A stretch of DNA of 64,000 nucleotides from Bilabrum cf. latius (taxonomy: Eukaryota). Each line of letters starts with the position of its first letter. Positions within the stretch are counted from its first letter, which is position 1. The stretch lies in NCBI GenBank assembly GCA_965178125.1, contig OZ237735.1, forward strand, positions 2,418,001 through 2,482,000. Reading direction: 5' to 3'. The position numbers were made by a program, and so were the translations under genes. The notes under the pieces were generated by a model. The model was given only the letters and a program-made list of their open reading frames with translations. It did no database searches and had not been told where the DNA came from. Below are positions 1-64,000 of the stretch, one piece after another.

Positions 1-3000
1 CCAATCGCAGCTTCGGAACTACTGGCCGCCTTGGTGCCAACAGGCTCGCTGATCTTGCCCGCACAGATCGCGTGCAGTCTCGACAGGCCCAGCCTCTGAG
101 CCAGTGCGCCCAGCTCCCCTCTTGTATTCCCACGCACTCGCACGGTGTCCATGTACAGGTACGTGACGAGCGCACCGAGAGTTCGATCATTTGCACCGGG
201 CAGCACAATCTCCAACTCGACTTGGGAACCCTCTGGGGCGCCACCAGCTCTAGACGCAGCAGCTGGCGCGGTACCATCAGCGGCTGCTGCATCCGACAGC
301 CTGGCACACACGACACAAGGTGGCAACTGCGTCTACCCTTTTCCTGCTGCCATCTCCCTGTGCTTCATTCCGCCCCTCCGAGTTCGCCTCGTTGGCTTTG
401 GCTTCTTCTACGTTGATACCGTTGCGTCCGCATCAGCGGCAGCCGGTGCCGATGCCAGCTTCGCCGCGGCGGCTCTCTGCTTCTTCTTCATTCGCTTCTG
501 TCGCATTTTCTTGGCGGCTTCGCGCAACTCGCTGGCGGCATCGAGCGACAGCCCGCCCACTGCTGCTGCAGGCTTGCTGCCAGGCCCATTGCCACCAGCA
601 CCCGCAGCGTCTTCGCCGCTGTCGCTGCTCGCCGCTGCATCGCCGGATGCCTGGCCTGGTTTCCACCTCAATCCGCCCCTTGCATGCAGAAAGGTACGTG
701 CAGCTGCCTGTGCCAGCTCCTCATCCACCTCTGGCACCCGCACAGACACACGGGCTTTGCCATCTGGTGACAGTACCGCAGCTCTCGCAGCTCGTGACGC
801 TGCGTCGGCCAGCAACGGGCAGCGTGCCAGCAGAATCTCGCCGTGCACAAGCAGAGGACCGCCCGATGGGACGCACGCCTGCGCTTTGAGCCCTTCGGCG
901 GAGTCTTCCACCGAATCTGCGGAGGCCCTCGATGCGTTGGGTAGCACGAGCCACCCAACCGGCTCGGCAGGCGCGAGGCCGCGTGCCAGCTGCGCGTCGA
1001 TGCCGCCGCTCTGGTACGATGTGCCGGTGGCACCCGGTTTGCTGGATGATTCACTGCCGTGCTGACCGCCTACATCCGTTACGTGACCACGAGCGGCCTC
1101 CATGGCAGAGCGGCGGTCCCCTCCTGCTCGCGAGGCCGTCGCCTCCGCTCGAGCCCTGGCAGCGTGCGCTGCCGACTTGCTCCTTGACGACCCTAGCCTC
1201 GATTCTAACCGCTGAGCTGCGCGCTAGAATTTTCCGCGGCTGACCCACGTGTATGAGTCCGGGTCTCTGTTGCTCCGCCTGCCGACGATGGAGTCGGCGT
1301 GTCCGGATATCATGTCCTGAAGCTCCTGGCGCATGCGACGCTCGCGCTGTTCCGCAGACCTCCTGGCTCGCTCCAGGGCGCCCGATCTTGCTCCACCATC
1401 GTGCGTGGCTGTGGTATCTGCTGCATGTCGCTGTGCAGCAGCCAGTGCATCGCTAAGCATCTCGGGAGACAGAGCGATTGCCACCGAGGACGAAAGCCCT
1501 CCACCCTCTTCACCGTGGGCCACGCCGGACCCAGACCCGCTGGCGGCCCCATGCCCGTCGCTTGACAGCGCACCAATCGTCAGCTGCTCCAGCAATTTTT
1601 TGGTAATCTTCACCTAACCAGCCCTCTTGGCAGGCCACAGGGACACTCCGGCCATGGACAGGAGCTCGGGGTCTCGCAGGAGAGGTGCCATCGACAGGCC
1701 GTGCCTGTCTCCAAGCGAGGGGCACGCGCACAGCATGTGCGAATCGCCGGCTCCGAACGCAACAACCCGGTGGAACGGCAGCGGCGCAGCCACCGGGGAG
1801 AAAGCGATCTGCGCAGACACCGTGCCCCTGCCCAGCACTCCCCAGCCCTGCCAGCCGAAGGTAACTAGCCTACCTTCGCGCGTGAGTGCCGCGCCCATCA
1901 GACCGCCCGCTTTCACTGCCGCAACTAGGCGATCCTGGCCTGCCATGGAGCCTCGCAGGGGCAAAGAGGCGCCTCCCGTCGCGTGCCAGTCCCCGCGCGG
2001 GAGCACAGGCCTGGCTGCACCGTCCGATGCGTCGCCTGCCGCAGCCTCGACCTCCTCTGGTTCCTCCTCGTGAGGCATCCCGTGCCCATCGTCTGCGAGC
2101 ACAGCCAGCACGTCCTGCGTGATGCCCAGGGCACGGGGCACGTAAAAGTGCGCCGACCTCAAGATTCTCTCGCCGTTCGACATGGTTGGTAATGCGCCCA
2201 TCTGGTGATACTCGGAGTGTCCCCATCCCCACAGCGTCCCATCCTCGGTCACGGCCAGCGAGTGGTTCTGTCCGCAGGCGATGTCCACGACGCGAGCCCG
2301 CGGCGGCACGAGCACAGCAGCCGCCCCGCGGTCTGGGCCCGCAAGCGACATGCCAAGTGAGGAGCCAGCCGCACCACCCGCCAGTGCGGCCACCCTCCCC
2401 TTCTCAAGCCTATCTGCCGCCCTTAGGTCTGGAAACGCGGCGAGCCGCGCGGGCTCCAGCCTCGTCCTGGCCACCCTCAGTCCCAACTGCCCAAGCCCGC
2501 CCGACCCGCACGCCCACACCCTGCCAGTGTCGTCCAGTAGCAGCGTGTGCGAAGCGCCGCACGCGGCCTTGCGTATCTTGGGCAGCGGTGCGTAGTGCTC
2601 CAGTCCGCGAGGAACATCACCGGCCTCGTTTCCCTCTCTGATCTGCCTAAAATGCGGGAGGGGGAACCGATGCCGGAGCCCTAGCTGACCCCTATCGTTG
2701 AATCCCTGGGACCATGCCCGCCCTTCGCTGTCCACGACAACCACGTGCCGATACCCCGCGGCCACGTGCTGCACCTTGACGCCCAGCCTCTACAGTTGCC
2801 TGTGCACCCTTGGTATGGGCACGTGCTCAATGCTGAGCTGAGCACCAAGCACTCCCTCGTCCCCGTCCTCCCGATGGGTACCATCAGCAGTGCCATCAGC
2901 TTTGACAGAGCCGGTGGAAGGGGCAGGAACCGCTGCAGGGGATGGGCTAACTGCTGTCCGGTGAGAGCCCGTCCGGTCGTCGCCGCCGTGGGATGCAGAC

Positions 3001-4002
3001 GATGAGGTTCGGTCAGGTGCAGTGGTACTTTCAGTAGCAGCGGACGACGCACGGGAAGGGTCGGCCTGCCGCGTAGGGGAGCCGCCAGTGGACGAGGCGG
3101 GTGTAGAGCTCGAGCCAATGCCCACCTTTGTGCCTGCCGCCAGGTACTGCATGGCCGACTTCACCACCATGCGCCTGACCGAGTCGCGCGGTGCTTCCAC
3201 GGCCAGACCCGGAAGCACGATCTGAGCCATTTCGAACTCGCGGTCCTCCTTCTCCTTCTCCTTGTCTTCGCTGCCTGCGCCAGCGCCGGCACCGTCACCG
3301 CCAGCCTCCTCTGAGGCTCCAACCTTCTTGCCTTCACCTCCAGCCGTTGCCGCTGCAGATGAAGGGCTTGCATCCGCGCCAGGCGACGACAGCTTGCCTT
3401 CTTGGAATCGGGTGCCCCACTCGTACAGCGCCCCCTCGTCATCCCACGCCAGAGACATGGTCTCGCTCGCGCAAATGCCAGTGATTCTTTTTCCCAGCAG
3501 CTTCTCGATTCGAACGGGCTGCCAGCGAAGCACCAAATCGTCCTGCTCGTCAGAGCTTGGCTTCTTCGCTTGCCTTGCAGATGCGAGCAGAGGCACTTCT
3601 CTGCCAAGCTAGCCTTCCACAGCTCTGCCGAACGACATGACGTGTCCCGAGCTCGTGAGCACCAAGGTATGTCCTGCGCCCCCTTCTATATCAACAACCG
3701 ACGTTCCATCGAGCATATCGTTCAGTCGAGGCTCAATTTCCGAAAAATTTCGCTCCTGCCGGCTGACCCGCCCCACCAGCCGTTTGCCATGTTGTGTCAG
3801 CGGCGACTTATCCGCAAACCCAAGCTATCCGTCCATATTTCGACCCCATGCAAATGTCTGTGAATAGAAATACAAATAAATTTGTTATTGACATTGTTAA
3901 AATGCGGGTCGAACCTTGCGATCGAGTAAAAGTGCCCCTAAGAACGAGTGAAGGTGCTTTCGTAGACCACATGAAAGGTGGTACTATAGAACTTACAGAC
4001 AT
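1..4002 (-). CDS. RCC1-repeat + BTB/POZ domain protein (3' end runs off the window); exon 4002-3997, intron 3996-3858, exon 3857-<1
   Basis: ATG TCT|GTAAGT...TTCACAG|ACA TTT GCA TGG gives MSTFAWGRN. ORFs 2790-3596, 1614-2774, 1224-1613 and 408-1103 share one frame and are separated only by TAG. RCC1 motifs: AWGRNMDG*LG, SFGRAVEG*LG, GFNDRGQLG, ACGASHTLLL, ACGQNHSLAV. Split BTB motifs: VHGEILLARCPLL and LGALVTYLYMDTV...LAQRLGLSRL. Confidence 0.85.
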
Positions 4003-4233
4003 TAGAACAGCTCTACCTTGTAATCAATTTCCTTTACCTCTATTTGCGCCAATTTTACAAAGAAACCGTCTGATGTTTCTCTATATAAAGGGAAATATGA
4101 TTGTCCCGATCCAACGAGCGTACGCTGAAACGTGTGACGAGTCCAATCCCGAAACCCGGAACAATCCCACCAAAACCGGAACCGTTTGTCGAATTGTCCT
4201 GCTGCCTGCTGCGCAGCGTATTGGTGGAGGTTT

Positions 4234-5859
4234 TCAGTACTGCAACTCATCAAGCCTTCCAAATGTCCCTTCGAAGCCGCCCGACAAGAGCACCACGTGC
4301 GCGTGGTCGCAGTTAAACGCCAGGCTGCCAGCCGGCCCCACGGCACCTCTGCCAGAAAATGACGCAGGTCCACCATGCAAGCTGTCTTCCCTCCTCCCAG
4401 CCTCGCTTGCTGCGTGAAACCCCTCCATCCATCGTCTGGCTGTCTCGGCCAACTTCACCGAGTACACCGGGTCGAGGGGCAGCCCTCGCTGCAGCCACTC
4501 GTGCCAAGCCGTGCGAACCCCTGCGTTGATGGCACCGAAGCTCTTCGCTGTCCATGGCCGATGCACCAGCACGGGCAAATCCAAGTCCGGGAGTGTTGGA
4601 AGAAGCCTGCTTGGAGTTTCTTCGGCCGCGGCCCAGGCCGAGCACGTGCTCGGTGCTCGCTCCGAGCAAGTGCTTGTCGACACTACGCTCGCTTTCAAGC
4701 GACACCGCCGCCACGACCCAACCGCATCCGTAGCCATTCTCACTACTGGCACCATGTCCGATACAGCATGGCACGGAATCCAGGCCGATCCTGATTCCGA
4801 GCCTGCGACTCCCCTGTCGCGCTTTGCTGCAGCCAGCACTCCAGCGTGCAGATCCCCGGCGACATCCACGACATGGAACACAGTGCGGTGCGGGCTTGAT
4901 TCAGTTCCAGCCAGGAAAGTTAGCAAGGATCGCTCGCCCTCCACTGCTTGCTTCCCATGCAATGCGGCTGCGGCACGCGCCGCCATGGCAGCTGCACCCG
5001 TGCCCGTGCCACAATCCATCCACACGTGCAGCATGCGCGGGCAGCCTGGTACGCACACCCGGCGGGCACCGCTTGCTTCGACGCGTGCCGCGGACGAGGC
5101 GGGGGCGGAGCAGGAGAAGGAGAAGGCATCTCGCCTGCGTGTGGCCGGCAACTTCCAGAAGTCGTGACCCTGGGCAGCCCGTGCCACCTCGAGGAGCTGA
5201 TCAGCCGCACCTTTGGCACCCTCGGGGCACGCCGCCCCTTCCGGGATGACCAGAATGGCGCTTCCATGCCGACCCCCAGCACCGCAAGCGGCGGTGTCAT
5301 GACCTGTGCTGAGGGAGTGCCTCACCAGCGCGGGGTCGTGCAAAGCGTCGTACATTTGCTAAGTAGATGGCCTGCCCTCCTCTTTTTGCAGGCGTACGGA
5401 CCAGCATGGGCCGGGTGAAGCAAGGCTCTCGAATGTGGACGTCTCGAGCTCGATCACTCTGGCGTCTGGTCCCTTCCCATACAGAGTCGCACTCACAGCA
5501 GTATTGCCGTGAACAGCCACATGGGCTTTACGTTTCGGAATACCAAGCCAAGGCCGTACGCCGCGCTGGGCAAGCTACAGCCCGAGAGACACTGCATTAT
5601 TGGATGCCTGCGATCCAGCTATAATGACAGCATCAGAAACGGACAAGTCAGCTATCAAGGAAGCCAGTCCTGCTGTTTTGTGTTTTTTGTTTCCGTTGGC
5701 ATATGGAGTGCCGCTGTCTCCCCTAAAAATCCACCCTTTGCAGGTGGAGCCCGGGAAGCTGGCGGGCAGTTGCAACAGTGAGCAATTCAGACGAATGGCC
5801 GGTCTCTTGCGCCAACAAGTGGTTAGAGATAAATTACGGGGACGAGCCGCCGTAAGCAT
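4234..5859 (-). CDS. PLP-dependent ACC deaminase / D-cysteine desulfhydrase-family protein (divergent)
   Basis: ORF 5575-5859 joins ORF 4234-5355 in frame through TAGs at 5575-77 and 5359-61 and ends in TGA. Motifs: NGNKKHK (PLP-lysine GNKxRK-like), GSQASNNA, IPEG, DCGTGTG, LDPVYSVK. Confidence 0.7.
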
Positions 5860-5984
5860 TCATTCGTAGAACGCAGTGCATACCAAAATAGCCGTGCCCC
5901 GTGCATTACCGGAAGCCAACACTGTGCCCAGCAGCCTGAGTGGGCCAGCACAAGTTTGTCGTGCGTGTGACGTCCCATCGCGGG

Positions 5985-8900
5985 ATGCAACGAAGTTTCT
6001 GCTAGATAGTGATACTTATCCTTGCAGCATGTACGATTCACGGTGCGAGAGTTAGGCTTTCAGCCTCCGAGGCAATTGAAATCTACCAAGATGCTCTGCA
6101 GAATGCATCCATCACGACTTCAGAACCAGTGCTGCTGACTGGGCCGGTTGGTTCCAGCCACGCAAGGTTCCTGCTTGATACTATTGAAGCTGGGAACGAC
6201 TGCATGGTCTTGGTCGGAGAAGCCGAAGAGCTGACAGGGGCAGCGCTCGCGCCGGGTGCCGGCGCAACTATACCAATCCGACTGGTTGCTGTGCCCGAAG
6301 TGGTTCGAGGCAAATCCGATGGATCCAGTAGTAGTGTAGTCGCTTAGATCGTGGAGCTCCGAGGTTTGCGCCCCGGAAGGCTGTACGCAGTGTTCGTTGT
6401 TCCGACGAGCGAGTGGGACGATGCCATCTCCTCTCGAGGTCTGAATGACCTGGTCAGCGACACGGCCGCAGACCTTTCTCTTTCGGTCATTGGAGGGAGA
6501 ATGGACCTTGATTCGTCTTGGTCGGAACTGCGCCGCGGAGCCGTGCGTTTCCTCCCTCAAGCCGGCCACTCCCCCGAGGCCGAGCAGGCAGCGCAGCGGC
6601 TCGCTGCCTTGCTCCATCGGCGCGTGATCGGCAGACCGCACGGGTCCCTGCCCCCTCAGCGATCCGCTAATGCCCTTAAAATATTGAATCGAGAAGGCGA
6701 GCAGGAGCTGGTCCGCGCTCCGTGGGAGCAGTCCATGGACACGTACTCCCCTCCCTTGCTGTTCCGCACCCACTGCAACACCCAGCCTGAACCACCGACA
6801 GACCAAGAGGCACAACAAACGCAAAGCACAGAGGATGCGTGCCCGCCCCACATCGTTCAGATGGCAGAGGCCGCCGCCAGAGGGGATGGCCCAGCCCCGG
6901 TGCATCGCATGGTGGTGACCTCCTGCGACAGGTACGTCGAGGACCACGACGAAGGCCTCTGGATCGAGCTGCTGACCGCCATGCCGGAGCTTGACGCGGC
7001 CGCGCAACCAGCCAGGGCAAGAGGGGCCGGCGCAGGCAGGGAGGCAGGCGCGGCGCTCTGGTCGACTGCGTTCATGGAGGGAGACAACGTGTACATGGAC
7101 TGGGCCGCTGCCTACCTGCTTGCCCAGAACGTGTCCAGAGAGCCCCACGAGCTGCGGGGCGCCTACAGGGCCTTCTACAGGGCGAGCTACAGCAGGCCGC
7201 TGATGCGCCGCTTCATGCGCAGGGGTGCGCATTCCATGGTGGGCGATGACCACGAGGCAGTGAACAACCTCAACCGCTGGATGGATGCGGCTGGGACGGA
7301 CCACCCGCTGGACAGCAAGGGTTTGCTCGAAGGTTTGGCCGTTTCGCATCACGCGGGTTCAAAGGTCAGTCTGAAGTCAGTGGTGCGGGCAGCCAGGGAG
7401 GTATTCGCGGAGTACCAGCTGGCGCTGACTAGTCCATGGCGGACGAGCGAATGGCTGGCTGCCCGCCGCGGCGGCGAGGTCGTCGCGCCGGTGGTGCTCC
7501 ACCTCGACGCGAGTCCGACGGAGGATAGCCGACGGCCGAGGCAGGAAGAGCAGCGGCTGAATCGAGAGGCTGGCGGTGTGCGTCTCCCTCAGAGCACGTC
7601 GTCCATCATGGACTCGGCTCTCCTTGCTGGCACCAGGCAAAAAGGCAAGCCCTCGGGGCAAGCCACAGAAACCGCGACCAGCGTTGACGGTCCCTCGAGT
7701 TTCTTCTCCATGTGGCTGGGACCCACGGTTGTTCTCCAAGTAGACACGAGGTGGCAGCGGTCCTTCCTGCCGGACCCTTTGTCACCCTTCATCGGCAGGC
7801 AGCAGATCGCGCATGCAGCCAGCGTGCTCGCAGCTGCCGAGCAGTCCGGCGCGGTGCGCGACGTCGTGATTCCGACCAGCGTTCCAATGATGTGGATGGG
7901 CTACAAAGAGGCAGACGTTGCCTACTACTTTGAGAACGACGAGTACGCCACATACAGGCACAACCTGCCTAGCAGCATCGCTTTGCTGGAGCTCGTGTCT
8001 GCGTCCAGCAAGGTGTCTTACCTGATCGGTGGTGACGTTCACTGCGCATCACGGAATGCCGTGTGCAGGACGGACTGGGACGAGCTTCGAGCAGCAAAGA
8101 AAGCGACTGAGCTGTCGCAGAGCGGGGCTTCCTCCACCTTGATGGACGCCAGCAGTGGCCTCCGGGACGAGGACGTGGTGCCTGGGGATCCCGACGCCGG
8201 GCTGGCGGTGTCTGCACTGCAGCGATTTTTAGGGCCTCTGCTCACAGCGGAGCGGACTCCAATTGCGGACGCCAGAAGCTTCCACCTCCAGGCATTCGTA
8301 CTGCTGGCAGATTCGATGGCCACGCCTTCGTTCTGGGCATAGAGCGAGCGGAGTACAGCGGCCGTCTGCTCGAAGTGCCTCCGGACTGCGCTCAGGCCGA
8401 TGCTGTCACACCTGGCGTCAACACAAGAGGGAGGATTGGAGGCAAGCGACGTGGAGGCGTTCACGTCAGATTCGGGGGTCGTTCTTTCGAGCAAGCTGCT
8501 CGATGCCATTGGTGCCGTGCAGCTCGATCACAGAGAGAAGCGATTCGTCATGACCAAGCTAGCGGCGCACGCCTGCCTCCGGGCATTCGTGCTGGGCAAG
8601 GCCAAGGCCAGCCCAAAACTGGCGATGCCCCTGGCTAGCCTGCCCGACTCGTCCCGGTGCGTGGCTCACATGGTGTCGAGCGGGTCCACGACGAAGAGCA
8701 CCTCACTTACCAGCAAGGTCATCATCGCCTTCAACTCGCTGCTGCAGCACGGGGGGCCCGTAAGGGCCGGGCCGTGGGAGGCAGAGGGCAGCTTCCACCC
8801 TAGCGTGAACACAATCACCATGTAGTTCGACCAGTTTGTGCCGCGCACTGGCAGGCCAGTGCGTCCTGCAGATGATCGGGGAACAGGCTTGGTGTCCTGG

Positions 8901-10016
8901 TCCGGTGTTGCGACGGGTCGGGGTCGACGGTCCGTGGTTTCAGTCCCTGCTTTTGCGCAGGACGGGCAGTTGATCAGGTAGGAGGAGAGCTCTGCGCGAT
9001 TCGTGCGACTGGATTGGTACGAAGAGCAAGATCGGGTGCGAGGTGTTTCCGACGGGCAGCCCAGGAGGTTCGGGGTGACGCACGGCCAAGGTGGGTGGAA
9101 CCGTCTGATGTCTGGGTTTTGGGTCGCTGTGGTTGAGACCATTCGAAATGGGCTCGCTAGCGGAGTGTGGGGTGTACACATCGACCCGAGAGATAGCTTG
9201 ATTGGCCATGGAGGCACCCGCCGCCCGGAAGCAGTGGGTCTGTTCGAGGAGCGCTCCTGCAATGCACTTGTTCCCTCGGGTGACCCTAACGGTGCGCCTC
9301 AAGTCTCGCAGCTGGGCGTGCCTGTGGGATCATCAGTCGAGATTGGTACCGCTGGGAATCTTTCTGCCGTTCTTGCAGTCTCTGCAGTGACACCTTCGAG
9401 GGACCCAAGGCTGCACAGGGTTTGGTGCGAGTGCGGGGCGAGTGGCAGCGGCAACTTGCAGTACGCAGCGTGTCACCGGGCCACTCCGACAGCCGAGTTC
9501 GCGCTCATCCGTCTGCTGCAGGTGCGCGGTGACTTGGCCGTGGTGGCGGTGTGTGGGATGCTGGGGTGCATCGCACTGTCGGTATGGGCTGCGGCTTTGA
9601 TCGCCCAGCACTGGGGAGAGTCTGTGCTGATGCTGCTGTTTGGCGGGCCAATTTCGCTTGCTTGGAAAGTGTTCACTGACCCAACCACTGTGGTCAATGC
9701 CTTGATCGGCACACTGCTCGTGTGGGGTGTGTGGCTGCTGGTCGGGTGGGGCATTGTGGTGGCTGTGCCGGCCGAGTGGCTGCTAGCAGTACGAGTGAGC
9801 ACTCCTTGGGCGTCTTTGGTTCTGATGAGACTATGCTTCTGGGTGGTCCTTGGGGGTACATCCTTCTTGCTCGCTGTGATGGTGGCTCTGGACCTGGCAG
9901 GAAAATCTCCCGATGTGGGTGGAACTGCGACCGTTGTGGTGGTCGCAGGGTTGGTCAGAGGCATCCTGTGGCTAGGCGATGCTCTTCCTGTGCAAGGCGC
10001 TCTACCGAGCCCGTGA
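5985..10016 (+). CDS. PhoD-like metallophosphatase with signal peptide and C-terminal TM helices (~1,343 aa)
   Basis: One frame from ATG 5985 (MQRSFC*IVILILAAC, signal-peptide-like) through TAGs at 6003, 6345, 8340, 8823 and 8979 to TGA 10014-16. Motifs: TSCD, EGDNVYMD, GDDHEAVNN, VDTR, IGGDVH. About 4-5 hydrophobic helices lie near the C-terminus. Confidence 0.75.
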
Positions 10017-10215
10017 TACATTGTATTGAACATGTTCATTGCGTCAGAAGTGCATTGTTGTGTCTGGTCGAAAACGTGCTTGATGACTGTTCCGGTGGCG
10101 CCGCGCAATTGGATCCAATGCTGGTTCCGCTGCGCAAGTGCAACTTCTGCAACTTCTGCAACTGCAACTGCAGCAGAGCAGGGACAAGCGCAAGACAAAA
10201 GCTAGCAGCGGCACG

Positions 10216-13200
10216 ATGCTGGCATTGGTTGCCGTCTCCATTCTAGCAAGTTATGTTGCGTATTCAATAGAGCCACCTAGCATTGATTCCATCGACAGAA
10301 TGGATGCAGGCGTTGCCGTTTCAGCGTCCATATAGAATGACGCGCCGTACCAGTACGTAGAATTGCAAGCCATTTCCCCGGTAAGAGTCCTCAGCAGCAA
10401 CTAACTTCAAGAAATCAACAGCAAGCATGATTTTTATAGCATTGGATGGCGTTTTACTCGTAATTAAGTCGTCTTTCGTGGCTCAATGGTGACCGACCTC
10501 CTCCGTCACTATCGACTTCAAGAAGTTCACCCAACTTTTACTTTGCAGAATCTACGGGATAATTTCGATGGATTGGGCCCGGTTTCGTACCAAAGCACAT
10601 CAGATGCTGCGTCACGTGCAGCTCACGTGCTCTCCAGAGCCACACCCGGTAACGACACGTCAGTTTGGGTGGTCGAGTCGGAAGTCGATGCTCAGGACGG
10701 CGAGGCCGATCTTTTTTCGCTTTCTGATCGCCCTGGCTGGCTTCGAATGGGAGTAAACTATCGCGCAAATGCGTGGAGCGACAGGGGTAATTCCCTGTAC
10801 GCGCTACAGGCGGGTCCAGGCGAGGACATGTTCATGGAGACAAAGGTGGATTTTCAGACGGGTTGGAGCACAGAGTACCCGACCGCAAGCAGGGACTGGT
10901 TCCACTCCATCAATGCAGGACTGGTTATCTTCAACCACGCGCAGAATAGGCACGTCTTGCACCTGGGCGTGCGCACAAATAATGACGACCTGATCATCTC
11001 GGCCGAGAGAAGGTCCGAGCGGATGGCCACGGAGAGGATCACGAGATCGAACAAGGTGGTGTGGCTGCGCCTAGAGCACTTTGGTCGGGAAAACAGCATC
11101 AAATCGTACTACAAGCTGTCAGAGTCGGCAGATTGGACACTCCTCTTCGAGGGAAGCGACTCTAGGCATGCCGAAAACTTGGCAGCCGAGTCCACACGCC
11201 TGACCGACATCAGCTACGGGCTCCTGCTGAAGACCAGGTCTGCGCCGGCCACTGGACGATTTGCTATCGCAGACTTTGATTATTTTCAGATGGGCAACGT
11301 GTATGAGGACCTGGAGTGCGGAGATGAGCACGCGCGAGTGGTGGTGCCCATAGTGAACGGAACAGCAACGGCCACCCTTCACGGTCTGCGGAACTAGCAC
11401 GGATACAGAATCAGGGCCAGAAGTCTCGATCTAGACGGCGTTTTGCCAGAACACGTGGATCGATCCGATTTGGACGGCGTGGATCTCGCTGGGTTTTCGC
11501 TGGAGGAGCTGCCGGCGCACAGCTCGAGTGACTGGGTCGGGCACCCCACCAGTCCCACCTTTTCTCGCATCCAGCCGGACGCGCTAGGTAGCTACCCGGT
11601 GCAGAACAACCGGCCGTCATTCTTCCTGGACGGCAAGACTCTCCGAAAGGCCGAGCTGTTCAAGGTGTGGCACGACTTTGGCTCTGTGGGAGCTCACCTG
11701 AGTCACCAGCCGAGGAGCAACTGGTGGCCTCGCGCACCCACCGTGCTGGAAAGCGAGTACTGGGACGTGTCGGCACCATCCTTTGGCCGATCTGACGGTG
11801 GGGGCTCCTACCTGGGGCGAGTGGACAGCAAAGCAATAGATGCTCTGGCACATCCTTCCATGAGCAGTAATGGAGACAGCATTTTCGAGTTCTTGATATG
11901 GCGGAACAGGGAGGCGCCTGCCACCACGTCTAACTCGAGGCGGGTGCTGCTCACCTACGGCTCAGGCGCATCTGGAACCAGAGGCGGAGACGCAGGGTTT
12001 GCTTACCTTTTCGGTCGGTGCTACTCCGCATCCTACCAATGCCACGGCTATCGAGCCACGGATACCACTGGCAGCCCCGGCAGTGTGGCGCAGCAGTACT
12101 ACACTGATGACCGAACTACTTTGAATGCGATAAGTCTGAAGACCCGTCAAGTCGGCAATGAGCGAAACCTTGAGATCAGGACGAACGAGAACGGATGGGC
12201 CCAGCGGTTCGGTCGAATGCAATCGCTCACGTCAAACGGACACAGGACTGGGCTCGGAGCCATCAAATCGGAGGACTCGAGATTTGGTGTCGTCCTGGGC
12301 GCATACGTGGATGGCCCTGGCAACCCACGAGGGAACCTTGGAGCGAATGCAGACATTGTAGGATTTGTCCGGTGGCCGCGCCCCATTTGGAACCAGGACC
12401 AGGAGGACGCCTTCCGATGGGTCGGTGATCGATACGGTCTCGTCTGCCCAAACCTGCGCCCGCGTGAGTACAACAGCACGGTTCTCACCGATGGATCGTC
12501 TGGATGGCGCGGCCGGCCCCCGCTTGACGCAGCGTATGGCAACATGGCTTGGCACCAGGACCAGGTCAATTCAGTTTGTCTATCGGAAGTGAACGGCAGG
12601 GCAATGACCGCTGTTTTGGGCTATGAGGGCATCAATACCTGCAGCTCGGGCTACTGGGCCGAGGGATCAGGTCCTCTCTGCTCGCTGTCGTGTCCCGTGC
12701 GGACCACCCCAAGCGCTGGTGGAGAAAGCTGCGACACCGGGGTCCACGTCGAATCGTTCGCCACCAACCCTGACGGAAGCGACCTGAACGATGATGGCCT
12801 CTTTTTGGGTTACGAGCACTTTCCCTAGTTCCCGGGGGACGTCAGGCGGCAGGAGCACTTTGCCATCGACACGGATGCGACCCACACCGGAGTCGTTAGC
12901 CGGGTCTACGCCGGTGGGGTCGACAGTCACGGCGTGGTCAAGATGCAGTCTCGGCCTAGCACGTGCGAGTTCGAGAGCAGACCGATGATCCTGTATCCCT
13001 CTAAGCCCGCGTGGGAGTCTAGAGCCGATCTCGTGGGCCGTGCGTGGGTCCGACTCACGTCGATGGGCTCTGCGGCAGGAGTGGCCATGCGCGTGTAGCA
13101 GGGCGGATAGCAGTTCTATACTGTTGCCATCCGGGCTCCGAGTGGCGCTGCTGGTCTAACCACGTCCATTGGGACTGCGACATTCCCAGAGGACGTGTAT

Positions 13201-16200
13201 GGCGGCAGGTCGGCTGGACTTGGAGGCCTCGAAGTGTATCGAAGCGTGGAGAATCGAGCGGGACGCAAGAACCCGAACCGGGTAGGCATTGCCCCGCTGG
13301 CACCGACGCGGTACCCGCTGGATGTCACTGCGGGCGAAAATGACGAAAACGCCATGTACAGCGCCGAGGTATCTGCGGTATCTCCGACCGGTGCGAATCG
13401 AAACAGCACGGAGAGATTCATCCCGACTCTCGGGCGCTGGTACCTGATCGAAGCCATTCAATTGCAGAAGCGGAGGCCCGGAAACAACTAGCCGGGGGTT
13501 GACGGCGGTATTTAGGTCAACGTATTCGATGCAAGGAAGTTGACGGAGTCAGGCAAAGACGGCAGGGTGCTGGCTTTGGCTGGGCACGCTGCCGCGAACG
13601 AGTCTGGTTTGCTCCTGTCGGCAATCGTCACTGATGACGGCACATCCGCCGCTGGAGCACCGCTATTGAGTGGTGTTCCCGGCCTACTCATCGAAGGCAG
13701 AGCCGAAGCAGCCCGGTTTGAGGTCACGCACCCGTGCACAGGCGGAACGAGCTGCTCCGGGACCCACGACAAGGGATTCTGCCGCATGGGCTGCCGTGCT
13801 GGCTTCTCGCTGCAGGGGGAAGCCACGTCGCGCTGCTGGCAAGGTTCCTTTTTGACCGAGGAGCCCATGTGCGTCGTGCAGCCCCCTGCCGCAGAATCGA
13901 ACGCAACAAGGAGCGTACCTGAGGGCGCCACGCGAGGTACCGAGGTGGGAGCAGCTGTGACCGCCACGGTCGAGTCGTCGCTGATCGAGATCCAGTACAG
14001 TCTGCAGGACAGCATCGATGGACTATTCGATATCGGTGGCTGCACTGGGTAGATCATCGTACTTAAGTCCAACGTGATCGATTTCGAGAGGCAGCAAAGT
14101 TACGTGCTCAAGGTTGACGCGGTGCCTAACGGGTTTACCGCAAGCAAGACGACGATCACCGTGCAGGTGAACGTGGAAGATCTGAACGACCCCCCTGCAT
14201 TTCAAGGCGACGACGGCGTCGGCGCTGCTGCGTTCCGACGGCTCCCGGAAAATGCCACGGCGGGAGCGCCCGTGGGTGCACCCTTGAACGTGAGTGACCC
14301 CGAGGGGGAGCAGCTGTCGTTCAGGCTACTCGTCGGTGGAGGCTCGTCGGGTCCCTTCGGGATCAACAACGCGACGGGTCAGATCTTCGTCGATCGGGCA
14401 GATCCTGCCCTGTTGAACTTTGAGAGCGATTCTTCTCAGCTGCAGCAGCTGCTGGTCGCCGTCAGCGACGCGCGGTCGCCCGAGGTATCCGTGTCTCGAA
14501 TCGTACGAGTCGAGCTCATCGACTCTCCGGACCCTCCAAGGTTCACGGAGGCCGTGACAGACGACGGTAAAGTGCGCCGACTGATCACCGCGGACACTGC
14601 CGTGACGGACGCAGTCATTGGCGACCAAATCGCCGCGGTCGACGAGGACGTGGAGCGTATGCGCAGCTTGGACCCGAACGGCACCGTTCCATTAGCGGAG
14701 GAAGTTAGGTATGAGATTCGTCCCGCGGGCGGATCCAGCAGCGCACCAACCTAGATCCGCCTCAACAGCAGCACCGTCGCGCTGCTGCAGATGGCGCAAG
14801 ACGTGAGCGGGGACTACGGCGGAGTCACTCCAACCGATGTGGATGGCATTGCGGTATTTGACACATTCGAATTCACACTGGTGGCTATCGACAGCGGGGG
14901 GCTGGAATCTTCCGTCGAGGTGGAGGTGCTCATCACGCGAGATGCCACGCAGTAGACCTCGGACCCTGTCATCACTGGGATCTCTGTGCTTGACTCTGGT
15001 GGTGGCAGTGCAGTGAGCAAGGATCAGCTGCGGCCCGCTGGAGCTCGCGAGGTGCTCCAGTTTACAGGTGAGGCGTTCCCTTCATCAGGAAGCGCTACGG
15101 TGAACCTGACGCTTCGCGCCGGAGGACTTACCCCCGCCCAGTTGGAGCTCATGCTGGGAGGCTCCGCAACTGGTGTGCCGGCCGATTAGGTAGTGGTGCA
15201 GTTTACGAGCCGAAATTGCTCCGTTACTTCCAGCAGCGTCGAGTGCGCGGTACCTCCTGGCACTGGCGCTGGCCTCGAGGTGTCTCTCTCTGTCGACGGC
15301 AGCGGTCCTCTTGCCATGGCAGTTCCAGAAGAGGGGGATGGCGGAACCTCCGGAATCGCAAATGGTTTCATCGTGTCGTACCAGGCCCCGGTGCTGGTCT
15401 CCATCGCGCCGGGGGATGCCAGCGGTAACATGACAGCGGCTGTTCTGGGCCAGCCCGGCGCCGACGGCCCGCCGGGTGCCGCTGGAACACAAGGCCTGTC
15501 AACGAGAGGGGGCGAGCTGCTAACGGTTACTTTGCTAGGAGGAGGTCCAGCAAGCGCAGCAGCAGTGGATGCCAGTGGGCTTTACGACTCTGTTCCCTCG
15601 AGCGGTTCCATCGCCTGGATGAGGGCGGGCATCGGCTCTGGCCAGTCGTGGACGCAGCAGGGCGGCGGCGAGGCCGGGGGGCTGAACCCCTCCACGGGAC
15701 TTGAGCTTGCAAGAGACCTCAAGATAGAGAAGGTTTTGGATGGAACCGCCGTGGCATAGAGCGTGCAGGGCATGGGCGTGCAACTGGTCGATTTTGACGT
15801 GGCCGGCATGGGCATGTAGGTGCTGGTGGTCCGCACCCCGCAAGGGGTCGGCTCGTCTCTGCCACTGCACATTGAAGCCGCTGGACAGCCAGTCGGAGAT
15901 CGTTCTGGAGGTGCAGGCGCCGGCACTGGCCGGAGCGTCAGTTATCGCCCGCCGCTCCTTGTGCGCGTGGCAGCGCCAAGCGCTGGGGTGCCAGGCGCTG
16001 CATCCAGCACAGCTTCACTGAGGACCCATGGCGGCGAGGTCATTCTGCTCGAAGGCAGGAACTTTGGCCCACCCTTGTCGAGCGGTGGCGCGTCCCCTCT
16101 TCACTTGCGATTTGGCAGCCCTGCCCGATCTGGGGCGCGTGCATCCGCCTCCAGCGACACTGATGGCCTGGCGCTAAGGCCAGCCGACCCACTTGACATA

Positions 16201-19200
16201 GATTCCGCGTTCCTGGCTTACCAAGCCGTCCGCTGCGCCCCGGTGAGTGCCGCTCAAGCGCATGAGCAGGTTTTGTGCGAAGTTCCACCAGGTATTGGCG
16301 TGGATCTGGAGCTTGAGGTGTCGGTGGGTGGACAGCGAGCGGCCTTGGCTCTGTCAGCTCAGGCTGTGCCGGCACCATCCAGAGGTGGTACCCTGGCTGG
16401 CGCTCCTGCTGTCAGTGCAGCGAACGGACACCCTGCTGACGTCTCAATTAGCTTTGCCTAGCCGGAACTGCTGAGTGTGTCTGGTCCTGGTGCCATCGGC
16501 GGAAGGACGGAAGGAGGAGACACTGTCCTTCTAAGAGGTCTGCACTTCCCTCCAGCTGACGACCGGCACCGCGCCATGGCGACTCAACTGGCGCAAGGCT
16601 CTGCACAGAACGCTTCGGCATTCCTTGGTGGATCCTACGGCGGAATCGTTACTGCTGCGACGCCAGGCCGTTTCTTGCTTGGCAACTGCGTGCCCGAAAG
16701 CCTGCAGGACGCATCGACGGGACGCGATGAAGGGGTCGTGCGCTGCTCTACGTCCGAGGGTTTCGGGGCTGGGCATGCTAGCAGGATCGTGGTCGGTGGG
16801 CAAGCTTCAGACGCGCTTGAGCCTTCCATCTCTGGCCAAAGCGAAGCCGGTCGGAGCATCAGCTACGGGCCGCCTGTTATCGTGTCTTTCTCCGGACCAG
16901 GTGCCAGAACGTCTGACACGCGCGGTGGCTCCGAGGTCATCGTGTCTGCTGTGAATTTGGGCAACTCCATCGCGGAGATTGCGGCCTCGTACGACGCCGA
17001 GCTTTCAGAGGTGACTGCATCGGACGGAAGCATGATCGGAGGCACGCTGGTGAACGGAAGCATCATCCGGCTTGAGCCCCAAAGCTGCGTGCTAACTGTT
17101 CCTCACAAGCAACTCACGTGTCTCACGGCCGAAGGTGCAGGTAGCGGGTTTGCGTGGCATGTTGTAGTTGCCGGCTAGGCGTCAACAAGCCCGCGGACTG
17201 CGTACAGCTCGCCCACGCTCACATCTGTCGAGCTGATTCCAGCCGGGTCTGGGAGCTCGGTGCCAGCGACCGGGGTACCAAGCGAGGGCGGAGCCACTGT
17301 GATCCTGACTGGTGATTCGTTCGGACCACCAACTTCCTCTGGGCAATCCCTTCTGCAATGGGTTCGATTCGAAGGACCTGGTGGGGTGCTGCGGGACGTT
17401 CAAGACTTCACCGTTGTATCTCACGACAGAATTGAGGCGGTGCTACCTGCCGGCTTGGGTTCCAACTTGCCACTGGTCGTCTCTGTCGCAGACCAGCGAA
17501 GCGCGCTTGGTGGGAGCACCGGGTCCTCTGTGTTCTCCTACGCAACACCTACAGTCGCCTCCGTGTCGCCATCCACTGCAGACACGACCGGGCTTGATGC
17601 TGCCGCAACGGCTGCAGAAAACCGACCACTCGCAGTGAGCATTCAGGGCAACCACTTCGGCGTGCAGGGGTCTGTGGCGCAGCTGTACGTCGCCGTCGGC
17701 GGGAGCATGCCCAGTGGCTCGACTGCAGCGAGTGCGTCTGATCTGCTGCTGCCTGGGGTCCGCCTCCGCCCCGCAGTCTCCGCGAGAGTGGTCTCGCCTC
17801 GCAGCGGATCCAACCCCGCGGTGCAAGAGGTGACAATGCAGCTGCCTCCGGGTGTAGGTGCGAGCGTCCCAATGAGGATCGTGGCCATTCGCTCCACCGC
17901 GCCCTCACTGGCGCTGACCAGCTTCGGCGATGCGGTGCTCTCTGGTGACGACCTGCAGAACGTTCTCGCGGTATCAGACCCCGTCAATGATGGGGCCGCA
18001 TCTTCCTCGTTTGCGTACAACTCGCCATCCGTCGAAGGCGTGCTGGTGACACAGGCATCTCCAGCTGAAGTACAGACGGCCCGCCAAAACGGAGCGATCC
18101 CAGTGGGGGTGCTTCCTGAACAGGTTCGCATAATTACCATCATCGGTCGCAGCTTCGGCTCCAGCCCCGAAGGTGGTGCCGCCGCAGCGAACAGCACGGA
18201 GGTCTGGCAAGAGCCGCAGGGTGCTGTCGGTCGCGCGCTTCTTCTGTTTGACTATGATGCTGCGGATGTCAGCACAGCCACGCCTCTCGTTGTGGCCGCT
18301 GCGTCCCGTCTGACTGGTGACGATACGACGCGAGGAGGAGCTAGCACATCGGATGCCGTGCTGGAGTGGAGCCACGATCGGATTCGGATGGTTACGCTGC
18401 TGGCTCGAGGCAAGCTAGCTGTCAGGACGTCGACGATGAACTCCTTCACCGGATCCGTTGACGCCGCTGTTAGCGATGCTACCACCTTCGAGTCGTTGGC
18501 TCCGCAGGTTGACGGGCTCGTCGGGCCTGGCGGCGACGCGAACTACCGCTTCCCTACTCGGGGCGGGATCAGTGACATCAATGACCTCGCAACTCACCTG
18601 CACATGTCTGTCGACAGGCTGTCAGCCTCAGATTCATCCATCGAGGTGCAAGTGGGAGGCAAGGGGTGCCCAGTGCTCAGCTGCCAGCACGCCACTGGAG
18701 CCACTGTAGGCGACTGCGTGATCGTGCAGCCAAGTGATGTGCCCACTCAGGTCGTTGCTCCGCAGCTCACTGGTGGTAGCGGACCTTCCGTGAGCGACCC
18801 AGTGGACATCGTGTGCGCGATGCCAGCAGGCCAGGGGCGGCAAGTCCCAGTAAACGTGCTGCGAAACGGTGACGGTTCCGTCGGTGTGGGTGGGACGTAG
18901 CCTACCATCTCTTACAGGCCTCCCATAATTTCAGGGGTCGGCGCGGCTCGCGCAAGCGGCGACTCGGTCAGACCGGAAGACATAATCCCCCCGCTCGGTC
19001 TCGTGGTTGGCGCGGGACCGAACGACGTTGGGGCCAGGCTTCGTGTCCCGACGCTGGGCGGCAAGGTGCGTTTTGAAGGCGAGAACCTGGGTGCTTGCCC
19101 CGTCGTGGAGGCAGGGGACGGCCACACGTTCGCCTTTTGCGAGCCCGATGGCAGCGGCGGGGAGCGGCTGAAGAGCACCGGAGGTTTCGCCATCGCTGCT

Positions 19201-22200
19201 GACCATTCATGGGCCGAGTTTGACATGGACGCGGGAGAGGGCGACGGTCTCGGCGCGCTCTACGCACGCAGTCCCGGCGTGCCTGAGATAGTCGGCTTCA
19301 CCATATCTTTGCATCACGGCGCCACTAATGCAGACGAAGCCGCCGGTCCCTACCGCTTCGGATACCGTCAGCCTGTGGTGTCTGGGATCCAGGTGCTGGC
19401 TTCCAGCCCGGTCATGCAGCTGTCGATTCTCGGCGCTGACTTTGGCGCCGCAACCAGGCCCGGCCACCCCCTCCCAGAGGTGGAGCTCGTGCGCTCGGAA
19501 GGCGGCCGAATCGACAGCGCGCAGGACGTGGTTTTAGCCCAGGCTGGCCAGCCGTTGAGCTCCGCGTCTTTTGGTCGAGCCATGGTAGCACCCTGCGCAG
19601 CTTAGATCCGCGACGCGGGCCATTCGTTGATGCTTTGCAATGCCACCGCTGGTGCGGGCGGTGGGTGGCGCGTGCGGGTTCGTCACGCAGGTTCGGTGCT
19701 TTGGAGCGGATCTCCTTCCGGAGTGACGTTCAGCTATCCAGCACCGCAGGTGCAGTCGATCGAGACGATGAGTGCTGCTTCCGTGCAGGACTTTGGTCAA
19801 CTCGGTGCACAATCCGACGGCCGTCGTCCCACAGATGGCAGCAACAGAGTTGTTCGGCTGCAAGGAAGCGGGTTTGGCTACCCTGGACTGGCCGAGCAGC
19901 TCATGGATATCACATCTCCGTCACAGAGTTTTTTGCTGGGTCGCCCTGCGGCCTCGCTGTGCGTGTACTTCGCTTGGACCGGCCGTCCGAGCTCCCCTGC
20001 AACCCTGGCCGATGCTGCAATGTGCGACGGATTAGAGACTTTCTGGGGTGAAGGCGAGCTGGCAGCCACGCGGGTCATCGCATGGACCGACAATCTCATC
20101 CTGCTAGACCAGCCAAGCGGGCTTGGCCACCGAGACATTGTGGTAAGCGTGTTCGGCCAGCTCTCAACAGAGGCAAGGGCACTCGAGCTCCTGGCAGGTG
20201 GTAGCTCGCAGCAGGCTCTGTCCGAAGCGCTGAGCATGCGGTGGAGGTACGACCCACCACTCGTGCGTGACTTGTCTGCAGGCGGACTAGCATTCCTGGA
20301 TCCGAGCGAAGTGCCAACTGACGGAAGTGCCGTCGTCACCCTCGGAGGGGCAGCCAACCTGGGTCCTTCCCCGAGGGACACGCTTGCCAATCCCATTGAT
20401 GCGTTCTCTGGGTTCCCCATGCCAATAACAGATGCTGAAGACCTACCTACTGCTGGTCTTCTGTTGAACATCACGCGCATGTCGGCAGGCGAGCCGCAGG
20501 GCAGCGTGTGCATCACCGGACTGCAAGGGCTCCAGGGAGGGAGGCCCCTGCAGTGGACAGGATGTGCCGCTAGTCCGTACCAGGTGCAGACCAGAGATCA
20601 CTCCGAGCTGACGTTTCGCATGGTTCCGGGAGTGGGCGCCGATCTTCGCGTTCAGGTGCTCGTCGCAGACCGTTCTGGAGCGGTGCTGTGGACGCAGCCA
20701 TTCGAGGAGGCGCTGCTGCTCGCCTACGAGAGCCCCAGCGTAGAGGACACCAGCCCCAGACCTGTCCTGCTCGACGACGACGTGATCCCGGAGGACGCGG
20801 AGGACGCGTTCGCTGACATGAGTGGGCTGCTCGCAGAGTTTGGAGGCGATCTGCAGCCCACTCTTCCTGGCCAGCCGTCGCAATCTATTGCTGCTATGCC
20901 AACCAAGAGGCTCCTGCTTACTGTGGAGAATGCCGGCATGCCACCGGCCCGCGGGTCGAACCGTCGGCTGCAGTTCGGCACTCCCGGAGCCGCCGACGTG
21001 AGCAGCTTTGCGTGGACGCCGGAGTTGCAGCACACCAATGTGAGCATTGGTCAGTACGCCTGCGTTGACCCGAGCAGGATCGAGATTGACGGGACCACCC
21101 AGATCGAGTGCGGCCTCCCGAATGTGCCCGTTGGGAGGCACGTGCTCACCGCCAGAGTGGCAGGCCAGTGGATTTCCATGGATGCAAGTCACCCAAGAGC
21201 CCTGCAAGTCGCGTGCGGCAACGGCTTCCACGGACCTCCTGGCTCCAAGTGCCTGCCTTGCCCGGACGGGGCGACGTGCCGCGGCTACGACGCAGATGTG
21301 AGCGAGTCTGATTTCCCCGGGCTGCAGTCCGCCGACCCAGAAGTCGTGAACAGCTCTCGCAGCTCTCTTGAAGCAGCAAGATATCCGCAGCCCCAGGCAA
21401 TCGATGGGCATCACGTGCTCAACTCCACCGACCAGGTGAGGCTGGCGTGTCCGAACTCCAACCGGATCCCTGGGCGAAACGATCTGTGCGTGGTGGCTTG
21501 CGAGCCTCCATTTGCATGTCTCGCGAACAACCTTTGCGCGGTGGGCTATGCCAGCAGATCTCCAACATGGAGGTGCGCGAGCTGCGCGGATGGCTACTAC
21601 AGGCGGGCTGGTGGTGAGTGCGCCGAGTGCCCCGACAACCCGTGGCTGCTGGTTGCAGCATTCATCGTCGCCATCGTGCTGTTGGCAGGCGTGGCAGCGA
21701 CGCTCCAGTCCAAGAAGATCAACATTGCGTACGTGGCTGTCGGTGTGGACCATGTGCAGGCACTGGCTCTGTTCGCATCAGCCCGCATCAGCTGGCCACC
21801 CATTCTAAGCGACGTGTTCAACTTCTTCAGCGCGTTCAACCTGAATCTGTCCATCACCAGCCCAGAGTGTCTGGCCAGCGGGCTGCAGTACCGCGACAAG
21901 TGGTTCTTCATCCAGACGGCTCCCATTGGCCTGCTACTGCTCCTGTCTCTGTTCTTCGGAATGCAGTACTTATACGTGATATGTGTCAAGGGACAGAGCA
22001 AGGCCAAGGCCATGGAGGTATTCGACAACGTCATTGCCATGATCTTCGTGCTGCTGTATTTCCTGTACCTGAACCTATGCCGGTCTGCTGTGGAGGCTCT
22101 TGCCTGCGTACCGGCACAGCCTCCGGAGTACGACTCGGACGGAAAGGTGGTGACATACTCGATCGTGCAGCCCGGTGAGCGCTGCGATGAGCCTGGGGGA

Positions 22201-23676
22201 GTGCATCGGCAGCTGCTCCCGTTCGCCATCATCAGTATCTTGTTGTACGGCGTTGGGTTCTTCGCTGCGTGTGCCTACATTTTGTGGAGGTACAGGGACA
22301 CGATCATGGAGGATCAGGTGCTTCGGGCGTTCGGCAAGGGAGAGGAGCCGTCCACGAATCCTCACGCTCTCTGGGCGCGCAAGCGGCTGTCCAAGCTGTA
22401 CTTTGCGTACAGACCAGACACGTACTGGTGGATCCTTCCGGTGCTGGTGCGCAAGGTGATGCTGGCTTTTGTGGCACTCGTGTTCGTCTCCAATGTCACG
22501 TTCCAGCTGTGCTGCGTGCTGCTCATCTTCTTTACGTCGTTCACGCTGCAGTCCCGGTGGAAGCCCTACATGTCGCCGTCCGAGATGGACGACGTGCAAC
22601 TTCAGCACGCCATCGCGGCACAAGAGTCCAGCGGCATCCATGCCCGCATCAGCGCCAACCTGCGGCTCGGTCGCGGTGGGCTCGCCCACTCCCGGCGCAG
22701 GCGAAATACCAATCGTCTTGATGCCAGCAATGCGGCTGCCTTGATGTCCTCGGGCGCGGTGGTGGTCGGGTCTCTTCTAGTGAACTACAACACGGTGGAG
22801 CTGACGATGCTGGGAATTGACACGCTCATCTCGATCGCAGGCATCTGCTTCGAGTCGCAGTACCTAGATTCCGGGTACTTCTCGGCGACGCGGGACGCCC
22901 TGACGGTGATCACCATGGGTCTCATTGTGTTCTCGCTTGTGTACTTTGCGGTTGTCGTGCTGATGGACGTGCATTCGATGTGGGAGTCCACGGCGAGCAA
23001 GGCAGACAAGGAGAAGGCTGTGAAGAAAGCCAAGCAGCAGTCTCAGCGCAGGAAGAGCATGCAATCCGCGAAGGCGACCATCGCCGACACTGGCGGGTCG
23101 ACGGAAGGGTCCAACCGCATCGCCGCCATGCTCGAGGGTGGACAGATAGAATCCACCGACTCGGGTGGAGCTGGCGGTCCGGACGGACTGATGAAAGCTC
23201 AGGTCAGCCACAACCCGATGTTCCTTCGGAATGGAGACAAATCGCCCGACGCTACCGGCAAGGACGGCGAGGCATCTGGTAGCTCTCACAAGCCAGATTC
23301 CAGCCTGCGGATGACGGCGCAAGCCATCGAGGACATGGTGCGTGCTCCGGAGGAGGGCCAATGGCACGCCCTGAGGGGATCCTTCCTGGAGCTGTACAAG
23401 CAGCTCGGTCAGGCGCAAGAGCGCAACCGGGAGCTTGAGCGCGGGTCGGCGTCCATCGCCGCCGCAACGCCGAGCAAGTCGTCAATCGCCGCGAGGAAGC
23501 AGCTCCAGGCAGGCCGCCGCCGACGCAGTACCTTCACTCCAAAAGCCTCTGGTGCCATGGGTGGCACCAGCAGGTCGGCGAGTGGCAGGTCATTGCTCGG
23601 CAGATCGGCTGGTCTGGGCTCCATCCGTTCAAAGCTGTCAGCCTCAACCAGGACGAGCAGCGGTGGCGATTCTTGA
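10216..23676 (+). CDS. Giant (~4,430 aa) cell-surface protein: signal peptide, FN3/lectin-like modules, sushi, cadherin repeats, many IPT/TIG repeats, Cys-rich repeats, multi-pass TM region, cytoplasmic tail; exons 10216-10380 and 10549-23676
   Basis: All large frame-1 ORFs from 10486 to 23676 are contiguous across about 17 TAGs and end in TGA. A phase-0 intron (GTAAGA 10381 ... ACTTTTACTTTGCAG 10548) removes two in-frame TAAs. Cadherin motifs: PEGA..G, IDFER, VEDLNDPPAF, DPEG, LNFE. IPT motifs: GGE/GGD-x-x-L-x-G-x-N/H-F. Cys-rich CxxCPDGAxC. Multiple TM helices lie at about 21640-22980. Confidence 0.85.
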
Positions 23677-23828
23677 GGCATGCGCAAATATTTAAACAAA
23701 TGGCTGCACGATTGTAGAAAGAGTATGAAAATTATCTATGTTGATCTGCTGTGTGCTGTGGTAATCGTGACGACGACTCAGTCCAATCCGCACTGGTGGT
23801 GCGCTGATCCGGATTCCGGATGGACCTG

Positions 23829-26747
23829 TCAACCTCTGCCACCCCTGCCTCTCCCCCCTCTCTTGCCTTTGCCCTAGCCCCTCCCCCGGCCTCGACCCCT
23901 TCCGCGGCCACCACCTCCCTTCTGTGGCTTGCCTGCAGCCCCAGCATCGCTCCCTGCATCGTCCGGTTTCGCGCGTCCCGGACCCGGCAGGCTGTGCCCA
24001 GTGCTGGCAAGGTGCACCCTCAGACTCGCTCGAGAATCGACCTCTGTGCCGCAAGCCCTGCACTGCCACTTCTTGCTCCCCTTTGGGTGTCCTGGGGACG
24101 ATGTCATGCCATCATCGAAATCCAGCCGCGCCTTGGCTTTCTAGCCTGTGCGAGCTCTGCCACCTCCAGCACCACGCCCCGGCCCGGCCTCCTCGATACC
24201 TGCCATCGAGTCGTCGAGACCCTTCACAGCAGACGCCGTCTGCGATCTGGCACCCTTCCTGCTACCCTGTCGCGCGCTGCCCCTTGCCTGAAGGAACGGT
24301 GAGGCGGCCTGCTGTGCCACGCTATCGCTCATTGCAGCAGCCATCCGAGCTAGCTTCGAGGCGAGCCTCCCGACCACATCGATGGCATCGGACTCATCTG
24401 CAAGCACATCACCGGCCTGGCGATCAAACTCTAGCACACCAGGGATCCGTGCAGCCGCGGTGCGGGCACCGCCTTCGAGGCCACGAAGCACCTCCGCTGC
24501 AGCACGCAGGGCAGCCGCATCGCTTGCTTGTGACTGCAACCGCGACTTGCCGAAGAGGCCGCCGTCTGCTGCACCACCACCACCACGCGATTGCGGCGGG
24601 GACAGCAGCCCTCCTGAACCTGCACCCAGCGTATCCTCCACGGCAGCTGCGGCGACTTCACCACTCCCGTGGCCAGAAGCCTCTGCCGATCTAGAGCTAC
24701 TGGAGTCGCGCAGGCCAGCAGCACCAGCTGCGGCTGCACACGCCAGTACTGCCTCTGCAGAGTAGGGGCAGCCCTCAGGAGCGTCGCTCGCCGCCCACAC
24801 CGCGGCTTGCTCCGAGAAGACATCATCCAGCTCCGTCCAGCCGACCACTGCGACGTCATGGTCGGGGGCTTGCCTCTTTAGGTTTGCATCGTCGGTGACC
24901 AAGATGACACGGTTGGCGGCGGCCCACCCGTGCTCCCGAACCACGGCTCCGCGGAGATACCTCGCAACAGACAGCAGCAAGATGTCGTTGTGGTCCAGGG
25001 CCGCGCGCACCGACGCCATTTCCTCCAGGACCACCGCTTCTGCTTCTTCGTATGCCAGCTGCACGAGCACCCCGCTCATGGTTGCTTCGTCCATGAGCCC
25101 TGCTTGCGAGAGGAACGCCCCGACGGCTTTCCCGATGGTCTTGTTGCTCTTCTGCCGATCCAGCTCGCTGGCAACAGTGTTGGTGAGCACAAAATGCACC
25201 CGATCGCCCGGACGCATGCTGGTGTCCCACCCGCTGAGTTCGGCCGCTCTGTGCACGAGATCTACGCTAGAGGCGAAGGATAGACGCGGGGTGGGCGGCT
25301 CCCCCGCTCCGTTTGCGGCGGCTTGGCGCGTCCACCTGGACGCCACATCGGCCTGGGCCATCTTGATCACAGCGTTCGTGTCCAACACGAGCAGAAGCGG
25401 TACGTTTACTCCGTCCTGTGCCTCCGGGTCAGCAGCCCCTGCCCCTGACGCCGCAGCTGGCCGTGCGGCCTGGGAGGATGGAGCGTCCTCCGCCTCATAG
25501 CCGTCGCCGCTGCTACCGGTAGTAGCTGCGTCGACTTTGGATTTACCTGGGTCACCGACAGCAGTCGCCACGGCTGCATCCCTAGCAGCAGTCTTGTCCG
25601 AGCTTTGCTTGGCAGCGGCAACAGCGGCGCGGGGGGCACCTGCGCCAATGAACTCCCTGACCGACCTCAGCTATGCGCTTGCGAACGGCAGGCTGATGGC
25701 AGGGACCTCTGCCTCCATCATCCTCCAGTCATAGACGTCCATGGCACTACCCGTGGATCCCCTTGTTCCCTGGCCGAAGCGCTGCCCGGGCCGCCGACCC
25801 GCGGAACCAGCAACAGCTACTCTCCTACCACCAGCGGCAGCTGCAGCCTCGTGCCCCGCCTCTCCACCGTCGTGCCCGGCATCGTCTGAGCGCCACACGG
25901 GCTCCCAATCGGCGTGCCTGCTTCCGGATGCATCAGACCTGCGCACCTCTTCAAGAACAGCGAACTTGAGTTCCCGCGCGTGTGCCCTGAGTGCCTGTGC
26001 GTCGATGCGGTTGTACTCCACTCGGAGCCAGAGGGGCTTGGTCTCAAGGCCCTTACGTCTGTTGGACCCTTGCTTGCTTCCTTTGTGCTTCTTGGTCACG
26101 GGCACCGGGTATGCGCCCGTCTCTGCGGCTGCATCGAGAGCATCCAAGAGCTGGCAGGCGGCCGAGGTTGAGATGCCGTTGTGGGAGAGGTGCAGCTCGT
26201 GAAATGCGGCGCGGCGGCGACCGGGAGCCTGGTCGTGGGACTTCACTGGAACTGGACTCATCCCACCTGGGTCGGCAGCGGACGCATCCGATGCGCCCGG
26301 CTCTGGGAGGGTGTCCTCGCACTCTGCGAAGCTACGCACGAGGTCGCAGAGGGCTGCCACCCCGCCGTCCCCTACCCGATTCGCATGAAGTCGCAGTATT
26401 GTTGGCTGCACGATGTCGCGATATTCAATGAACACATCAACCAACGCCTTGATACCTGCGGCATCTAGGCTTCCGCGGGCCCGTGGTGAGCCGCCGAGCT
26501 CTACGACCACCTGCAACCGTTGCGATACAGGCACATCTGGGTTAAAGCTGGCCTGCAGCTGCTCTCGCAGTTCGCACGCAGCCTCAGTACACTGTTGCGA
26601 CGTTGGTGGAGACTTGGCAGCCCGGACATGGACGACACTGTACTGATCGATCGCGAGATACTTCCCAACTTTTTGGAGCTTGAATCCGCTTGAGCCTCGT
26701 GTTTTGCCCCCCCGCCGAGAATATCCACCTCTATGAGATCCCGACAT
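23829..26747 (-). CDS. LRR(RNI-like) + PIN (SWT1-like) nuclease + C2H2 zinc finger + RGG tail protein
   Basis: ORFs 25671-26840, 24141-25571 and 23874-24107 share one frame via TAGs and end in TGA at 23829. LRR-like LRLHANRVGDGG and LHLSHNGIS; PIN motifs VLDTN, VASELD, NDILL, LVTDDANL; CRAC...HLASTGH; terminal GRGRG repeats. The start codon (26747) is inferred. Confidence 0.75.
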
Positions 26748-26954
26748 GCAATTTACAATGTCTCTGACCTCTGGGGTTGGCTTCTGTGTGCCACCGAAGC
26801 CGTTCCTGGCAAAATTGAAAATGTCTATCTTCATCTTCAATATTGTATGCCCGGTTGCAACCGTCTTCCGGACGCGCTCAGGTCTGCTCTTCTCACCAAT
26901 ACTTCAAGGAGCCAACCAAAATTATCCTTCATGAATGTTTGAGCTGGAGCAAAC

Positions 26955-29900
26955 ATGAAGAGGAAAACCTTGCAGCGCGCTGGGGCAGCCTTTCTGAAGG
27001 ATGGCAAGGTCCACCACGAGAGAAGGCTAACGGACCTGCGCTTGGTCCCACGGCACACTGACCCTGAAGGTCCAGACGCAACTGAGCCATTTACACAACA
27101 AAAAAATAGTGCAACTAGCATCCATCGCACCCCCAAACATAAGCTGGGTGCCCGAAAACTTTCAAGACCTGACCAGATGCCAGAAACAAGTGTCGACGAG
27201 GATGCAGTGCTTCTGCGCCAGGCTGATATCGAAGACATCAAAGCTGCTGCGACTGGCATGAGAGCAGAAGAGGTATTTGGAATTGAAGTTCCAAGCCTGG
27301 CTGAATACAAGGAAGAGGTCGTATCCCTTCGCGAGATCAATGAACGAGCCGCCGCTGTGGCCAGCAGCAAGACTAATATGCGACTTTTACGGTTTCGAAG
27401 AAGATTTCAATGGTTTGGGGACGTGTGGGTCGCAGTCTTGTAGTACATTCGATGGAAGTCATCTTTACGCTTCACATTGGAGGTTCCATAGCTGTTTTCG
27501 GTGGGCAGGTTGGGCGCTGGCGCAGAGTACATGATTCGCAAGTCTGAGTATCTTGCAGGACTCATGGCAGCTATGGACGTTTCTACATCCCCTGTACCGC
27601 TGCCATAGCTCGGAAAGATTCTTGAAGAGTCTTTCGATGTTTTGAACCCCACCGGGAGGCTCAAGATAGACCGCAGAGAGGCATTGTGCTTCTGGCAGTT
27701 CTACAGGATGAAGCCAGACAGCGGTCCGGGCGAGGTGATACGCATGCTGTTCCGATCGTTCGATGGCGACAGGCCCGGAGGCCTGAATCACATCAATTTC
27801 ATGAAGATGCTGGTGCAGCTATGCATATCCAGGTACGAGAGCCAAGATGTGCTCGCTGCGGTCTCGTCCGCTCCCTTCGAGGCGATGGCGAACCACGCAA
27901 GCCCTGCATCAGGGGGCGTTCCGGGATTTGGCATCGAATCGCAGTCTATAGATTCATCCCATGCGAGCCTCGTGGGCGCGAGCAGGCCAAGCGTCCATCG
28001 CAAGATCACTACAGAGGACCTGGAGCGCATCATCCGGGGAAGCCCCTAGCTGCTGCAGGTATTCGAAGGCATCCGGCTCAAAAGGCTGCCGGCAGCGCTG
28101 CGGTCCATGGTGCAGAGAGCCAGGCTGAACAAGCAGCTCGACCGCACCCAGCGGTAGATGAACGAGGTGAACTACAAGATGAAGCTGCGTCACGCCGCTA
28201 GGCTGTGGCAGCAGCAGACCACTAGGCGCTGTTTCGTTGAGTGGAAGGTGGCTGTGGCGACCTTGCAGCAGCACCGTCTGGTCGAGTACAGGCACAAGTC
28301 AAGGAGAGCGCTTCGAACGTGGCTCAAATGGGCAAGGTTTCGCGGGATAAGCCGGAAGCAGAATCGAATGGCTCGAGTGTTTCACGTCGTGCGCCTGAGC
28401 AGGCGCGTGCTTCGAGGGCTGCAGCGCCACGTCGATGCTGTGATTCGGTTCCGCAACCTGCTCACGAACAGGGCGGACGCCTCGTTTGCGCAGCTCATGT
28501 TTGAGCGGTACTTTGGCGCGTGGAAAGAGGCTCATTAGACGGGAATTGCGGAGCGCAAGTTCTCATCAATGATCCGACGGAGGTGCCTGAGGGCTTTGCA
28601 TAGCCACGTGCAACAACAAACACTCGCAGGCCAATCCAGGCGCCAGCTGCGAGAGAGGAGCCAAGCGGGCCTCCAAGCCGAGGCAGATCGCCGCGCGCGC
28701 ATTCGAATCAAGGCCGCACGAGACGCCGAGGCTCGACAGGCGGCCATGGAGCAGGAGGCATTCGCCGCCGAGGTGGAAGCCATCACGCAGATTCAGGCCG
28801 CCGAGAGCGAAGCAGCAAAAGCACGGGCAGACCGAAAGCGGGCAGCAGCCATTGAAAGGTAGAACAGGATGCGGGAGGCTCAGGCCCGCAGGCGCAGGGT
28901 AGAAGCCCTAGCGTCGTTCAAGGCCAGGTGGGACGGGGCAGCCGATCGAGCTGGTCACCAGGCAGCAGAGCGGGCCAAGGTCTGGCTGGAATCAGATGAC
29001 GGGGAATCGTGGCTGGAAGAGGAGCGCAAGCGATTCTAGGGTTACACGCGGGTGGAATAGCTGTCACAATCCGGATCTGAGTTTCAGATCGAGTGCAGGC
29101 AACCGTCCGGTCGGGTGTGGGCTGTCAACCGACGGACCGGCCAGGAGTTCAGATGCGCTCCGCTCTCGAGAGAAAATGCAATTGCTGTACTCAAGGCTCA
29201 CAGAATAGCAAAGGAGACGACAGCTGCCAGACAGCAAGTCGTTGATGAAGAGCGAGCAGAGTGGGAGACGATGCATCGCGAGCGGGTAGCTCGTGCTCTG
29301 CAGGCTGCTTTTCTCAGCCACCGCATGAGAAACGTGGTACTCGACATGTATCGCAGCGTGCTTGAGCAAACCACCGACCCGTTCTCTGGCAAGGTCTCAT
29401 ACGTCGATCTTAGAACGGGGGAGGTGCTGCCTCGCAAGCCGCTCATGTTCCGTCGTGCCCAAGTGCACCCTGACCCCGACTGGATACTGCGCAAGGACCT
29501 AGTGAGAGGTCGGTACTACTACATGGACCCAAGCAAGCCAGACAAGCAAAAGTATCACGCGCCCAAGGGATATCTGCTGTGCTTCGAGTGCCGCCTTGAC
29601 TTTGCCTCGCGGCGGTGCTACGGCGAGGGATGCAGCGGGTACGCCTACTGCTTCAGTTGCTGGGAGTCAGCTCATCCCCCAGAGGACCCAGTCCTTGCTG
29701 CGCATGCATCTTCCATTGAATCGGTGCCGAGATAGCCGTCTGTCTGCCAGATGCACTCGTACTGCGAGCGGGTGGGAGCGCCCAGCACAGCCACTTGCGT
29801 CGACGGCACAGCGGCTGACGGGATCCTCTGGGACGACTAGTCGTGGTACCAGACTCTATGCAGGCCGTGTGCCCTCGCATGGTCCTAGGGTAAAGTTCGG

Positions 29901-30179
29901 CGACTGCCATTTCAGCCTGCGACTTGCAGCGTGGACATCCCGGTGAGTGCACTTGCGGCACCAGAGCACGTGACGGGCGGCGACGGACCCGCAGAAGAGG
30001 GCAAGGACTCGAAACGTGTGGGCAAGGCGAAGCAAGGTCATGAAAGCGCGCCACAAGCTGCTGTCGGGCAGAGCTAGGCCCCCAGTGATGCTGAGATAGC
30101 TGCCGGGTAGGCTTGGGATTTCTACGAGTTCTTGTCATCTGCCCAAGTGGAGGCGCAAGTCCGCCGAATGGGGTACTGA
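26955..30179 (+). CDS. EF-hand-like / Sfi1-like repeats / coiled-coil / IQ-WW / B-box-like protein (~1,074 aa)
   Basis: One frame through at least 13 TAGs to TGA 30177-79. EF-like FRSFDGDRPGGLNHINF; Sfi1-like repeats RRCFVEWK, RRALRTWLKW, ERYFGAWK; IQ-like ALQAAFLSHRMR; WW-like WILRKD..GRYYY; CxxC...C..CFSCW...H. Confidence 0.7.
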
Positions 30180-30266
30180 GCTATCGGTGAGAATTCAAGA
30201 GTGCAATTGTCATTCAATAGAGGTCTGTCATGTATGGGCAACTCAGTATAAACCAGATCGATCTAA

Positions 30267-33200
30267 TCAGGGCTCCTGTGGTGCAGGCGCAGGCACCACA
30301 CGAGCTGCATCCTGTGGTGGCGCAGGTGCCGGGTCCTAGGCACTCCTCACATTCACACGCACGGTGAATGCACTTGCACCGCTAATTTCTTTGTTTTTTT
30401 GACCCTAGCCTTTAGTAGCAGCAGCGGCAGATCCCCGGCCCTGCCTCTGCTTCTTGAGCCTGTTCTGCTCCCTCCTCTTCCTGAGAGTGGTCCAGTAGCC
30501 AGGCCTGCTGCGCTCGATGGCCTTCTGCGCCTCGCACTCACTGATGCAGCACTCCTCAAACCCAGTGATGCTACCACAGCACTTGGCAAAGCTGTTCTAT
30601 GCGCAGCAGAACAGGTAAACAGCGCCATCTCGCCCCCCGCACGGTGCGGCGACGCACCTCGCGCAGGACAGCTCCGCTTCATCAACCGATTGCTTGCATT
30701 GGATGGCACCGCAGCAGCAGGTTTTCTTGTAAAATACGTGACATGGCCAGCAGATGACGCCCTTGTGCAGGCCAAAGAGAAGCGCGATGGCCAGGGTGGT
30801 CAGGGTGAGCATCACGCCGCTGTCCCGGCCGGCAACCGACTCCTTGACATCGACATCATCCGGTCCCATGGGAGGACCAGCGAAGCTGACGGTGCCCTTA
30901 TCTGCCAGCTGGCTCGCGTCCATGAGCACCTCCATGATCGTCAGGGGTATGATGACCCACATCATGCCGATGAGCCGCGGAGCAACGCAGTACTGCCTCT
31001 GCAGCCGGTCCCTCGACATCATGCCTCTGAGCCCAGGCAAGAAGCAGGGGCAGCACTTCGAGCAGCACGTGTCACAGAGCATGCTGCATAGAGTGTGCTG
31101 CTCGCGCGATGGAGCATCACCCTTCTGATCGCCCGCGGTGATGCCTTCCGAGTAGCTCTCGTTGGGTCCCACGCTCGCATCCTAAAACATGCCGGAGGGC
31201 AGCTTGGCTGAGCCATGCAGTGAGCTGGGCAGGGTCGAGTCGTTGCCACCTTCGTTCTGACCGTCATCGAACGAAGGCCTGGCTACCTTTGAAGTGGTCG
31301 ACGATCCTTCGAAGCTTCCAGTCGACCTCCGCCTGTTGGTGCTGGCGTTCGCAAGCTCCTTCCGCACAGCTTCAAGACTTGGAGGCGCGTTGCGCCCCAT
31401 GTGCAAGAAATCGGCCGCATTGCGCTCTTTCACAAGAGAGGAAGGTGAGTCTCGGCGGGCTCCGCTGCGCCCACCAAGGACCGCGGCAACGCTGTCCCTG
31501 CGGCGCTTGGAGGGCGCCACTCGAGTGGATGAGGCAGAGCTGCTTCCCCTCGCATCGGACGACCGCGATCGACCTTTTGATGCGGATGATCCGCCTGCAG
31601 ACGCAGTGTATTCATCCCCATGCTACTTCATTTTGATCTTTTGCTTGGAACCGGACTGGCGGCAGGGTTTGCTGCTGCGTCTAGTCGCTGCGAGGATGCC
31701 GGCCTTCGAAGAGGAAGACACATCTTCGACCGAGTCATCAGATAGTCCAGAGGTCATTCGAAGAGATGTGATGTCAGGAACTTGACCCGGGCGCACCTTG
31801 CGGCGGGACTGGTCGCTCCCCGGCTCTCGCTGGACCGGTACGACATGTTGCGCAGGGTCAGCTGCCCCGCCCGTGCGGCTTACGTTCGGAGTGGATGCAG
31901 ATCTTGCCTAGCCACGCAAAATGGAAGCAACTCGAAGGTCATGCCGCCTGCCATATGAGGACGAAGAACTACCTGTCACTTCAAACAATGGGCCTTGCTT
32001 GACTCGCTTCAAGCCATCTGCAGTGCCCAAAGAGCGATCCGGTCCGCTTGGGGTGCTTGCATCGGCTGGTAGCAGGACCTTTAGCGATGAATCCGCGGTG
32101 ATTGTCTGTCCTGGAGACCCAAATCCTTTTGTGGCCCTCCCCAGACCGCCGGCTTGCTAGTTCACTTCGATGCTGTGGGATGCGGCGGTAGCGTGAGTGA
32201 ACGAAAGCTCCCTAGCCGGAATAGGGCTAGACCAGCTCTGCGCGTGGGGCTTTTCTCCACCTCTTGCCAGCACCGACGTGCCAAACTGGGGCTAGGACAG
32301 TCCAGGGCGCAACAGCCCGGACGGAAACCCGTGAAAGCTTCCGTGACCGCTGTCGCGCCTGCCCAGTTTCGTGGCCCCGCTGGCTGCCGCCCCAGCACCG
32401 TCCCTCCCCATGCCTCTAGTTTGACCAAAGTCGAACGAGCTTCTCCTGGTTACCTGCGTGCCGATTTCTGCCTCGCTGATGGGAGCAGAGGCGCGATGTG
32501 CAGCGTCGCCAGTGGCATCAGACTCATCTTGCTGTTGCCTCCTTGGATGCTTAATGCCCTTCCTCCTCCCAATGATGTGTTCCTTGGCCTTGGCACCATT
32601 GTCAGAGTTGGAGGCTCGGATGTCGCTGGAGGTGGCGTCAAAGCTGCAGGCGCGACGACCAGTGGCACTGCCGTCCTCGTATCCTTGGAATGAGCCGACA
32701 CTACCATTCCCAAACGTCACATGAGAGACATTCGACACTGCATGCGGTGCTTCTGTTCGCTGAGAGCCTTGCTCCAGGGCCGGGTCTACGGACATGACTG
32801 GGGACGCACAGCCTCTTGCAGTAGTACCATTAAGAGCTTGATTCGGCTGTGGCGTTTGTGCAGCGAAGGCATGTGTCCCCGTCGAGGCCTGCCCTGTCGC
32901 AGAGGGGTCAGGAGCCGCACCCGCCTTCTTCCATCGATTGCTCTGCTAAGCAACGCCTCTATTGCCTACTGTTTGATGTGTTAAGGAAGTCAGCGATCCA
33001 TCCACTGTTTGATCGGTATCTGCTGCTGGCAGCCTGAGCGACCCCCCGGCATCGAGCATTACGGCCGACTCAAGGGTGCCCACTGAGGCAGTGTATGCGG
33101 TTCCAGCCAAGAATCGAGGCATGACCCCAGCAACGAGAGCCATGTCAGCTTGCATTGCAACATCGTTAGGGTTACTATCTTTCGAGTCATTGGCGACATA

Positions 33201-33845
33201 CTTGGTCGTTGCAGCGTCACCCACTTCCCGTGATGACCCCTGCTGACCAGCGACATCCCGAGTCCACACGCGAAGCTTCGGGAGTTCTGCCGCCTTTCGA
33301 ATTGAATAACAATGCAGGTATATCGAACATATTCCCCCAATTAAGGCAGGCAGAGAATACGTCAAGAACCAGCTGTCTACAGCAGGCTAGCACAAAGTGG
33401 CATGCTGCTCCTGTCCGCTAAGCAATGCCCCAACGGAGGCCAGCAATGACGAGCAGGCCAGTAGATACAGTCTATACTAAAAGTACTGCCGTTCCACTTC
33501 GTAGCGCTTTATGATGCGGCCACTTGTGGCGTGACAAATCCCAAGACCTGTGCTAACTGTGATGATTCCGACAATGAGCAGCGCAACCGTATGATTCGCA
33601 ACACTCTAGGCAACACAAATCGAAAAATACGACAATACGTCGAGACCGAAGCACCCTGGAATAAACGATATGCTCTCTATCACGGATACGGCAAGCAGAG
33701 CACTGGCTGCATCGCGCGTAGCGATTCCTACAAAACGCGAGCTTCTGAGCGATAGACCGGCTACAACGAATAAAAGAAGTAGAATACTACAAAGTCTAGC
33801 TGCGATTGCTGCAGCCGAACCGATCGAGTCGCCCTGATCAGGCAT
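30267..33845 (-). CDS. Multi-pass (7TM/GPCR-like) membrane protein with a very long low-complexity internal loop (~1,190 aa)
   Basis: ORFs 33606-33902, 32946-33365, 32292-32795, 31182-31520 and 30597-31172 are one frame broken only by TAG and end in TGA at 30267. About five hydrophobic helices are N-terminal and two more follow a Ser/Gly-rich insert of roughly 750 aa. Cys clusters are present. Confidence 0.6.
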
Positions 33846-33963
33846 GGTATTGTAGTTCGTTCGGAAATCGGCGCCTGCCAGACTTGGTCGCACGTGCTGC
33901 ACATGTTCCGCTGCGCGGCGCCCCTCGTCACCCCGGGCCTGGTTTGCAGCAACAATCCGAGAT

Positions 33964-34893
33964 ATGGCGGCTCGAGATGTTCATGGTCGCGAGAAACCAT
34001 CAAAGGCGCTTTACATATAGCATATGCCAACTGACGTAGATCCTGCTGAGGTGGGTCGTCTGTTTGCTGGCGAAATCGGGTTTGTAGACTTCCGGCCGGT
34101 TCGAAAGATGGCGTTCATTCAGTTTGACACGGAGAAGAATGCCGCTGCTGCCCTACGACGACTACAGGGTCACACGGTCCAAGATGGGTCTAGACCGCTC
34201 GTGCTTCAGTTCGATCACGGCGCCATGCACGACAGCGGGAGCTACATCGACAAGCGCAGAAGTGCCCTGCTCGACGCAGAGCTGGCAGGCACGATACCAT
34301 ACTGCTGCACTGCCTGTCGTACTGAGATATTGCGCCTTGTCGCGGCGTGGCCGCTGCTCAGCAGTCCACGAAGAACTGTGGATGGATCATTTGCCGTAGA
34401 GGAGAAAACTGCACTCCGTAAACTGATGGCTGCCAAGGCCCCAGCAGTCAACGTTGTGAGACGAGACGGCTCGAATGAAAGCGGTGTCCCATCAGTATCG
34501 ATGGCCTCTGGAGAGCGCTCCGTTGCACCGACTGACGCATCGGCGAGCAGCGAGGGCAAGCCAGCCCGACCATCCTCCTCCTCTCACTCGGCCAGCTCTG
34601 CGACTTCAAGCGTGACCCGCGAGGCGGCTTCCGGGGAACGCGTGGCAGAGGCGAGGCACATGCTGCACTGTCCTAGGTGCGACGTGCCGGTGGCTTACAG
34701 GGCCAGACCGCTGGGCGAGCCTGCCAGGTTTCTGTTCGTGCTGGATGGGGCCTTGGCGGCGCAGGTGGACGGGGCATTGAGCCACGCTGCGGTACCCAGC
34801 TAGTCAGGCAAAGCGAGCGCGGCAGGTAGTAGCGCCACGGGCGAAGGGGGCGATGGGGCGCCGCGCAGGCAGGCTGGTGAGGTCTTGGCCTGA
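33964..34893 (+). CDS. RRM domain fused to STEEP1/CXorf56-like zinc-binding domain
   Basis: ATG 33964; RNP2-like ALYI*HMP and RNP1-like KMAFIQF; then YCCTAC...LLSSPRRTVDGSFAV and LHCPRCDVPVAY...FLFVLDGAL. TAGs at 34018 and 34801; TGA at 34891-93. Confidence 0.7.
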
Positions 34894-35143
34894 AGCTGGA
34901 TTTGCGGCCTGTACGGCTGAGTCCTGGATGTTGGTTGTTGATTTCAAAGTCCACATATTGCTGAAGCGACGCGCTTCAACGTGGCACCAGGTTTTGAAGC
35001 AACCGTTTGAACTCCTCCAGACCTGAGAGAATGATGCGACCAGTTGGGCTCACGGCAGAAGGTCGCTTCAAGCTGGTTCCGCAAAACCGATTCGGGGCGG
35101 CGCCGATAGCTGCAATTCAAGATCCCAGATTCAAATAGCTACA

Positions 35144-36210
35144 ATGGCCTCCGCTGCCTGGCAAATTGCAAGTCGCGGGACAGGAAGGGATTCCTACATT
35201 GGTACCGTATCATCGCCAAGACAGGCACCGGGTAAGGCCATCAGGTGCGGTAGAGGTGCGGTGTGCTTGTGTGATTTGGTTCTGGACACATCCCGATCGG
35301 TCAGTTTTGCACAACGAAAATAATTGTCTTGTGCGCAGGTGTTCTAGTACGCGATGAAGTTGAGCATCCAGCTGGACCCACGCATGCATATGGCGACCTT
35401 GCGAAGCACAAGCACTCGTGCCAGCACGCAAAGCGATCTGCGGCGATGTACGACCCACGCCGGAGCAAGGATGTGGATATGTCACAGTAGGAACGCAGCA
35501 AGCTGTATAATATGAAAGTGTCTGCTTAGAGGCGCCATGCTGCCGCGCTGTGCCGCCCATCTACGTGAGACTGATACATTTTGGAATCTGCATCTGCGGT
35601 TTCTCAGCTGCCGCGATTCTCCCGCTCCTCGTGTGCATTCCGTACACCGCAGGGCTCCTCGGTCTCTCTACACCATCCAACCCGAACGGAAATCTACTCC
35701 AGCTCGCGCTCGTGCCACCTTGCGAGCCCACTTGGAAGCCGGGGGGGCGGTGTCGCCTCGCGGGGCACTCGTCGGTTCGACGGGCCGGGCCCGGGGTGGC
35801 CCATTTGCGGCAGGCTCTTCCGCCGGTCTTGCAGACCTCGGAGAAACTCAGTGGCTCGCCACACATGCCAAGACTTTGCGTGGTACCAGCGGTGGCCAAG
35901 GAGACCAGCTCGCCACACCCAGCCGTGGCCGGTCGGCCGCAGCGATAGCGTCACCAGGCGCCTCATCCCCCCTTTCGATCGCCGCCGCGTCGCCCTTGAG
36001 TTCCGTCGGCTTCGCGCCTGGCACGGGACACCGCGGCCGCGGAACTTCATTGCGCGGCGCCGCCGCAGCGGAGGACCCCCTGCTGACTGCCGCGGGCGGG
36101 ATCGTCGCTGCGGAGAGAAAGGGGGCGCGGCGGGCGCGGCGGGCGGCGAGGGGCCCAGCCCTGCTGGCCCGCGGGCGGTACGGGGCACCTGCCGCCTCCA
36201 CAGTGCGTAG

Positions 36211-36266
<56 letters not shown>

Positions 36267-36460
36267 AAGGTCTTGCTGCAGGTGCAGGGGCCGGGATTGG
36301 GACAGGGCAGAGTGCTCGCTCGTCCACGTCCACATCCATGCAGTCCCCCCTGCGAGCCACCCGGGAGCTAGTGGCGGGTCCTGGGTCCCCTGGCGGCGAC
36401 CGAGCGATCCAGCAGCAGAGGGCCAGGAGGCTCGGGTGGGGCAAGCGTTACCTGCTGTAA
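35144..36460 (+). CDS. Hypothetical basic low-complexity protein; putative exons 35144-35230, 35339-35447, 35608-36460
   Basis: Two phase-compatible GT-AG introns give a continuous frame ending in TAA. No recognisable domain; contains a (GA)n peptide repeat. Confidence 0.45.
36211..36266 (+). repeat. (GGAGCA)n coding microsatellite (Gly-Ala)
   Basis: About 9 tandem hexamers are visible. Confidence 0.9.
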
Positions 36461-36476
36461 CAGCCAAGGCTCGGGT

Positions 36477-36517
36477 GAGTAAGCATCCTTGAGTAAGCAT
36501 CCTTGAGTGAGCATCCT
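36477..36517. repeat. 14-bp tandem repeat GAGTAAGCATCCTT, ~3 copies
   Basis: Directly visible just downstream of the TAA at 36460. Confidence 0.85.
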
Positions 36518-36632
36518 CTGGGAGGGGGGCGGGAGGGGGGCGGGGGGGTTACGGGTTTGTGGTGTTTAACGTACTGAAGGCCCGCACATTTGGCTGGAGA
36601 TATTTGCTTCTGTATTTATCTGGATCCAGGAT

Positions 36633-36890
36633 TCAGGATTCCAGCATTGACAGCCGCATTGCTTGCTATAGCGCGGCCTGCTCCGCTTTGCCGAGATCTC
36701 CTACCTGATCCGCGATCAGCTTGGCGGTCCTGGCAGAGGGAATGCCATGCGTGGACACATGCAAGATGCCCGCACCACCGTTGGTAGATGTCGCTCCACC
36801 GAGCGGCGAAGCTCCCCCCGATCCAGTAGCCACCCAATGTGTAGGTTCCGCTGTCGGTGCGCGGCGAGTCGATGATCTCTCGATTTCAAC
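36633..36890 (-). pseudogene. 3' gene fragment ending in a ubiquitin-interacting motif (UIM)
   Basis: The frame reads ...DLGKAEQAAL*QAMRLSMLES-TGA, a typical UIM with TAG at the LQxA position. An in-frame TGA lies upstream at about 36891, and I found no clear start or upstream exon. Confidence 0.45.
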
Positions 36891-37101
36891 TCATTCCATC
36901 TTTGAAGTCTCCATCTTGGCGTTGGCATTCGACTTGTTCGAGGAGAGCTCTCAGACCAGGTTGGGCGAAATAGACTAGTCTACTGCAGGGTGCCAGGTCG
37001 TTCTGTTTGTCAGTCGCTGGTTTTCGTTCTGCAGCCGCCAGCCAGACGGCCTGATATATATACAAGTTGCAAACGTGGAGCATCGACTGCCCAACAGCAA
37101 C

Positions 37102-38658
<1,557 letters not shown>

Positions 38659-38760
38659 TGGCGAGCGCAAGCACGAGTGAAAGGTCAAGGTCAGGGAGGT
38701 CCTACTCTTCCGAAATGCTTCTCCTCATGTGATGATGCGCCAGCAATGGCAGCGTTTCCT

Positions 38761-40397
38761 GTTATATGTACTCGGATATCAGGATTGAAGCAACGGGGAG
38801 CAGAGGTGAGCCGGAAGACGAGGTGGGCGCAGGAGGACAGGAGGTGGAGAAGAAGAGGGGGACACCGGCACAGGCGACGATAGTGCGGTGTCAACAGGGA
38901 GAACACAACGGGAGGAATGGGGACTCCAGGTGCAAGGCACGAGGGAGACGCGGGTGGCAGCGGACTGCATGGCCAGCAGCACGCAGAGGGCCAACAGGCG
39001 GTTGGACGGATGGGGCGCGGCAGGTCGGCCAGGACCGGCGCGTGCAAGATAAGAAAAATTCCTGCCCCCGGTCCCGCGGACCCACTGGGCTTCACCCCGA
39101 ACGACTGGTTTTCACCGGTCCACCTGAATGCGGTATTCATCTGACACTACGAATATACACGCCACTTTCCCCATGCACCCGACTGGCCTCGTCGCCACAT
39201 GGCTTCCTGTTCCTGTTCCCCGCCCTAGGTACCGTGTGCTTTGCTCCTTGCATTGCCACCTTGGCCCTATCCTTTCAGCTTGCACGCGCCGGTCCTGGCC
39301 GACCTGCCGCGCGCCCCATCTGTCCACCCACCTGCTGGCCCTCTGCGTGCTGCTGGCCATGCAGTCCGCTGCCACCCGCGTCTCCCTCGTGCCTTGCACC
39401 TGGAGCCCCCATTCCTCCCGTTGTGTTCTCCCTGTTGACACCGCACTATCGTCGCCTGTGCCGGTGTTCCCCTCTTCTTCTCCACCTCCTGTCCTCCTGC
39501 GCCCACCTCGTCTTCCGTCTCACCTCTGCTCCCCGTTGCTTCAATCCTGATGTCCGAGGACGTATAACAGAAAGGTTAGGGCCAAGGTGGCAATGCAGGG
39601 AGCAAAGCACACGGTCCCTAGGGCGGGGAACAGGAACAGGAAGCCATGTGGCGACGAGGCTAGTCGCAGAAATACAGAAATACAGAAATACATTGTTGGG
39701 TAAAGATTCCACAAGCACCCAGATGCACCGTTGCCCCCGAAGGAGTTCGAGTGATCACCTGAATCCAGAGGAGTCCTCAAACAAGGACTACAAGACCCCC
39801 GACCCTTTCAGGCCAAAGGCCCCCCAATCTCAGCCTACACCGCCGAGTCCCCTTTATTCGCCATCAATGTGGTCCCCCACAAGCCCTCAGCCTGATGCCT
39901 TCACAGGGAGAAAGCATACAGGTGCGGAGCATGTGCCCGGCACAAAGCGCGGTCCAGTCCCACATCAGGGTCCCCTGCCGGGACCCACCATTTCCTCCTC
40001 CATGACCGTCTCTGCGTCTCACGATCCTTCAGAGAGGCTAGCATGCACGCGCTCATGCCTTTGGCCCATTGCCTCTCTATGTCCCTTAGCAAGCCGTGGG
40101 GCTTAAACATCCGTCGCTGTAGCCGAGCGTTCGCATTGGTTGCCGCTATCAGCTCTTGCGTGGCCGTGGCGGCAAGAGCAGCCGCCGCATCGCCTCGCAT
40201 CCACTGCCTGCACGTCAGCTACTCCTGCTAGCGCAGCTGGTTCCTGATCACCTGCACCACTCGGTTGGCCAGCTCCTTGACAGCTGTCCGTTCCGATGAC
40301 CGCGCAATCGTACGCTCTATCCGAGTCGCGTTCATTGGAAAAGTGGCGTGTACATTCGTAGTGTCAGATGAATACCGCATTCAGGTGGACCGGTGAA
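38761..40397. repeat. Nested inverted repeats: A 38761-39048 / A' 39279-39568; B 39180-39276 / B' 39570-39666; C 39111-39169 / C' 40338-40397
   Basis: Reverse-complement matches with scattered mismatches were read directly, for example TCAGGATTGAAGCAACGGGG vs CCCCGTTGCTTCAATCCTGA, and TTCACCGGTCCACCTGAATGCGG vs CCGCATTCAGGTGGACCGGTGAA. Confidence 0.9.
39901..40335 (-). CDS. Small hypothetical ORF (~144 aa) between repeats B' and C'
   Basis: ATG 40335 reads through two TAGs into ORF 39901-40200 and ends in TGA. No recognisable domain. Confidence 0.25.
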
Positions 40398-40416
40398 GTC
40401 CGTGTCAATACACCGC

Positions 40417-41295
40417 TCAGGACCAGATGTCCCGCTCATACCTCCCCTGCTCCATCATGCTCACCAAAGCGCGCTGAGAGTTACTCATGCCCGGCAGGGC
40501 CTCCCTGCCCGCCAGCACCGCAGTCAGGGCGTGGTGCACATCCCGCGCCATGGCCGCGCCATCACCGCACACGTACACGTAGGCGCCCTCCTTCACGATG
40601 AGCTGCCTGAGCCTGTCGGCCACCTGAGGCTCCAGCATGCGGTTCCACACGTACGTCCTGGCTCCCTCCACCACGCCCTGGATGCCATCGTTATCATCGT
40701 GTCTCCGGTCCTGCGCCGGCTTGCCGCTGCGGCCCTCCCGACTGAAGGCGCAGTGCAGCTCGGTGAGGTCGCCCCCTTGCAGCAGCGAGGCCCAGTCGCG
40801 CCGATGCAGGAAGTCGTAGCTGCTTCTGTGGTTGCCGAACAGCAGCAGCACGTCACCTGCTGGCACCTGCTCGGGGTTGGACGCCAGCCGGCCAGAGGAC
40901 TTGGTGTGAGCGATGGGGCTGCGCGAGTCGGCGCACTCCGCAGCTTCCTCCCGATCCAGTGCGTGCACCAGCCGATCCGCGATCTCCCTCGGAGGCGCCT
41001 AGAAGCTCGCATACATGCCCAGAGCAAGGCGAGACCGGAGCGGTTTAATCACCACTCGCCCCAGCGTCCAGACCTGCATCCGTGGCTGAATCAAAGCGTG
41101 CAATGCCCCGCTCCCGCAACATGGAGGTAGGCACCTGTTCCGGCTCCAGCGCATCCACACCCCGCCAGACGACGCCTTGTGGGTGCCGGCCTCCCTGTCT
41201 GCCAGCAGTGCCTTGCGTCGATCAAGCGCGTCCCACAGGAATATTGGGCGATGCTCCTTGCCACCACCATCAGCGCCGCAACCGCAACCGCCACC

Positions 41296-41336
<41 letters not shown>

Positions 41337-42893
41337 CATGTTCACCTGGCCCGCGGCCGACTGGCGTGGAATCCTTTGTACCTACCAGCTCGGGTGCCTC
41401 GCATTGCCCGCCAAACAACATTCGGAACAGCAGCTCCAGGCTGGGATGCCGCTGATAGTGCCCCATGCTTGAATTCACCTCGAGTAGGACGGGAATGAGG
41501 CCACCACTTGTGCCAAGTATAGTGCCGTCGTAAACGTTCGCGCCCGCCGCGGCCGTGGGGACACTTACCCTGGCATCCGCGGGAACAGCCTAAGATACAC
41601 CCTCCTCCTTCTTCTCAAATACCTTAGGATCAATCCACAGCGGCACAGCAGACACGAAGTGCCCCAGGACGTCCACCACGAAGCAGGGCGGGTGCTCCTT
41701 CCTGGCCTTGTCCACCGTGTATGCTCCGTGCCGCTCCAGCCACGCAGCAGGACTAGCCAAACACCGGGATGGCAGGGAAACTAATGGATCCTTGACTGGA
41801 ATCGACGGTCTTGGTCTCCCTGGCTTTGAGTCCGGCTTGCGGTGCTCACCTGGTGCATCCTCGAGAAAAGGAGCAGCAGATGCATCGCCTGGTGAATCCT
41901 CGAGAACAGGAGCAGCAGGTGCAACAGGTGCATCACCGGCAGGCCCGGTGCTGGTGGCAGCGCCTGCCCCGTCGTGAACCGGGCTGGCCTTGCCGCCAGG
42001 TGTGTCAAGCACATCTGTGGATGGAATGCCCTTCAACAACTCAGCGCAAGGCCACCAGTGGCTTGGACTGGAGCTGCCAGTGCTCGAGCTCGCCTGTATC
42101 TCAGCACCGTGACGAACTGGTGCTGATGATTCCATGCCTTTGTCAGGACCTGGAGGCTTATGATCGCTGCTATCTGTACCGCCGCTCTTCTATTGAACTG
42201 GTGGTCCTATCAGCTCACCCACAGTCCCAACTCTTGCTCCCGAATAGTCCACCCCGGGAGACTCCACGAAGCACCTGAGGCGGCGGAACGGGGCCATCTC
42301 GGGCTCCCTTCTTGCCTCCTCCTCCGACACTTCGTCGCGTTCTATGTGGCGGAGAAAGAAAATAGGGAGGCGCATTCTGGATCGAGGGGCCTAACTAGCA
42401 GTCACTGGACTGCCGCCGCTTGATGAGGATGATCCAGCCCTGGCCGATTGTGTCGCGCTCCCGATGGCGGTCCTGCTGGCGCAGAACTGTTGCAGCCTGT
42501 CGCTAATTTCGTAGTTTGCCACCCAGTTAGACACATAAGCTGTTTTACTGGCGGCCGAAGGAAACTCTTCGGGATTGCTTTCAATGTACCTTGAGCGATC
42601 CTGTTCCAAGTCTCGCATGAATGCGCCCACTCCGGCTGCCACATTGCTCGTGTCAGAGAGCCAATCAAAATGCTTCACTAGTTCCCGCAGCTGAGAAGCT
42701 GTCTCAATAACCCCTTTAACTGGCATCTGAGACAATGCGAGGCAATTAATCGTTGCAAAGTATCCGCATGCAGCGCTTGGCGCCCTGTGCTTTGTGCGAA
42801 TGTCCACCAGCTATGACCACTAATCGACTACTTTCACCTGAGTCACAAATCCATTAGGACATCCAGACCCTTCAATTGCCTTACGGTAACCAT
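40417..42893 (-). CDS. Putative papain-fold Cys-His-Asn domain fused to the C-terminal NADPH-binding module of a CPR/MTRR-type diflavin reductase; exons 42893-42885 and 42837-40417
   Basis: ATG GTT ACC|GTAAGG...GACTCAG|GTG AAA (47-bp intron). ORFs 42391-42807, 42190-42375, 41590-42135, 40999-41478 and 40417-40968 are one frame via TAGs. N-terminal motifs: ACGYFATIN, VVDVLGHFVS, LLEVNS. C-terminal motifs: LLFG..R..YDFL, AFSRE, YVYVCGDG..MARDV, GRYERDIWS-TGA. Confidence 0.6.
41297..41335. repeat. (CTG/AGC)n microsatellite, poly-Ser on the minus strand
   Basis: About 13 tandem triplets lie between the two modules of the chimeric ORF. Confidence 0.9.
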
Positions 42894-43229
42894 CCTGTTC
42901 GCTTGGGAGCAATGGAATGCGTTCCATGAAAGCCAGACTCCAGCTTCAAGAACGCTAGCCTTGCTTGTCAACACAACCACAAACTCTGTGATTTTCAGAT
43001 GAAACAGCGATAAACAAAGAGTTTATACACCGCAGACAGACCTAATTGTGTAGTTATGTCCTATTTGATCGAGTATGGGATTTTATTTGCGAGTTGCCGA
43101 TCCACACAAAAGTGCATTGCACGATAGCACGCTGTGGACGGGACAAGAAGCGGTTGGTTTCATCGAACTGGATGGCGAGATGAAGCAAATGTTCGCGCAT
43201 CTAGGCGTATTTCTTGAAGTATTTTAAGG

Positions 43230-46200
43230 ATGTCAGGTCGTCGCCGTGGCTAGAGGCAGAGACGTTTCCAGGCAGACAGTCAATGGCAGTGGAGTGAGCT
43301 GGCATCTGGCTGGGTACGGGCTTCCCGCGATGTCTTGCAAGGATCAGGGAGGCATAGCCTCCGGCATTCTGACTATGATAAAGGGCGCAGATGGCACCCA
43401 CAGTAGGCGTGGTATGACGATCGTAGGCATGTACACCCCGTGGCAGCTGCTGTAGGGATCAGCCAAGGGTGGCAAGGATGGGAGCCTCGGCATGCCGCCG
43501 CTAGAATTGCGGAAGCTTCTTAGTCTGACCCTATCACAATAGATCATAACAACCGAGCACGTAGGCCTGGTGGCCGGGGAATTGACGGTGCGGGCCTTCC
43601 TTTGCCGCAAGATGCGCCCGTGGTAGACGCCATGACTGCTCCCACCCTGGGAAACGAAAGCACGTCAGCAAGCCAGGGCGAAGCAACTGCTGCCACCAGC
43701 ACCAATAACTCAGCCGGCAGCGCAATTCGTGCAGCAGGCAGCATCGGCCAGGGCACCACTGAGCACGGCAAACCACCGGCACGTCCGGTACCATACGGAG
43801 GGACTGCGAACTCATCATTGGGGGTCCACCGGAAGCAGCTGGAGGAGGAAAAGGGAGCGGGAGAGATTCTCTTTGCCCGGAGAAGGCGCCCTGGCAAGGG
43901 AGGTGTTGCTGCGGTCGCCCGGACAGGCTTGGCCTCTTCCTATGACCCGCCAATCGATGCCTCCGCCGGGGTGGCAGGCAGCAGCGCCCTCCCCCTCAGC
44001 CCCAGTCCCCGCGCGTCGCAGTCTAGATCCAGGTCCAGGTCCAGGTCAATGTCTTCAGATCGGTCTGCCTCCGTCGAGCCCAGCGGCCAGCGCACTCGAC
44101 TCGGTCCTCAAGCTGCTGCAGACGCGAGAGGGGTAGTGGACCGTGGAAGGGCCACTAGGAGAGTGAGCGGGCAGGCATCCGTTGCGACTAGCAGCAGATT
44201 CTCTGGCGCTGGTGCCCGTAGCAGGGCAGGAAGTGTCGCCAGTGCGGCGGCAGCAACTGGCATGCGGCTGCGAGCCAAGCGCCCCGTGCTGTTCGTCCGA
44301 GCCGAGCGCCCCCCAGACCCTCTGCTGGCCACCATTCCGACCGCATACCTGCGGAACAAGAGGGTGCTTCAGCTCTTCCCGGGCGATGGGGCCTCGTCTG
44401 CATTCCTTGCTGAGCACATGCACCCGCTGCACGTCCTAGGACTAGAGCCCGATTCGTCTCTCGTCAGGCAAGCACGGGGCGGGCTATCAGAGAGGGCGGC
44501 TAGCCTTGCCCTGGCTGCTGGGCTGAGACCTGGAGTAGACCTGGAGCTCGACAGGCGCGCCCATGCAGCGCAAGTTGAGCGCAGCAAGGATCAACATGAG
44601 AGCTCAAGAGCAGGGGACTCGGCACTGAAACCCTCCGGCCCCGACGCAGAGCACGGGTAGCAAGCCAGTGCGTCGGCTGTGCCCTTCCTGCGCATCGGCC
44701 TAGTCTCGAGCCGGGAGAGGGAGCGCTCTGACAGCAGCTATCATCTTGCGAATAGTCAGGCAAGCAAGGGTGTATCCTCCTCCACGCGTGCCGCAAACAG
44801 CGGGGACGAGCCGGTGGACTCGGGTCTTGGCCCAAGCTGGTCTCCCGTATCCATCGACGTGCCCAACAACACATCAGTTGTGTCGCATAATGGGGAATAG
44901 TGCAGCGACAGCAGCAATGGCAAAGAGGTCAGTAGCAGAAAGGAAAACTCGTTGACTGGGACATCGGCAGGGCGGAAACGATCTCGGGCAGAGATGAGTG
45001 GAAGTGCGACGGATCAGAGAGGTGGCGCTGCAGGAGGGCAGAGTTGCCGATCCCAAGCTTCGATGCAGTAGGCCAGCCCGCAAGGCGGCTCGGATTCAGG
45101 TATGCCACAGCAAGTGGTTCTTTTGCAAGCGTATGCGTCTGGAACGCAGCAGCATGCTGAGAATTCAAGCAAGAGAAGGCGAGTGGAGGACGGCTTGAGC
45201 CAGCAGTCCGTGACAGCCCACCAACGCCGAGCAGCTGAAGCGCTGGTGCCGATGCCCATTCCTTTGGCAATGCTGAGAATTGCTAGAAGGCGGAGACGAC
45301 CGCTCTTTCTGTTGCCGAAGGTTGCGGCCACGGAGTACCCGGCTGCTGCCCGTGCCTTGGCATCTGATCGATCGCGTGCGTCGCGCAGCAGCGCTGGTCA
45401 GGTCGGTGGCGCCACATCTACTGCCACATCTACTGCCCTCCAAGATAGCACGGGGACAGCTGGGCGCGTCAGTGCCTCCGGTACCAACACCGGTTCTATG
45501 GGCCGTGCGCAGCACAGGTCGCAAGGTGAGCCCGAACAGAACGAGGCAGACGATCCGTGGCTGCCTCCGGGGGAGTCCGGTACGAAGCACAACGAGAACC
45601 GCTCGGGGGCGTCGATTGGCGATGGAAGTAGTCACTCAGCCGAACTGGCCGCAGAAGGTCACGCGGTCGATTCACTCGGGGCAGGGGACCTTGAGCGCCT
45701 CGATCTGGAAGGGCACAACAGCGGCGGGTTCGGGCCATCGTTGCAGCAGGAGCAGCAGCCGATACATCGTGCGCTGCGAGGTGCCAACACCTGGGGCTTT
45801 CCTCACAATGTGACGTTTCGGCAGGAGGACCCGTGCGATGGAAGGCTGTTGCGCAGGCACGCGGTAGGCTCCTTCCAGGTCGTGCTGCTCCTAAGGGCGG
45901 GTGTGGCGAGGATGCTTCGACGGTGCGGAAGCGAGCGCGAGGTGGTGCGCGTGCTGTCTCACTGCCACCGGCTGCTGCCGCCGGGTGGTGTGCTGCTGCT
46001 TGAGGTACCGACCGGCCGGTGGCTTCGGTCGTGGCAGCGACGCAAGGAAAAGAAGGACTTGCAGACGGTGCGTCAGTACCCAGGTGGTGATACAGGGGAT
46101 GACACAGCTGGTGGCGAAGGCGTTTCGCGTGGAACAGATCGAGGTGCAGATGCTGCCAACCAATCGCAACTGCAAAGCACGAGCCAATTGCATGCCAATG

Positions 46201-46928
46201 ATGCAGACGAAAAGGCCATCGGGTCTAGTGGGCCTATTGGAGACGATGCTCCTGCTGCCAACGAGGCGCATGGGCACGCTGCATCAGTGCCAACGGTGGG
46301 CAGTCTCGGAGCATTCCAAGGCACGAACAACGCTGTCTCTGACCCGCCTATTGCTGATGCCGGCACCGGTAGTGGTGCTGGTGCTGGTGCTGGTGCTGGT
46401 GCTGGTGCTGGTGCTGGTGATGGTGCTGGTGCTGGTGCTGGTGCTGGTGCTGGTGCTGGTGCTGGTACTAAGACAAAGGCTGGGAATGGGACTGGCACCG
46501 TCGCAAGCCTTGGGCTTGGATCCAAAGTGGAGCCGGAGTTTGTCGGAGACCTCCCAATAGAGTCTCCTTCTGCAGCCCATGCCGGTGCTGGGGATGGAAG
46601 CACGGGGATGCATGACCTCCCAGTGCCGGCCAACTAGCCCGAGGGTGCAATCCACGACCAAGCAGGTCCCGATCCTGCCGACGTGCTGCTGCCGTACATG
46701 CTGCCGTAGATTCTAACCAGGCAAGTCGGCTTCCGCTCCGTGTCGAGGCTACGGTCCGTGAGGCTGCCTGTTGACGTTGGAAAGGCTTCCTGGGGCAAGA
46801 CAAGCTGGGATGACTGTGGGCTCGATTCCATTCCACACACAATGCATGCAAGCGGCGTGCAAGAGCGGCAGATTGTGGTGCTCGAGAAGAAGCGCCTGCC
46901 TCGAGGGAGATTGGGTAGAGTGGTTTGA
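43230..46928 (+). CDS. Bin3/MePCE-like RNA methyltransferase homolog with degenerate motifs and large low-complexity inserts (~1,232 aa)
   Basis: One frame through TAGs (including 44658, 44898, 45069, 46635 and 46707) to TGA 46926-28. Blocks LRNKRVLQL...[33 protein letters not shown]...[13 protein letters not shown] and ILTRQVGF...RQIVVLEK follow the Bin3 domain order. Confidence 0.65.
46374..46466 (+). repeat. (GGTGCT)n coding microsatellite (Gly-Ala)
   Basis: About 15 hexamers, one of them GGTGAT. Confidence 0.9.
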
Positions 46929-47169
46929 CTGCAATACTATTCTGATTCAGTTGTGACACTGTCTGTTCGCGTCAAAGTTTCGTTTATTCAAGCTGTATGC
47001 ACCCCACCACACACCAAGCAAACTCGTTCCTTGCAGCACATACAAGTTGCGCCCTCAGCCACCCCACCCCAGCACACACTGCCACTGGCAGCAGTGCCGT
47101 GGAGCCCGCCGGCCGGCGTCATCACACCTCGTCCTGCCCTGACGTTGGGACTAGCACATATCTAGCACC

Positions 47170-48323
47170 ATGGCAGCCGCAGAAGGTGGATCAGCCGACA
47201 AGGGTTCATTTTCCACACCTGTGTGTGTGACCGGCGCCTCTGGATTTCTTGCTGGCCATGTTGTAAAGGGACTACTTGAGCGCGGAGCCACGGTGAGCGG
47301 GCTGCTACTGTTCTGCTGCAGATTTGGCGTGCGCCTCGGCTAGTATGCAGCATCACAATTCGTACAATTTATTATCAACTATTGCAGGTGCATGGGACAG
47401 TGCGGTCTCTGAAGTCTGCCGCGAAGACTGCTCACTTGACTGCTTTGGAAGGTGCGAAGGAGCGCCTCAAGCTTTTTGAGGCTGATCTGCTCAAGGCCGG
47501 CAGCTTTGACGAGGCAGTGGCGGGTTGTGACACTGTTATTCATACGGCCAGTCCTTTCTTCAATGGGTCTGACCCTGATCAGCTGGTTAAGCCTGCGGTG
47601 GAAGGGACCACGAATGTGCTGGCAGCCTGCAAGAAGGCCGGCGTTAAGGTATTTGTGTGTACGTCCTCTACCGCAGCCGTGTTTGGAAAGAAAGGCGGAG
47701 TTCCAGCGGGTCATGTTTTTACCGAGGGCGACTGGGCAGACGCGGACTAGGCCACGGAGAAGGGCTTTCACTATGTCACCAGCAAGATTTTGGCCGAGCG
47801 CCTGATCCACGAGCCCAGCCGGCTCGCCGAGGGTGCCCGCGTGTGCGCCATCAATCCCTGCCTGATTCTGGGACCCATGCTGCAGCCAGTAATGAACACT
47901 TCTTCGGAAGTGATCGCTGATTTCGTGACGGGCAAGCACGAGGCGATTCCGACCGGTTACATCACTGCTGTGGACGTCACCGACACTGCGCAGGCGCACA
48001 TCGAAGCGGCCTTGAGGCCGGAGGCGAAGGGCCGGTTCCTTATGGTCGGGAAGAACCAGGCAGCCAAATGGGAGGACTGCGTGGCGGCCATGCGGGAGAC
48101 TCTCCCCGAGGACCTCGCCTCCAAGGTGCCCAAGGAGCTGGCGGCCAAGGGCAGCGAGAAGGCATGGAGGTACAACATGGATCTCAAGAGGGCCGACTGC
48201 AGCAAGTGCGAGAAGGTGCTGGGTATCGCCCCCAAGGACCCCAGCGAGAGTGTGAGGGAGTTGTGCAAGGACCCAGTGTTCCTTGGCCTGGTGAGGGAGT
48301 AGCTCAAGGCTGAAGACAAGTGA
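47170..48323 (+). CDS. NAD(P)-dependent epimerase/reductase (extended SDR, CCR/DFR-like); exons 47170-47292 and 47388-48323
   Basis: Motifs VCVTGASGFLAGHVV, VIHTASPF, PAVEGT.NVL, TSSTAAV and catalytic YVTSK. Phase-0 GTGAGC...TTGCAG intron. The TAG at 47748 lies just before YxxxK; second TAG at 48300; TGA at 48321-23. Confidence 0.9.
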
Positions 48324-48511
48324 GTGGACAGGCAAGAGAAGGCGAGTCCGTTGGCGAATGAGGGGTAAGCATGGGTCAGCCAGTGAGGTGTTCCACGACC
48401 CCATCGGTTGATCAGCTTGTCTGGCGAAGTCCTGCCAAAACACACGCGTGGAATGAAACAGCATGCCCATCATTCTAAAGTGTTCAAAGCAGACAGTCCG
48501 CACTACGGCTG

Positions 48512-51500
48512 TCACACGCCACCCCGCATCACGACTATCTTGTCTCTGCTCCCCCTCGACGGCATGGGAGCGCCCTCGATGGAAGCAAGGTCGCCCTACC
48601 CACGCCTGCCCTTCTTGACACGCGGTGCCCTCCCCCTCCTCACACGACCTCTGCGCCTTACGCTGCTGCCAGCCGCTGATGCCAGGTCGTCCAGCTCAAG
48701 CTCGCCGGAGTCGCTGCTGCTGCTGCTGCTGGTCGAGTTGGTGCCGGTGTCATCGCCCGTCTCGCTCAACCCGGAGGCGTAGGGCAACCCTGCGATGTCA
48801 CTTGCATCTCGCCGGGCATGGCGTCTGTCGCTGTCATGGATGACCTGCCTTTCGTGGCCGCGGCCGTGCCGCCGGTGGTCGGTGCCATCAGAGTGCACCG
48901 AATCCAGTTGCCGTTCGCTTCCTCCTGACCCCGATTCGCCTGCCTTGGAGCTTCCGGCCATGGAATCCACCATCATCACGCCGAGCCGGCCCAGCTACTC
49001 ATCCAGTTCGTCCTGCGGCCGGTTGCTCTCGTACCGATCCATCCTCGGCGGGGGCTTCAGGGGAGTGCCCGGTTCCGTGCCCTTCGGCTGCTTTCCAACC
49101 ACCCCCATAGTTCCTTGTTGCGCGCGCCTCGCCTTGGCATTGGCTCTCTTCCTCGTGTTCAGGTCAGCGCTTGCCGGGGACAGCAGCCCAACCTCCGGGC
49201 TGGAGCCGGCTGCCGAGTCGCTGTCCGAATCATCTGCGGCACGGGCAGTTGAAGGGCCATCAGAGGTATCTACACGCTGGTCTCCACCTAGCAATACTCC
49301 ACTGTCTGGCGGCTGATCGCGGCTCGCGCCCTGCACAGTGCCTGTTGGTAGGGCGTCTGACTGGTTCCGAGGCTAGCGCTGACGACTAGTGTTGGGTGAT
49401 TTCCAAGTGTCCGCACCACCCATCCGATCGCCGTCCAAGTCAGAGCCTGTCTCGCTTCCACTGCTGGTATCAGTGTCAGTGCCCGTGCCCGTTCCGCTTC
49501 CCGAGTCGTCGTCGTCAGAGTCGCTAACGATGAGTTCTGGTAGGGCGCTCCGGTTGCGAGGCAGGCGCGCTGCACCTCCCAGGCCCTGCCGTGGGCCTGT
49601 TTCGCGCGGCTTTCCCCGCTCGTGATGCAGGTTTGCGTGGCTGTGCACGGGTTCATGAAGCGGGGTAGAGGCTGTGCTGGGCACCTGGGGGGGTACCGCC
49701 ACATCACCGACAGAACCATCTCGAGCCGAATTGGGCATGGTAGACTCGGTGCTCTCGGACATTCCGGCAGGCACTGTTCGGTGGTCCTGAAACGGGATCC
49801 GCCCCATCGTCATATTGTGGGCATTGGAGGCATGGTGGTGCAGCAGCCCCACTAGCTTTCGTTTCGTCTCGTGGTCCACCCCAAGCTCTGCAAGACTCCC
49901 CCCCATGTCTTGGAAGTCGCGAAGAAGATGGCTCAGCTGCCCACTGCTGCGCCGCCGCTCGTGGCCGGAGCCCTACCGACGTTTCTGCGCATCAGTCAGC
50001 TCGTACTTTCCCTCGGTGTCCGACAGCTGAAAGCCGTCCATCCCAGCCGGCCCCATCGAATCCTCACGGGGTGCCGTTTCGGCAATGCTATGCTCCCGGC
50101 GCTCGTACGGGTTGGAAGCACCAACATCTGTTTCTTCGGGTGCTGCGAGTCCCCACCGCTTTCTAGCACTGGTGCTGCCAGGTTGCCTCGCCACTGGGCT
50201 GCGTTCTGACTCCGTACCTGTGTCTGAAGAAGATCCACCGTGTCCGCCAAACTCGAACCTCGCCCCGGGTCGTCGCGGAGTTGGCCCTGCCAAGCGCTTT
50301 GCATTGTCAACCTGGTGCCTGGCCTACTTCTTACGGGCTTCACTCACGATTGGGTTGTCTTCGAAGCTGCTAGAGGCCTAGGAATCGCCAACCACTGCGC
50401 TTCGCATCCGTCCTTTGCCCCTCTTTGCCCTTTTGTCTTTCTTACTGCCAGCGGCCTTTCGCTTCGGGTGGTCCCTGTTGCCGCGCCCCCGCTTGTTCTG
50501 GCCACGGGTACCGGCCTTCTTGTGCTGCTGCTTACCGGTATCGGTTGATTTGGTGACCGCGCTCGGGGTCGGCGACACGCGTATCGAAGCGCCCGAGTCG
50601 GCGGCCACGTCCGCATTGCCGAGTCGGTGGTCCTCGAACATCACGCTGCCAGTCGCAGCCATCTGCGACTATTCCGCAGGGAACAGGTGACTGACTGACA
50701 CAACGCTGGGCAGCTTACGAATCGCGTCTCCGTTGGCATCGACAAAGGTGGCCGAGTCGTCCTGGCTGGACCCGCTCATGTCCATGATGAAACCGGCGAA
50801 CTGCCGGCCGTCTGACGTGACCCCCTCTCGACCTACGCGAGCTGCTCGCTTTTCTGCCCGCTTTATTTCGATCTCCTTTGCGGATGGCTGCCGAGGCGGC
50901 CGACCGTCCGCTGCTGGTGCGCTTGCAGCACTGCGAGAAGGGTTGTGCGAGCCGCGGCCGGCTACCAGGACCTGTGCCCCCGGCTTGCCGACATCGGTCG
51001 CGCTATCACTCGCAAACTGATCTTCATCAGAGGCAGCTGAGGCCGGCAGTGGTATCGCCACCCCTCGATCCTCGAGCCGACGAGGCGGCGCCTGCGGGCT
51101 CGCGGAACCTGCGCTGCCACGCCGCGGAGGCGGAGGCGGGGGCTGTTTCTGCTGGATGCCGCGGATCGTCGCCATGGCTGCCTGCTCTTGGGCCCGAGTG
51201 GAACTCGAGTCCTTGCTTCCGGCCTCCACGCCAATATCGTAGTCATAGTCGTCGAAAAAGGCCGCCCCAGCCACGTCCAGGCTGGAGTCCCTGCGGCCGT
51301 ACCCCTTGGCGGGGAGGCCGGGCTGCGAGCTGACAGAGCCCACGGAGCCCCGCCTCCCAAAGGACTGTCTCCTGCCGGCTGCCATGCCCTGGTTGCTGCC
51401 AAGGTGCATCCCAATGCCGGTACGACCGCCTGATGCCGCCAGCCCAGAGCGATCTCCTGGGGTTAGGTGAGCATGGCCAAGAGGCCGAGAGGGCGACTCC

Positions 51501-54500
51501 TCGCCGTGGCTGGAGCCTTCCCTGTGAACGTCATCCCCAAAACTGTCGAGCTCGTCAGAGACACCCTTTGATACCTCGTAGCGATAGTCACCGGAATCAT
51601 CAGACGGGCTGCTGTCGCTCAAGTCGTCGCCACCGTCGCCCGAAGAACCAGGCGCAGCGCCCGGTCTTGATGCTGTCGCGGCGGCCGCTGCCGAGACCTC
51701 TGCCACTAGCCCTGCAATGGCAGCCCTCTCCTGGTGCATTGCATTGCGACGAGCCCGCTCCACCGCCAGCTCCACGGCAGATCTCGCCTGCAACTCAACC
51801 ACCGGGACGTGCTCGTCCCCGCCGGTCGAAGTCGGTGCAGCCCCGCCGCCGCTGCCAAGGCTGGCACGCACGCTCCTGCCGCTTCCGCTGCTCAAAATGG
51901 CAGCGAGCGCGCTGACACTCGGTGGGCGCCTAGTCGCGCCGCTCTCCAGCTCGTCCAGAACCCCAGCGCACTCCTTGACCACGAGGCTGTACACGCTCCT
52001 CAAGAGCTTCCCCGAGGCCATGCTTGCCATCTGAGAGGGCGGGGGTGCGTTCCTGGACGCAAGGATCTCCGCCAATACGGTCGCCAGTTGGAACTCAACG
52101 GATCCATCCACGTACACGGCGTCGTGCCCACGAGTGGAACCGGTGGACCCCGCTGTCCGTGAGGCGCCCATCGAGAGCCCAGCGGCCTGCCTCGCGCTCG
52201 CAAGCTCTCGCACGTACAGTAGCCTGCTGCAGCCCAGCCGGATGGCACGAGGATCGTCGCTTGGGCGGGGCCAGCTGCTAGCCTACACTGCACTGGCGGC
52301 CTTGCGCTCACTGGTGCGGCTGCCCTCGGCAATCCACGTCTGCAGAGGGGAGGCAGGAGGCGCGTCATCGGCGGGAGCAGCAGCAGCGGCAGCGCCATTG
52401 GCGGCAGTGCGGTCTGCACCGGTGCCGGTGGACTGCTCCAGCTATTTACGGACCGTGTCGTGCTCTTCGAGCACATCCTTGTCTTCGCCGTTGTCCCCGA
52501 ACTCTGCCACATTGCCTGCACCTGCCTTCTCCTCCCTCTCGGTTTGCAACGCGTCACCCTCCTTGCTCTCGTAGCTCCCGGCTCGGTCACGGCTGCCAGC
52601 CGGCACCCTGCCGCCGCCTCCTCGACGCACTCGCTTGCCCACTCGACCGCGGCCTCGCCCTCCTGCAGCGAGAGACACCGTCACAGGCGAGGCAAATGCG
52701 TGCAGCCCCTTGGTTCCCGCTGGAGACTTGCGGGGCATCGTCAGGCCGCTGCCTCGCCTGGCCCTTCTCTTCTTCGCGGCCTTCTTGTTTCCTGTGGGGC
52801 TAACACCGACGCCGGTGCTTTGACCGGCCTTGGAAGGCACCGAGAATGCGTCCACGCTGCTGCGCTCTGGGCTCTCGTCTCGACCGACTATGCCCGCCGG
52901 TACAATTTCTCGAACGGTGCCGGAGTCTTCGTCTTCACCTCCCACGCGAGCCTCTGCATGGCGGCGATGGTGGTGGTGCTTGTTGTGTTTGTGGTAGTGA
53001 TGGTGGTGGTGATGGCCCGCCAGCTGAAGGCCCCCGGCCGGCACCCCGCTCGGCAGCCACTGCTGCTCGTCGTCGTCCCAGTGCTCCAGGCGCGCTTCCC
53101 TCAGAGCAGCCACCTCCGATGGCGCGTACACCACCACGATCGGATCGTCAGCCGACCTCCCGCCGGCGGCGCTGCTGGCACCATCGTCCCGCTTGTGCTG
53201 CTCGTTGAGAAGATCAACGGCCGTGTCGTTCACGGCCTTGGCGCTGGGCTCCTCATCTCCCTCTGCGAAGAGGAGCCTGGCGAGGGATGCAGCAACAAGG
53301 GAGGGGCACGTGCTGCTGTGCTGCCCCTTCCGCCGATGACCTGCGCCGTCGCCCGCCGCAAAGCCCGTCCTGGTGCGAGGGGATGCGAAATCAGGAGACA
53401 TTGGAGGTACGGCAATCGGCTTGACTCCAGGCGAGTGCATCGGGCTTCGCATGTCGAAAGCTCCGTCTTCTTCCTCCGAGCCGGCGGTGGACGCTGCCAG
53501 CACGCCGCCCCCCATTCTCTTCCTTGGGAGGTGGGTGTCCTCCCCAGTTCCAACACTCAGCGAAGAGCCGCCGAGCGTGTCCCCCACCCCCGAACTAAGT
53601 CGCTCCCACTGCTCCCGAAGCCAGGCGGCCATGGCCTGCGACGACACGTACACCGCGTCGAATCGAGTGGGCACGCCTCTCCGCACGGACTCTGCGGCAT
53701 CTCCCAGGCTAAAGACAGGCCAGACCACCACCTGCAGCCCGGACTGGGCGGCCACCTTTTCGATCGCAAGCATCATGTAGGCCTGCCGATCGGGGCTCGG
53801 CTCCGCAAGCAGCACGTTGATGGAGGCTGCCTGCGCCTTTGCCTCGGGCAGCAGACCGCGCTGCAGCACCCGCTGCAGAGCCGCCATGTCTCCTCGAGCT
53901 CCCGTCTGAGGACCTGTCTCCACCTGCGACTTGGAGCCGAGCAGGCCGCCGAGCTTGCTGGTGACCCTGGCGGCGAGAGCGTGCCGAACGGCCCTGGATT
54001 CCTTGCCAGAGAGAACGTCCGCAACCAGCCGGCCAGTCCCATCGAGCTACTCGGCTGCGCGCCGCAGGGCCTGCATTGTGCCGTGGTCCGGATCAGAGAG
54101 ACCCGCAGTGGCGCCATGACCGATGGCCCCCTTGGCAGTAGGAAGAGCATTGGACGCAGCAGTGACAGCATCCAGCACCCATCGCTGCAGGACCTGTCGT
54201 TCGGCGTCCAGTGCAGAGTCTCGTCCTTCGGCTGCTGCTGCGTGCTCCCGCTGGTCATCGAGCTTGCGCTGCTCGAGCGCCTACGCCACCATCTTGTAGG
54301 CCTCCAGGGCCACTACGGATGCGTCCGGTTGTTTCTATTGCTGGCGCGCCTTCGATCGCGATGTGTGGCCGGATGCGCTGCTGCTGCGATGCTTGCTCTT
54401 GTGGCGACTCGTGCTGTTTCCTTTTCCGCCGCGAGCGCCCCGGTTGGAGTGTCGATCGCTCGTCGAGCGCCCACGCTGGTGTCCCCCACCTCCACTGCCC

Positions 54501-56396
54501 TTGCCGCTGCCCCTGCCCCGCCTGTGCTTGCTCTTGGCAGGTGCACTGTGGCCTCGGTGCGCTGCCGCAGCACGAGCACCGCTGGCACCTGACCCGTGCT
54601 TGTGGCGGGGCCTGGCGCTTTCTTTGTTCTCTGGGCTCGCGAAGGTTCGCCTGGAGCCAGCCTTGGGAGACGGGGGCCCCTCCACATTCACAACCGCGCC
54701 GCCGTCGTGATTGCCGGCGAGGTTGAGGCTGAGTGCGCTGTCGTGGTACTTCAAGGCTGCATCTTCGCCGCCTTCCCGCCTGGAGCTGCCTCTGCTTCCG
54801 GCGAGTTGCTTGTCCCCAGCCCGGGCCCGCACTCCTGCCTTGAGCACCTGGAACCGCATGGACCACGAGAGGATGCCGTACAGGTTCTTGGCGACCAGGT
54901 CTGCCACCCCGTGAGCTGCGAGAAAGACATAAAGAGGCAGGGCATGCATCAAGCTGGGCTGGGGGCGGGCTAAGGCCTGCGGCTCGTCTCTGTGCGCCAA
55001 GGAGATCGTCCGTCCCAACTGTCTCGCGAGGGCGCCGGTAGCCTGGCTGGCAGATGCAGTATATACCACGAGAGATGCGAGTGCCGGCATGCTGGACCTG
55101 ATAACAAGTGTGTGCAAACTTGCTTTGGAGCTTGCGCGCTCTGCTCACCTACTTTGCTGGAGTTGCTCGAGATGGCTCCGTAGCCCTCCGGGCCCAGAAG
55201 GAAGAGCACCGGGAATGAGCCCCAGCCGAAAGCGAAGCACAACGAGCCTGCGACGTGGAGTGAGAAATGAATGTATCTAACTGAGTTGAAGCAGACTAGC
55301 CTGTCTGGAGGTCGAACTCGCAGCTTAGCGAGGCACGCGTGTTGATGTCTCACTCAGCACCAGCATCCGCTTGGACTCTTCCGTGGGGTACGTCCCGTAT
55401 GCCGTAATGAAGGACTCTGCTACAGTTTTGAAAACAACGAAGCCTGCGCTCGCCCCCAGCACGAACAAAATGGCCTTGAGTGTGTCGTTTGAGGTGATTG
55501 CAGCTGCCATCCCGAAGACGATCATCACCTGGTCTGCAATGATAGCGACCAGAGTCTTCGCCGGGGATCGATTCTTGATGCCTGCGCCAGAGGACGATAT
55601 GTGCCAGCTATTAAGAGTACAGCTCATGTGCCATGGGATCGCCGGCACATTCTAGGCATTCCATCAACACGGCGTTGTTGCGCCCAGACCGATTCTCACC
55701 AAGCGGTAGATTCGTCAAATGAATCAACTGAATCAGACATGTACACATCCATGAGCTATATCTCAAGAAAGGGAACTGATTGCCGGCTTCCAAGCGAATT
55801 GCGGAGGCTGGGCCCAGGATTACTCGAAGCAAGTAAAATATAGCCTCCACAGTCACTACGTAGATCTGCAAGATGTAGGCTATTTAGTCTGATGAAATAA
55901 GCATTTGGCTAACGATCAAAGCCTCGAGTATGCCTATTTGAACACATCAGTCGACCATCTGATGTGTGCACTTGAGCACAATACCTTCTCTCACGTTCTC
56001 CCAGCTCGCAGAGTTGTGATACGTCCGCTGGTACCAGAAAAAAATTGCTTGAAATGCACTAATCAGAGTAACCACAATCCCTGCGATCGATAGAAAGTGA
56101 TCTAGCACCGGATTGCAACACGACGCATCGGAGTGAAAATGGCAAGCATGGTTCGCTTCCCACCGCGAAATTTAACGAAAACATCACTGCTCTCAGTAAC
56201 TCTCAATTATTGAGAGATCGGATGGCCCATCCACTTCCGTACACGGATGGCAGCCAGAAAACAGATCTGTGGCCCGGCTTCGAGCGCCTTGCTGATGATC
56301 GACTTGTGCCGTAGTTTGCAAGCCAGTCTTACCGACAAATGTTCCAGTATCCAGTTGAGGTCCGATCTCATCATTTTCATCTAGTCGTCGCTGCAT
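48512..56396 (-). CDS. Channelrhodopsin (anion-channel-like) with ~2,100-aa cytoplasmic tail containing a receiver-like domain; exons 56396-56333, 56080-55995, 55865-55700, 55581-55354, 55247-55149, 54915-48512 (~2,348 aa)
   Basis: Five phase-consistent GT-AG introns assemble SWENIYVVTVE (TM2), LRYSSWMCTCLIQLIHLTNL (TM3), IIADQVMIVFG (TM4), GWGSFPVLFLLGPEGYG (TM6) and HGVADLVAKNLYG (TM7, retinal Lys). The last exon stays open across about 12 TAGs to TGA at 48512. Confidence 0.88.
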
Positions 56397-56660
56397 CTAG
56401 AGCCGATTGTATGCACTCAACGACTGCTGTTGGGGTCGCAAGGATTCCGGGCTTGCCGTCGCCCGATCGGGCCGTCGCGGCGGCTTCGTGGTCGCAAGCG
56501 GCTCAACACGCCGTCCACCATACCCGCATTCGAGCTCTAGCCGCCGCAGCAAATAACCCGTAGGGCTGTTGCAGCAGCATTTAGAGTGGTTGTTTGACGT
56601 GGTGTGCGGGCTGCCACAGACTGTGAACAAAGGCTGTCAGGCCTGAGGTGAATCTCTGAA

Positions 56661-57668
56661 ATGGGGCTTTGCGCATCAAGCGAAGAGGTGGAACGTAAGT
56701 CGCCAGGATACTGCCTTGGCAATAAGTGGCAATCTTGCATTGATCTTGTTCGTCGTTAGTGCTAGCATTCGTTTGTTTCCGCGTCTTTTCTTGTTTGTCA
56801 TTGTGTTGCAGCGCGGCGGGCGGCTCCCCAGCAAGGCAGAGGCGGAGGGCAGAACGCGTCACAGTACCAACGAAATGGGGCAGGTCAAGCTGCACAGGCC
56901 AACGGGGGGCCCCGAAGCGGGGCGGGTGCCGTGCACGGCACTGGCATACTGCGGCCCTTGGAGCCGTGGGACAATCCAAGCGGCCCCATCGCTCAGTCCG
57001 TGCTGATAAGACAAAGGCAAGAATTTTGGGAATCGCGCGTGACAGGCGCGAAGATCGTTTGGGACAATTTGAAGGTGGTGTGCGACTCCTTGCTGAACGA
57101 TCCGCCAGAGTACGAGTCCGCTTCGGCCATCCTGGAGGCTGCGTAGCTGCGCGTGCCGCAAGGCACGCTGAATGAAGTGTACGACGCTCGGGGGAGGCGT
57201 TACGATCTTCCTCCTTTTGTGTGGTCCACCCCGCGCAACGCCATGTCTGACGAGGAGGTGGCCCGGCAAGAGGCCGCCAAGCGGAAGAAATTCATAGGGC
57301 CGGTGAAACCGCTCAAGCTGCTCGCCCGGCTGTCCACGACCGACACCAAGCAGGAGCAGACCATCGAGGTGACCGTGAAGAACAACAGCACCGCCGCGGA
57401 GCTCAAGCAAGCCATCCACGAGTTCCTAAAGACGGGGCAGGCGGACAAGGGCAAGGCCGAGCGCTCTGTGAACGTGTGGGCCCCAGAGGGCCTGCCCCCC
57501 GCCATGCAGCGCGTGTTCTTCATGGGCAGGGAGATCGGGGAGCACGATCACATGCAGGGGGCCAAGGTGAGCGAAGGCTTCGTCGTGCAGGTGTTCATCG
57601 CGCAAGGTGCCAGGGCGGTGGCGGGGGCGGGCGGGGCGGCTGCGGCAGCTGGCGGGGCTGGGTCCTAA
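56661..57668 (+). CDS. Ubiquitin domain-containing protein (UBTD1/2, DC-UbP-like); exons 56661-56694 and 56812-57668
   Basis: MGLCAS (myristoylation/palmitoylation-like N-terminus), phase-1 GTAAGT...TTGCAG intron, RQEFWESRV..VWDNLK, AA*LRVPQGTL.EVYD..G.RYDLPPF, C-terminal ubiquitin-like QRVFFMGREI. Ends in TAA. Confidence 0.85.
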
Positions 57669-58002
57669 GCACTGTGGCGACAGGGGTGGGGAGGGGAGAG
57701 TCTTGATGGTGCCTTGGTTGAAAGTATTAGTTGATGGTTCTGGCCTGGTTCCCCGGAGAATGGGGAGGACGAGGGGGGGTGGGGGTGATCGAGCAATCGG
57801 AGAATCGATACCCAACCATGATGGGCCCAGACGGCGCCCGGCCCGCTGCCGTATGAAGGTCTTCTTTCTGTGTTGGTGATGAAAGCGGGTGCGCAGCTGG
57901 CCAAATGCTCGGTGTGTCCGTTTTGCAGCTTAAACAACACTTCTTCTCATGTCAGTTTCAGTAAACGAAGCCGAGACGCGTGCGCCGCCCCATGCACTGC
58001 CT

Positions 58003-58139
58003 CATGCGCCTAGAGGCCCTGCATGCGCCTAGAGGCCCTGCATGCGCCTAGAGGCCCTGCATGCGCCTAGAGGCCCTGCATGCGCCTAGAGGCCCTGCAT
58101 GCGCCTAGAGGCCCTGCATGCGCCTAGAGGCCCTGCATG
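58003..58139. repeat. 19-bp tandem repeat CATGCGCCTAGAGGCCCTG x7
   Basis: Seven perfect head-to-tail copies between convergent gene ends. Confidence 0.95.
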
Positions 58140-58156
58140 GCCTCGTCCCCCGTGAG

Positions 58157-61041
58157 TCATTCAACGCGCCTGCTCCTCTGCGACCTGTCTGGCACGCCGA
58201 TCGCGGCGTGCAGCACCAGCTCCCTGTATGCAGCCTCTTGGCCCTGCTCCCCGAGCAAGTGCTTGCCGTACAGCCCCAGGCCAGCACGACCCGCCGCCCC
58301 ACCCTATCCCTCCTACCCACCGCCACAGGCCATCCCCCCCACCATCGCACCCAAAGAGTCGGGTTTGCCGGGCCGCAGCACCAGGCACGGTCGGCGCGAG
58401 GGCGGGCATCCTATGGCGCGCAAGCCCCGTCTGGCAGCCCCCTGCGCCTCGGGGAACACAAAATCAGAACCCCGCGCCGCCTCTCTAGCGTGGCTCGGGC
58501 CTGATCGCCGCCGGCTTGACGAAGACGAAGAGGACGAGGTGGAAGGCGCCTCCACCGCCACGCTGACCTCGGCATCGTCAGCTGTGGCGAGCGTGTCTGT
58601 GTGTCCATCAGTCAATTGGCTGGCGGTGCGCCTCGCCGGGTAGGAGGAGCTATAGGACTGGGTGTCGTCTAACCCGAGCCGCACCTCGATCGCTGCATCA
58701 GCTGCATCCACCCATGCACTCTTGGCACCAGCATGTGGCAGCTGATGCAGCACGCCGTTGCTGCCGAATACTGGCCCGCGTGCCTTCATCGAGTCTATCC
58801 CGTGCACGCGACCCATTGCTTTGAGGGGCAGCTGAGCGCTCAGAACCGTCGGCGCTCCATCACTTGCGTCTTCGTTGCGCGCCCCCCCCCTCCTCGCGCT
58901 CCCTGCGATCCGGCTGCGGGCGGCTGGCCGCCGACCGCCCAGCTGCCCATCTGCGTCCAGCTCCGATGATTGAGCCCCCGACCAGCCCCACACGTCATCC
59001 ATGCCATCATCACCACCCCCATTCCCACTGCCGTCCCCGGACCTCGCTTCAAGCCGATGCACGCCTCCAGCACGTCCCGCTTCATTGATTCGGTCAAACC
59101 CATCGTCTGCAACCGCCGCTGCTGACTCTCCGTTCCTCGCCCCCGCCACACCCCGCCTCTCGCCTTCCCCACTACCTTCATCATCCTCGGATGAATACGA
59201 CAGGGAGGAGGACGAGGTGGTGGACACGAGAGCATCGGCCGGGATGCCTAGCTGCTACGCCAGCCTTGCAGTAGCGGCATAGGTAGCGGCACGCCTGGCT
59301 CTCCTCTCCTCTGTGGCCGCCAGTGCCCTGGACATAGCTTCGACCCCAGCGGTGGCGCGAGCAGGTCCTCGTCCTCGTCCTCGTCCTCGGGCTCCTGCTC
59401 CTCTCGAGCTGCCGGAGGCCGCAGCCATCTCGATGCCGCTGCTACTGCTACTACGGTTCCTGGCGCGGCTGCGGCCATGGCTGCCGCTATAGCTGCTGTC
59501 TTCAGCTCGATGTCTCCTTGGTCGCCTCAGCTCGTTCCCTCGCACAGTGCGTCTCGCAGGAGTTGCTCGGCCGGCGGGAAGAGTGTTTCGAATGCTAGGA
59601 TCCGAGTCCTGTCCATCACTGGCCGACCGCACCCTTCCAGCTGCCCCCACCCCCGCCCCTGCCCCCGCTCCACCTACATCCCTTCGAGACCCGGCTGATA
59701 CACCCCGGGCCCTGCCCCTGCCCCGGCCCCTCAGCCTCCCACCCGTGCTGCCGTCCAAAAATTCCCCCAGCCCCGCTTCCCTCATCCCACTTCTGTACCC
59801 CAGCGAGCGCACGGACCGCTTCGCAGGGAACACGATCAGCGTCCTCAGCGCGACCACGGCCATCAGCCCGTCGCCAATCTCGGCCAGGACGAAGGCCGCC
59901 CAGGGGTACCGGCTCTTCCTCGATGCAATGAGCGCGCACAGCATGCGAAGGGCACAATAGTACATAGTAGTGAACTGCAGAGACCTGGCGTGTCCCTACT
60001 GCTCGTACACCGCGCGCTGGTTCAGGAATGCAGCCGAGGGGATGTCGTCGCGGTGCTCGACGACAAAACGGAGCAAATTCTCCAGGCGGCCAGTCGTGGT
60101 AGAGGAAGCATAACACCCACAAAATACAACAATGATCGCGCAACTGCCGGCCATGTATGATGCTCCCAATTCAGTAAAGCCCAGCACCAGATTCGAGGCG
60201 ATGTGCAATGCACAAAATGCGGGGGCGACCTGAGTGATGAGGAAGGGGAGGTGCCAACACGGTTTATAAATTACTACGCATCGCAACGGAGGGAAGTTTC
60301 GGCGGATTACTGCGCTCTTACCACCAGTAGCAGCCTGCGGTGCTCCATCAAAACTCTCCGGACAGTGATCGCAAACCCGAGGCAAAGCATCAGCAGCATG
60401 CTGAAGCGGCTGGAAGCATCTAATCCAGCAATAATGCCCATGAATACTCTTGGAAACGAGTATTGGCTGCAATGTCCCATCGAGCCGACCTCCACGAACA
60501 AACTTCCGCCGCAACCAAACCTGCGAAGCATGAAGACCCGGGTCCCGGATGGAGGGGCAGCGCGATGCTAGGAATGAAGATCGTTATGCGTGCTATCTAT
60601 GAGCCAAAGGAACGCTTTCCCTCGCGTCGGGTTGAGCTCACGATACAACAGTAGCGGTGGTTGCCGATGCGCACTTCAGCAGCATACCAACTAATACGAT
60701 TGTCCTCGTCGATGCCAGGTGCCTGGACATGTTATCACTGACCATGAAATTGGCACAGAACAACTGCGCTATACATAGGTTGAAATTGGGCTCAAAACAA
60801 GCCATAGGTTGACCGACACCGCCAAGCTGCGCTTCACTTCACTACCGGACCATTTCGGGCTCACTGCAGTCATCCATGACACTGCTACCACTGCACCGAT
60901 AGCTAGTGATGGCGATGATCCTTGCTCAACGCCTGGATCGAATTCTTGGTCGCTGAAGGTCACATTCATGTGGAATCGCGTGAGAATGCCGCCGGCCATG
61001 AAAAGCAGGCGAAGGCCGCACAGCACGACAGTGCATTGCAT
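58157..61041 (-). CDS. Multi-exon multi-pass membrane protein (possibly GOST/TMEM87-GPR107-like) with low-complexity tail; 5' exon structure uncertain
   Basis: The last exon from about 60228 is open through TAGs (59996, 59255, 58313) to TGA at 58157. An upstream exon encodes RFSMLLMLCLGFAITVRRV. Several hydrophobic helices are present. Confidence 0.45.
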
Positions 61042-61141
61042 CCGCGGAATTCTGGAGAATCAAATCTGGGTGGAGTAGCTAATCCAAAGCCTTCTCTGTT
61101 CATTCATTTGCAACCAATCATGCCTACAGCCACCGTTCCAA

Positions 61142-62154
61142 TTACTATCGGCCATGGCTCACGCCAAGCACCTCACTAGAATCGCCAGATGCTCCCTCGC
61201 CCACGCACCCCTCGGAAGCGCCGCCGCGCTGCAGCCGAGGGCCGCTCCTCGACCCGCCAGCCAAACCATTCCTGATCGCAGAGGGCAGGGAATTCCGAGC
61301 TGCATCCGCCCAGTCCCTGGCTCCGTCCACCAATTGCGAGCTGGCGGCCAGCACCGCGCACGCCAGCCTCGCCGACACCGAGGCGCCACCCTGGTACATG
61401 CACAGCTCCTCCGCGCTGGCCAGGGGACTGGATGCAATCGCTGACGAGGAAGAGGACGAGGCACCACCCAGAAGCATCTCGGTGCCGCTGAGCTCCCCAG
61501 ATCCCGCCCGGCGCGCCGTCTCGTCGGGGCGCCTGGGTCGCAGCGGGGGTTCCAGCTTGTCGGCTTGCATGGTCGGCGGAGGCTCGCCGTGGATGAGCTC
61601 GTACTGCTCCCTAAGCTGCTTCTGCTGCAAGTCTTGCATAAATCGAGATATAAACAACACGAAGCCCTCGATGACGGCCAGGAACATGGCGCCCATCAGC
61701 GCGCTCCGTCCCATCGCTCGAGGACCTGCTCGAGCCGCCAGCACGCCACCGGTAAGGCCACCGGCGATGATTGCATTCCAGGCATCCTCTGTCTTTCGCA
61801 CTTTAGTCAGAGTGCAATCGAATATACTGAACATCATCCCCCACACCGCAAAATTGCCACCGAGGACGGGTGCGCGCAATCGCACTCGTGTCAAGCCACC
61901 CATAAATTTCCTTCCTTTAGGGTAGTTGCGAACCCCCATGATAAAATGCCAAACAGACCCTCCCCCCGCACCTGCGAGACATGGCCATCGAAGTGCATGA
62001 GTTGGCATAGAGTGCGACGTGTGTGGCAAACACAATCGTGGCCCATCCGTACACAAGATTGCAACAAAGTCCAAAGGCCAGTGTCCTCACCTAGTATATA
62101 ACCTCCTCCAACATCCTAGAAAATTCGCCATGGGCATGCGATCCGCTCCTCCAT
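61142..62154 (-). CDS. TIM17: Mitochondrial inner membrane translocase Tim17 with C-terminal extension; exons 62154-62091 and 61971-61142
   Basis: MEERIACPWRIF*DVGGGYILG|AGGGSVWHFIMGVRN...RAPVLGGNFAVWG..FS.FDC....RK.ED.WN.IIAG..TGG.LAAR.G. The 3' end reads TAG-TAA. Confidence 0.9.
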
Positions 62155-62272
62155 GCTGAGGAAATGGCCTCGAATCGGATGCTGAAGGAACCCTCGCAAA
62201 ATAATACAGAAATGTGTGGTAAGGTGTGCATAGCAGCACGAGCAATTTCAGCGACTTGCACTTTGGAAAGAA

Positions 62273-63145
62273 ATGCCTGCCGAGAAAGAAGACCAACTTG
62301 GGTGCTGCGGAAAATGCACTGCATTTGTGCTAAAGTTTTGGAACTTGTTTATCCTTGGGCTAGGGCTCGCAATTCTTGCGTATGGGTGAGTTTTTGGAGC
62401 GAGGAGCTCCTGCATCGCCCGAACGGCAAGTGCAAACATTCGACCCCAAGCGCCTCGATAGAGCTATACACCGCAGCATATACATGGTTGTCAAGTTTAA
62501 TGCCGGGTTCAACGTGTTCACTATCAGTATTATGGCATTTGGAGCAGTGAACGCGCTGATGTCCGGTCTCACGTTCTGCTTGTCCGAATCCAAGTGTTTT
62601 GTGACAATATATCTAGTTGTTATGGCCGTGATTGCCGTTGCAGAGCTTGTTGCGGCCTTCGTTTTCAGCATCAAGAGCTCCAGAGACAAGATTGTCAACG
62701 CTATGGAGGACCATGTCGTAAGATAGCAGGGTTCAGTGCTTTGCTTGCTACATACCATCGTGCCCCAGCGCCCATCGTTAGTTTGCGCACCAGATGACTT
62801 TTGCAGGAAGAACACCTTCGTCACGAGATTCACGAGCACGTAACATACTTCGGCTATGTCCTTTATGGAATCGCCGGGGTGCAGACCCTCGCTTGGATCA
62901 CCGCCTACTCGCTGGGCCTGCAGCAGAACAGCTTCGCAGAAAACAAAACGTCCGATTCGTCCTACTCGGACCCGAACACTCGCTTGCTCAACGCGGAGGC
63001 GGGCAGGTCGGGGGCAGCGTCGGGAGGAGACTCACTCATGCCTCCCGCGGGAAGGTCCGCCTACCGCGACGGCAAGCGCGCCATCGACCAGAAGTACGCG
63101 GAGAGGAGGGCGGAGAGGGCCGCGAGGAGGCAGCAGAGGAATTGA
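62273..63145 (+). CDS. Tetraspanin-like 4TM protein with short EC2 (TOM2A-like), ~230 aa; exons 62273-62385, 62477-62717, 62807-63145
   Basis: Two phase-consistent introns. TM1 VLKFWNLFILGLG, TM2/TM3 ...LSESKCFVTIY...AELVAAF, TM4 YGIAGVQTL. No CCG motif; ends in TGA. Confidence 0.75.
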
Positions 63146-63290
63146 AGGAACAGTGCCGTTTGGTCCCAATGCTCTGTGCTGCGCGTTGCATTGGATTGCA
63201 GGAGACAAATTTCGTTATTCGCTGGTTCCTGCATCACATCAGTGCAAGCGCGCTCCGCCACCTTTGTCCAGCTCCTCATGACACACCACG

Positions 63291-64000
63291 TCACACCTCT
63301 TGCGCGCCCCCAATCGCCGCCATGCACGCCTCTCTGTCCTCCAGGTCGAGTTCGCTCAGCAGCAGCGCGCCCTCCGGCAGCTCCCACGCCGTCTCGCCCG
63401 ACACCAGGCTGCAGAACCACTCGTCCTCCTCGTCGCTGTACCGCCTCACAACATCAACACCCGCCCCGCGGGCTGACTCAATTAGCTCATCTAGCAGCTC
63501 CTGCTGCTCGCTTGGCAGGCTCGCTTCGCTCGCATCGTCCCCAGGCCCCTCCTCCACCCCCTCCTCATCCCCCTCTTCTCCGTCCTCCTCCTCGGCATGC
63601 TGTTCGACTCCCACGCTCTGGCCACCCGGAGAAGCACCCCCTCTGCTCTCGCTGCCACCATCACTACTGACGCTCCCAGCATCCTCGCGGTCTGACTCCT
63701 GATCATGCTCCCTGGTGGTTCCATCGGCCCCAAGCTCGCCGGCTCGGATGCGGCGGACAAGCTCCCCCACGTCCTCCGCCGAGACAGGCTCTTCAAGCGC
63801 GGCCAGCGCGCTCTCCAGCACGGCCCCTTCGTCCGGAAGGTGCCACTCGCTCTCTCCCGATTCGGAATTGACGTACCACACGTCGTCTTCGTCAGATTCG
63901 TGGCGGAATACGAGCATATCCATCGCGGCTGCATGCTACACTCTGTCCTCCAGCTCAAGCGTCTCGGATGCAGCACCAGACTCGCTGCCTTCGGTATCTT
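63291..64000 (-). CDS. 3' part of an acidic protein with repeated WW-like modules
   Basis: Repeats WYVNSESGESEWHLP and WFCSLVSGETAWELP. TGA at 63291; the frame continues upstream through a TAG at about 63936. Confidence 0.6.

Follow-up and report, generated by a model that had tools for sequence, protein, structure and literature searches.

How is TAG read in the 64-kb stretch of DNA analysed here (the window, 61% GC), in which about 19 genes lie on both strands and spliceosomal introns are present, and, if it is a sense codon, for which amino acid does it stand? A sequence-only reading had proposed that UAG encodes glutamine while UAA and UGA remain stops, and this proposal is borne out by glutamine columns in relatives, by the exchange of TAG with CAG and CAA in the syntenic metagenome contig L001 and by a count of zero for in-frame TAA and TGA. 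Within the window, both the use of UAG as a sense codon and the action of TGA and TAA as terminators are supported, and comparison of sequences makes glutamine the most likely residue encoded by TAG. The window is hence best understood, with a probability of about 0.85, as nuclear DNA of a GC-rich, gene-dense and intron-poor protist in which glutamine is inserted at UAG and translation stops at UGA or, more rarely, at UAA.

The reading frames provide the starting point. Under the standard code, the longest frames span 1,356, 789 and 664 codons. Reading through TAG yields frames of 4,402, 2,210, 1,358, 1,294, 1,237, 1,236, 1,078 and 1,024 codons, so that broken frames merge into genes 1,000 to 4,396 codons long. 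The longest stop-to-stop frame thus grows from 1,356 to 4,402 codons upon readthrough of TAG, while it stays at 1,356 codons for TAA and reaches 1,423 codons for TGA. Dozens of same-frame ORF pairs split by TAG alone had been described before, and they were recovered, for example, at 26955-30179 (14 TAG), 30267-33902 (12) and 48512-55117 (12); the "about 17" TAG ascribed to a single gene proved to be 16 at 10486-23676. The features of the window are as follows.

3..3875, minus strand: RCC1-repeat gene (Pfam RCC1-like domain, E 4.7e-65) with 7 in-frame TAG and its 3' end beyond the window; the C-terminus is BTB-like by eye, and an intron upstream of 3875 is probable.
4234..5859, minus strand: ORF of 541 codons without family match; 2 in-frame TAG; ends in TGA.
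5940..10016, plus strand: gene of 1,358 codons, membrane region at the C-terminus, PhoD-like match weak; TGA terminator after 5 in-frame TAG.
10486..23676, plus strand: giant gene of 4,396 codons with ConA-like and cadherin regions, many IPT/TIG repeats and a tail that passes the membrane several times; TGA terminator after 16 in-frame TAG.
23829..26840, minus strand: gene of 1,003 codons with a PIN domain; TGA terminator after 3 in-frame TAG.
26955..30179, plus strand: EF-hand/IQ/WW/zinc-finger-like gene of 1,074 codons; TGA terminator after 14 in-frame TAG.
30267..33902, minus strand: gene for a low-complexity membrane protein, about 1,200 codons; 12 in-frame TAG; ends in TGA.
33964..34893, plus strand: gene with RRM and STEEP1 domains, its start taken from a transcript-like contig; 2 in-frame TAG; ends in TGA.
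35231..35652, plus strand: two GT..AG introns (35231-35337 and 35565-35652), absent from a contig of run X5.
36633..36890, minus strand: short terminal ORF with a UIM-like motif that contains TAG at 36666-36668; ends in TGA.
36721..38658, plus strand: gene for an array of C2H2 zinc fingers, with a poly-Ser tract encoded by (AGC)n; TAA terminator after 4 in-frame TAG.
38766..40106, plus strand: putative ORF of 446 codons without TAG (0) or family match; ends in TAA.
40417..42927, minus strand: gene of 836 codons whose C-terminus weakly resembles an NAD-binding reductase; TGA terminator after 6 in-frame TAG.
43230..46928, plus strand: gene of 1,232 codons, its match to methyltransferases weak; TGA terminator after 8 in-frame TAG.
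47382..48323, plus strand: NAD-dependent epimerase/dehydratase gene (cinnamoyl-CoA / dihydroflavonol reductase-like; Pfam E 3e-18); 2 in-frame TAG; ends in TGA; an upstream exon is probable.
48512..56096, minus strand: channelrhodopsin-like gene with a seven-helix core in several exons (about 55144-56096) and then, at 48512-55117, an extension of low complexity; this runs for about 2,100 codons and has 12 in-frame TAG before the TGA terminator.
56661..57668, plus strand: gene with a ubiquitin-binding domain (Pfam UBD, E 7.9e-23) and a ubiquitin-like domain; 3 TAG in the open frame; ends in TAA.
58157..60514, minus strand: low-complexity gene of 785 codons; TGA terminator after 4 in-frame TAG.
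61142..62008, minus strand: last exon of a Tim17 gene (solved Tim17, E 7.5e-31), its sole TAG directly before the TAA terminator; the N-terminus probably lies in an upstream exon.

The frames obtained by reading through TAG contain real domains according to Pfam, namely RCC1, cadherin, IPT/TIG, PIN, C2H2, RRM/STEEP1, UBD/ubiquitin and epimerase, while Tim17 and channelrhodopsin have matches among solved structures. For the epimerase, the best solved relative matches at E 1e-43; solved channelrhodopsins match the window exon 55144-55257 at E 1.5e-6 and the L001 ortholog at E 3e-13.

Codons were counted in 16 gene models comprising 17,966 codons (84% of the window). TAG occurs 99 times in frame, 115 times in the +1 and 118 times in the +2 frame, i. 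e. about as frequently in frame as out of frame, and makes up about 13% of the glutamine codon family; a few of those included in the count are probably located in introns or 5' leaders, such as codons 33 and 35 of the UBD gene, which are probably intronic. Ahead of the terminators, the corresponding figures are 0, 43 and 62 for TAA and 0, 280 and 326 for TGA. When all stop triplets of the window are considered, at least 150 open codons on each side are found for 17 of 817 TAG, 3 of 1580 TGA and 0 of 333 TAA. If the threshold is lowered to 100 codons, 41 TAG qualify, of which 24 are in frame within gene models; the 20 TGA and 4 TAA that qualify are without exception antisense, off-frame or intergenic.

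The identity of the residue was approached via relatives. Close relatives (75-95% identical) cover 15 TAG positions of the window and carry Q at 11, E at 2, T at 1 and K at 1 of them; ordinary glutamine codons are kept as glutamine at 127 of 145 positions. The resulting log10 likelihoods are -9.6 for Q, -25.0 for K and -29.1 for E. In the giant gene, eleven TAG positions are covered by the relatives' fragments P0008-P0012 (8 Q, 2 E, 1 T), and TAG codon 162 of the UBD gene corresponds to Q in P0004 and to CAG in L001. Seven close-relative fragments end inside a gene, four of them at a glutamine codon of the window, two at a window TAG and one at a lysine codon. L001 carries TAG where the window has CAG or CAA in conserved contexts: two TAG in the channelrhodopsin core stand opposite window CAG in identical contexts, and two in the UBD gene face CAG and CAA. 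Conversely, two window TAG lie opposite CAG in L001. This contig is more diverged, and most of the 23 listed TAG pairs fall into poorly aligned low-complexity sequence, where they read R, N, K, G, T, E, H, S or D. For the gene at 26955..30179, which has the relatives P0005-7 and 84 homologs, Q occupies column 636 in 16 of 22 distant ones; across these 22, Q is the commonest residue in one of 13 columns with data and tied in one more, and in the pooled TAG columns Q is enriched 2.8-fold and K 2.3-fold.

Internal repeats tell a similar story. As pointed out from the sequence alone, TAG stands in a G-TAG-L-G motif at 3825-3827 and 3609-3611 (both minus strand), in TG-TAG-I at 14050-14052 and after VAG at 17176-17178 (both plus strand), and the paralogous repeats of the same genes indeed read GQLG, TGQI and GGQ or AGQ at these sites. 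In solved HERC2 repeats, the corresponding RCC1 column contains Q, K or R. A further example from the same source holds less well: the L-TAG-Q-A motif at 36666 exists on the minus strand (CTA on the plus strand), but it is a weak case because the Pfam UIM match reaches only E 0.99. Relatives also retain their reading frames across the window TAGs. Since the use of UAG as glutamine is common to at least four diverged relatives, the trait belongs to a clade.

Transcript-like contigs address whether TAG persists in mature mRNA. Contigs of run X5 have boundaries that coincide with gene borders, their depth varies gene by gene (49, 11, 12, 53 and 28), and the two GT..AG introns on the plus strand are removed in one of them, for which reason we infer that this run derives from RNA, although its automatic label is "RNA? 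(probably DNA)". Between 16000 and 35800, X5 contigs cover 34 of 35 in-frame TAG, all unchanged and unspliced. Among these contigs are one of 13,343 letters for the giant gene, which ends 28 bases past its TGA, and one over 26910-30232 with 14 of 14 TAG unchanged. The gene at 30267..33902 is covered by contigs from two studies, X5 and X7 (30212/30223 to 33828/33836), with 12 of 12 TAG unchanged. In the same region, X7 covers 15 and X8, which looks like DNA, 25 of the 35 TAG.

Could the TAGs then be assembly errors, traces of pseudogene decay, RNA-edited sites or tiny introns, with no change of code at all? Support for this was not found, though the window does have introns and a few of the counted TAGs are probably intronic. 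The frames are, however, interrupted by TAG only and never by TAA or TGA, they are kept across TAG in relatives, and the same TAGs recur in contigs assembled from four further runs, which belong to three other studies; among these contigs, neither a differing letter at a TAG nor a joint skipping one was seen. Because the TAGs are unedited and unspliced in the transcript-like contigs, sequence error, editing and micro-introns are removed as refutations, and an unchanged code is barely conceivable. A second possibility is that UAG and UAA both encode glutamine, as in the ciliate, dasycladacean and Hexamita type, with TAA being rare through high GC and TGA serving as the sole stop. Such a code is by far the commoner eukaryotic variant according to the cited parts of PMC5304391 and PMC11687900, and TAA is the rarest stop triplet of the window with 333 occurrences over both strands. 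Yet, CAA/CAG is 0.40 in the gene models, and a TAA encoding glutamine should therefore appear in frame about 40 times for 99 TAG; none was found in the 16 models, while 43 and 62 occur off frame in the same genes, and no TAA joins long frames inside any model. Moreover, the 17 models whose 3' end lies inside the window terminate with 13 TGA (14 in the earlier count) and, as previously stated, 4 TAA, although one of these four TAA terminators, a small sample on which the function of TAA as a stop is based, comes from an ORF of unproven reality (38766..40106). The TAA of the UBD gene marks the same end point as in P0004, and the L001 ortholog ends there in TGA, i. e. the gene end matches those of two relatives. 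Joint reassignment of both codons is thus quite improbable.

TAG could also be a sense codon for another residue such as glutamate, lysine or tyrosine. UAR codons with these meanings occur among peritrichs, Blastocrithidia and Mesodinium. In the window, this could account for E at two and K at one of the 15 close-relative positions, for one TAG of the zinc-finger array at 36721..38658 where nine paralogous linkers have Glu, for one TAG column of the reductase-like epimerase gene that is F, F, F and Y in the four listed solved homologs, and for the enrichment of K in distant homologs. Glutamine nevertheless leads by more than 15 log10 units over lysine and more than 19 over glutamate, and the identical contexts in which TAG faces CAG or CAA in L001, column 636 and the paralogous repeats all speak for glutamine, which renders a different residue highly improbable. 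A subtler alternative is a position-dependent TAG that is read as glutamine inside genes and as a terminator near the mRNA 3' end; Condylostoma, karyorelict ciliates and Blastocrithidia have context-dependent codes of this sort. The last 32 codons of the 17 genes contain 8 TAG versus 3.0 expected (P 0.013), with at least one in 8 of the 17, whereas the CAR codons for glutamine show no such surplus (21 versus 19.4 expected). In addition, the Tim17 gene ends in TAG-TAA, and three transcript-like contigs stop 28, 44 and 53 bases past the assigned TGA, which corresponds to very short 3' UTRs in these genes; short UTRs are tied to position-dependent termination in context-dependent ciliates. On the other hand, every model reaches a TGA or TAA, the tail past the last TAG of the gene at 26955-30179 is apparently kept, by eye, in P0029 (about 46% identical), and the RG-rich repeat of the PIN gene runs on across its last TAG. 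The surplus, from a sample of 17 genes, is equally explicable as a relic of ancestral TAG terminators or by weak C-terminal constraint. We therefore regard a dual meaning of TAG as unlikely, but given the surplus in the last 32 codons and the gene ending in TAG-TAA, TAG may have kept some terminator function near 3' ends.

For the preferred reading, in which UAG alone has become a glutamine codon, a mechanism can be sketched along the lines of the cited part of PMC5304391. The decoder would be a tRNA-Gln with the anticodon CUA that pairs with UAG and not with UAA, probably derived from tRNA-Gln(CUG) via one anticodon change. An altered N-domain of eRF1 would have lost competition at UAG while keeping recognition of UAA and UGA. 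Searches for tRNA genes found none in the 64-kb window or in L001, and the eRF1 gene is not in the window.

An independent origin of this code in another protist lineage, as suggested by the sequence-only reading, may be inferred. We tentatively go further, at somewhat less than even odds, and propose an unreported independent origin of a UAG-to-Gln-only nuclear code outside ciliates and fornicates that became fixed across a clade of channelrhodopsin-bearing protists with GC-rich and intron-poor DNA (it is shared by at least four relatives, whose protein identity falls to about 45-65%), with UGA as the main stop and TAG perhaps still acting as a terminator close to very short 3' UTRs. If true, this clade would be a living intermediate between full reassignment and a context-dependent code. 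It would then also offer a tractable setting in which to study how UAG uncouples from UAA.

To our knowledge, reports of a nuclear code with UAG alone as glutamine are so far confined to a few ciliates and one anaerobic flagellate. Because this kind of code is already known, the window organism looks like a further case of it. With 61% GC, about 19 genes distributed over the two strands, introns, and genes for a channelrhodopsin and a canonical Tim17, the window is presumably unlike a ciliate macronuclear genome or that of a fornicate with reduced mitochondria. The known cases comprise the fornicate Iotanema spirale, the ciliate Protocruzia tuzeti and two phyllopharyngean ciliate lineages, and the rarity of UAG-only reassignment, which had been asserted beforehand, agrees with the portions of PMC5304391 and PMC11687900 cited here; the mapping is named genetic code 15 in PMC9523058. 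Like the window, these codes use UAG for glutamine with UAA and UGA as terminators, and by analogy the same mechanism would be expected, i. e. a CUA tRNA-Gln and an eRF1 weakened for UAG. In contrast, the main terminator in the window is UGA (13 versus 4 UAA), whereas UAA dominates in Iotanema and the rhizarian, as given in the cited part of PMC5304391.

UAR-to-Gln codes (NCBI table 6 type) are described for many ciliates, some Ulvophyceae, Hexamita, Streblomastix and Amoeboaphelidium protococcarum (e. g. in the cited parts of PMC5304391 and PMC11687900). They share with the window the conversion of a stop into glutamine with UGA kept as a stop, but TAA is sense there and not in the window, and Amoeboaphelidium genomes have 40% GC (Table 1 of PMC10608142) compared to 61% in the window, which rules this genus out as the origin of the DNA. 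Context-dependent stop/sense codes are described for Condylostoma, karyorelicts and Blastocrithidia (for the ciliates, the cited part of PMC4967479). The window resembles them in its very short 3' UTRs and in the excess of the reassigned codon towards the ends of genes. It differs in having dedicated terminators, TGA and TAA, neither of which was seen inside genes; a dual use of TAG is only a possibility here. Finally, crAss-like and other phages recode TAG to glutamine, the same codon with the same meaning as in the window. These are viral genomes that, according to the cited part of PMC9523058, employ suppressor tRNAs late in infection, whereas the window genes are eukaryotic cellular genes with introns.

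Read with the standard code, the window holds only broken frames; with TAG taken as a sense codon, about 19 genes emerge, distributed over both strands, and 16 of them account for 84% of its sequence. The longest stop-to-stop frame grows from 1,356 to 4,402 codons when TAG is opened, to 1,423 when TGA is opened, and not at all when TAA is opened. Flanks of at least 150 open codons on each side are found at 17 of 817 TAG, 3 of 1580 TGA and 0 of 333 TAA triplets. With flanks of at least 100 codons, 24 of 41 TAGs lie in frame within gene models, and all 20 TGAs as well as all four TAAs are antisense, off-frame or intergenic. Within the gene models, TAG is equally common in frame (99) and in the two other frames (115 and 118). 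The corresponding counts are 0 vs 43 and 62 for TAA and 0 vs 280 and 326 for TGA, in-frame zeros that are partly circular since the models were defined as free of both triplets; the frame-joining test is not circular. This is a strong statistical signal that is specific to TAG. Four of the five TAG positions singled out in the sequence-only reading are exact, and the fifth lies on the minus strand, with a UIM-like motif that is weak.

The GC content is 57-64% along the window and 61% overall, and a scan at gathering thresholds detected no Rfam family in it. The gene products are eukaryotic and include RCC1 repeats, a cadherin, IPT/TIG repeats, a PIN domain, a C2H2 array, RRM and STEEP1, UBD with a ubiquitin-like domain, an NAD-dependent epimerase/reductase, Tim17 and a channelrhodopsin-like protein; such a content presumably points to neither a ciliate nor a fornicate. 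The region 10486-23676 (+) is one unbroken gene of 4,396 codons, covered by a single contig of 13,343 letters from run X5. Its product has a ConA-like domain, cadherin repeats, numerous IPT/TIG repeats and a Cys-rich region, and its multi-pass membrane tail shows weak TRP-like and DUF5373 matches. The zinc-finger gene (36721-38658, +) carries a long (AGC)n tract at 37377-37502, corresponding to about 55 serines, and a GA-rich dinucleotide-type repeat lies upstream at 36100-36300. Introns are few and short. Judging from the translations, several genes seem to possess an additional upstream 5' exon. The long ORFs of the RCC1, reductase-like, UBD and Tim17 genes apparently lack a true N-terminus (3875-3890, 47280-47400, 56700-56830 and 62008-62090, respectively), and homology in them starts after a pyrimidine-rich ...CAG, which suggests that introns cluster at gene 5' ends.

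In-frame TAGs could also arise from assembly error, from editing or from micro-introns, the scenarios named at the outset as refuting the reassignment. One search retrieved 13 public runs containing the stretch (X1-X13), none of them listed as an RNA holder. Contigs of four runs (X5-X8), from three studies other than that of the best holder, were aligned to 16000-35800. Although its automatic label reads 'RNA? (probably DNA)', X5 behaves like a transcriptome, as inferred from four features: its contigs end at gene borders (10362, a start inferred from the contig's size, to 23704; 26910-30232; 30223-33836; 33964 onward), depth differs between adjoining genes (49, 11, 12, 53 and 28), two GT..AG introns (107 and 88 bases) have been removed from one contig, and intergenic DNA is uncovered. 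Of the 35 in-frame TAGs in 16000-35800, X5 covers 34, the DNA-like X8 25, X6 18 and X7 15. Neither the four substitutions nor any of the insertions reported in these runs falls at or beside a TAG, and no contig joint skips one. The covered TAGs are unchanged and unspliced in the contigs of all four runs, and error, editing and micro-introns are therefore ruled out for the genes in 16000-35800. After position 27099, where the 26955-30179 gene encodes its N-terminal part, an additional A is present in the X5 contig; an error in that contig or a strain difference is more likely than an error in the window, because P0006, a protein fragment from a relative, holds the window frame across this site. 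Near-identical sequence (0.4 to 1.0 of sampled words) occurs among X1-X13 under four coded organism names from four studies, and runs with the labels algae metagenome and protist metagenome contain small shares of it. Either one organism goes by several names in the archive, or it accompanies other cultures.

The identity of the inserted residue was addressed with homologs. Relatives' proteins are present in the database as fragments only; these are genes broken up by standard-code annotation, which is itself telling, and annotating this genome and its relatives in that way would shatter most genes. At 15 TAG positions of the window, a residue can be read from nine fragments of 75-95% identity: Q at 11, E at two, T at one and K at one; in the same alignments, ordinary Gln codons are conserved at 127 of 145 positions. 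With an empirical substitution table derived from 3,588 other aligned positions, the log10 likelihoods of Gln, Lys and Glu come to -9.6, -25.0 and -29.1, respectively. UAG most likely encodes Gln, as proposed. Seven relatives' fragments end within a gene, four of them on a window Gln codon, two on a window TAG and one on Lys, with Gln making up only about 4% of residues. In the 26955-30179 gene (EF-hand/IQ/WW/zinc-finger-like, +), the window TAGs 401 and 702 mark the precise ends of fragments from relatives of 34-52% identity. The internal paralogous repeats invoked in the sequence-only reading (GQLG, TGQI, GGQ/AGQ) are likewise consistent with Gln.

Besides the E, E, T and K positions, two columns do not fit Gln: a TAG in a zinc-finger linker faces Glu in nine paralogs, and a TAG in the reductase stands in a column reading F, F, F and Y in solved homologs. 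The RCC1 motif is not Gln-specific, as solved HERC2 repeats carry Q, K or R at the TAG column. Among distant homologs of the 26955-30179 gene (19-30% identical), Q leads in a single one of 13 columns, where 16 of 22 sequences have it, and shares the lead in another; pooled over the TAG columns, Q is enriched 2.8-fold and K 2.3-fold, which is weak evidence from one gene. Such exceptions are expected if most TAGs derive from CAG at positions under weak constraint, and the non-Gln columns do not favour any single alternative residue.

A first metagenome scan, with the 26955-30179 protein as query, yielded no relative. The second scan returned one contig of a diverged relative, L001 (6,139 bases, 54-62% GC), which is syntenic with window 48512-60514 over the channelrhodopsin gene, the UBD gene and the next gene.

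Channelrhodopsin-like gene in the window and in L001
Window 48512-56096 (-): channelrhodopsin-like gene, core in several exons at about 55144-56096
L001 1-3731 (-): channelrhodopsin-like gene

In L001, the seven-helix core has two TAGs opposite window CAG in identical surroundings, the UBD gene has two opposite window CAG and CAA, and, reciprocally, two window TAGs in conserved contexts face CAG in L001. The channelrhodopsin extension of L001 contains 9 TAGs in 901 codons. Most of the 23 listed TAG pairs between window and L001 lie in unalignable low-complexity sequence, reading R, N, K, G, T, E, H, S or D. UAG as Gln is a trait common to a clade. In the window, a low-complexity extension of about 2,100 codons comes after the channelrhodopsin core; among solved structures, green-algal cation channelrhodopsins match best (E 3e-13 and 1.5e-6), which does not place the organism. 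At least one intron of the window's core is absent from that of L001. The UBD-gene segment that separates the conserved start MGLCASSEE from AARRAAPQQG holds two TAGs and is not conserved in L001.

TAA and TGA behave as terminators. With CAA/CAG at 184/457 (0.40), about 40 Gln-coding TAAs would be expected beside the 99 TAGs and none is seen, nor does any TAA join long frames within a model. Of the models, 17 have their 3' end inside the window, and they close with TGA (13) or TAA (4), a small TAA sample in which one ORF (38766-40106) is without support as a gene. The TAA of the UBD gene (56661-57668, +) coincides with the C-terminus of the relative's fragment P0004 and of the L001 ortholog, which stops at TGA. 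Three transcript-like contigs stop 28, 44 and 53 bases past the assigned TGA, as expected if translation truly ends at TGA. Judged from these contig ends, 3' UTRs are very short: 28 bases (23677-23704), 53 bases (30180-30232) and 44 bases (30223-30266). The genes 26955-30179 (+) and 30267-33902 (-) are convergent, and their contigs share about 10 bases.

TAG is overrepresented in the last 32 codons of the 17 models (8 vs 3.0 expected, Poisson P 0.013; 8 of 17 genes), with no enrichment of Gln CAR codons there (21 vs 19.4 expected), and the Tim17 gene (61142-62008, -) ends with TAG followed by TAA. These TAGs could be remnants of terminators used by an ancestor, with translation now continuing to the following stop; read-through in the 26955-30179 gene is favoured by the tail past its last TAG, which is, by eye, conserved in P0029, another relative's fragment. 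Alternatively, TAG may still terminate translation where the very short 3' UTRs are close by.

Taken together, the code variant in the window is real and well supported. By the reasoning of PMC5304391, a sense codon UAG beside a stop codon UAA requires a CUA anticodon; UAG would accordingly be decoded here by a tRNA-Gln(CUA), and eRF1 would be expected to bear N-domain changes. For eRF1, that source discusses the equivalents of human Thr32 and Leu69 in Iotanema and the rhizarian, and proposes a GTS-motif change in the former and a change at the Leu69 equivalent in the latter. ARAGORN found no tRNA genes in the window or in L001.

As to affinity, the Atlas offers mere leads, which disagree: fungal clusters score 0.93 for a relative's UBD protein, and an Oomycota-rich IQ/EF-hand/WW cluster scores 0.78 for a distant homolog. 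Amoeboaphelidium, the one opisthokont with a reported UAR-as-Gln code, was rejected as a match on GC content (40%, Table 1 of PMC10608142, vs 61% in the window); Nuclearia thermophila has 44% GC.

Nuclear codes that part UAG from UAA are very few according to PMC11687900 and PMC5304391. PMC11687900 describes UAG-to-Gln with UAA retained in Iotanema spirale, in Protocruzia tuzeti and in two lineages of phyllopharyngeans, and the kind of code is therefore already known. A literature search, with most subscription journals beyond its reach, turned up no nuclear code of the UAG-to-Gln-only type in any group other than Iotanema, Protocruzia and phyllopharyngean ciliates. The window probably represents a new lineage with an already described code type. 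Each such lineage tests the recurrence of one route, i. e. a CUA-anticodon tRNA-Gln with a UAG-blind eRF1, and several diverged members are already in public data, so that comparison could date the origin. The window differs from the known UAG-only cases in its high GC content, in UGA as main stop and in its gene content, and a GC-rich, non-ciliate clade of this kind would broaden the conditions under which UAG and UAA can separate.

Follow-up and report, generated by a model that had tools for sequence, protein, structure and literature searches.

A divergent channelrhodopsin with a giant cytoplasmic extension, very probably translated through in-frame UAG codons

Does the minus strand of this locus encode a channelrhodopsin and, if so, how far does its reading frame extend and what would the protein conduct? 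In the window, i.e., the whole 64-kb stretch of DNA that was analysed, the gene model consists of six exons separated by canonical GT..AG introns of 252, 129, 118, 106 and 233 nt. It runs on the minus strand from an ATG at 56396 to a TGA at 48514-48512, and comprises 2,348 codons. The exons, with residues related to the numbering of CrChR2 in brackets, and the region upstream of the gene are as follows.

56333..56396, minus strand: exon 1, 64 nt, with the ATG at 56396-56394 and a short N-terminus of 21 codons plus 1 nt
55995..56080, minus strand: exon 2, helix 1 and the W-E-N end, with Glu49 (E82) and Asn50 (E83); the joints on both flanks are seen
55700..55865, minus strand: exon 3, helices 2-3, with Pfam Bac_rhodopsin and PDB matches
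55354..55581, minus strand: exon 4, helices 4-5, with Pfam Bac_rhodopsin and PDB matches
55149..55247, minus strand: exon 5, helix 6, which carries Trp190 (W223) and the LGPEG motif, with Pfam Bac_rhodopsin and PDB matches
48512..54915, minus strand: exon 6, helix 7 followed by the cytoplasmic extension of ~2,100 residues; stop codon TGA at 48514-48512
56417..56522, no strand assigned: short intergenic region of a divergent gene pair, flanked by the channelrhodopsin transcript (contig start 56416) and a plus-strand neighbour (contigs start at 56523-56539)

That this gene is real and spliced we regard as practically certain. The original prediction had proposed a hidden six-exon channelrhodopsin gene and had named its splicing in advance as the test; the model was indeed found, and all five introns occur as exact joints, with 0 mismatches, in contigs of X6 and X7, two runs from two studies. 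The joint between exons 1 and 2 (56332|56080) is present in both. A further run, X8, contains one of the five joints, weakly, and the DNA run X1 contains none, the unspliced form being present there. The X6 contig begins at 56416, and the interval 56416-56396 is without an ATG; its length of 8,315 nt, made up of 20 nt, 7,047 nt and about 1,250 nt, fits the model. Downstream, the spliced contigs continue without splicing from 54915 to 53500. The kinds assigned to the runs (DNA or RNA) are guesses, and X6 itself carries the label 'probably DNA'; thus, the RNA origin of the spliced contigs rests on the joints themselves. The expectation that standard annotation would fragment the gene also holds. 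The range first given for it, 54830-56396, does contain the rhodopsin domain, but not the end of the gene, as coding continues through UAG to 48512. No second rhodopsin gene was found in the 64-kb window.

Judged from sequence, residues 1 to about 245 of the product form a microbial rhodopsin that belongs to the channelrhodopsin family and has all seven helices. The Pfam family Bac_rhodopsin (PF01036) matches three of the five exon translations tested, namely exon 3 (E = 3e-5), exon 4 (E = 1.5e-6) and exon 5 (E = 5.9e-4), and the matched profile positions are collinear (40-89, 99-165 and 171-199 of 224, respectively). Hydropathy delineates six clear helices and an amphipathic seventh. Exon 2 alone gave no Pfam or PDB match, and the head of exon 6, used whole as a PDB sequence query, gave none either; helix 7 alone has a sole and weak PDB match, KnChR (E = 0.17).

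Membership in the channelrhodopsin family can be asserted with great confidence. The best channelrhodopsin E-values in the PDB are 4.8e-6 for exon 3, 1.5e-3 for exon 4 and 7.7e-6 for exon 5, and together with the Pfam matches they go well past what chance would give; channelrhodopsins account for 12 of the 12 matches to exon 3, the top eight of nine for exon 4, and the top seven for exon 5 (best 60 of 87). For exon 5, among the matches listed, bacteriorhodopsins reach about 15 bits, versus 26-28 for channelrhodopsins. Within the family, the solved structures nearest in sequence are green-algal cation channelrhodopsins (CCRs) together with iC++, which was engineered from them; GtACR1 ranks lower. 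Exon 3 matches iC++ (29.7 bits), C1C2 (27.1-27.6) and ChR2 (25.5) with E = 4.8e-6 to 1.1e-4; GtACR1, at about 5e-4, lies below this range of 25.5-29.7 bits, with 23.2-23.5. Exon 4 matches iC++, Chrimson, C1C2 and ChR2 with E = 1.5e-3 to 1.8e-2, and exon 5 matches channelrhodopsin chains with E = 7.7e-6 to 3.4e-5. GtACR1 is absent from all nine matches to exon 4 (E up to 1) and from the best 60 of 87 to exon 5. Identity is ~37% over ~146 aligned columns, counted by hand from the printed PDB alignments. Assignment to the green-algal CCR clade is based only on these per-exon scores against solved structures, and the anion channelrhodopsin (ACR) families enter the comparison only with the cryptophytes, via GtACR1, whose scores lie below those of the CCR chains.

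Searches beyond the PDB returned few relatives. None of 22 candidate homologues of exon 3 in the protein libraries scored, nor did any of 228 candidates for exon 4, even with E up to 10. An exhaustive phmmer search with exon 3 against 1.84 billion representatives gave three matches. One is a genomic fragment of 51 residues from a near relative, with 93% identity across 29 residues; the other two are unrelated repeat proteins. No channelrhodopsin representative was matched at E 0.001, a threshold for which the 55-residue query is too short even at the level of similarity to ChR2. Among viral contigs there were 72 pattern matches and 0 relatives, and for exon 4 the ESM Atlas yielded only unnamed clusters (0.75-0.76).

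Residues were numbered as in CrChR2 through chain 6eid, over the aligned ranges 84-138, 146-209 and 219-245. Among natural chains, those of CrChR1, CrChR2 and C1C2 (PDB 3ug9, 4yzi, 7c86, 6eid) score best with exons 3, 4 and 5. In common with these the protein has the order of motifs, a long cytoplasmic C-terminal extension, and residues E82, E90 (Glu57), R120 (Arg85), W124, T127, C128 (Cys93), H134 (His99), D156 (Asp122) and W223, as well as the LGPEG motif. It also has the D-x3-K of helix 7, that is, D253 (Asp220, 54901-54899) and K257 (Lys224, 54889-54887), followed by N258 (Asn225). It differs from them in E83N, K93F (Phe60), E97R (Arg64), the loss of E101, E123S (Ser88, codon 55754-55752), P129L (Leu94) and T159M (Met125); in a loop between helices 2 and 3 that is 2 residues shorter; in a core identity of only ~37%; and in its 2,348 residues with 12 UAG-encoded positions. 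The residues listed in the original prediction (E90, C128, H134, D156, D253 and K257 kept; E83N, E97R, E123S and TCL) are all correct in the alignment to 6eid. The reported loss of E101 is real as well, but its replacement by Gly depends on the alignment, a 2-residue gap being the alternative.

Two features of this set stand out. Firstly, only two of the six pore glutamates, E82 and E90, are kept, in place of the full set of six found in most chlorophyte CCRs. Secondly, the TCP motif of helix 3 reads Thr92-Cys93-Leu94 (TCL, 55742-55734), identically in the DNA run and in the spliced contigs. This motif is described as conserved in most, though not all, known channelrhodopsins (PMC8406140), and the loss of its proline may impair gating; our literature search found nothing specific on TCP-motif variants. 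In a relative of this organism, identity is 97% over helix 7 and the 40 residues next to it, which indicates that the rhodopsin domain is under constraint.

From these data, a light-gated conductance of some kind appears likely. The single most likely outcome, which we put forward tentatively, is a proton or cation channel; this reading is preferred because of the family resemblance and because there is a precedent for the same glutamate pattern in CsCCR and MsCCR. These H+-selective prasinophyte channels (Govorunova et al. 2021, PMC8406140), compared here by published description only, are reported to keep E82 and E90 and to have non-carboxylates at 83, 97, 101 and 123, i.e., the identical six-position pattern.

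It is doubtful, albeit conceivable, that the protein is instead a non- or barely conducting homologue, sensory or of low efficiency, in which light drives only an intramolecular charge displacement and the tail serves in signalling or as a scaffold. For glutamate-poor homologues from core chlorophytes, recordings in HEK cells are reported to show either no current or a small one that does not reverse (PMC8406140); here four of the six analysed glutamates are lost, a Leu replaces the TM3 proline of the TCP motif that most channelrhodopsins conserve, and the ~2,100 extra residues with their conserved block suggest roles beyond conduction. Against this, the protein retains the lysine of the Schiff base, the aspartate counterion, R120, W223, both members of the C128/D156 pair, E90 and N258; the 97% identity to the relative in helix 7 and the adjoining 40 residues implies constraint, and failure in HEK cells does not imply failure in the native cell.

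According to the original prediction, the protein is a natural light-gated anion channel; it would resemble GtACR1 in that its counterion position is neutral, its pore has few glutamates and a Glu sits at the central gate. We consider this unlikely. The hallmark of ACRs, a non-carboxylate at the position of BR-D85/CrChR2-E123, is present as Ser88, and all known ACRs are described as having one (PMC8406140); a neutral residue at this position is nonetheless necessary but insufficient for an ACR, and DsChR1 and Chronos, cation channels of the green-algal family likened here by description only, are reported to have a non-carboxylate there too (PMC8818676). Likewise, E82 and E90 as the only glutamates are typical of most stramenopile, cryptophyte and haptophyte ACRs, and among protists ACRs are said to be more widespread than CCRs (PMC8406140). 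The pattern is not diagnostic, however, because H+-selective CsCCR and MsCCR carry the same set. Anion selectivity is therefore unsupported by the sequence. The ACR-like placement fares no better, since green-algal CCR structures give the domain better scores than GtACR1 does (27-29.7 versus 23.5 bits on exon 3), and GtACR1 is unlisted for exon 4 and among the best 60 of 87 for exon 5. In addition, E90 is kept here, while prasinophyte and labyrinthulean ACRs are described as lacking it (PMC8406140), and His, the residue at H134, is given as the commonest one at that position in chlorophyte CCRs (PMC8818676). Our literature search found nothing specific on anion-conducting channelrhodopsins in ulvophytes or core chlorophytes.

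Some observations nevertheless speak against the cation reading. The combination of E82 and E90 only with a neutral E123 position is described as that of most natural ACRs (PMC8406140). iC++ (PDB 6csn/6cso), an engineered chloride-conducting derivative of C1C2, heads the PDB matches to each of exons 3, 4 and 5, and has the same Ser in the E123 column, where C1C2 itself does not. And Arg for E97, a gain of positive charge that would also suit an anion channel, together with Phe for K93, lowers the negative charge of helix 2. As iC++ is engineered, the resemblance is convergent at a few columns; at the E90 column it has Gln, versus Glu here.

The other named comparisons are with GtACR1 and KnChR. 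GtACR1 (PDB 6edq, 6csm, 7l1e), a cryptophyte ACR, shows the glutamate pattern seen here and is neutral at the E123 position, according to PMC8406140; cryptophyte ACRs are described as being without a C-terminal extension (bioRxiv 10.1101/2020.04.15.042127). KnChR of Klebsormidium nitens (PDB 9j7w) shares the helix 7 core H-x-x-A-D-L-x-x-K-N, but its score on exon 3, 17.1 bits, is below those of the chlorophyte chains. There is also a modest chance that the domain founds an unsampled channelrhodopsin lineage, in a eukaryote with UAG alone reassigned (to Gln), and forms a functional natural anion channel or a kinetically odd one; odd kinetics are invoked because helix 3 is without the conserved proline.

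Returning to a light-gated channel, with proton or cation conduction as the preferred reading, the following mechanism may be envisaged. All-trans retinal would bind to Lys224 (CrChR2 K257). Asp220 (D253) would be its sole carboxylate counterion, as Ser88 occupies the second counterion position. Also kept are the Cys93-Asp122 pair, His99, Glu57 and Asn225. Upon illumination, isomerisation of the retinal would open a passive pore between helices 1, 2, 3 and 7, and its opening would depolarise the motile cell, giving rise to a photoreceptor current. The long tail might target or anchor the channel; in Chlamydomonas, the C-terminal extension of ChR1 is reported to have such a role.

How far this tail extends depends on how UAG is read. 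UAG is a sense codon here, most likely for Gln, and with it the last exon adds ~2,100 mostly low-complexity cytoplasmic residues; that UAG is read through, to give a protein of 2,348 residues, is very likely. The last exon is open for 2,133 codons, with 12 TAG, 0 TAA and 0 TGA. The in-frame TAGs are the following.

54335..54337, minus strand: in-frame TAG 1, codon 408
54283, 54049, 52444 (first base), minus strand: in-frame TAGs 2-4, codons 426, 504, 1039
52285, 50671, 50380, 50326 (first base), minus strand: in-frame TAGs 5-8, codons 1092, 1630, 1727, 1745
49975, 49375, 48997, 48598 (first base), minus strand: in-frame TAGs 9-12, codons 1862, 2062, 2188, 2321

Under the standard code, translation would stop at 54337-54335. 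That the protein ends there, at 407 residues, with the downstream sequence being a 3' UTR or a separate gene, is very improbable, even though a contig spanning two genes would not prove a single transcript. The 1,941 further codons are broken only by TAG, whereas a comparison frame over the same stretch has 25 TGA and TAA in 1,940 codons; the probability of such openness by chance is about 1e-11. Moreover, an 874-residue ORF of the relative (P0005) continues from helix 7 for 812 residues and crosses the first three TAG positions, with sense codons at all three (M, where the indel is ambiguous, R and Q); its identity is 86% (712 of 830 columns). Finally, no long ORF of the window is free of in-frame TAG (91 in 16,137 codons, 11 ORFs), and TAG also lies within conserved domains: in two RCC1 repeats it stands where sibling repeats have the Gln of GQLG, and it occurs within a UBD domain that aligns with human UBTD2. 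In this nuclear code UAG, though apparently not UAA, is sense. Reassignment of UAG alone is a rare kind of nuclear code; our literature search found nothing specific on an alga with it, and the 64-kb window contains no tRNA gene.

Despite the unusual TCL motif and the absence of an annotated homologue from the large protein libraries searched, a pseudogene or assembly artefact is extremely improbable, as the frame is unbroken over six exons, the DNA run and the spliced contigs of two further studies have the same letters (0 differences), and the related organism keeps the protein at 86-100% identity.

To our knowledge, the C-terminal extension would be the longest of any channelrhodopsin. Its ~2,100 residues are mostly of low complexity, with one strongly conserved block.

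53546..53821, minus strand: conserved block, within protein residues ~492-650, 97-100% identical to the relative in the identity profile

Pfam found no family in the 2,133-residue last exon, in its 534- and 77-residue TAG-free pieces, or, with E up to 10, in the 126-residue conserved block; a PDB sequence search with the block gave chance matches only. A single-sequence AlphaFold model of the block has alternating strands and helices, at low confidence (pLDDT 41), and its ESM Atlas look-alikes are OKR_DC_1_N and GlnR_1st (0.78-0.80). A channelrhodopsin C-terminal extension with a response-regulator-like (con2) domain has been described (bioRxiv 10.1101/2020.04.15.042127), and the block is a candidate receiver-like (RR-like/con2) domain. 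This reading stays a lead, because of the pLDDT of 41 and because all Foldseek matches to the model have E >= 0.2 and are mutually unrelated.

In summary, this is a divergent channelrhodopsin, a member of a known family, very probably made giant by UAG readthrough. The gene is invisible to standard pipelines because of its five introns and 12 in-frame UAG codons, and full-length cloning for a standard-code host requires that the 12 UAG be recoded. For optogenetics, its interest lies in the combination of residues in a natural and expressed channelrhodopsin: Ser replaces E123, Asn E83, Arg E97, Phe K93 and Leu the proline of helix 3, with both members of the DC pair and the glutamate of the central gate retained. 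Tests of it would probe how well motifs predict selectivity, and what part the proline plays in gating. The window also documents a nuclear code with UAG, apparently not UAA, as sense. For the organism, a predicted channel with a cytoplasmic part of ~2,100 residues, one block of it conserved, suggests that anchoring or signalling at the photoreceptor site is elaborate.

The channelrhodopsin gene was modeled on the minus strand as six exons opened by the ATG at 56396. Every intron starts with GT and ends with AG, and the window (GC 0.55-0.67) has a eukaryotic gene structure.

Exons of the channelrhodopsin gene
56396-56333, minus strand, exon 1
56080-55995, minus strand, exon 2
55865-55700, minus strand, exon 3
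55581-55354, minus strand, exon 4
55247-55149, minus strand, exon 5
54915 onward, minus strand, exon 6

At least part of this stretch is present in 13 public sequencing runs, four of which were compared over 53500-57200. X1, a DNA-like run, contains the entire 53500-57200 stretch unspliced. In contigs of X6 and of X7, which come from different studies, all five predicted introns are skipped base-exactly (233, 106, 118, 129 and 252 nt; plus-strand ends CT..AC), with no differing letters. X8 shows one of the five, weakly, the shorter side being 19 letters. The GT..AG intron of the plus-strand neighbor, at 56695-56811, is likewise skipped in X6, X7 and X8. The run kind is a guess for each of X1, X6, X7 and X8, with 'probably DNA' as the flag on X6; the spliced contigs are most simply mRNA-derived, because two adjacent genes are intron-less in them, beside an unspliced DNA run. 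The splicing put forward for checking in the original prediction is thereby borne out.

When each exon is translated on its own, Pfam Bac_rhodopsin is matched by exons 3, 4 and 5 (E = 3e-5, 1.5e-6 and 5.9e-4), in the right order along its 224 positions (40-89, 99-165 and 171-199); neither exon 2 nor the long piece of the last exon matches a Pfam family, leaving three of five pieces matched. Against all PDB chains, channelrhodopsins rank first for each of exons 3, 4 and 5. They fill 12 of 12 rows for exon 3, namely iC++ (29.7 bits), C1C2 (27.1-27.6), ChR2 (25.5), GtACR1 (23.2-23.5), Chrimson (22.2) and KnChR (17.1), and eight of nine for exon 4, with GtACR1 in none of the nine. For exon 5, the top seven rows are ChR2, C1C2 or iC++ at 26.5-28.4 bits, bacteriorhodopsins score ~15, and GtACR1 was not found among the best 60 of 87 rows. 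Helix 7 by itself gave KnChR as the sole PDB alignment (E = 0.17), in which the Asp-x3-Lys motifs of the two proteins coincide. By hydropathy, six of the helices are clear and the seventh is amphipathic. A search of the 64-kb window for a second rhodopsin gene found none.

The original prediction confined the gene to 54830-56396; it extends far further, UAG being a sense codon. The exon 6 frame spans 2,133 codons whose only 'stops' are 12 TAG, and reaches its first TGA at 48514-48512, past which TGA is frequent. In another frame of that stretch, 25 TGA+TAA fall within 1,940 codons, which puts the chance of such an open frame at ~1e-11; the remaining two frames hold 79 stops each over 44000-54915. 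What we consider the decisive sequence evidence for readthrough in this gene is P0005, an 874-residue ORF from a related organism, retrieved with a 534-residue TAG-free piece (E = 8e-287). P0005 is 86% identical to the last exon (712/830 columns) and open from helix 7 across the first three TAG sites, whose counterparts in it are Met (within a Gln-rich, ambiguous indel), Arg and Gln. Because P0005 and the frame data make TAG sense in exon 6, the full CDS is 7,047 nt, giving 2,348 residues plus TGA. The X6 contig (8,315 nt, beginning at 56416, with no splicing from 54915 to at least 53500) fits a 20-nt leader, this CDS and a ~1,250-nt 3′ UTR, the part beyond 53500 being extrapolated. P0001, also from a related organism, is 93% identical to the first 29 residues of exon 3. 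Judged from P0001 and P0005, which are genomic ORFs each starting within an intron, the same gene is present in a closely related organism. Run X5, labeled as another organism, contains 0.90 of the sampled words.

When TAG is read as sense, giant ORFs fill the window.

ORFs of the window, including examples with in-frame TAG
10468-23676, plus strand, 4,402-codon ORF with 16 TAG; domains of the IPT/TIG, cadherin and concanavalin-like (GH43_C2) kinds; at the C-terminus a multi-pass region whose TRP-channel-like matches are weak and under the cut-off
26943-30179, plus strand, long ORF with in-frame TAG
30267-33980, minus strand, long ORF with in-frame TAG
43218-46928, plus strand, long ORF with in-frame TAG
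48512-55144, minus strand, long ORF with in-frame TAG, containing the coding part of channelrhodopsin exon 6
3-3884, minus strand, RCC1-repeat protein (WD40_RLD E = 8.7e-63) with seven TAG, two of them where the repeat motif has its conserved Gln; runs off the window end
23829-26903, minus strand, 1,024-codon ORF with PIN_4 domain (E = 7.7e-6) and 3 TAG; overlapped on the opposite strand by a 636-codon ORF
36709-38658, plus strand, C2H2 zinc-finger array of ~10 near-identical repeats, preceded by a long poly-Ser run
52163-54592, plus strand, 809-codon ORF antisense to the channelrhodopsin last exon; probably a shadow ORF of GC-rich coding sequence, without other support
56661-57668, plus strand, UBD and ubiquitin-domain protein like human UBTD2, N-terminus MG..C; head-to-head with the channelrhodopsin gene, ~106 bp from its transcript start; intron confirmed in three runs

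Across 11 long ORFs (16,137 codons), TAG occurs in frame 91 times and TAA never internally; given the CAA/CAG ratio of 162/419, ~35 internal TAA would be expected if TAA were also sense. Reading TAA as sense merged no long ORFs in the window. TGA ends nine of ten complete long ORFs, and TAA terminates two ORFs, that of the zinc-finger array, exactly at the repeat end, and that of the UBD gene. The RCC1 repeats make Gln the most likely meaning of TAG: in two of them TAG occupies the site at which sibling repeats of the same protein carry the Gln of G-Q-L-G. TAG also replaces a Glu codon in one of the zinc-finger repeats, and at 57144-57146 it lies within the UBD domain, inside the alignment to the human UBTD2 domain (E = 8.8e-12). 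The code looks like a UAG-only reassignment to Gln, with UAA apparently not reassigned. Some ulvophycean green algae have a TAR-to-Gln code (PMC2984419), from which the code of the window departs in that TAA is seemingly not sense here; it is similar to the rare UAG-only codes reported in PMC5304391.

Residues were compared with CrChR2 chain 6eid (aligned ranges 84-138, 146-209 and 219-245) and with C1C2-derived chains. The E82/E83 pairing is based on the W-E-N/I-Y-V junction and that of D253, K257 and N258 on motif; these five are placed by CrChR2 numbering. The correspondences are Glu49 (E82), Asn50 (E83), Glu57 (E90), Phe60 (K93), Arg64 (E97), Arg85 (R120), Ser88 (E123), Cys93 (C128), Leu94 (P129), His99 (H134), Asp122 (D156), Met125 (T159), Trp190 (W223), Glu202 (E235), Asp220 (D253), Lys224 (K257) and Asn225 (N258). 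The residues originally listed, including TCL for TCP, are correct by these correspondences. For E101, said to be Gly, the carboxylate is absent whichever alignment is used, but the HMMER alignment has a 2-residue gap at the expected site, and the Gly assignment is therefore alignment-dependent.

The anion selectivity originally read from these residues does not follow from them, as the pattern (E82 and E90 kept, non-carboxylates at 83, 97, 101 and 123) is not diagnostic (Govorunova et al. 2021, PMC8406140, available part). In that text, E82 and E90 alone are kept in most cryptophyte, stramenopile and haptophyte ACRs and also in the H+-selective prasinophyte CsCCR and MsCCR; prasinophyte and labyrinthulean ACRs are without E90, and glutamate-poor homologues of Chlorophyceae/Chlorodendrophyceae gave small non-reversing currents or none. 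According to excerpts of a 2022 review (PMC8818676), DsChR1 and Chronos conduct cations although they have no E123 carboxylate, His is usual at the H134 position of chlorophyte CCRs, and TCP is conserved in 'most' channelrhodopsins. We tentatively favor a proton/cation channel, because the domain is nearer to green-algal CCR structures than to GtACR1. A non-conducting or weak channel is a rather doubtful prospect, though made likelier by the Leu that replaces the helix-3 proline and by the loss of four glutamates. An anion channel is unlikely: Ser88, Asn50, Arg64 and Phe60 speak for it, as does the top PDB chain, the engineered chloride-conducting iC++ with the same Ser, but GtACR1 is resembled less than the green-algal CCR structures. 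Truncation of the protein at the first TAG is very improbable, and a pseudogene or artefact even more so.

The tail beyond the rhodopsin domain is exceptionally long, rich in Ala, Gly, Ser, Arg and Asp, and matches no Pfam family. Helix 7 and the following 40 residues are 97% identical to the relative, most of the tail 55-90%, and residues ~492-650 97-100%. A single-sequence model of this conserved block alternates strand and helix at low confidence (pLDDT 41); its nearest named Atlas clusters, a lead-level match only, are OKR_DC_1_N and GlnR_1st (0.78-0.80), presumably both members of the CheY-like clan. The block may be a candidate response-regulator-like (con2) domain. In the available part of Rozenberg et al. 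(bioRxiv 10.1101/2020.04.15.042127), con2 is reported in C-terminal extensions of green-algal CCRs, prasinophyte ACRs and labyrinthulean channelrhodopsins and as absent from cryptophyte ACRs and CCRs and MerMAIDs; in CCRs it went undetected by InterProScan.

Hundreds of channelrhodopsin homologues are known, >150 of them chlorophyte (PMC8406140, PMC8818676), so that one more is in itself unsurprising. Exon-level searches of large protein libraries brought no channelrhodopsin within reach, and identity to C1C2 is ~37% over ~146 aligned columns (hand count, exons 3, 4 and 5). By its sequence, the Bilabrum channelrhodopsin is divergent in this identity, in its missing TCP proline, in the length of its tail and in its predicted UAG-encoded glutamines. 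The genetic-code observation is a more unusual by-product than the channelrhodopsin itself.
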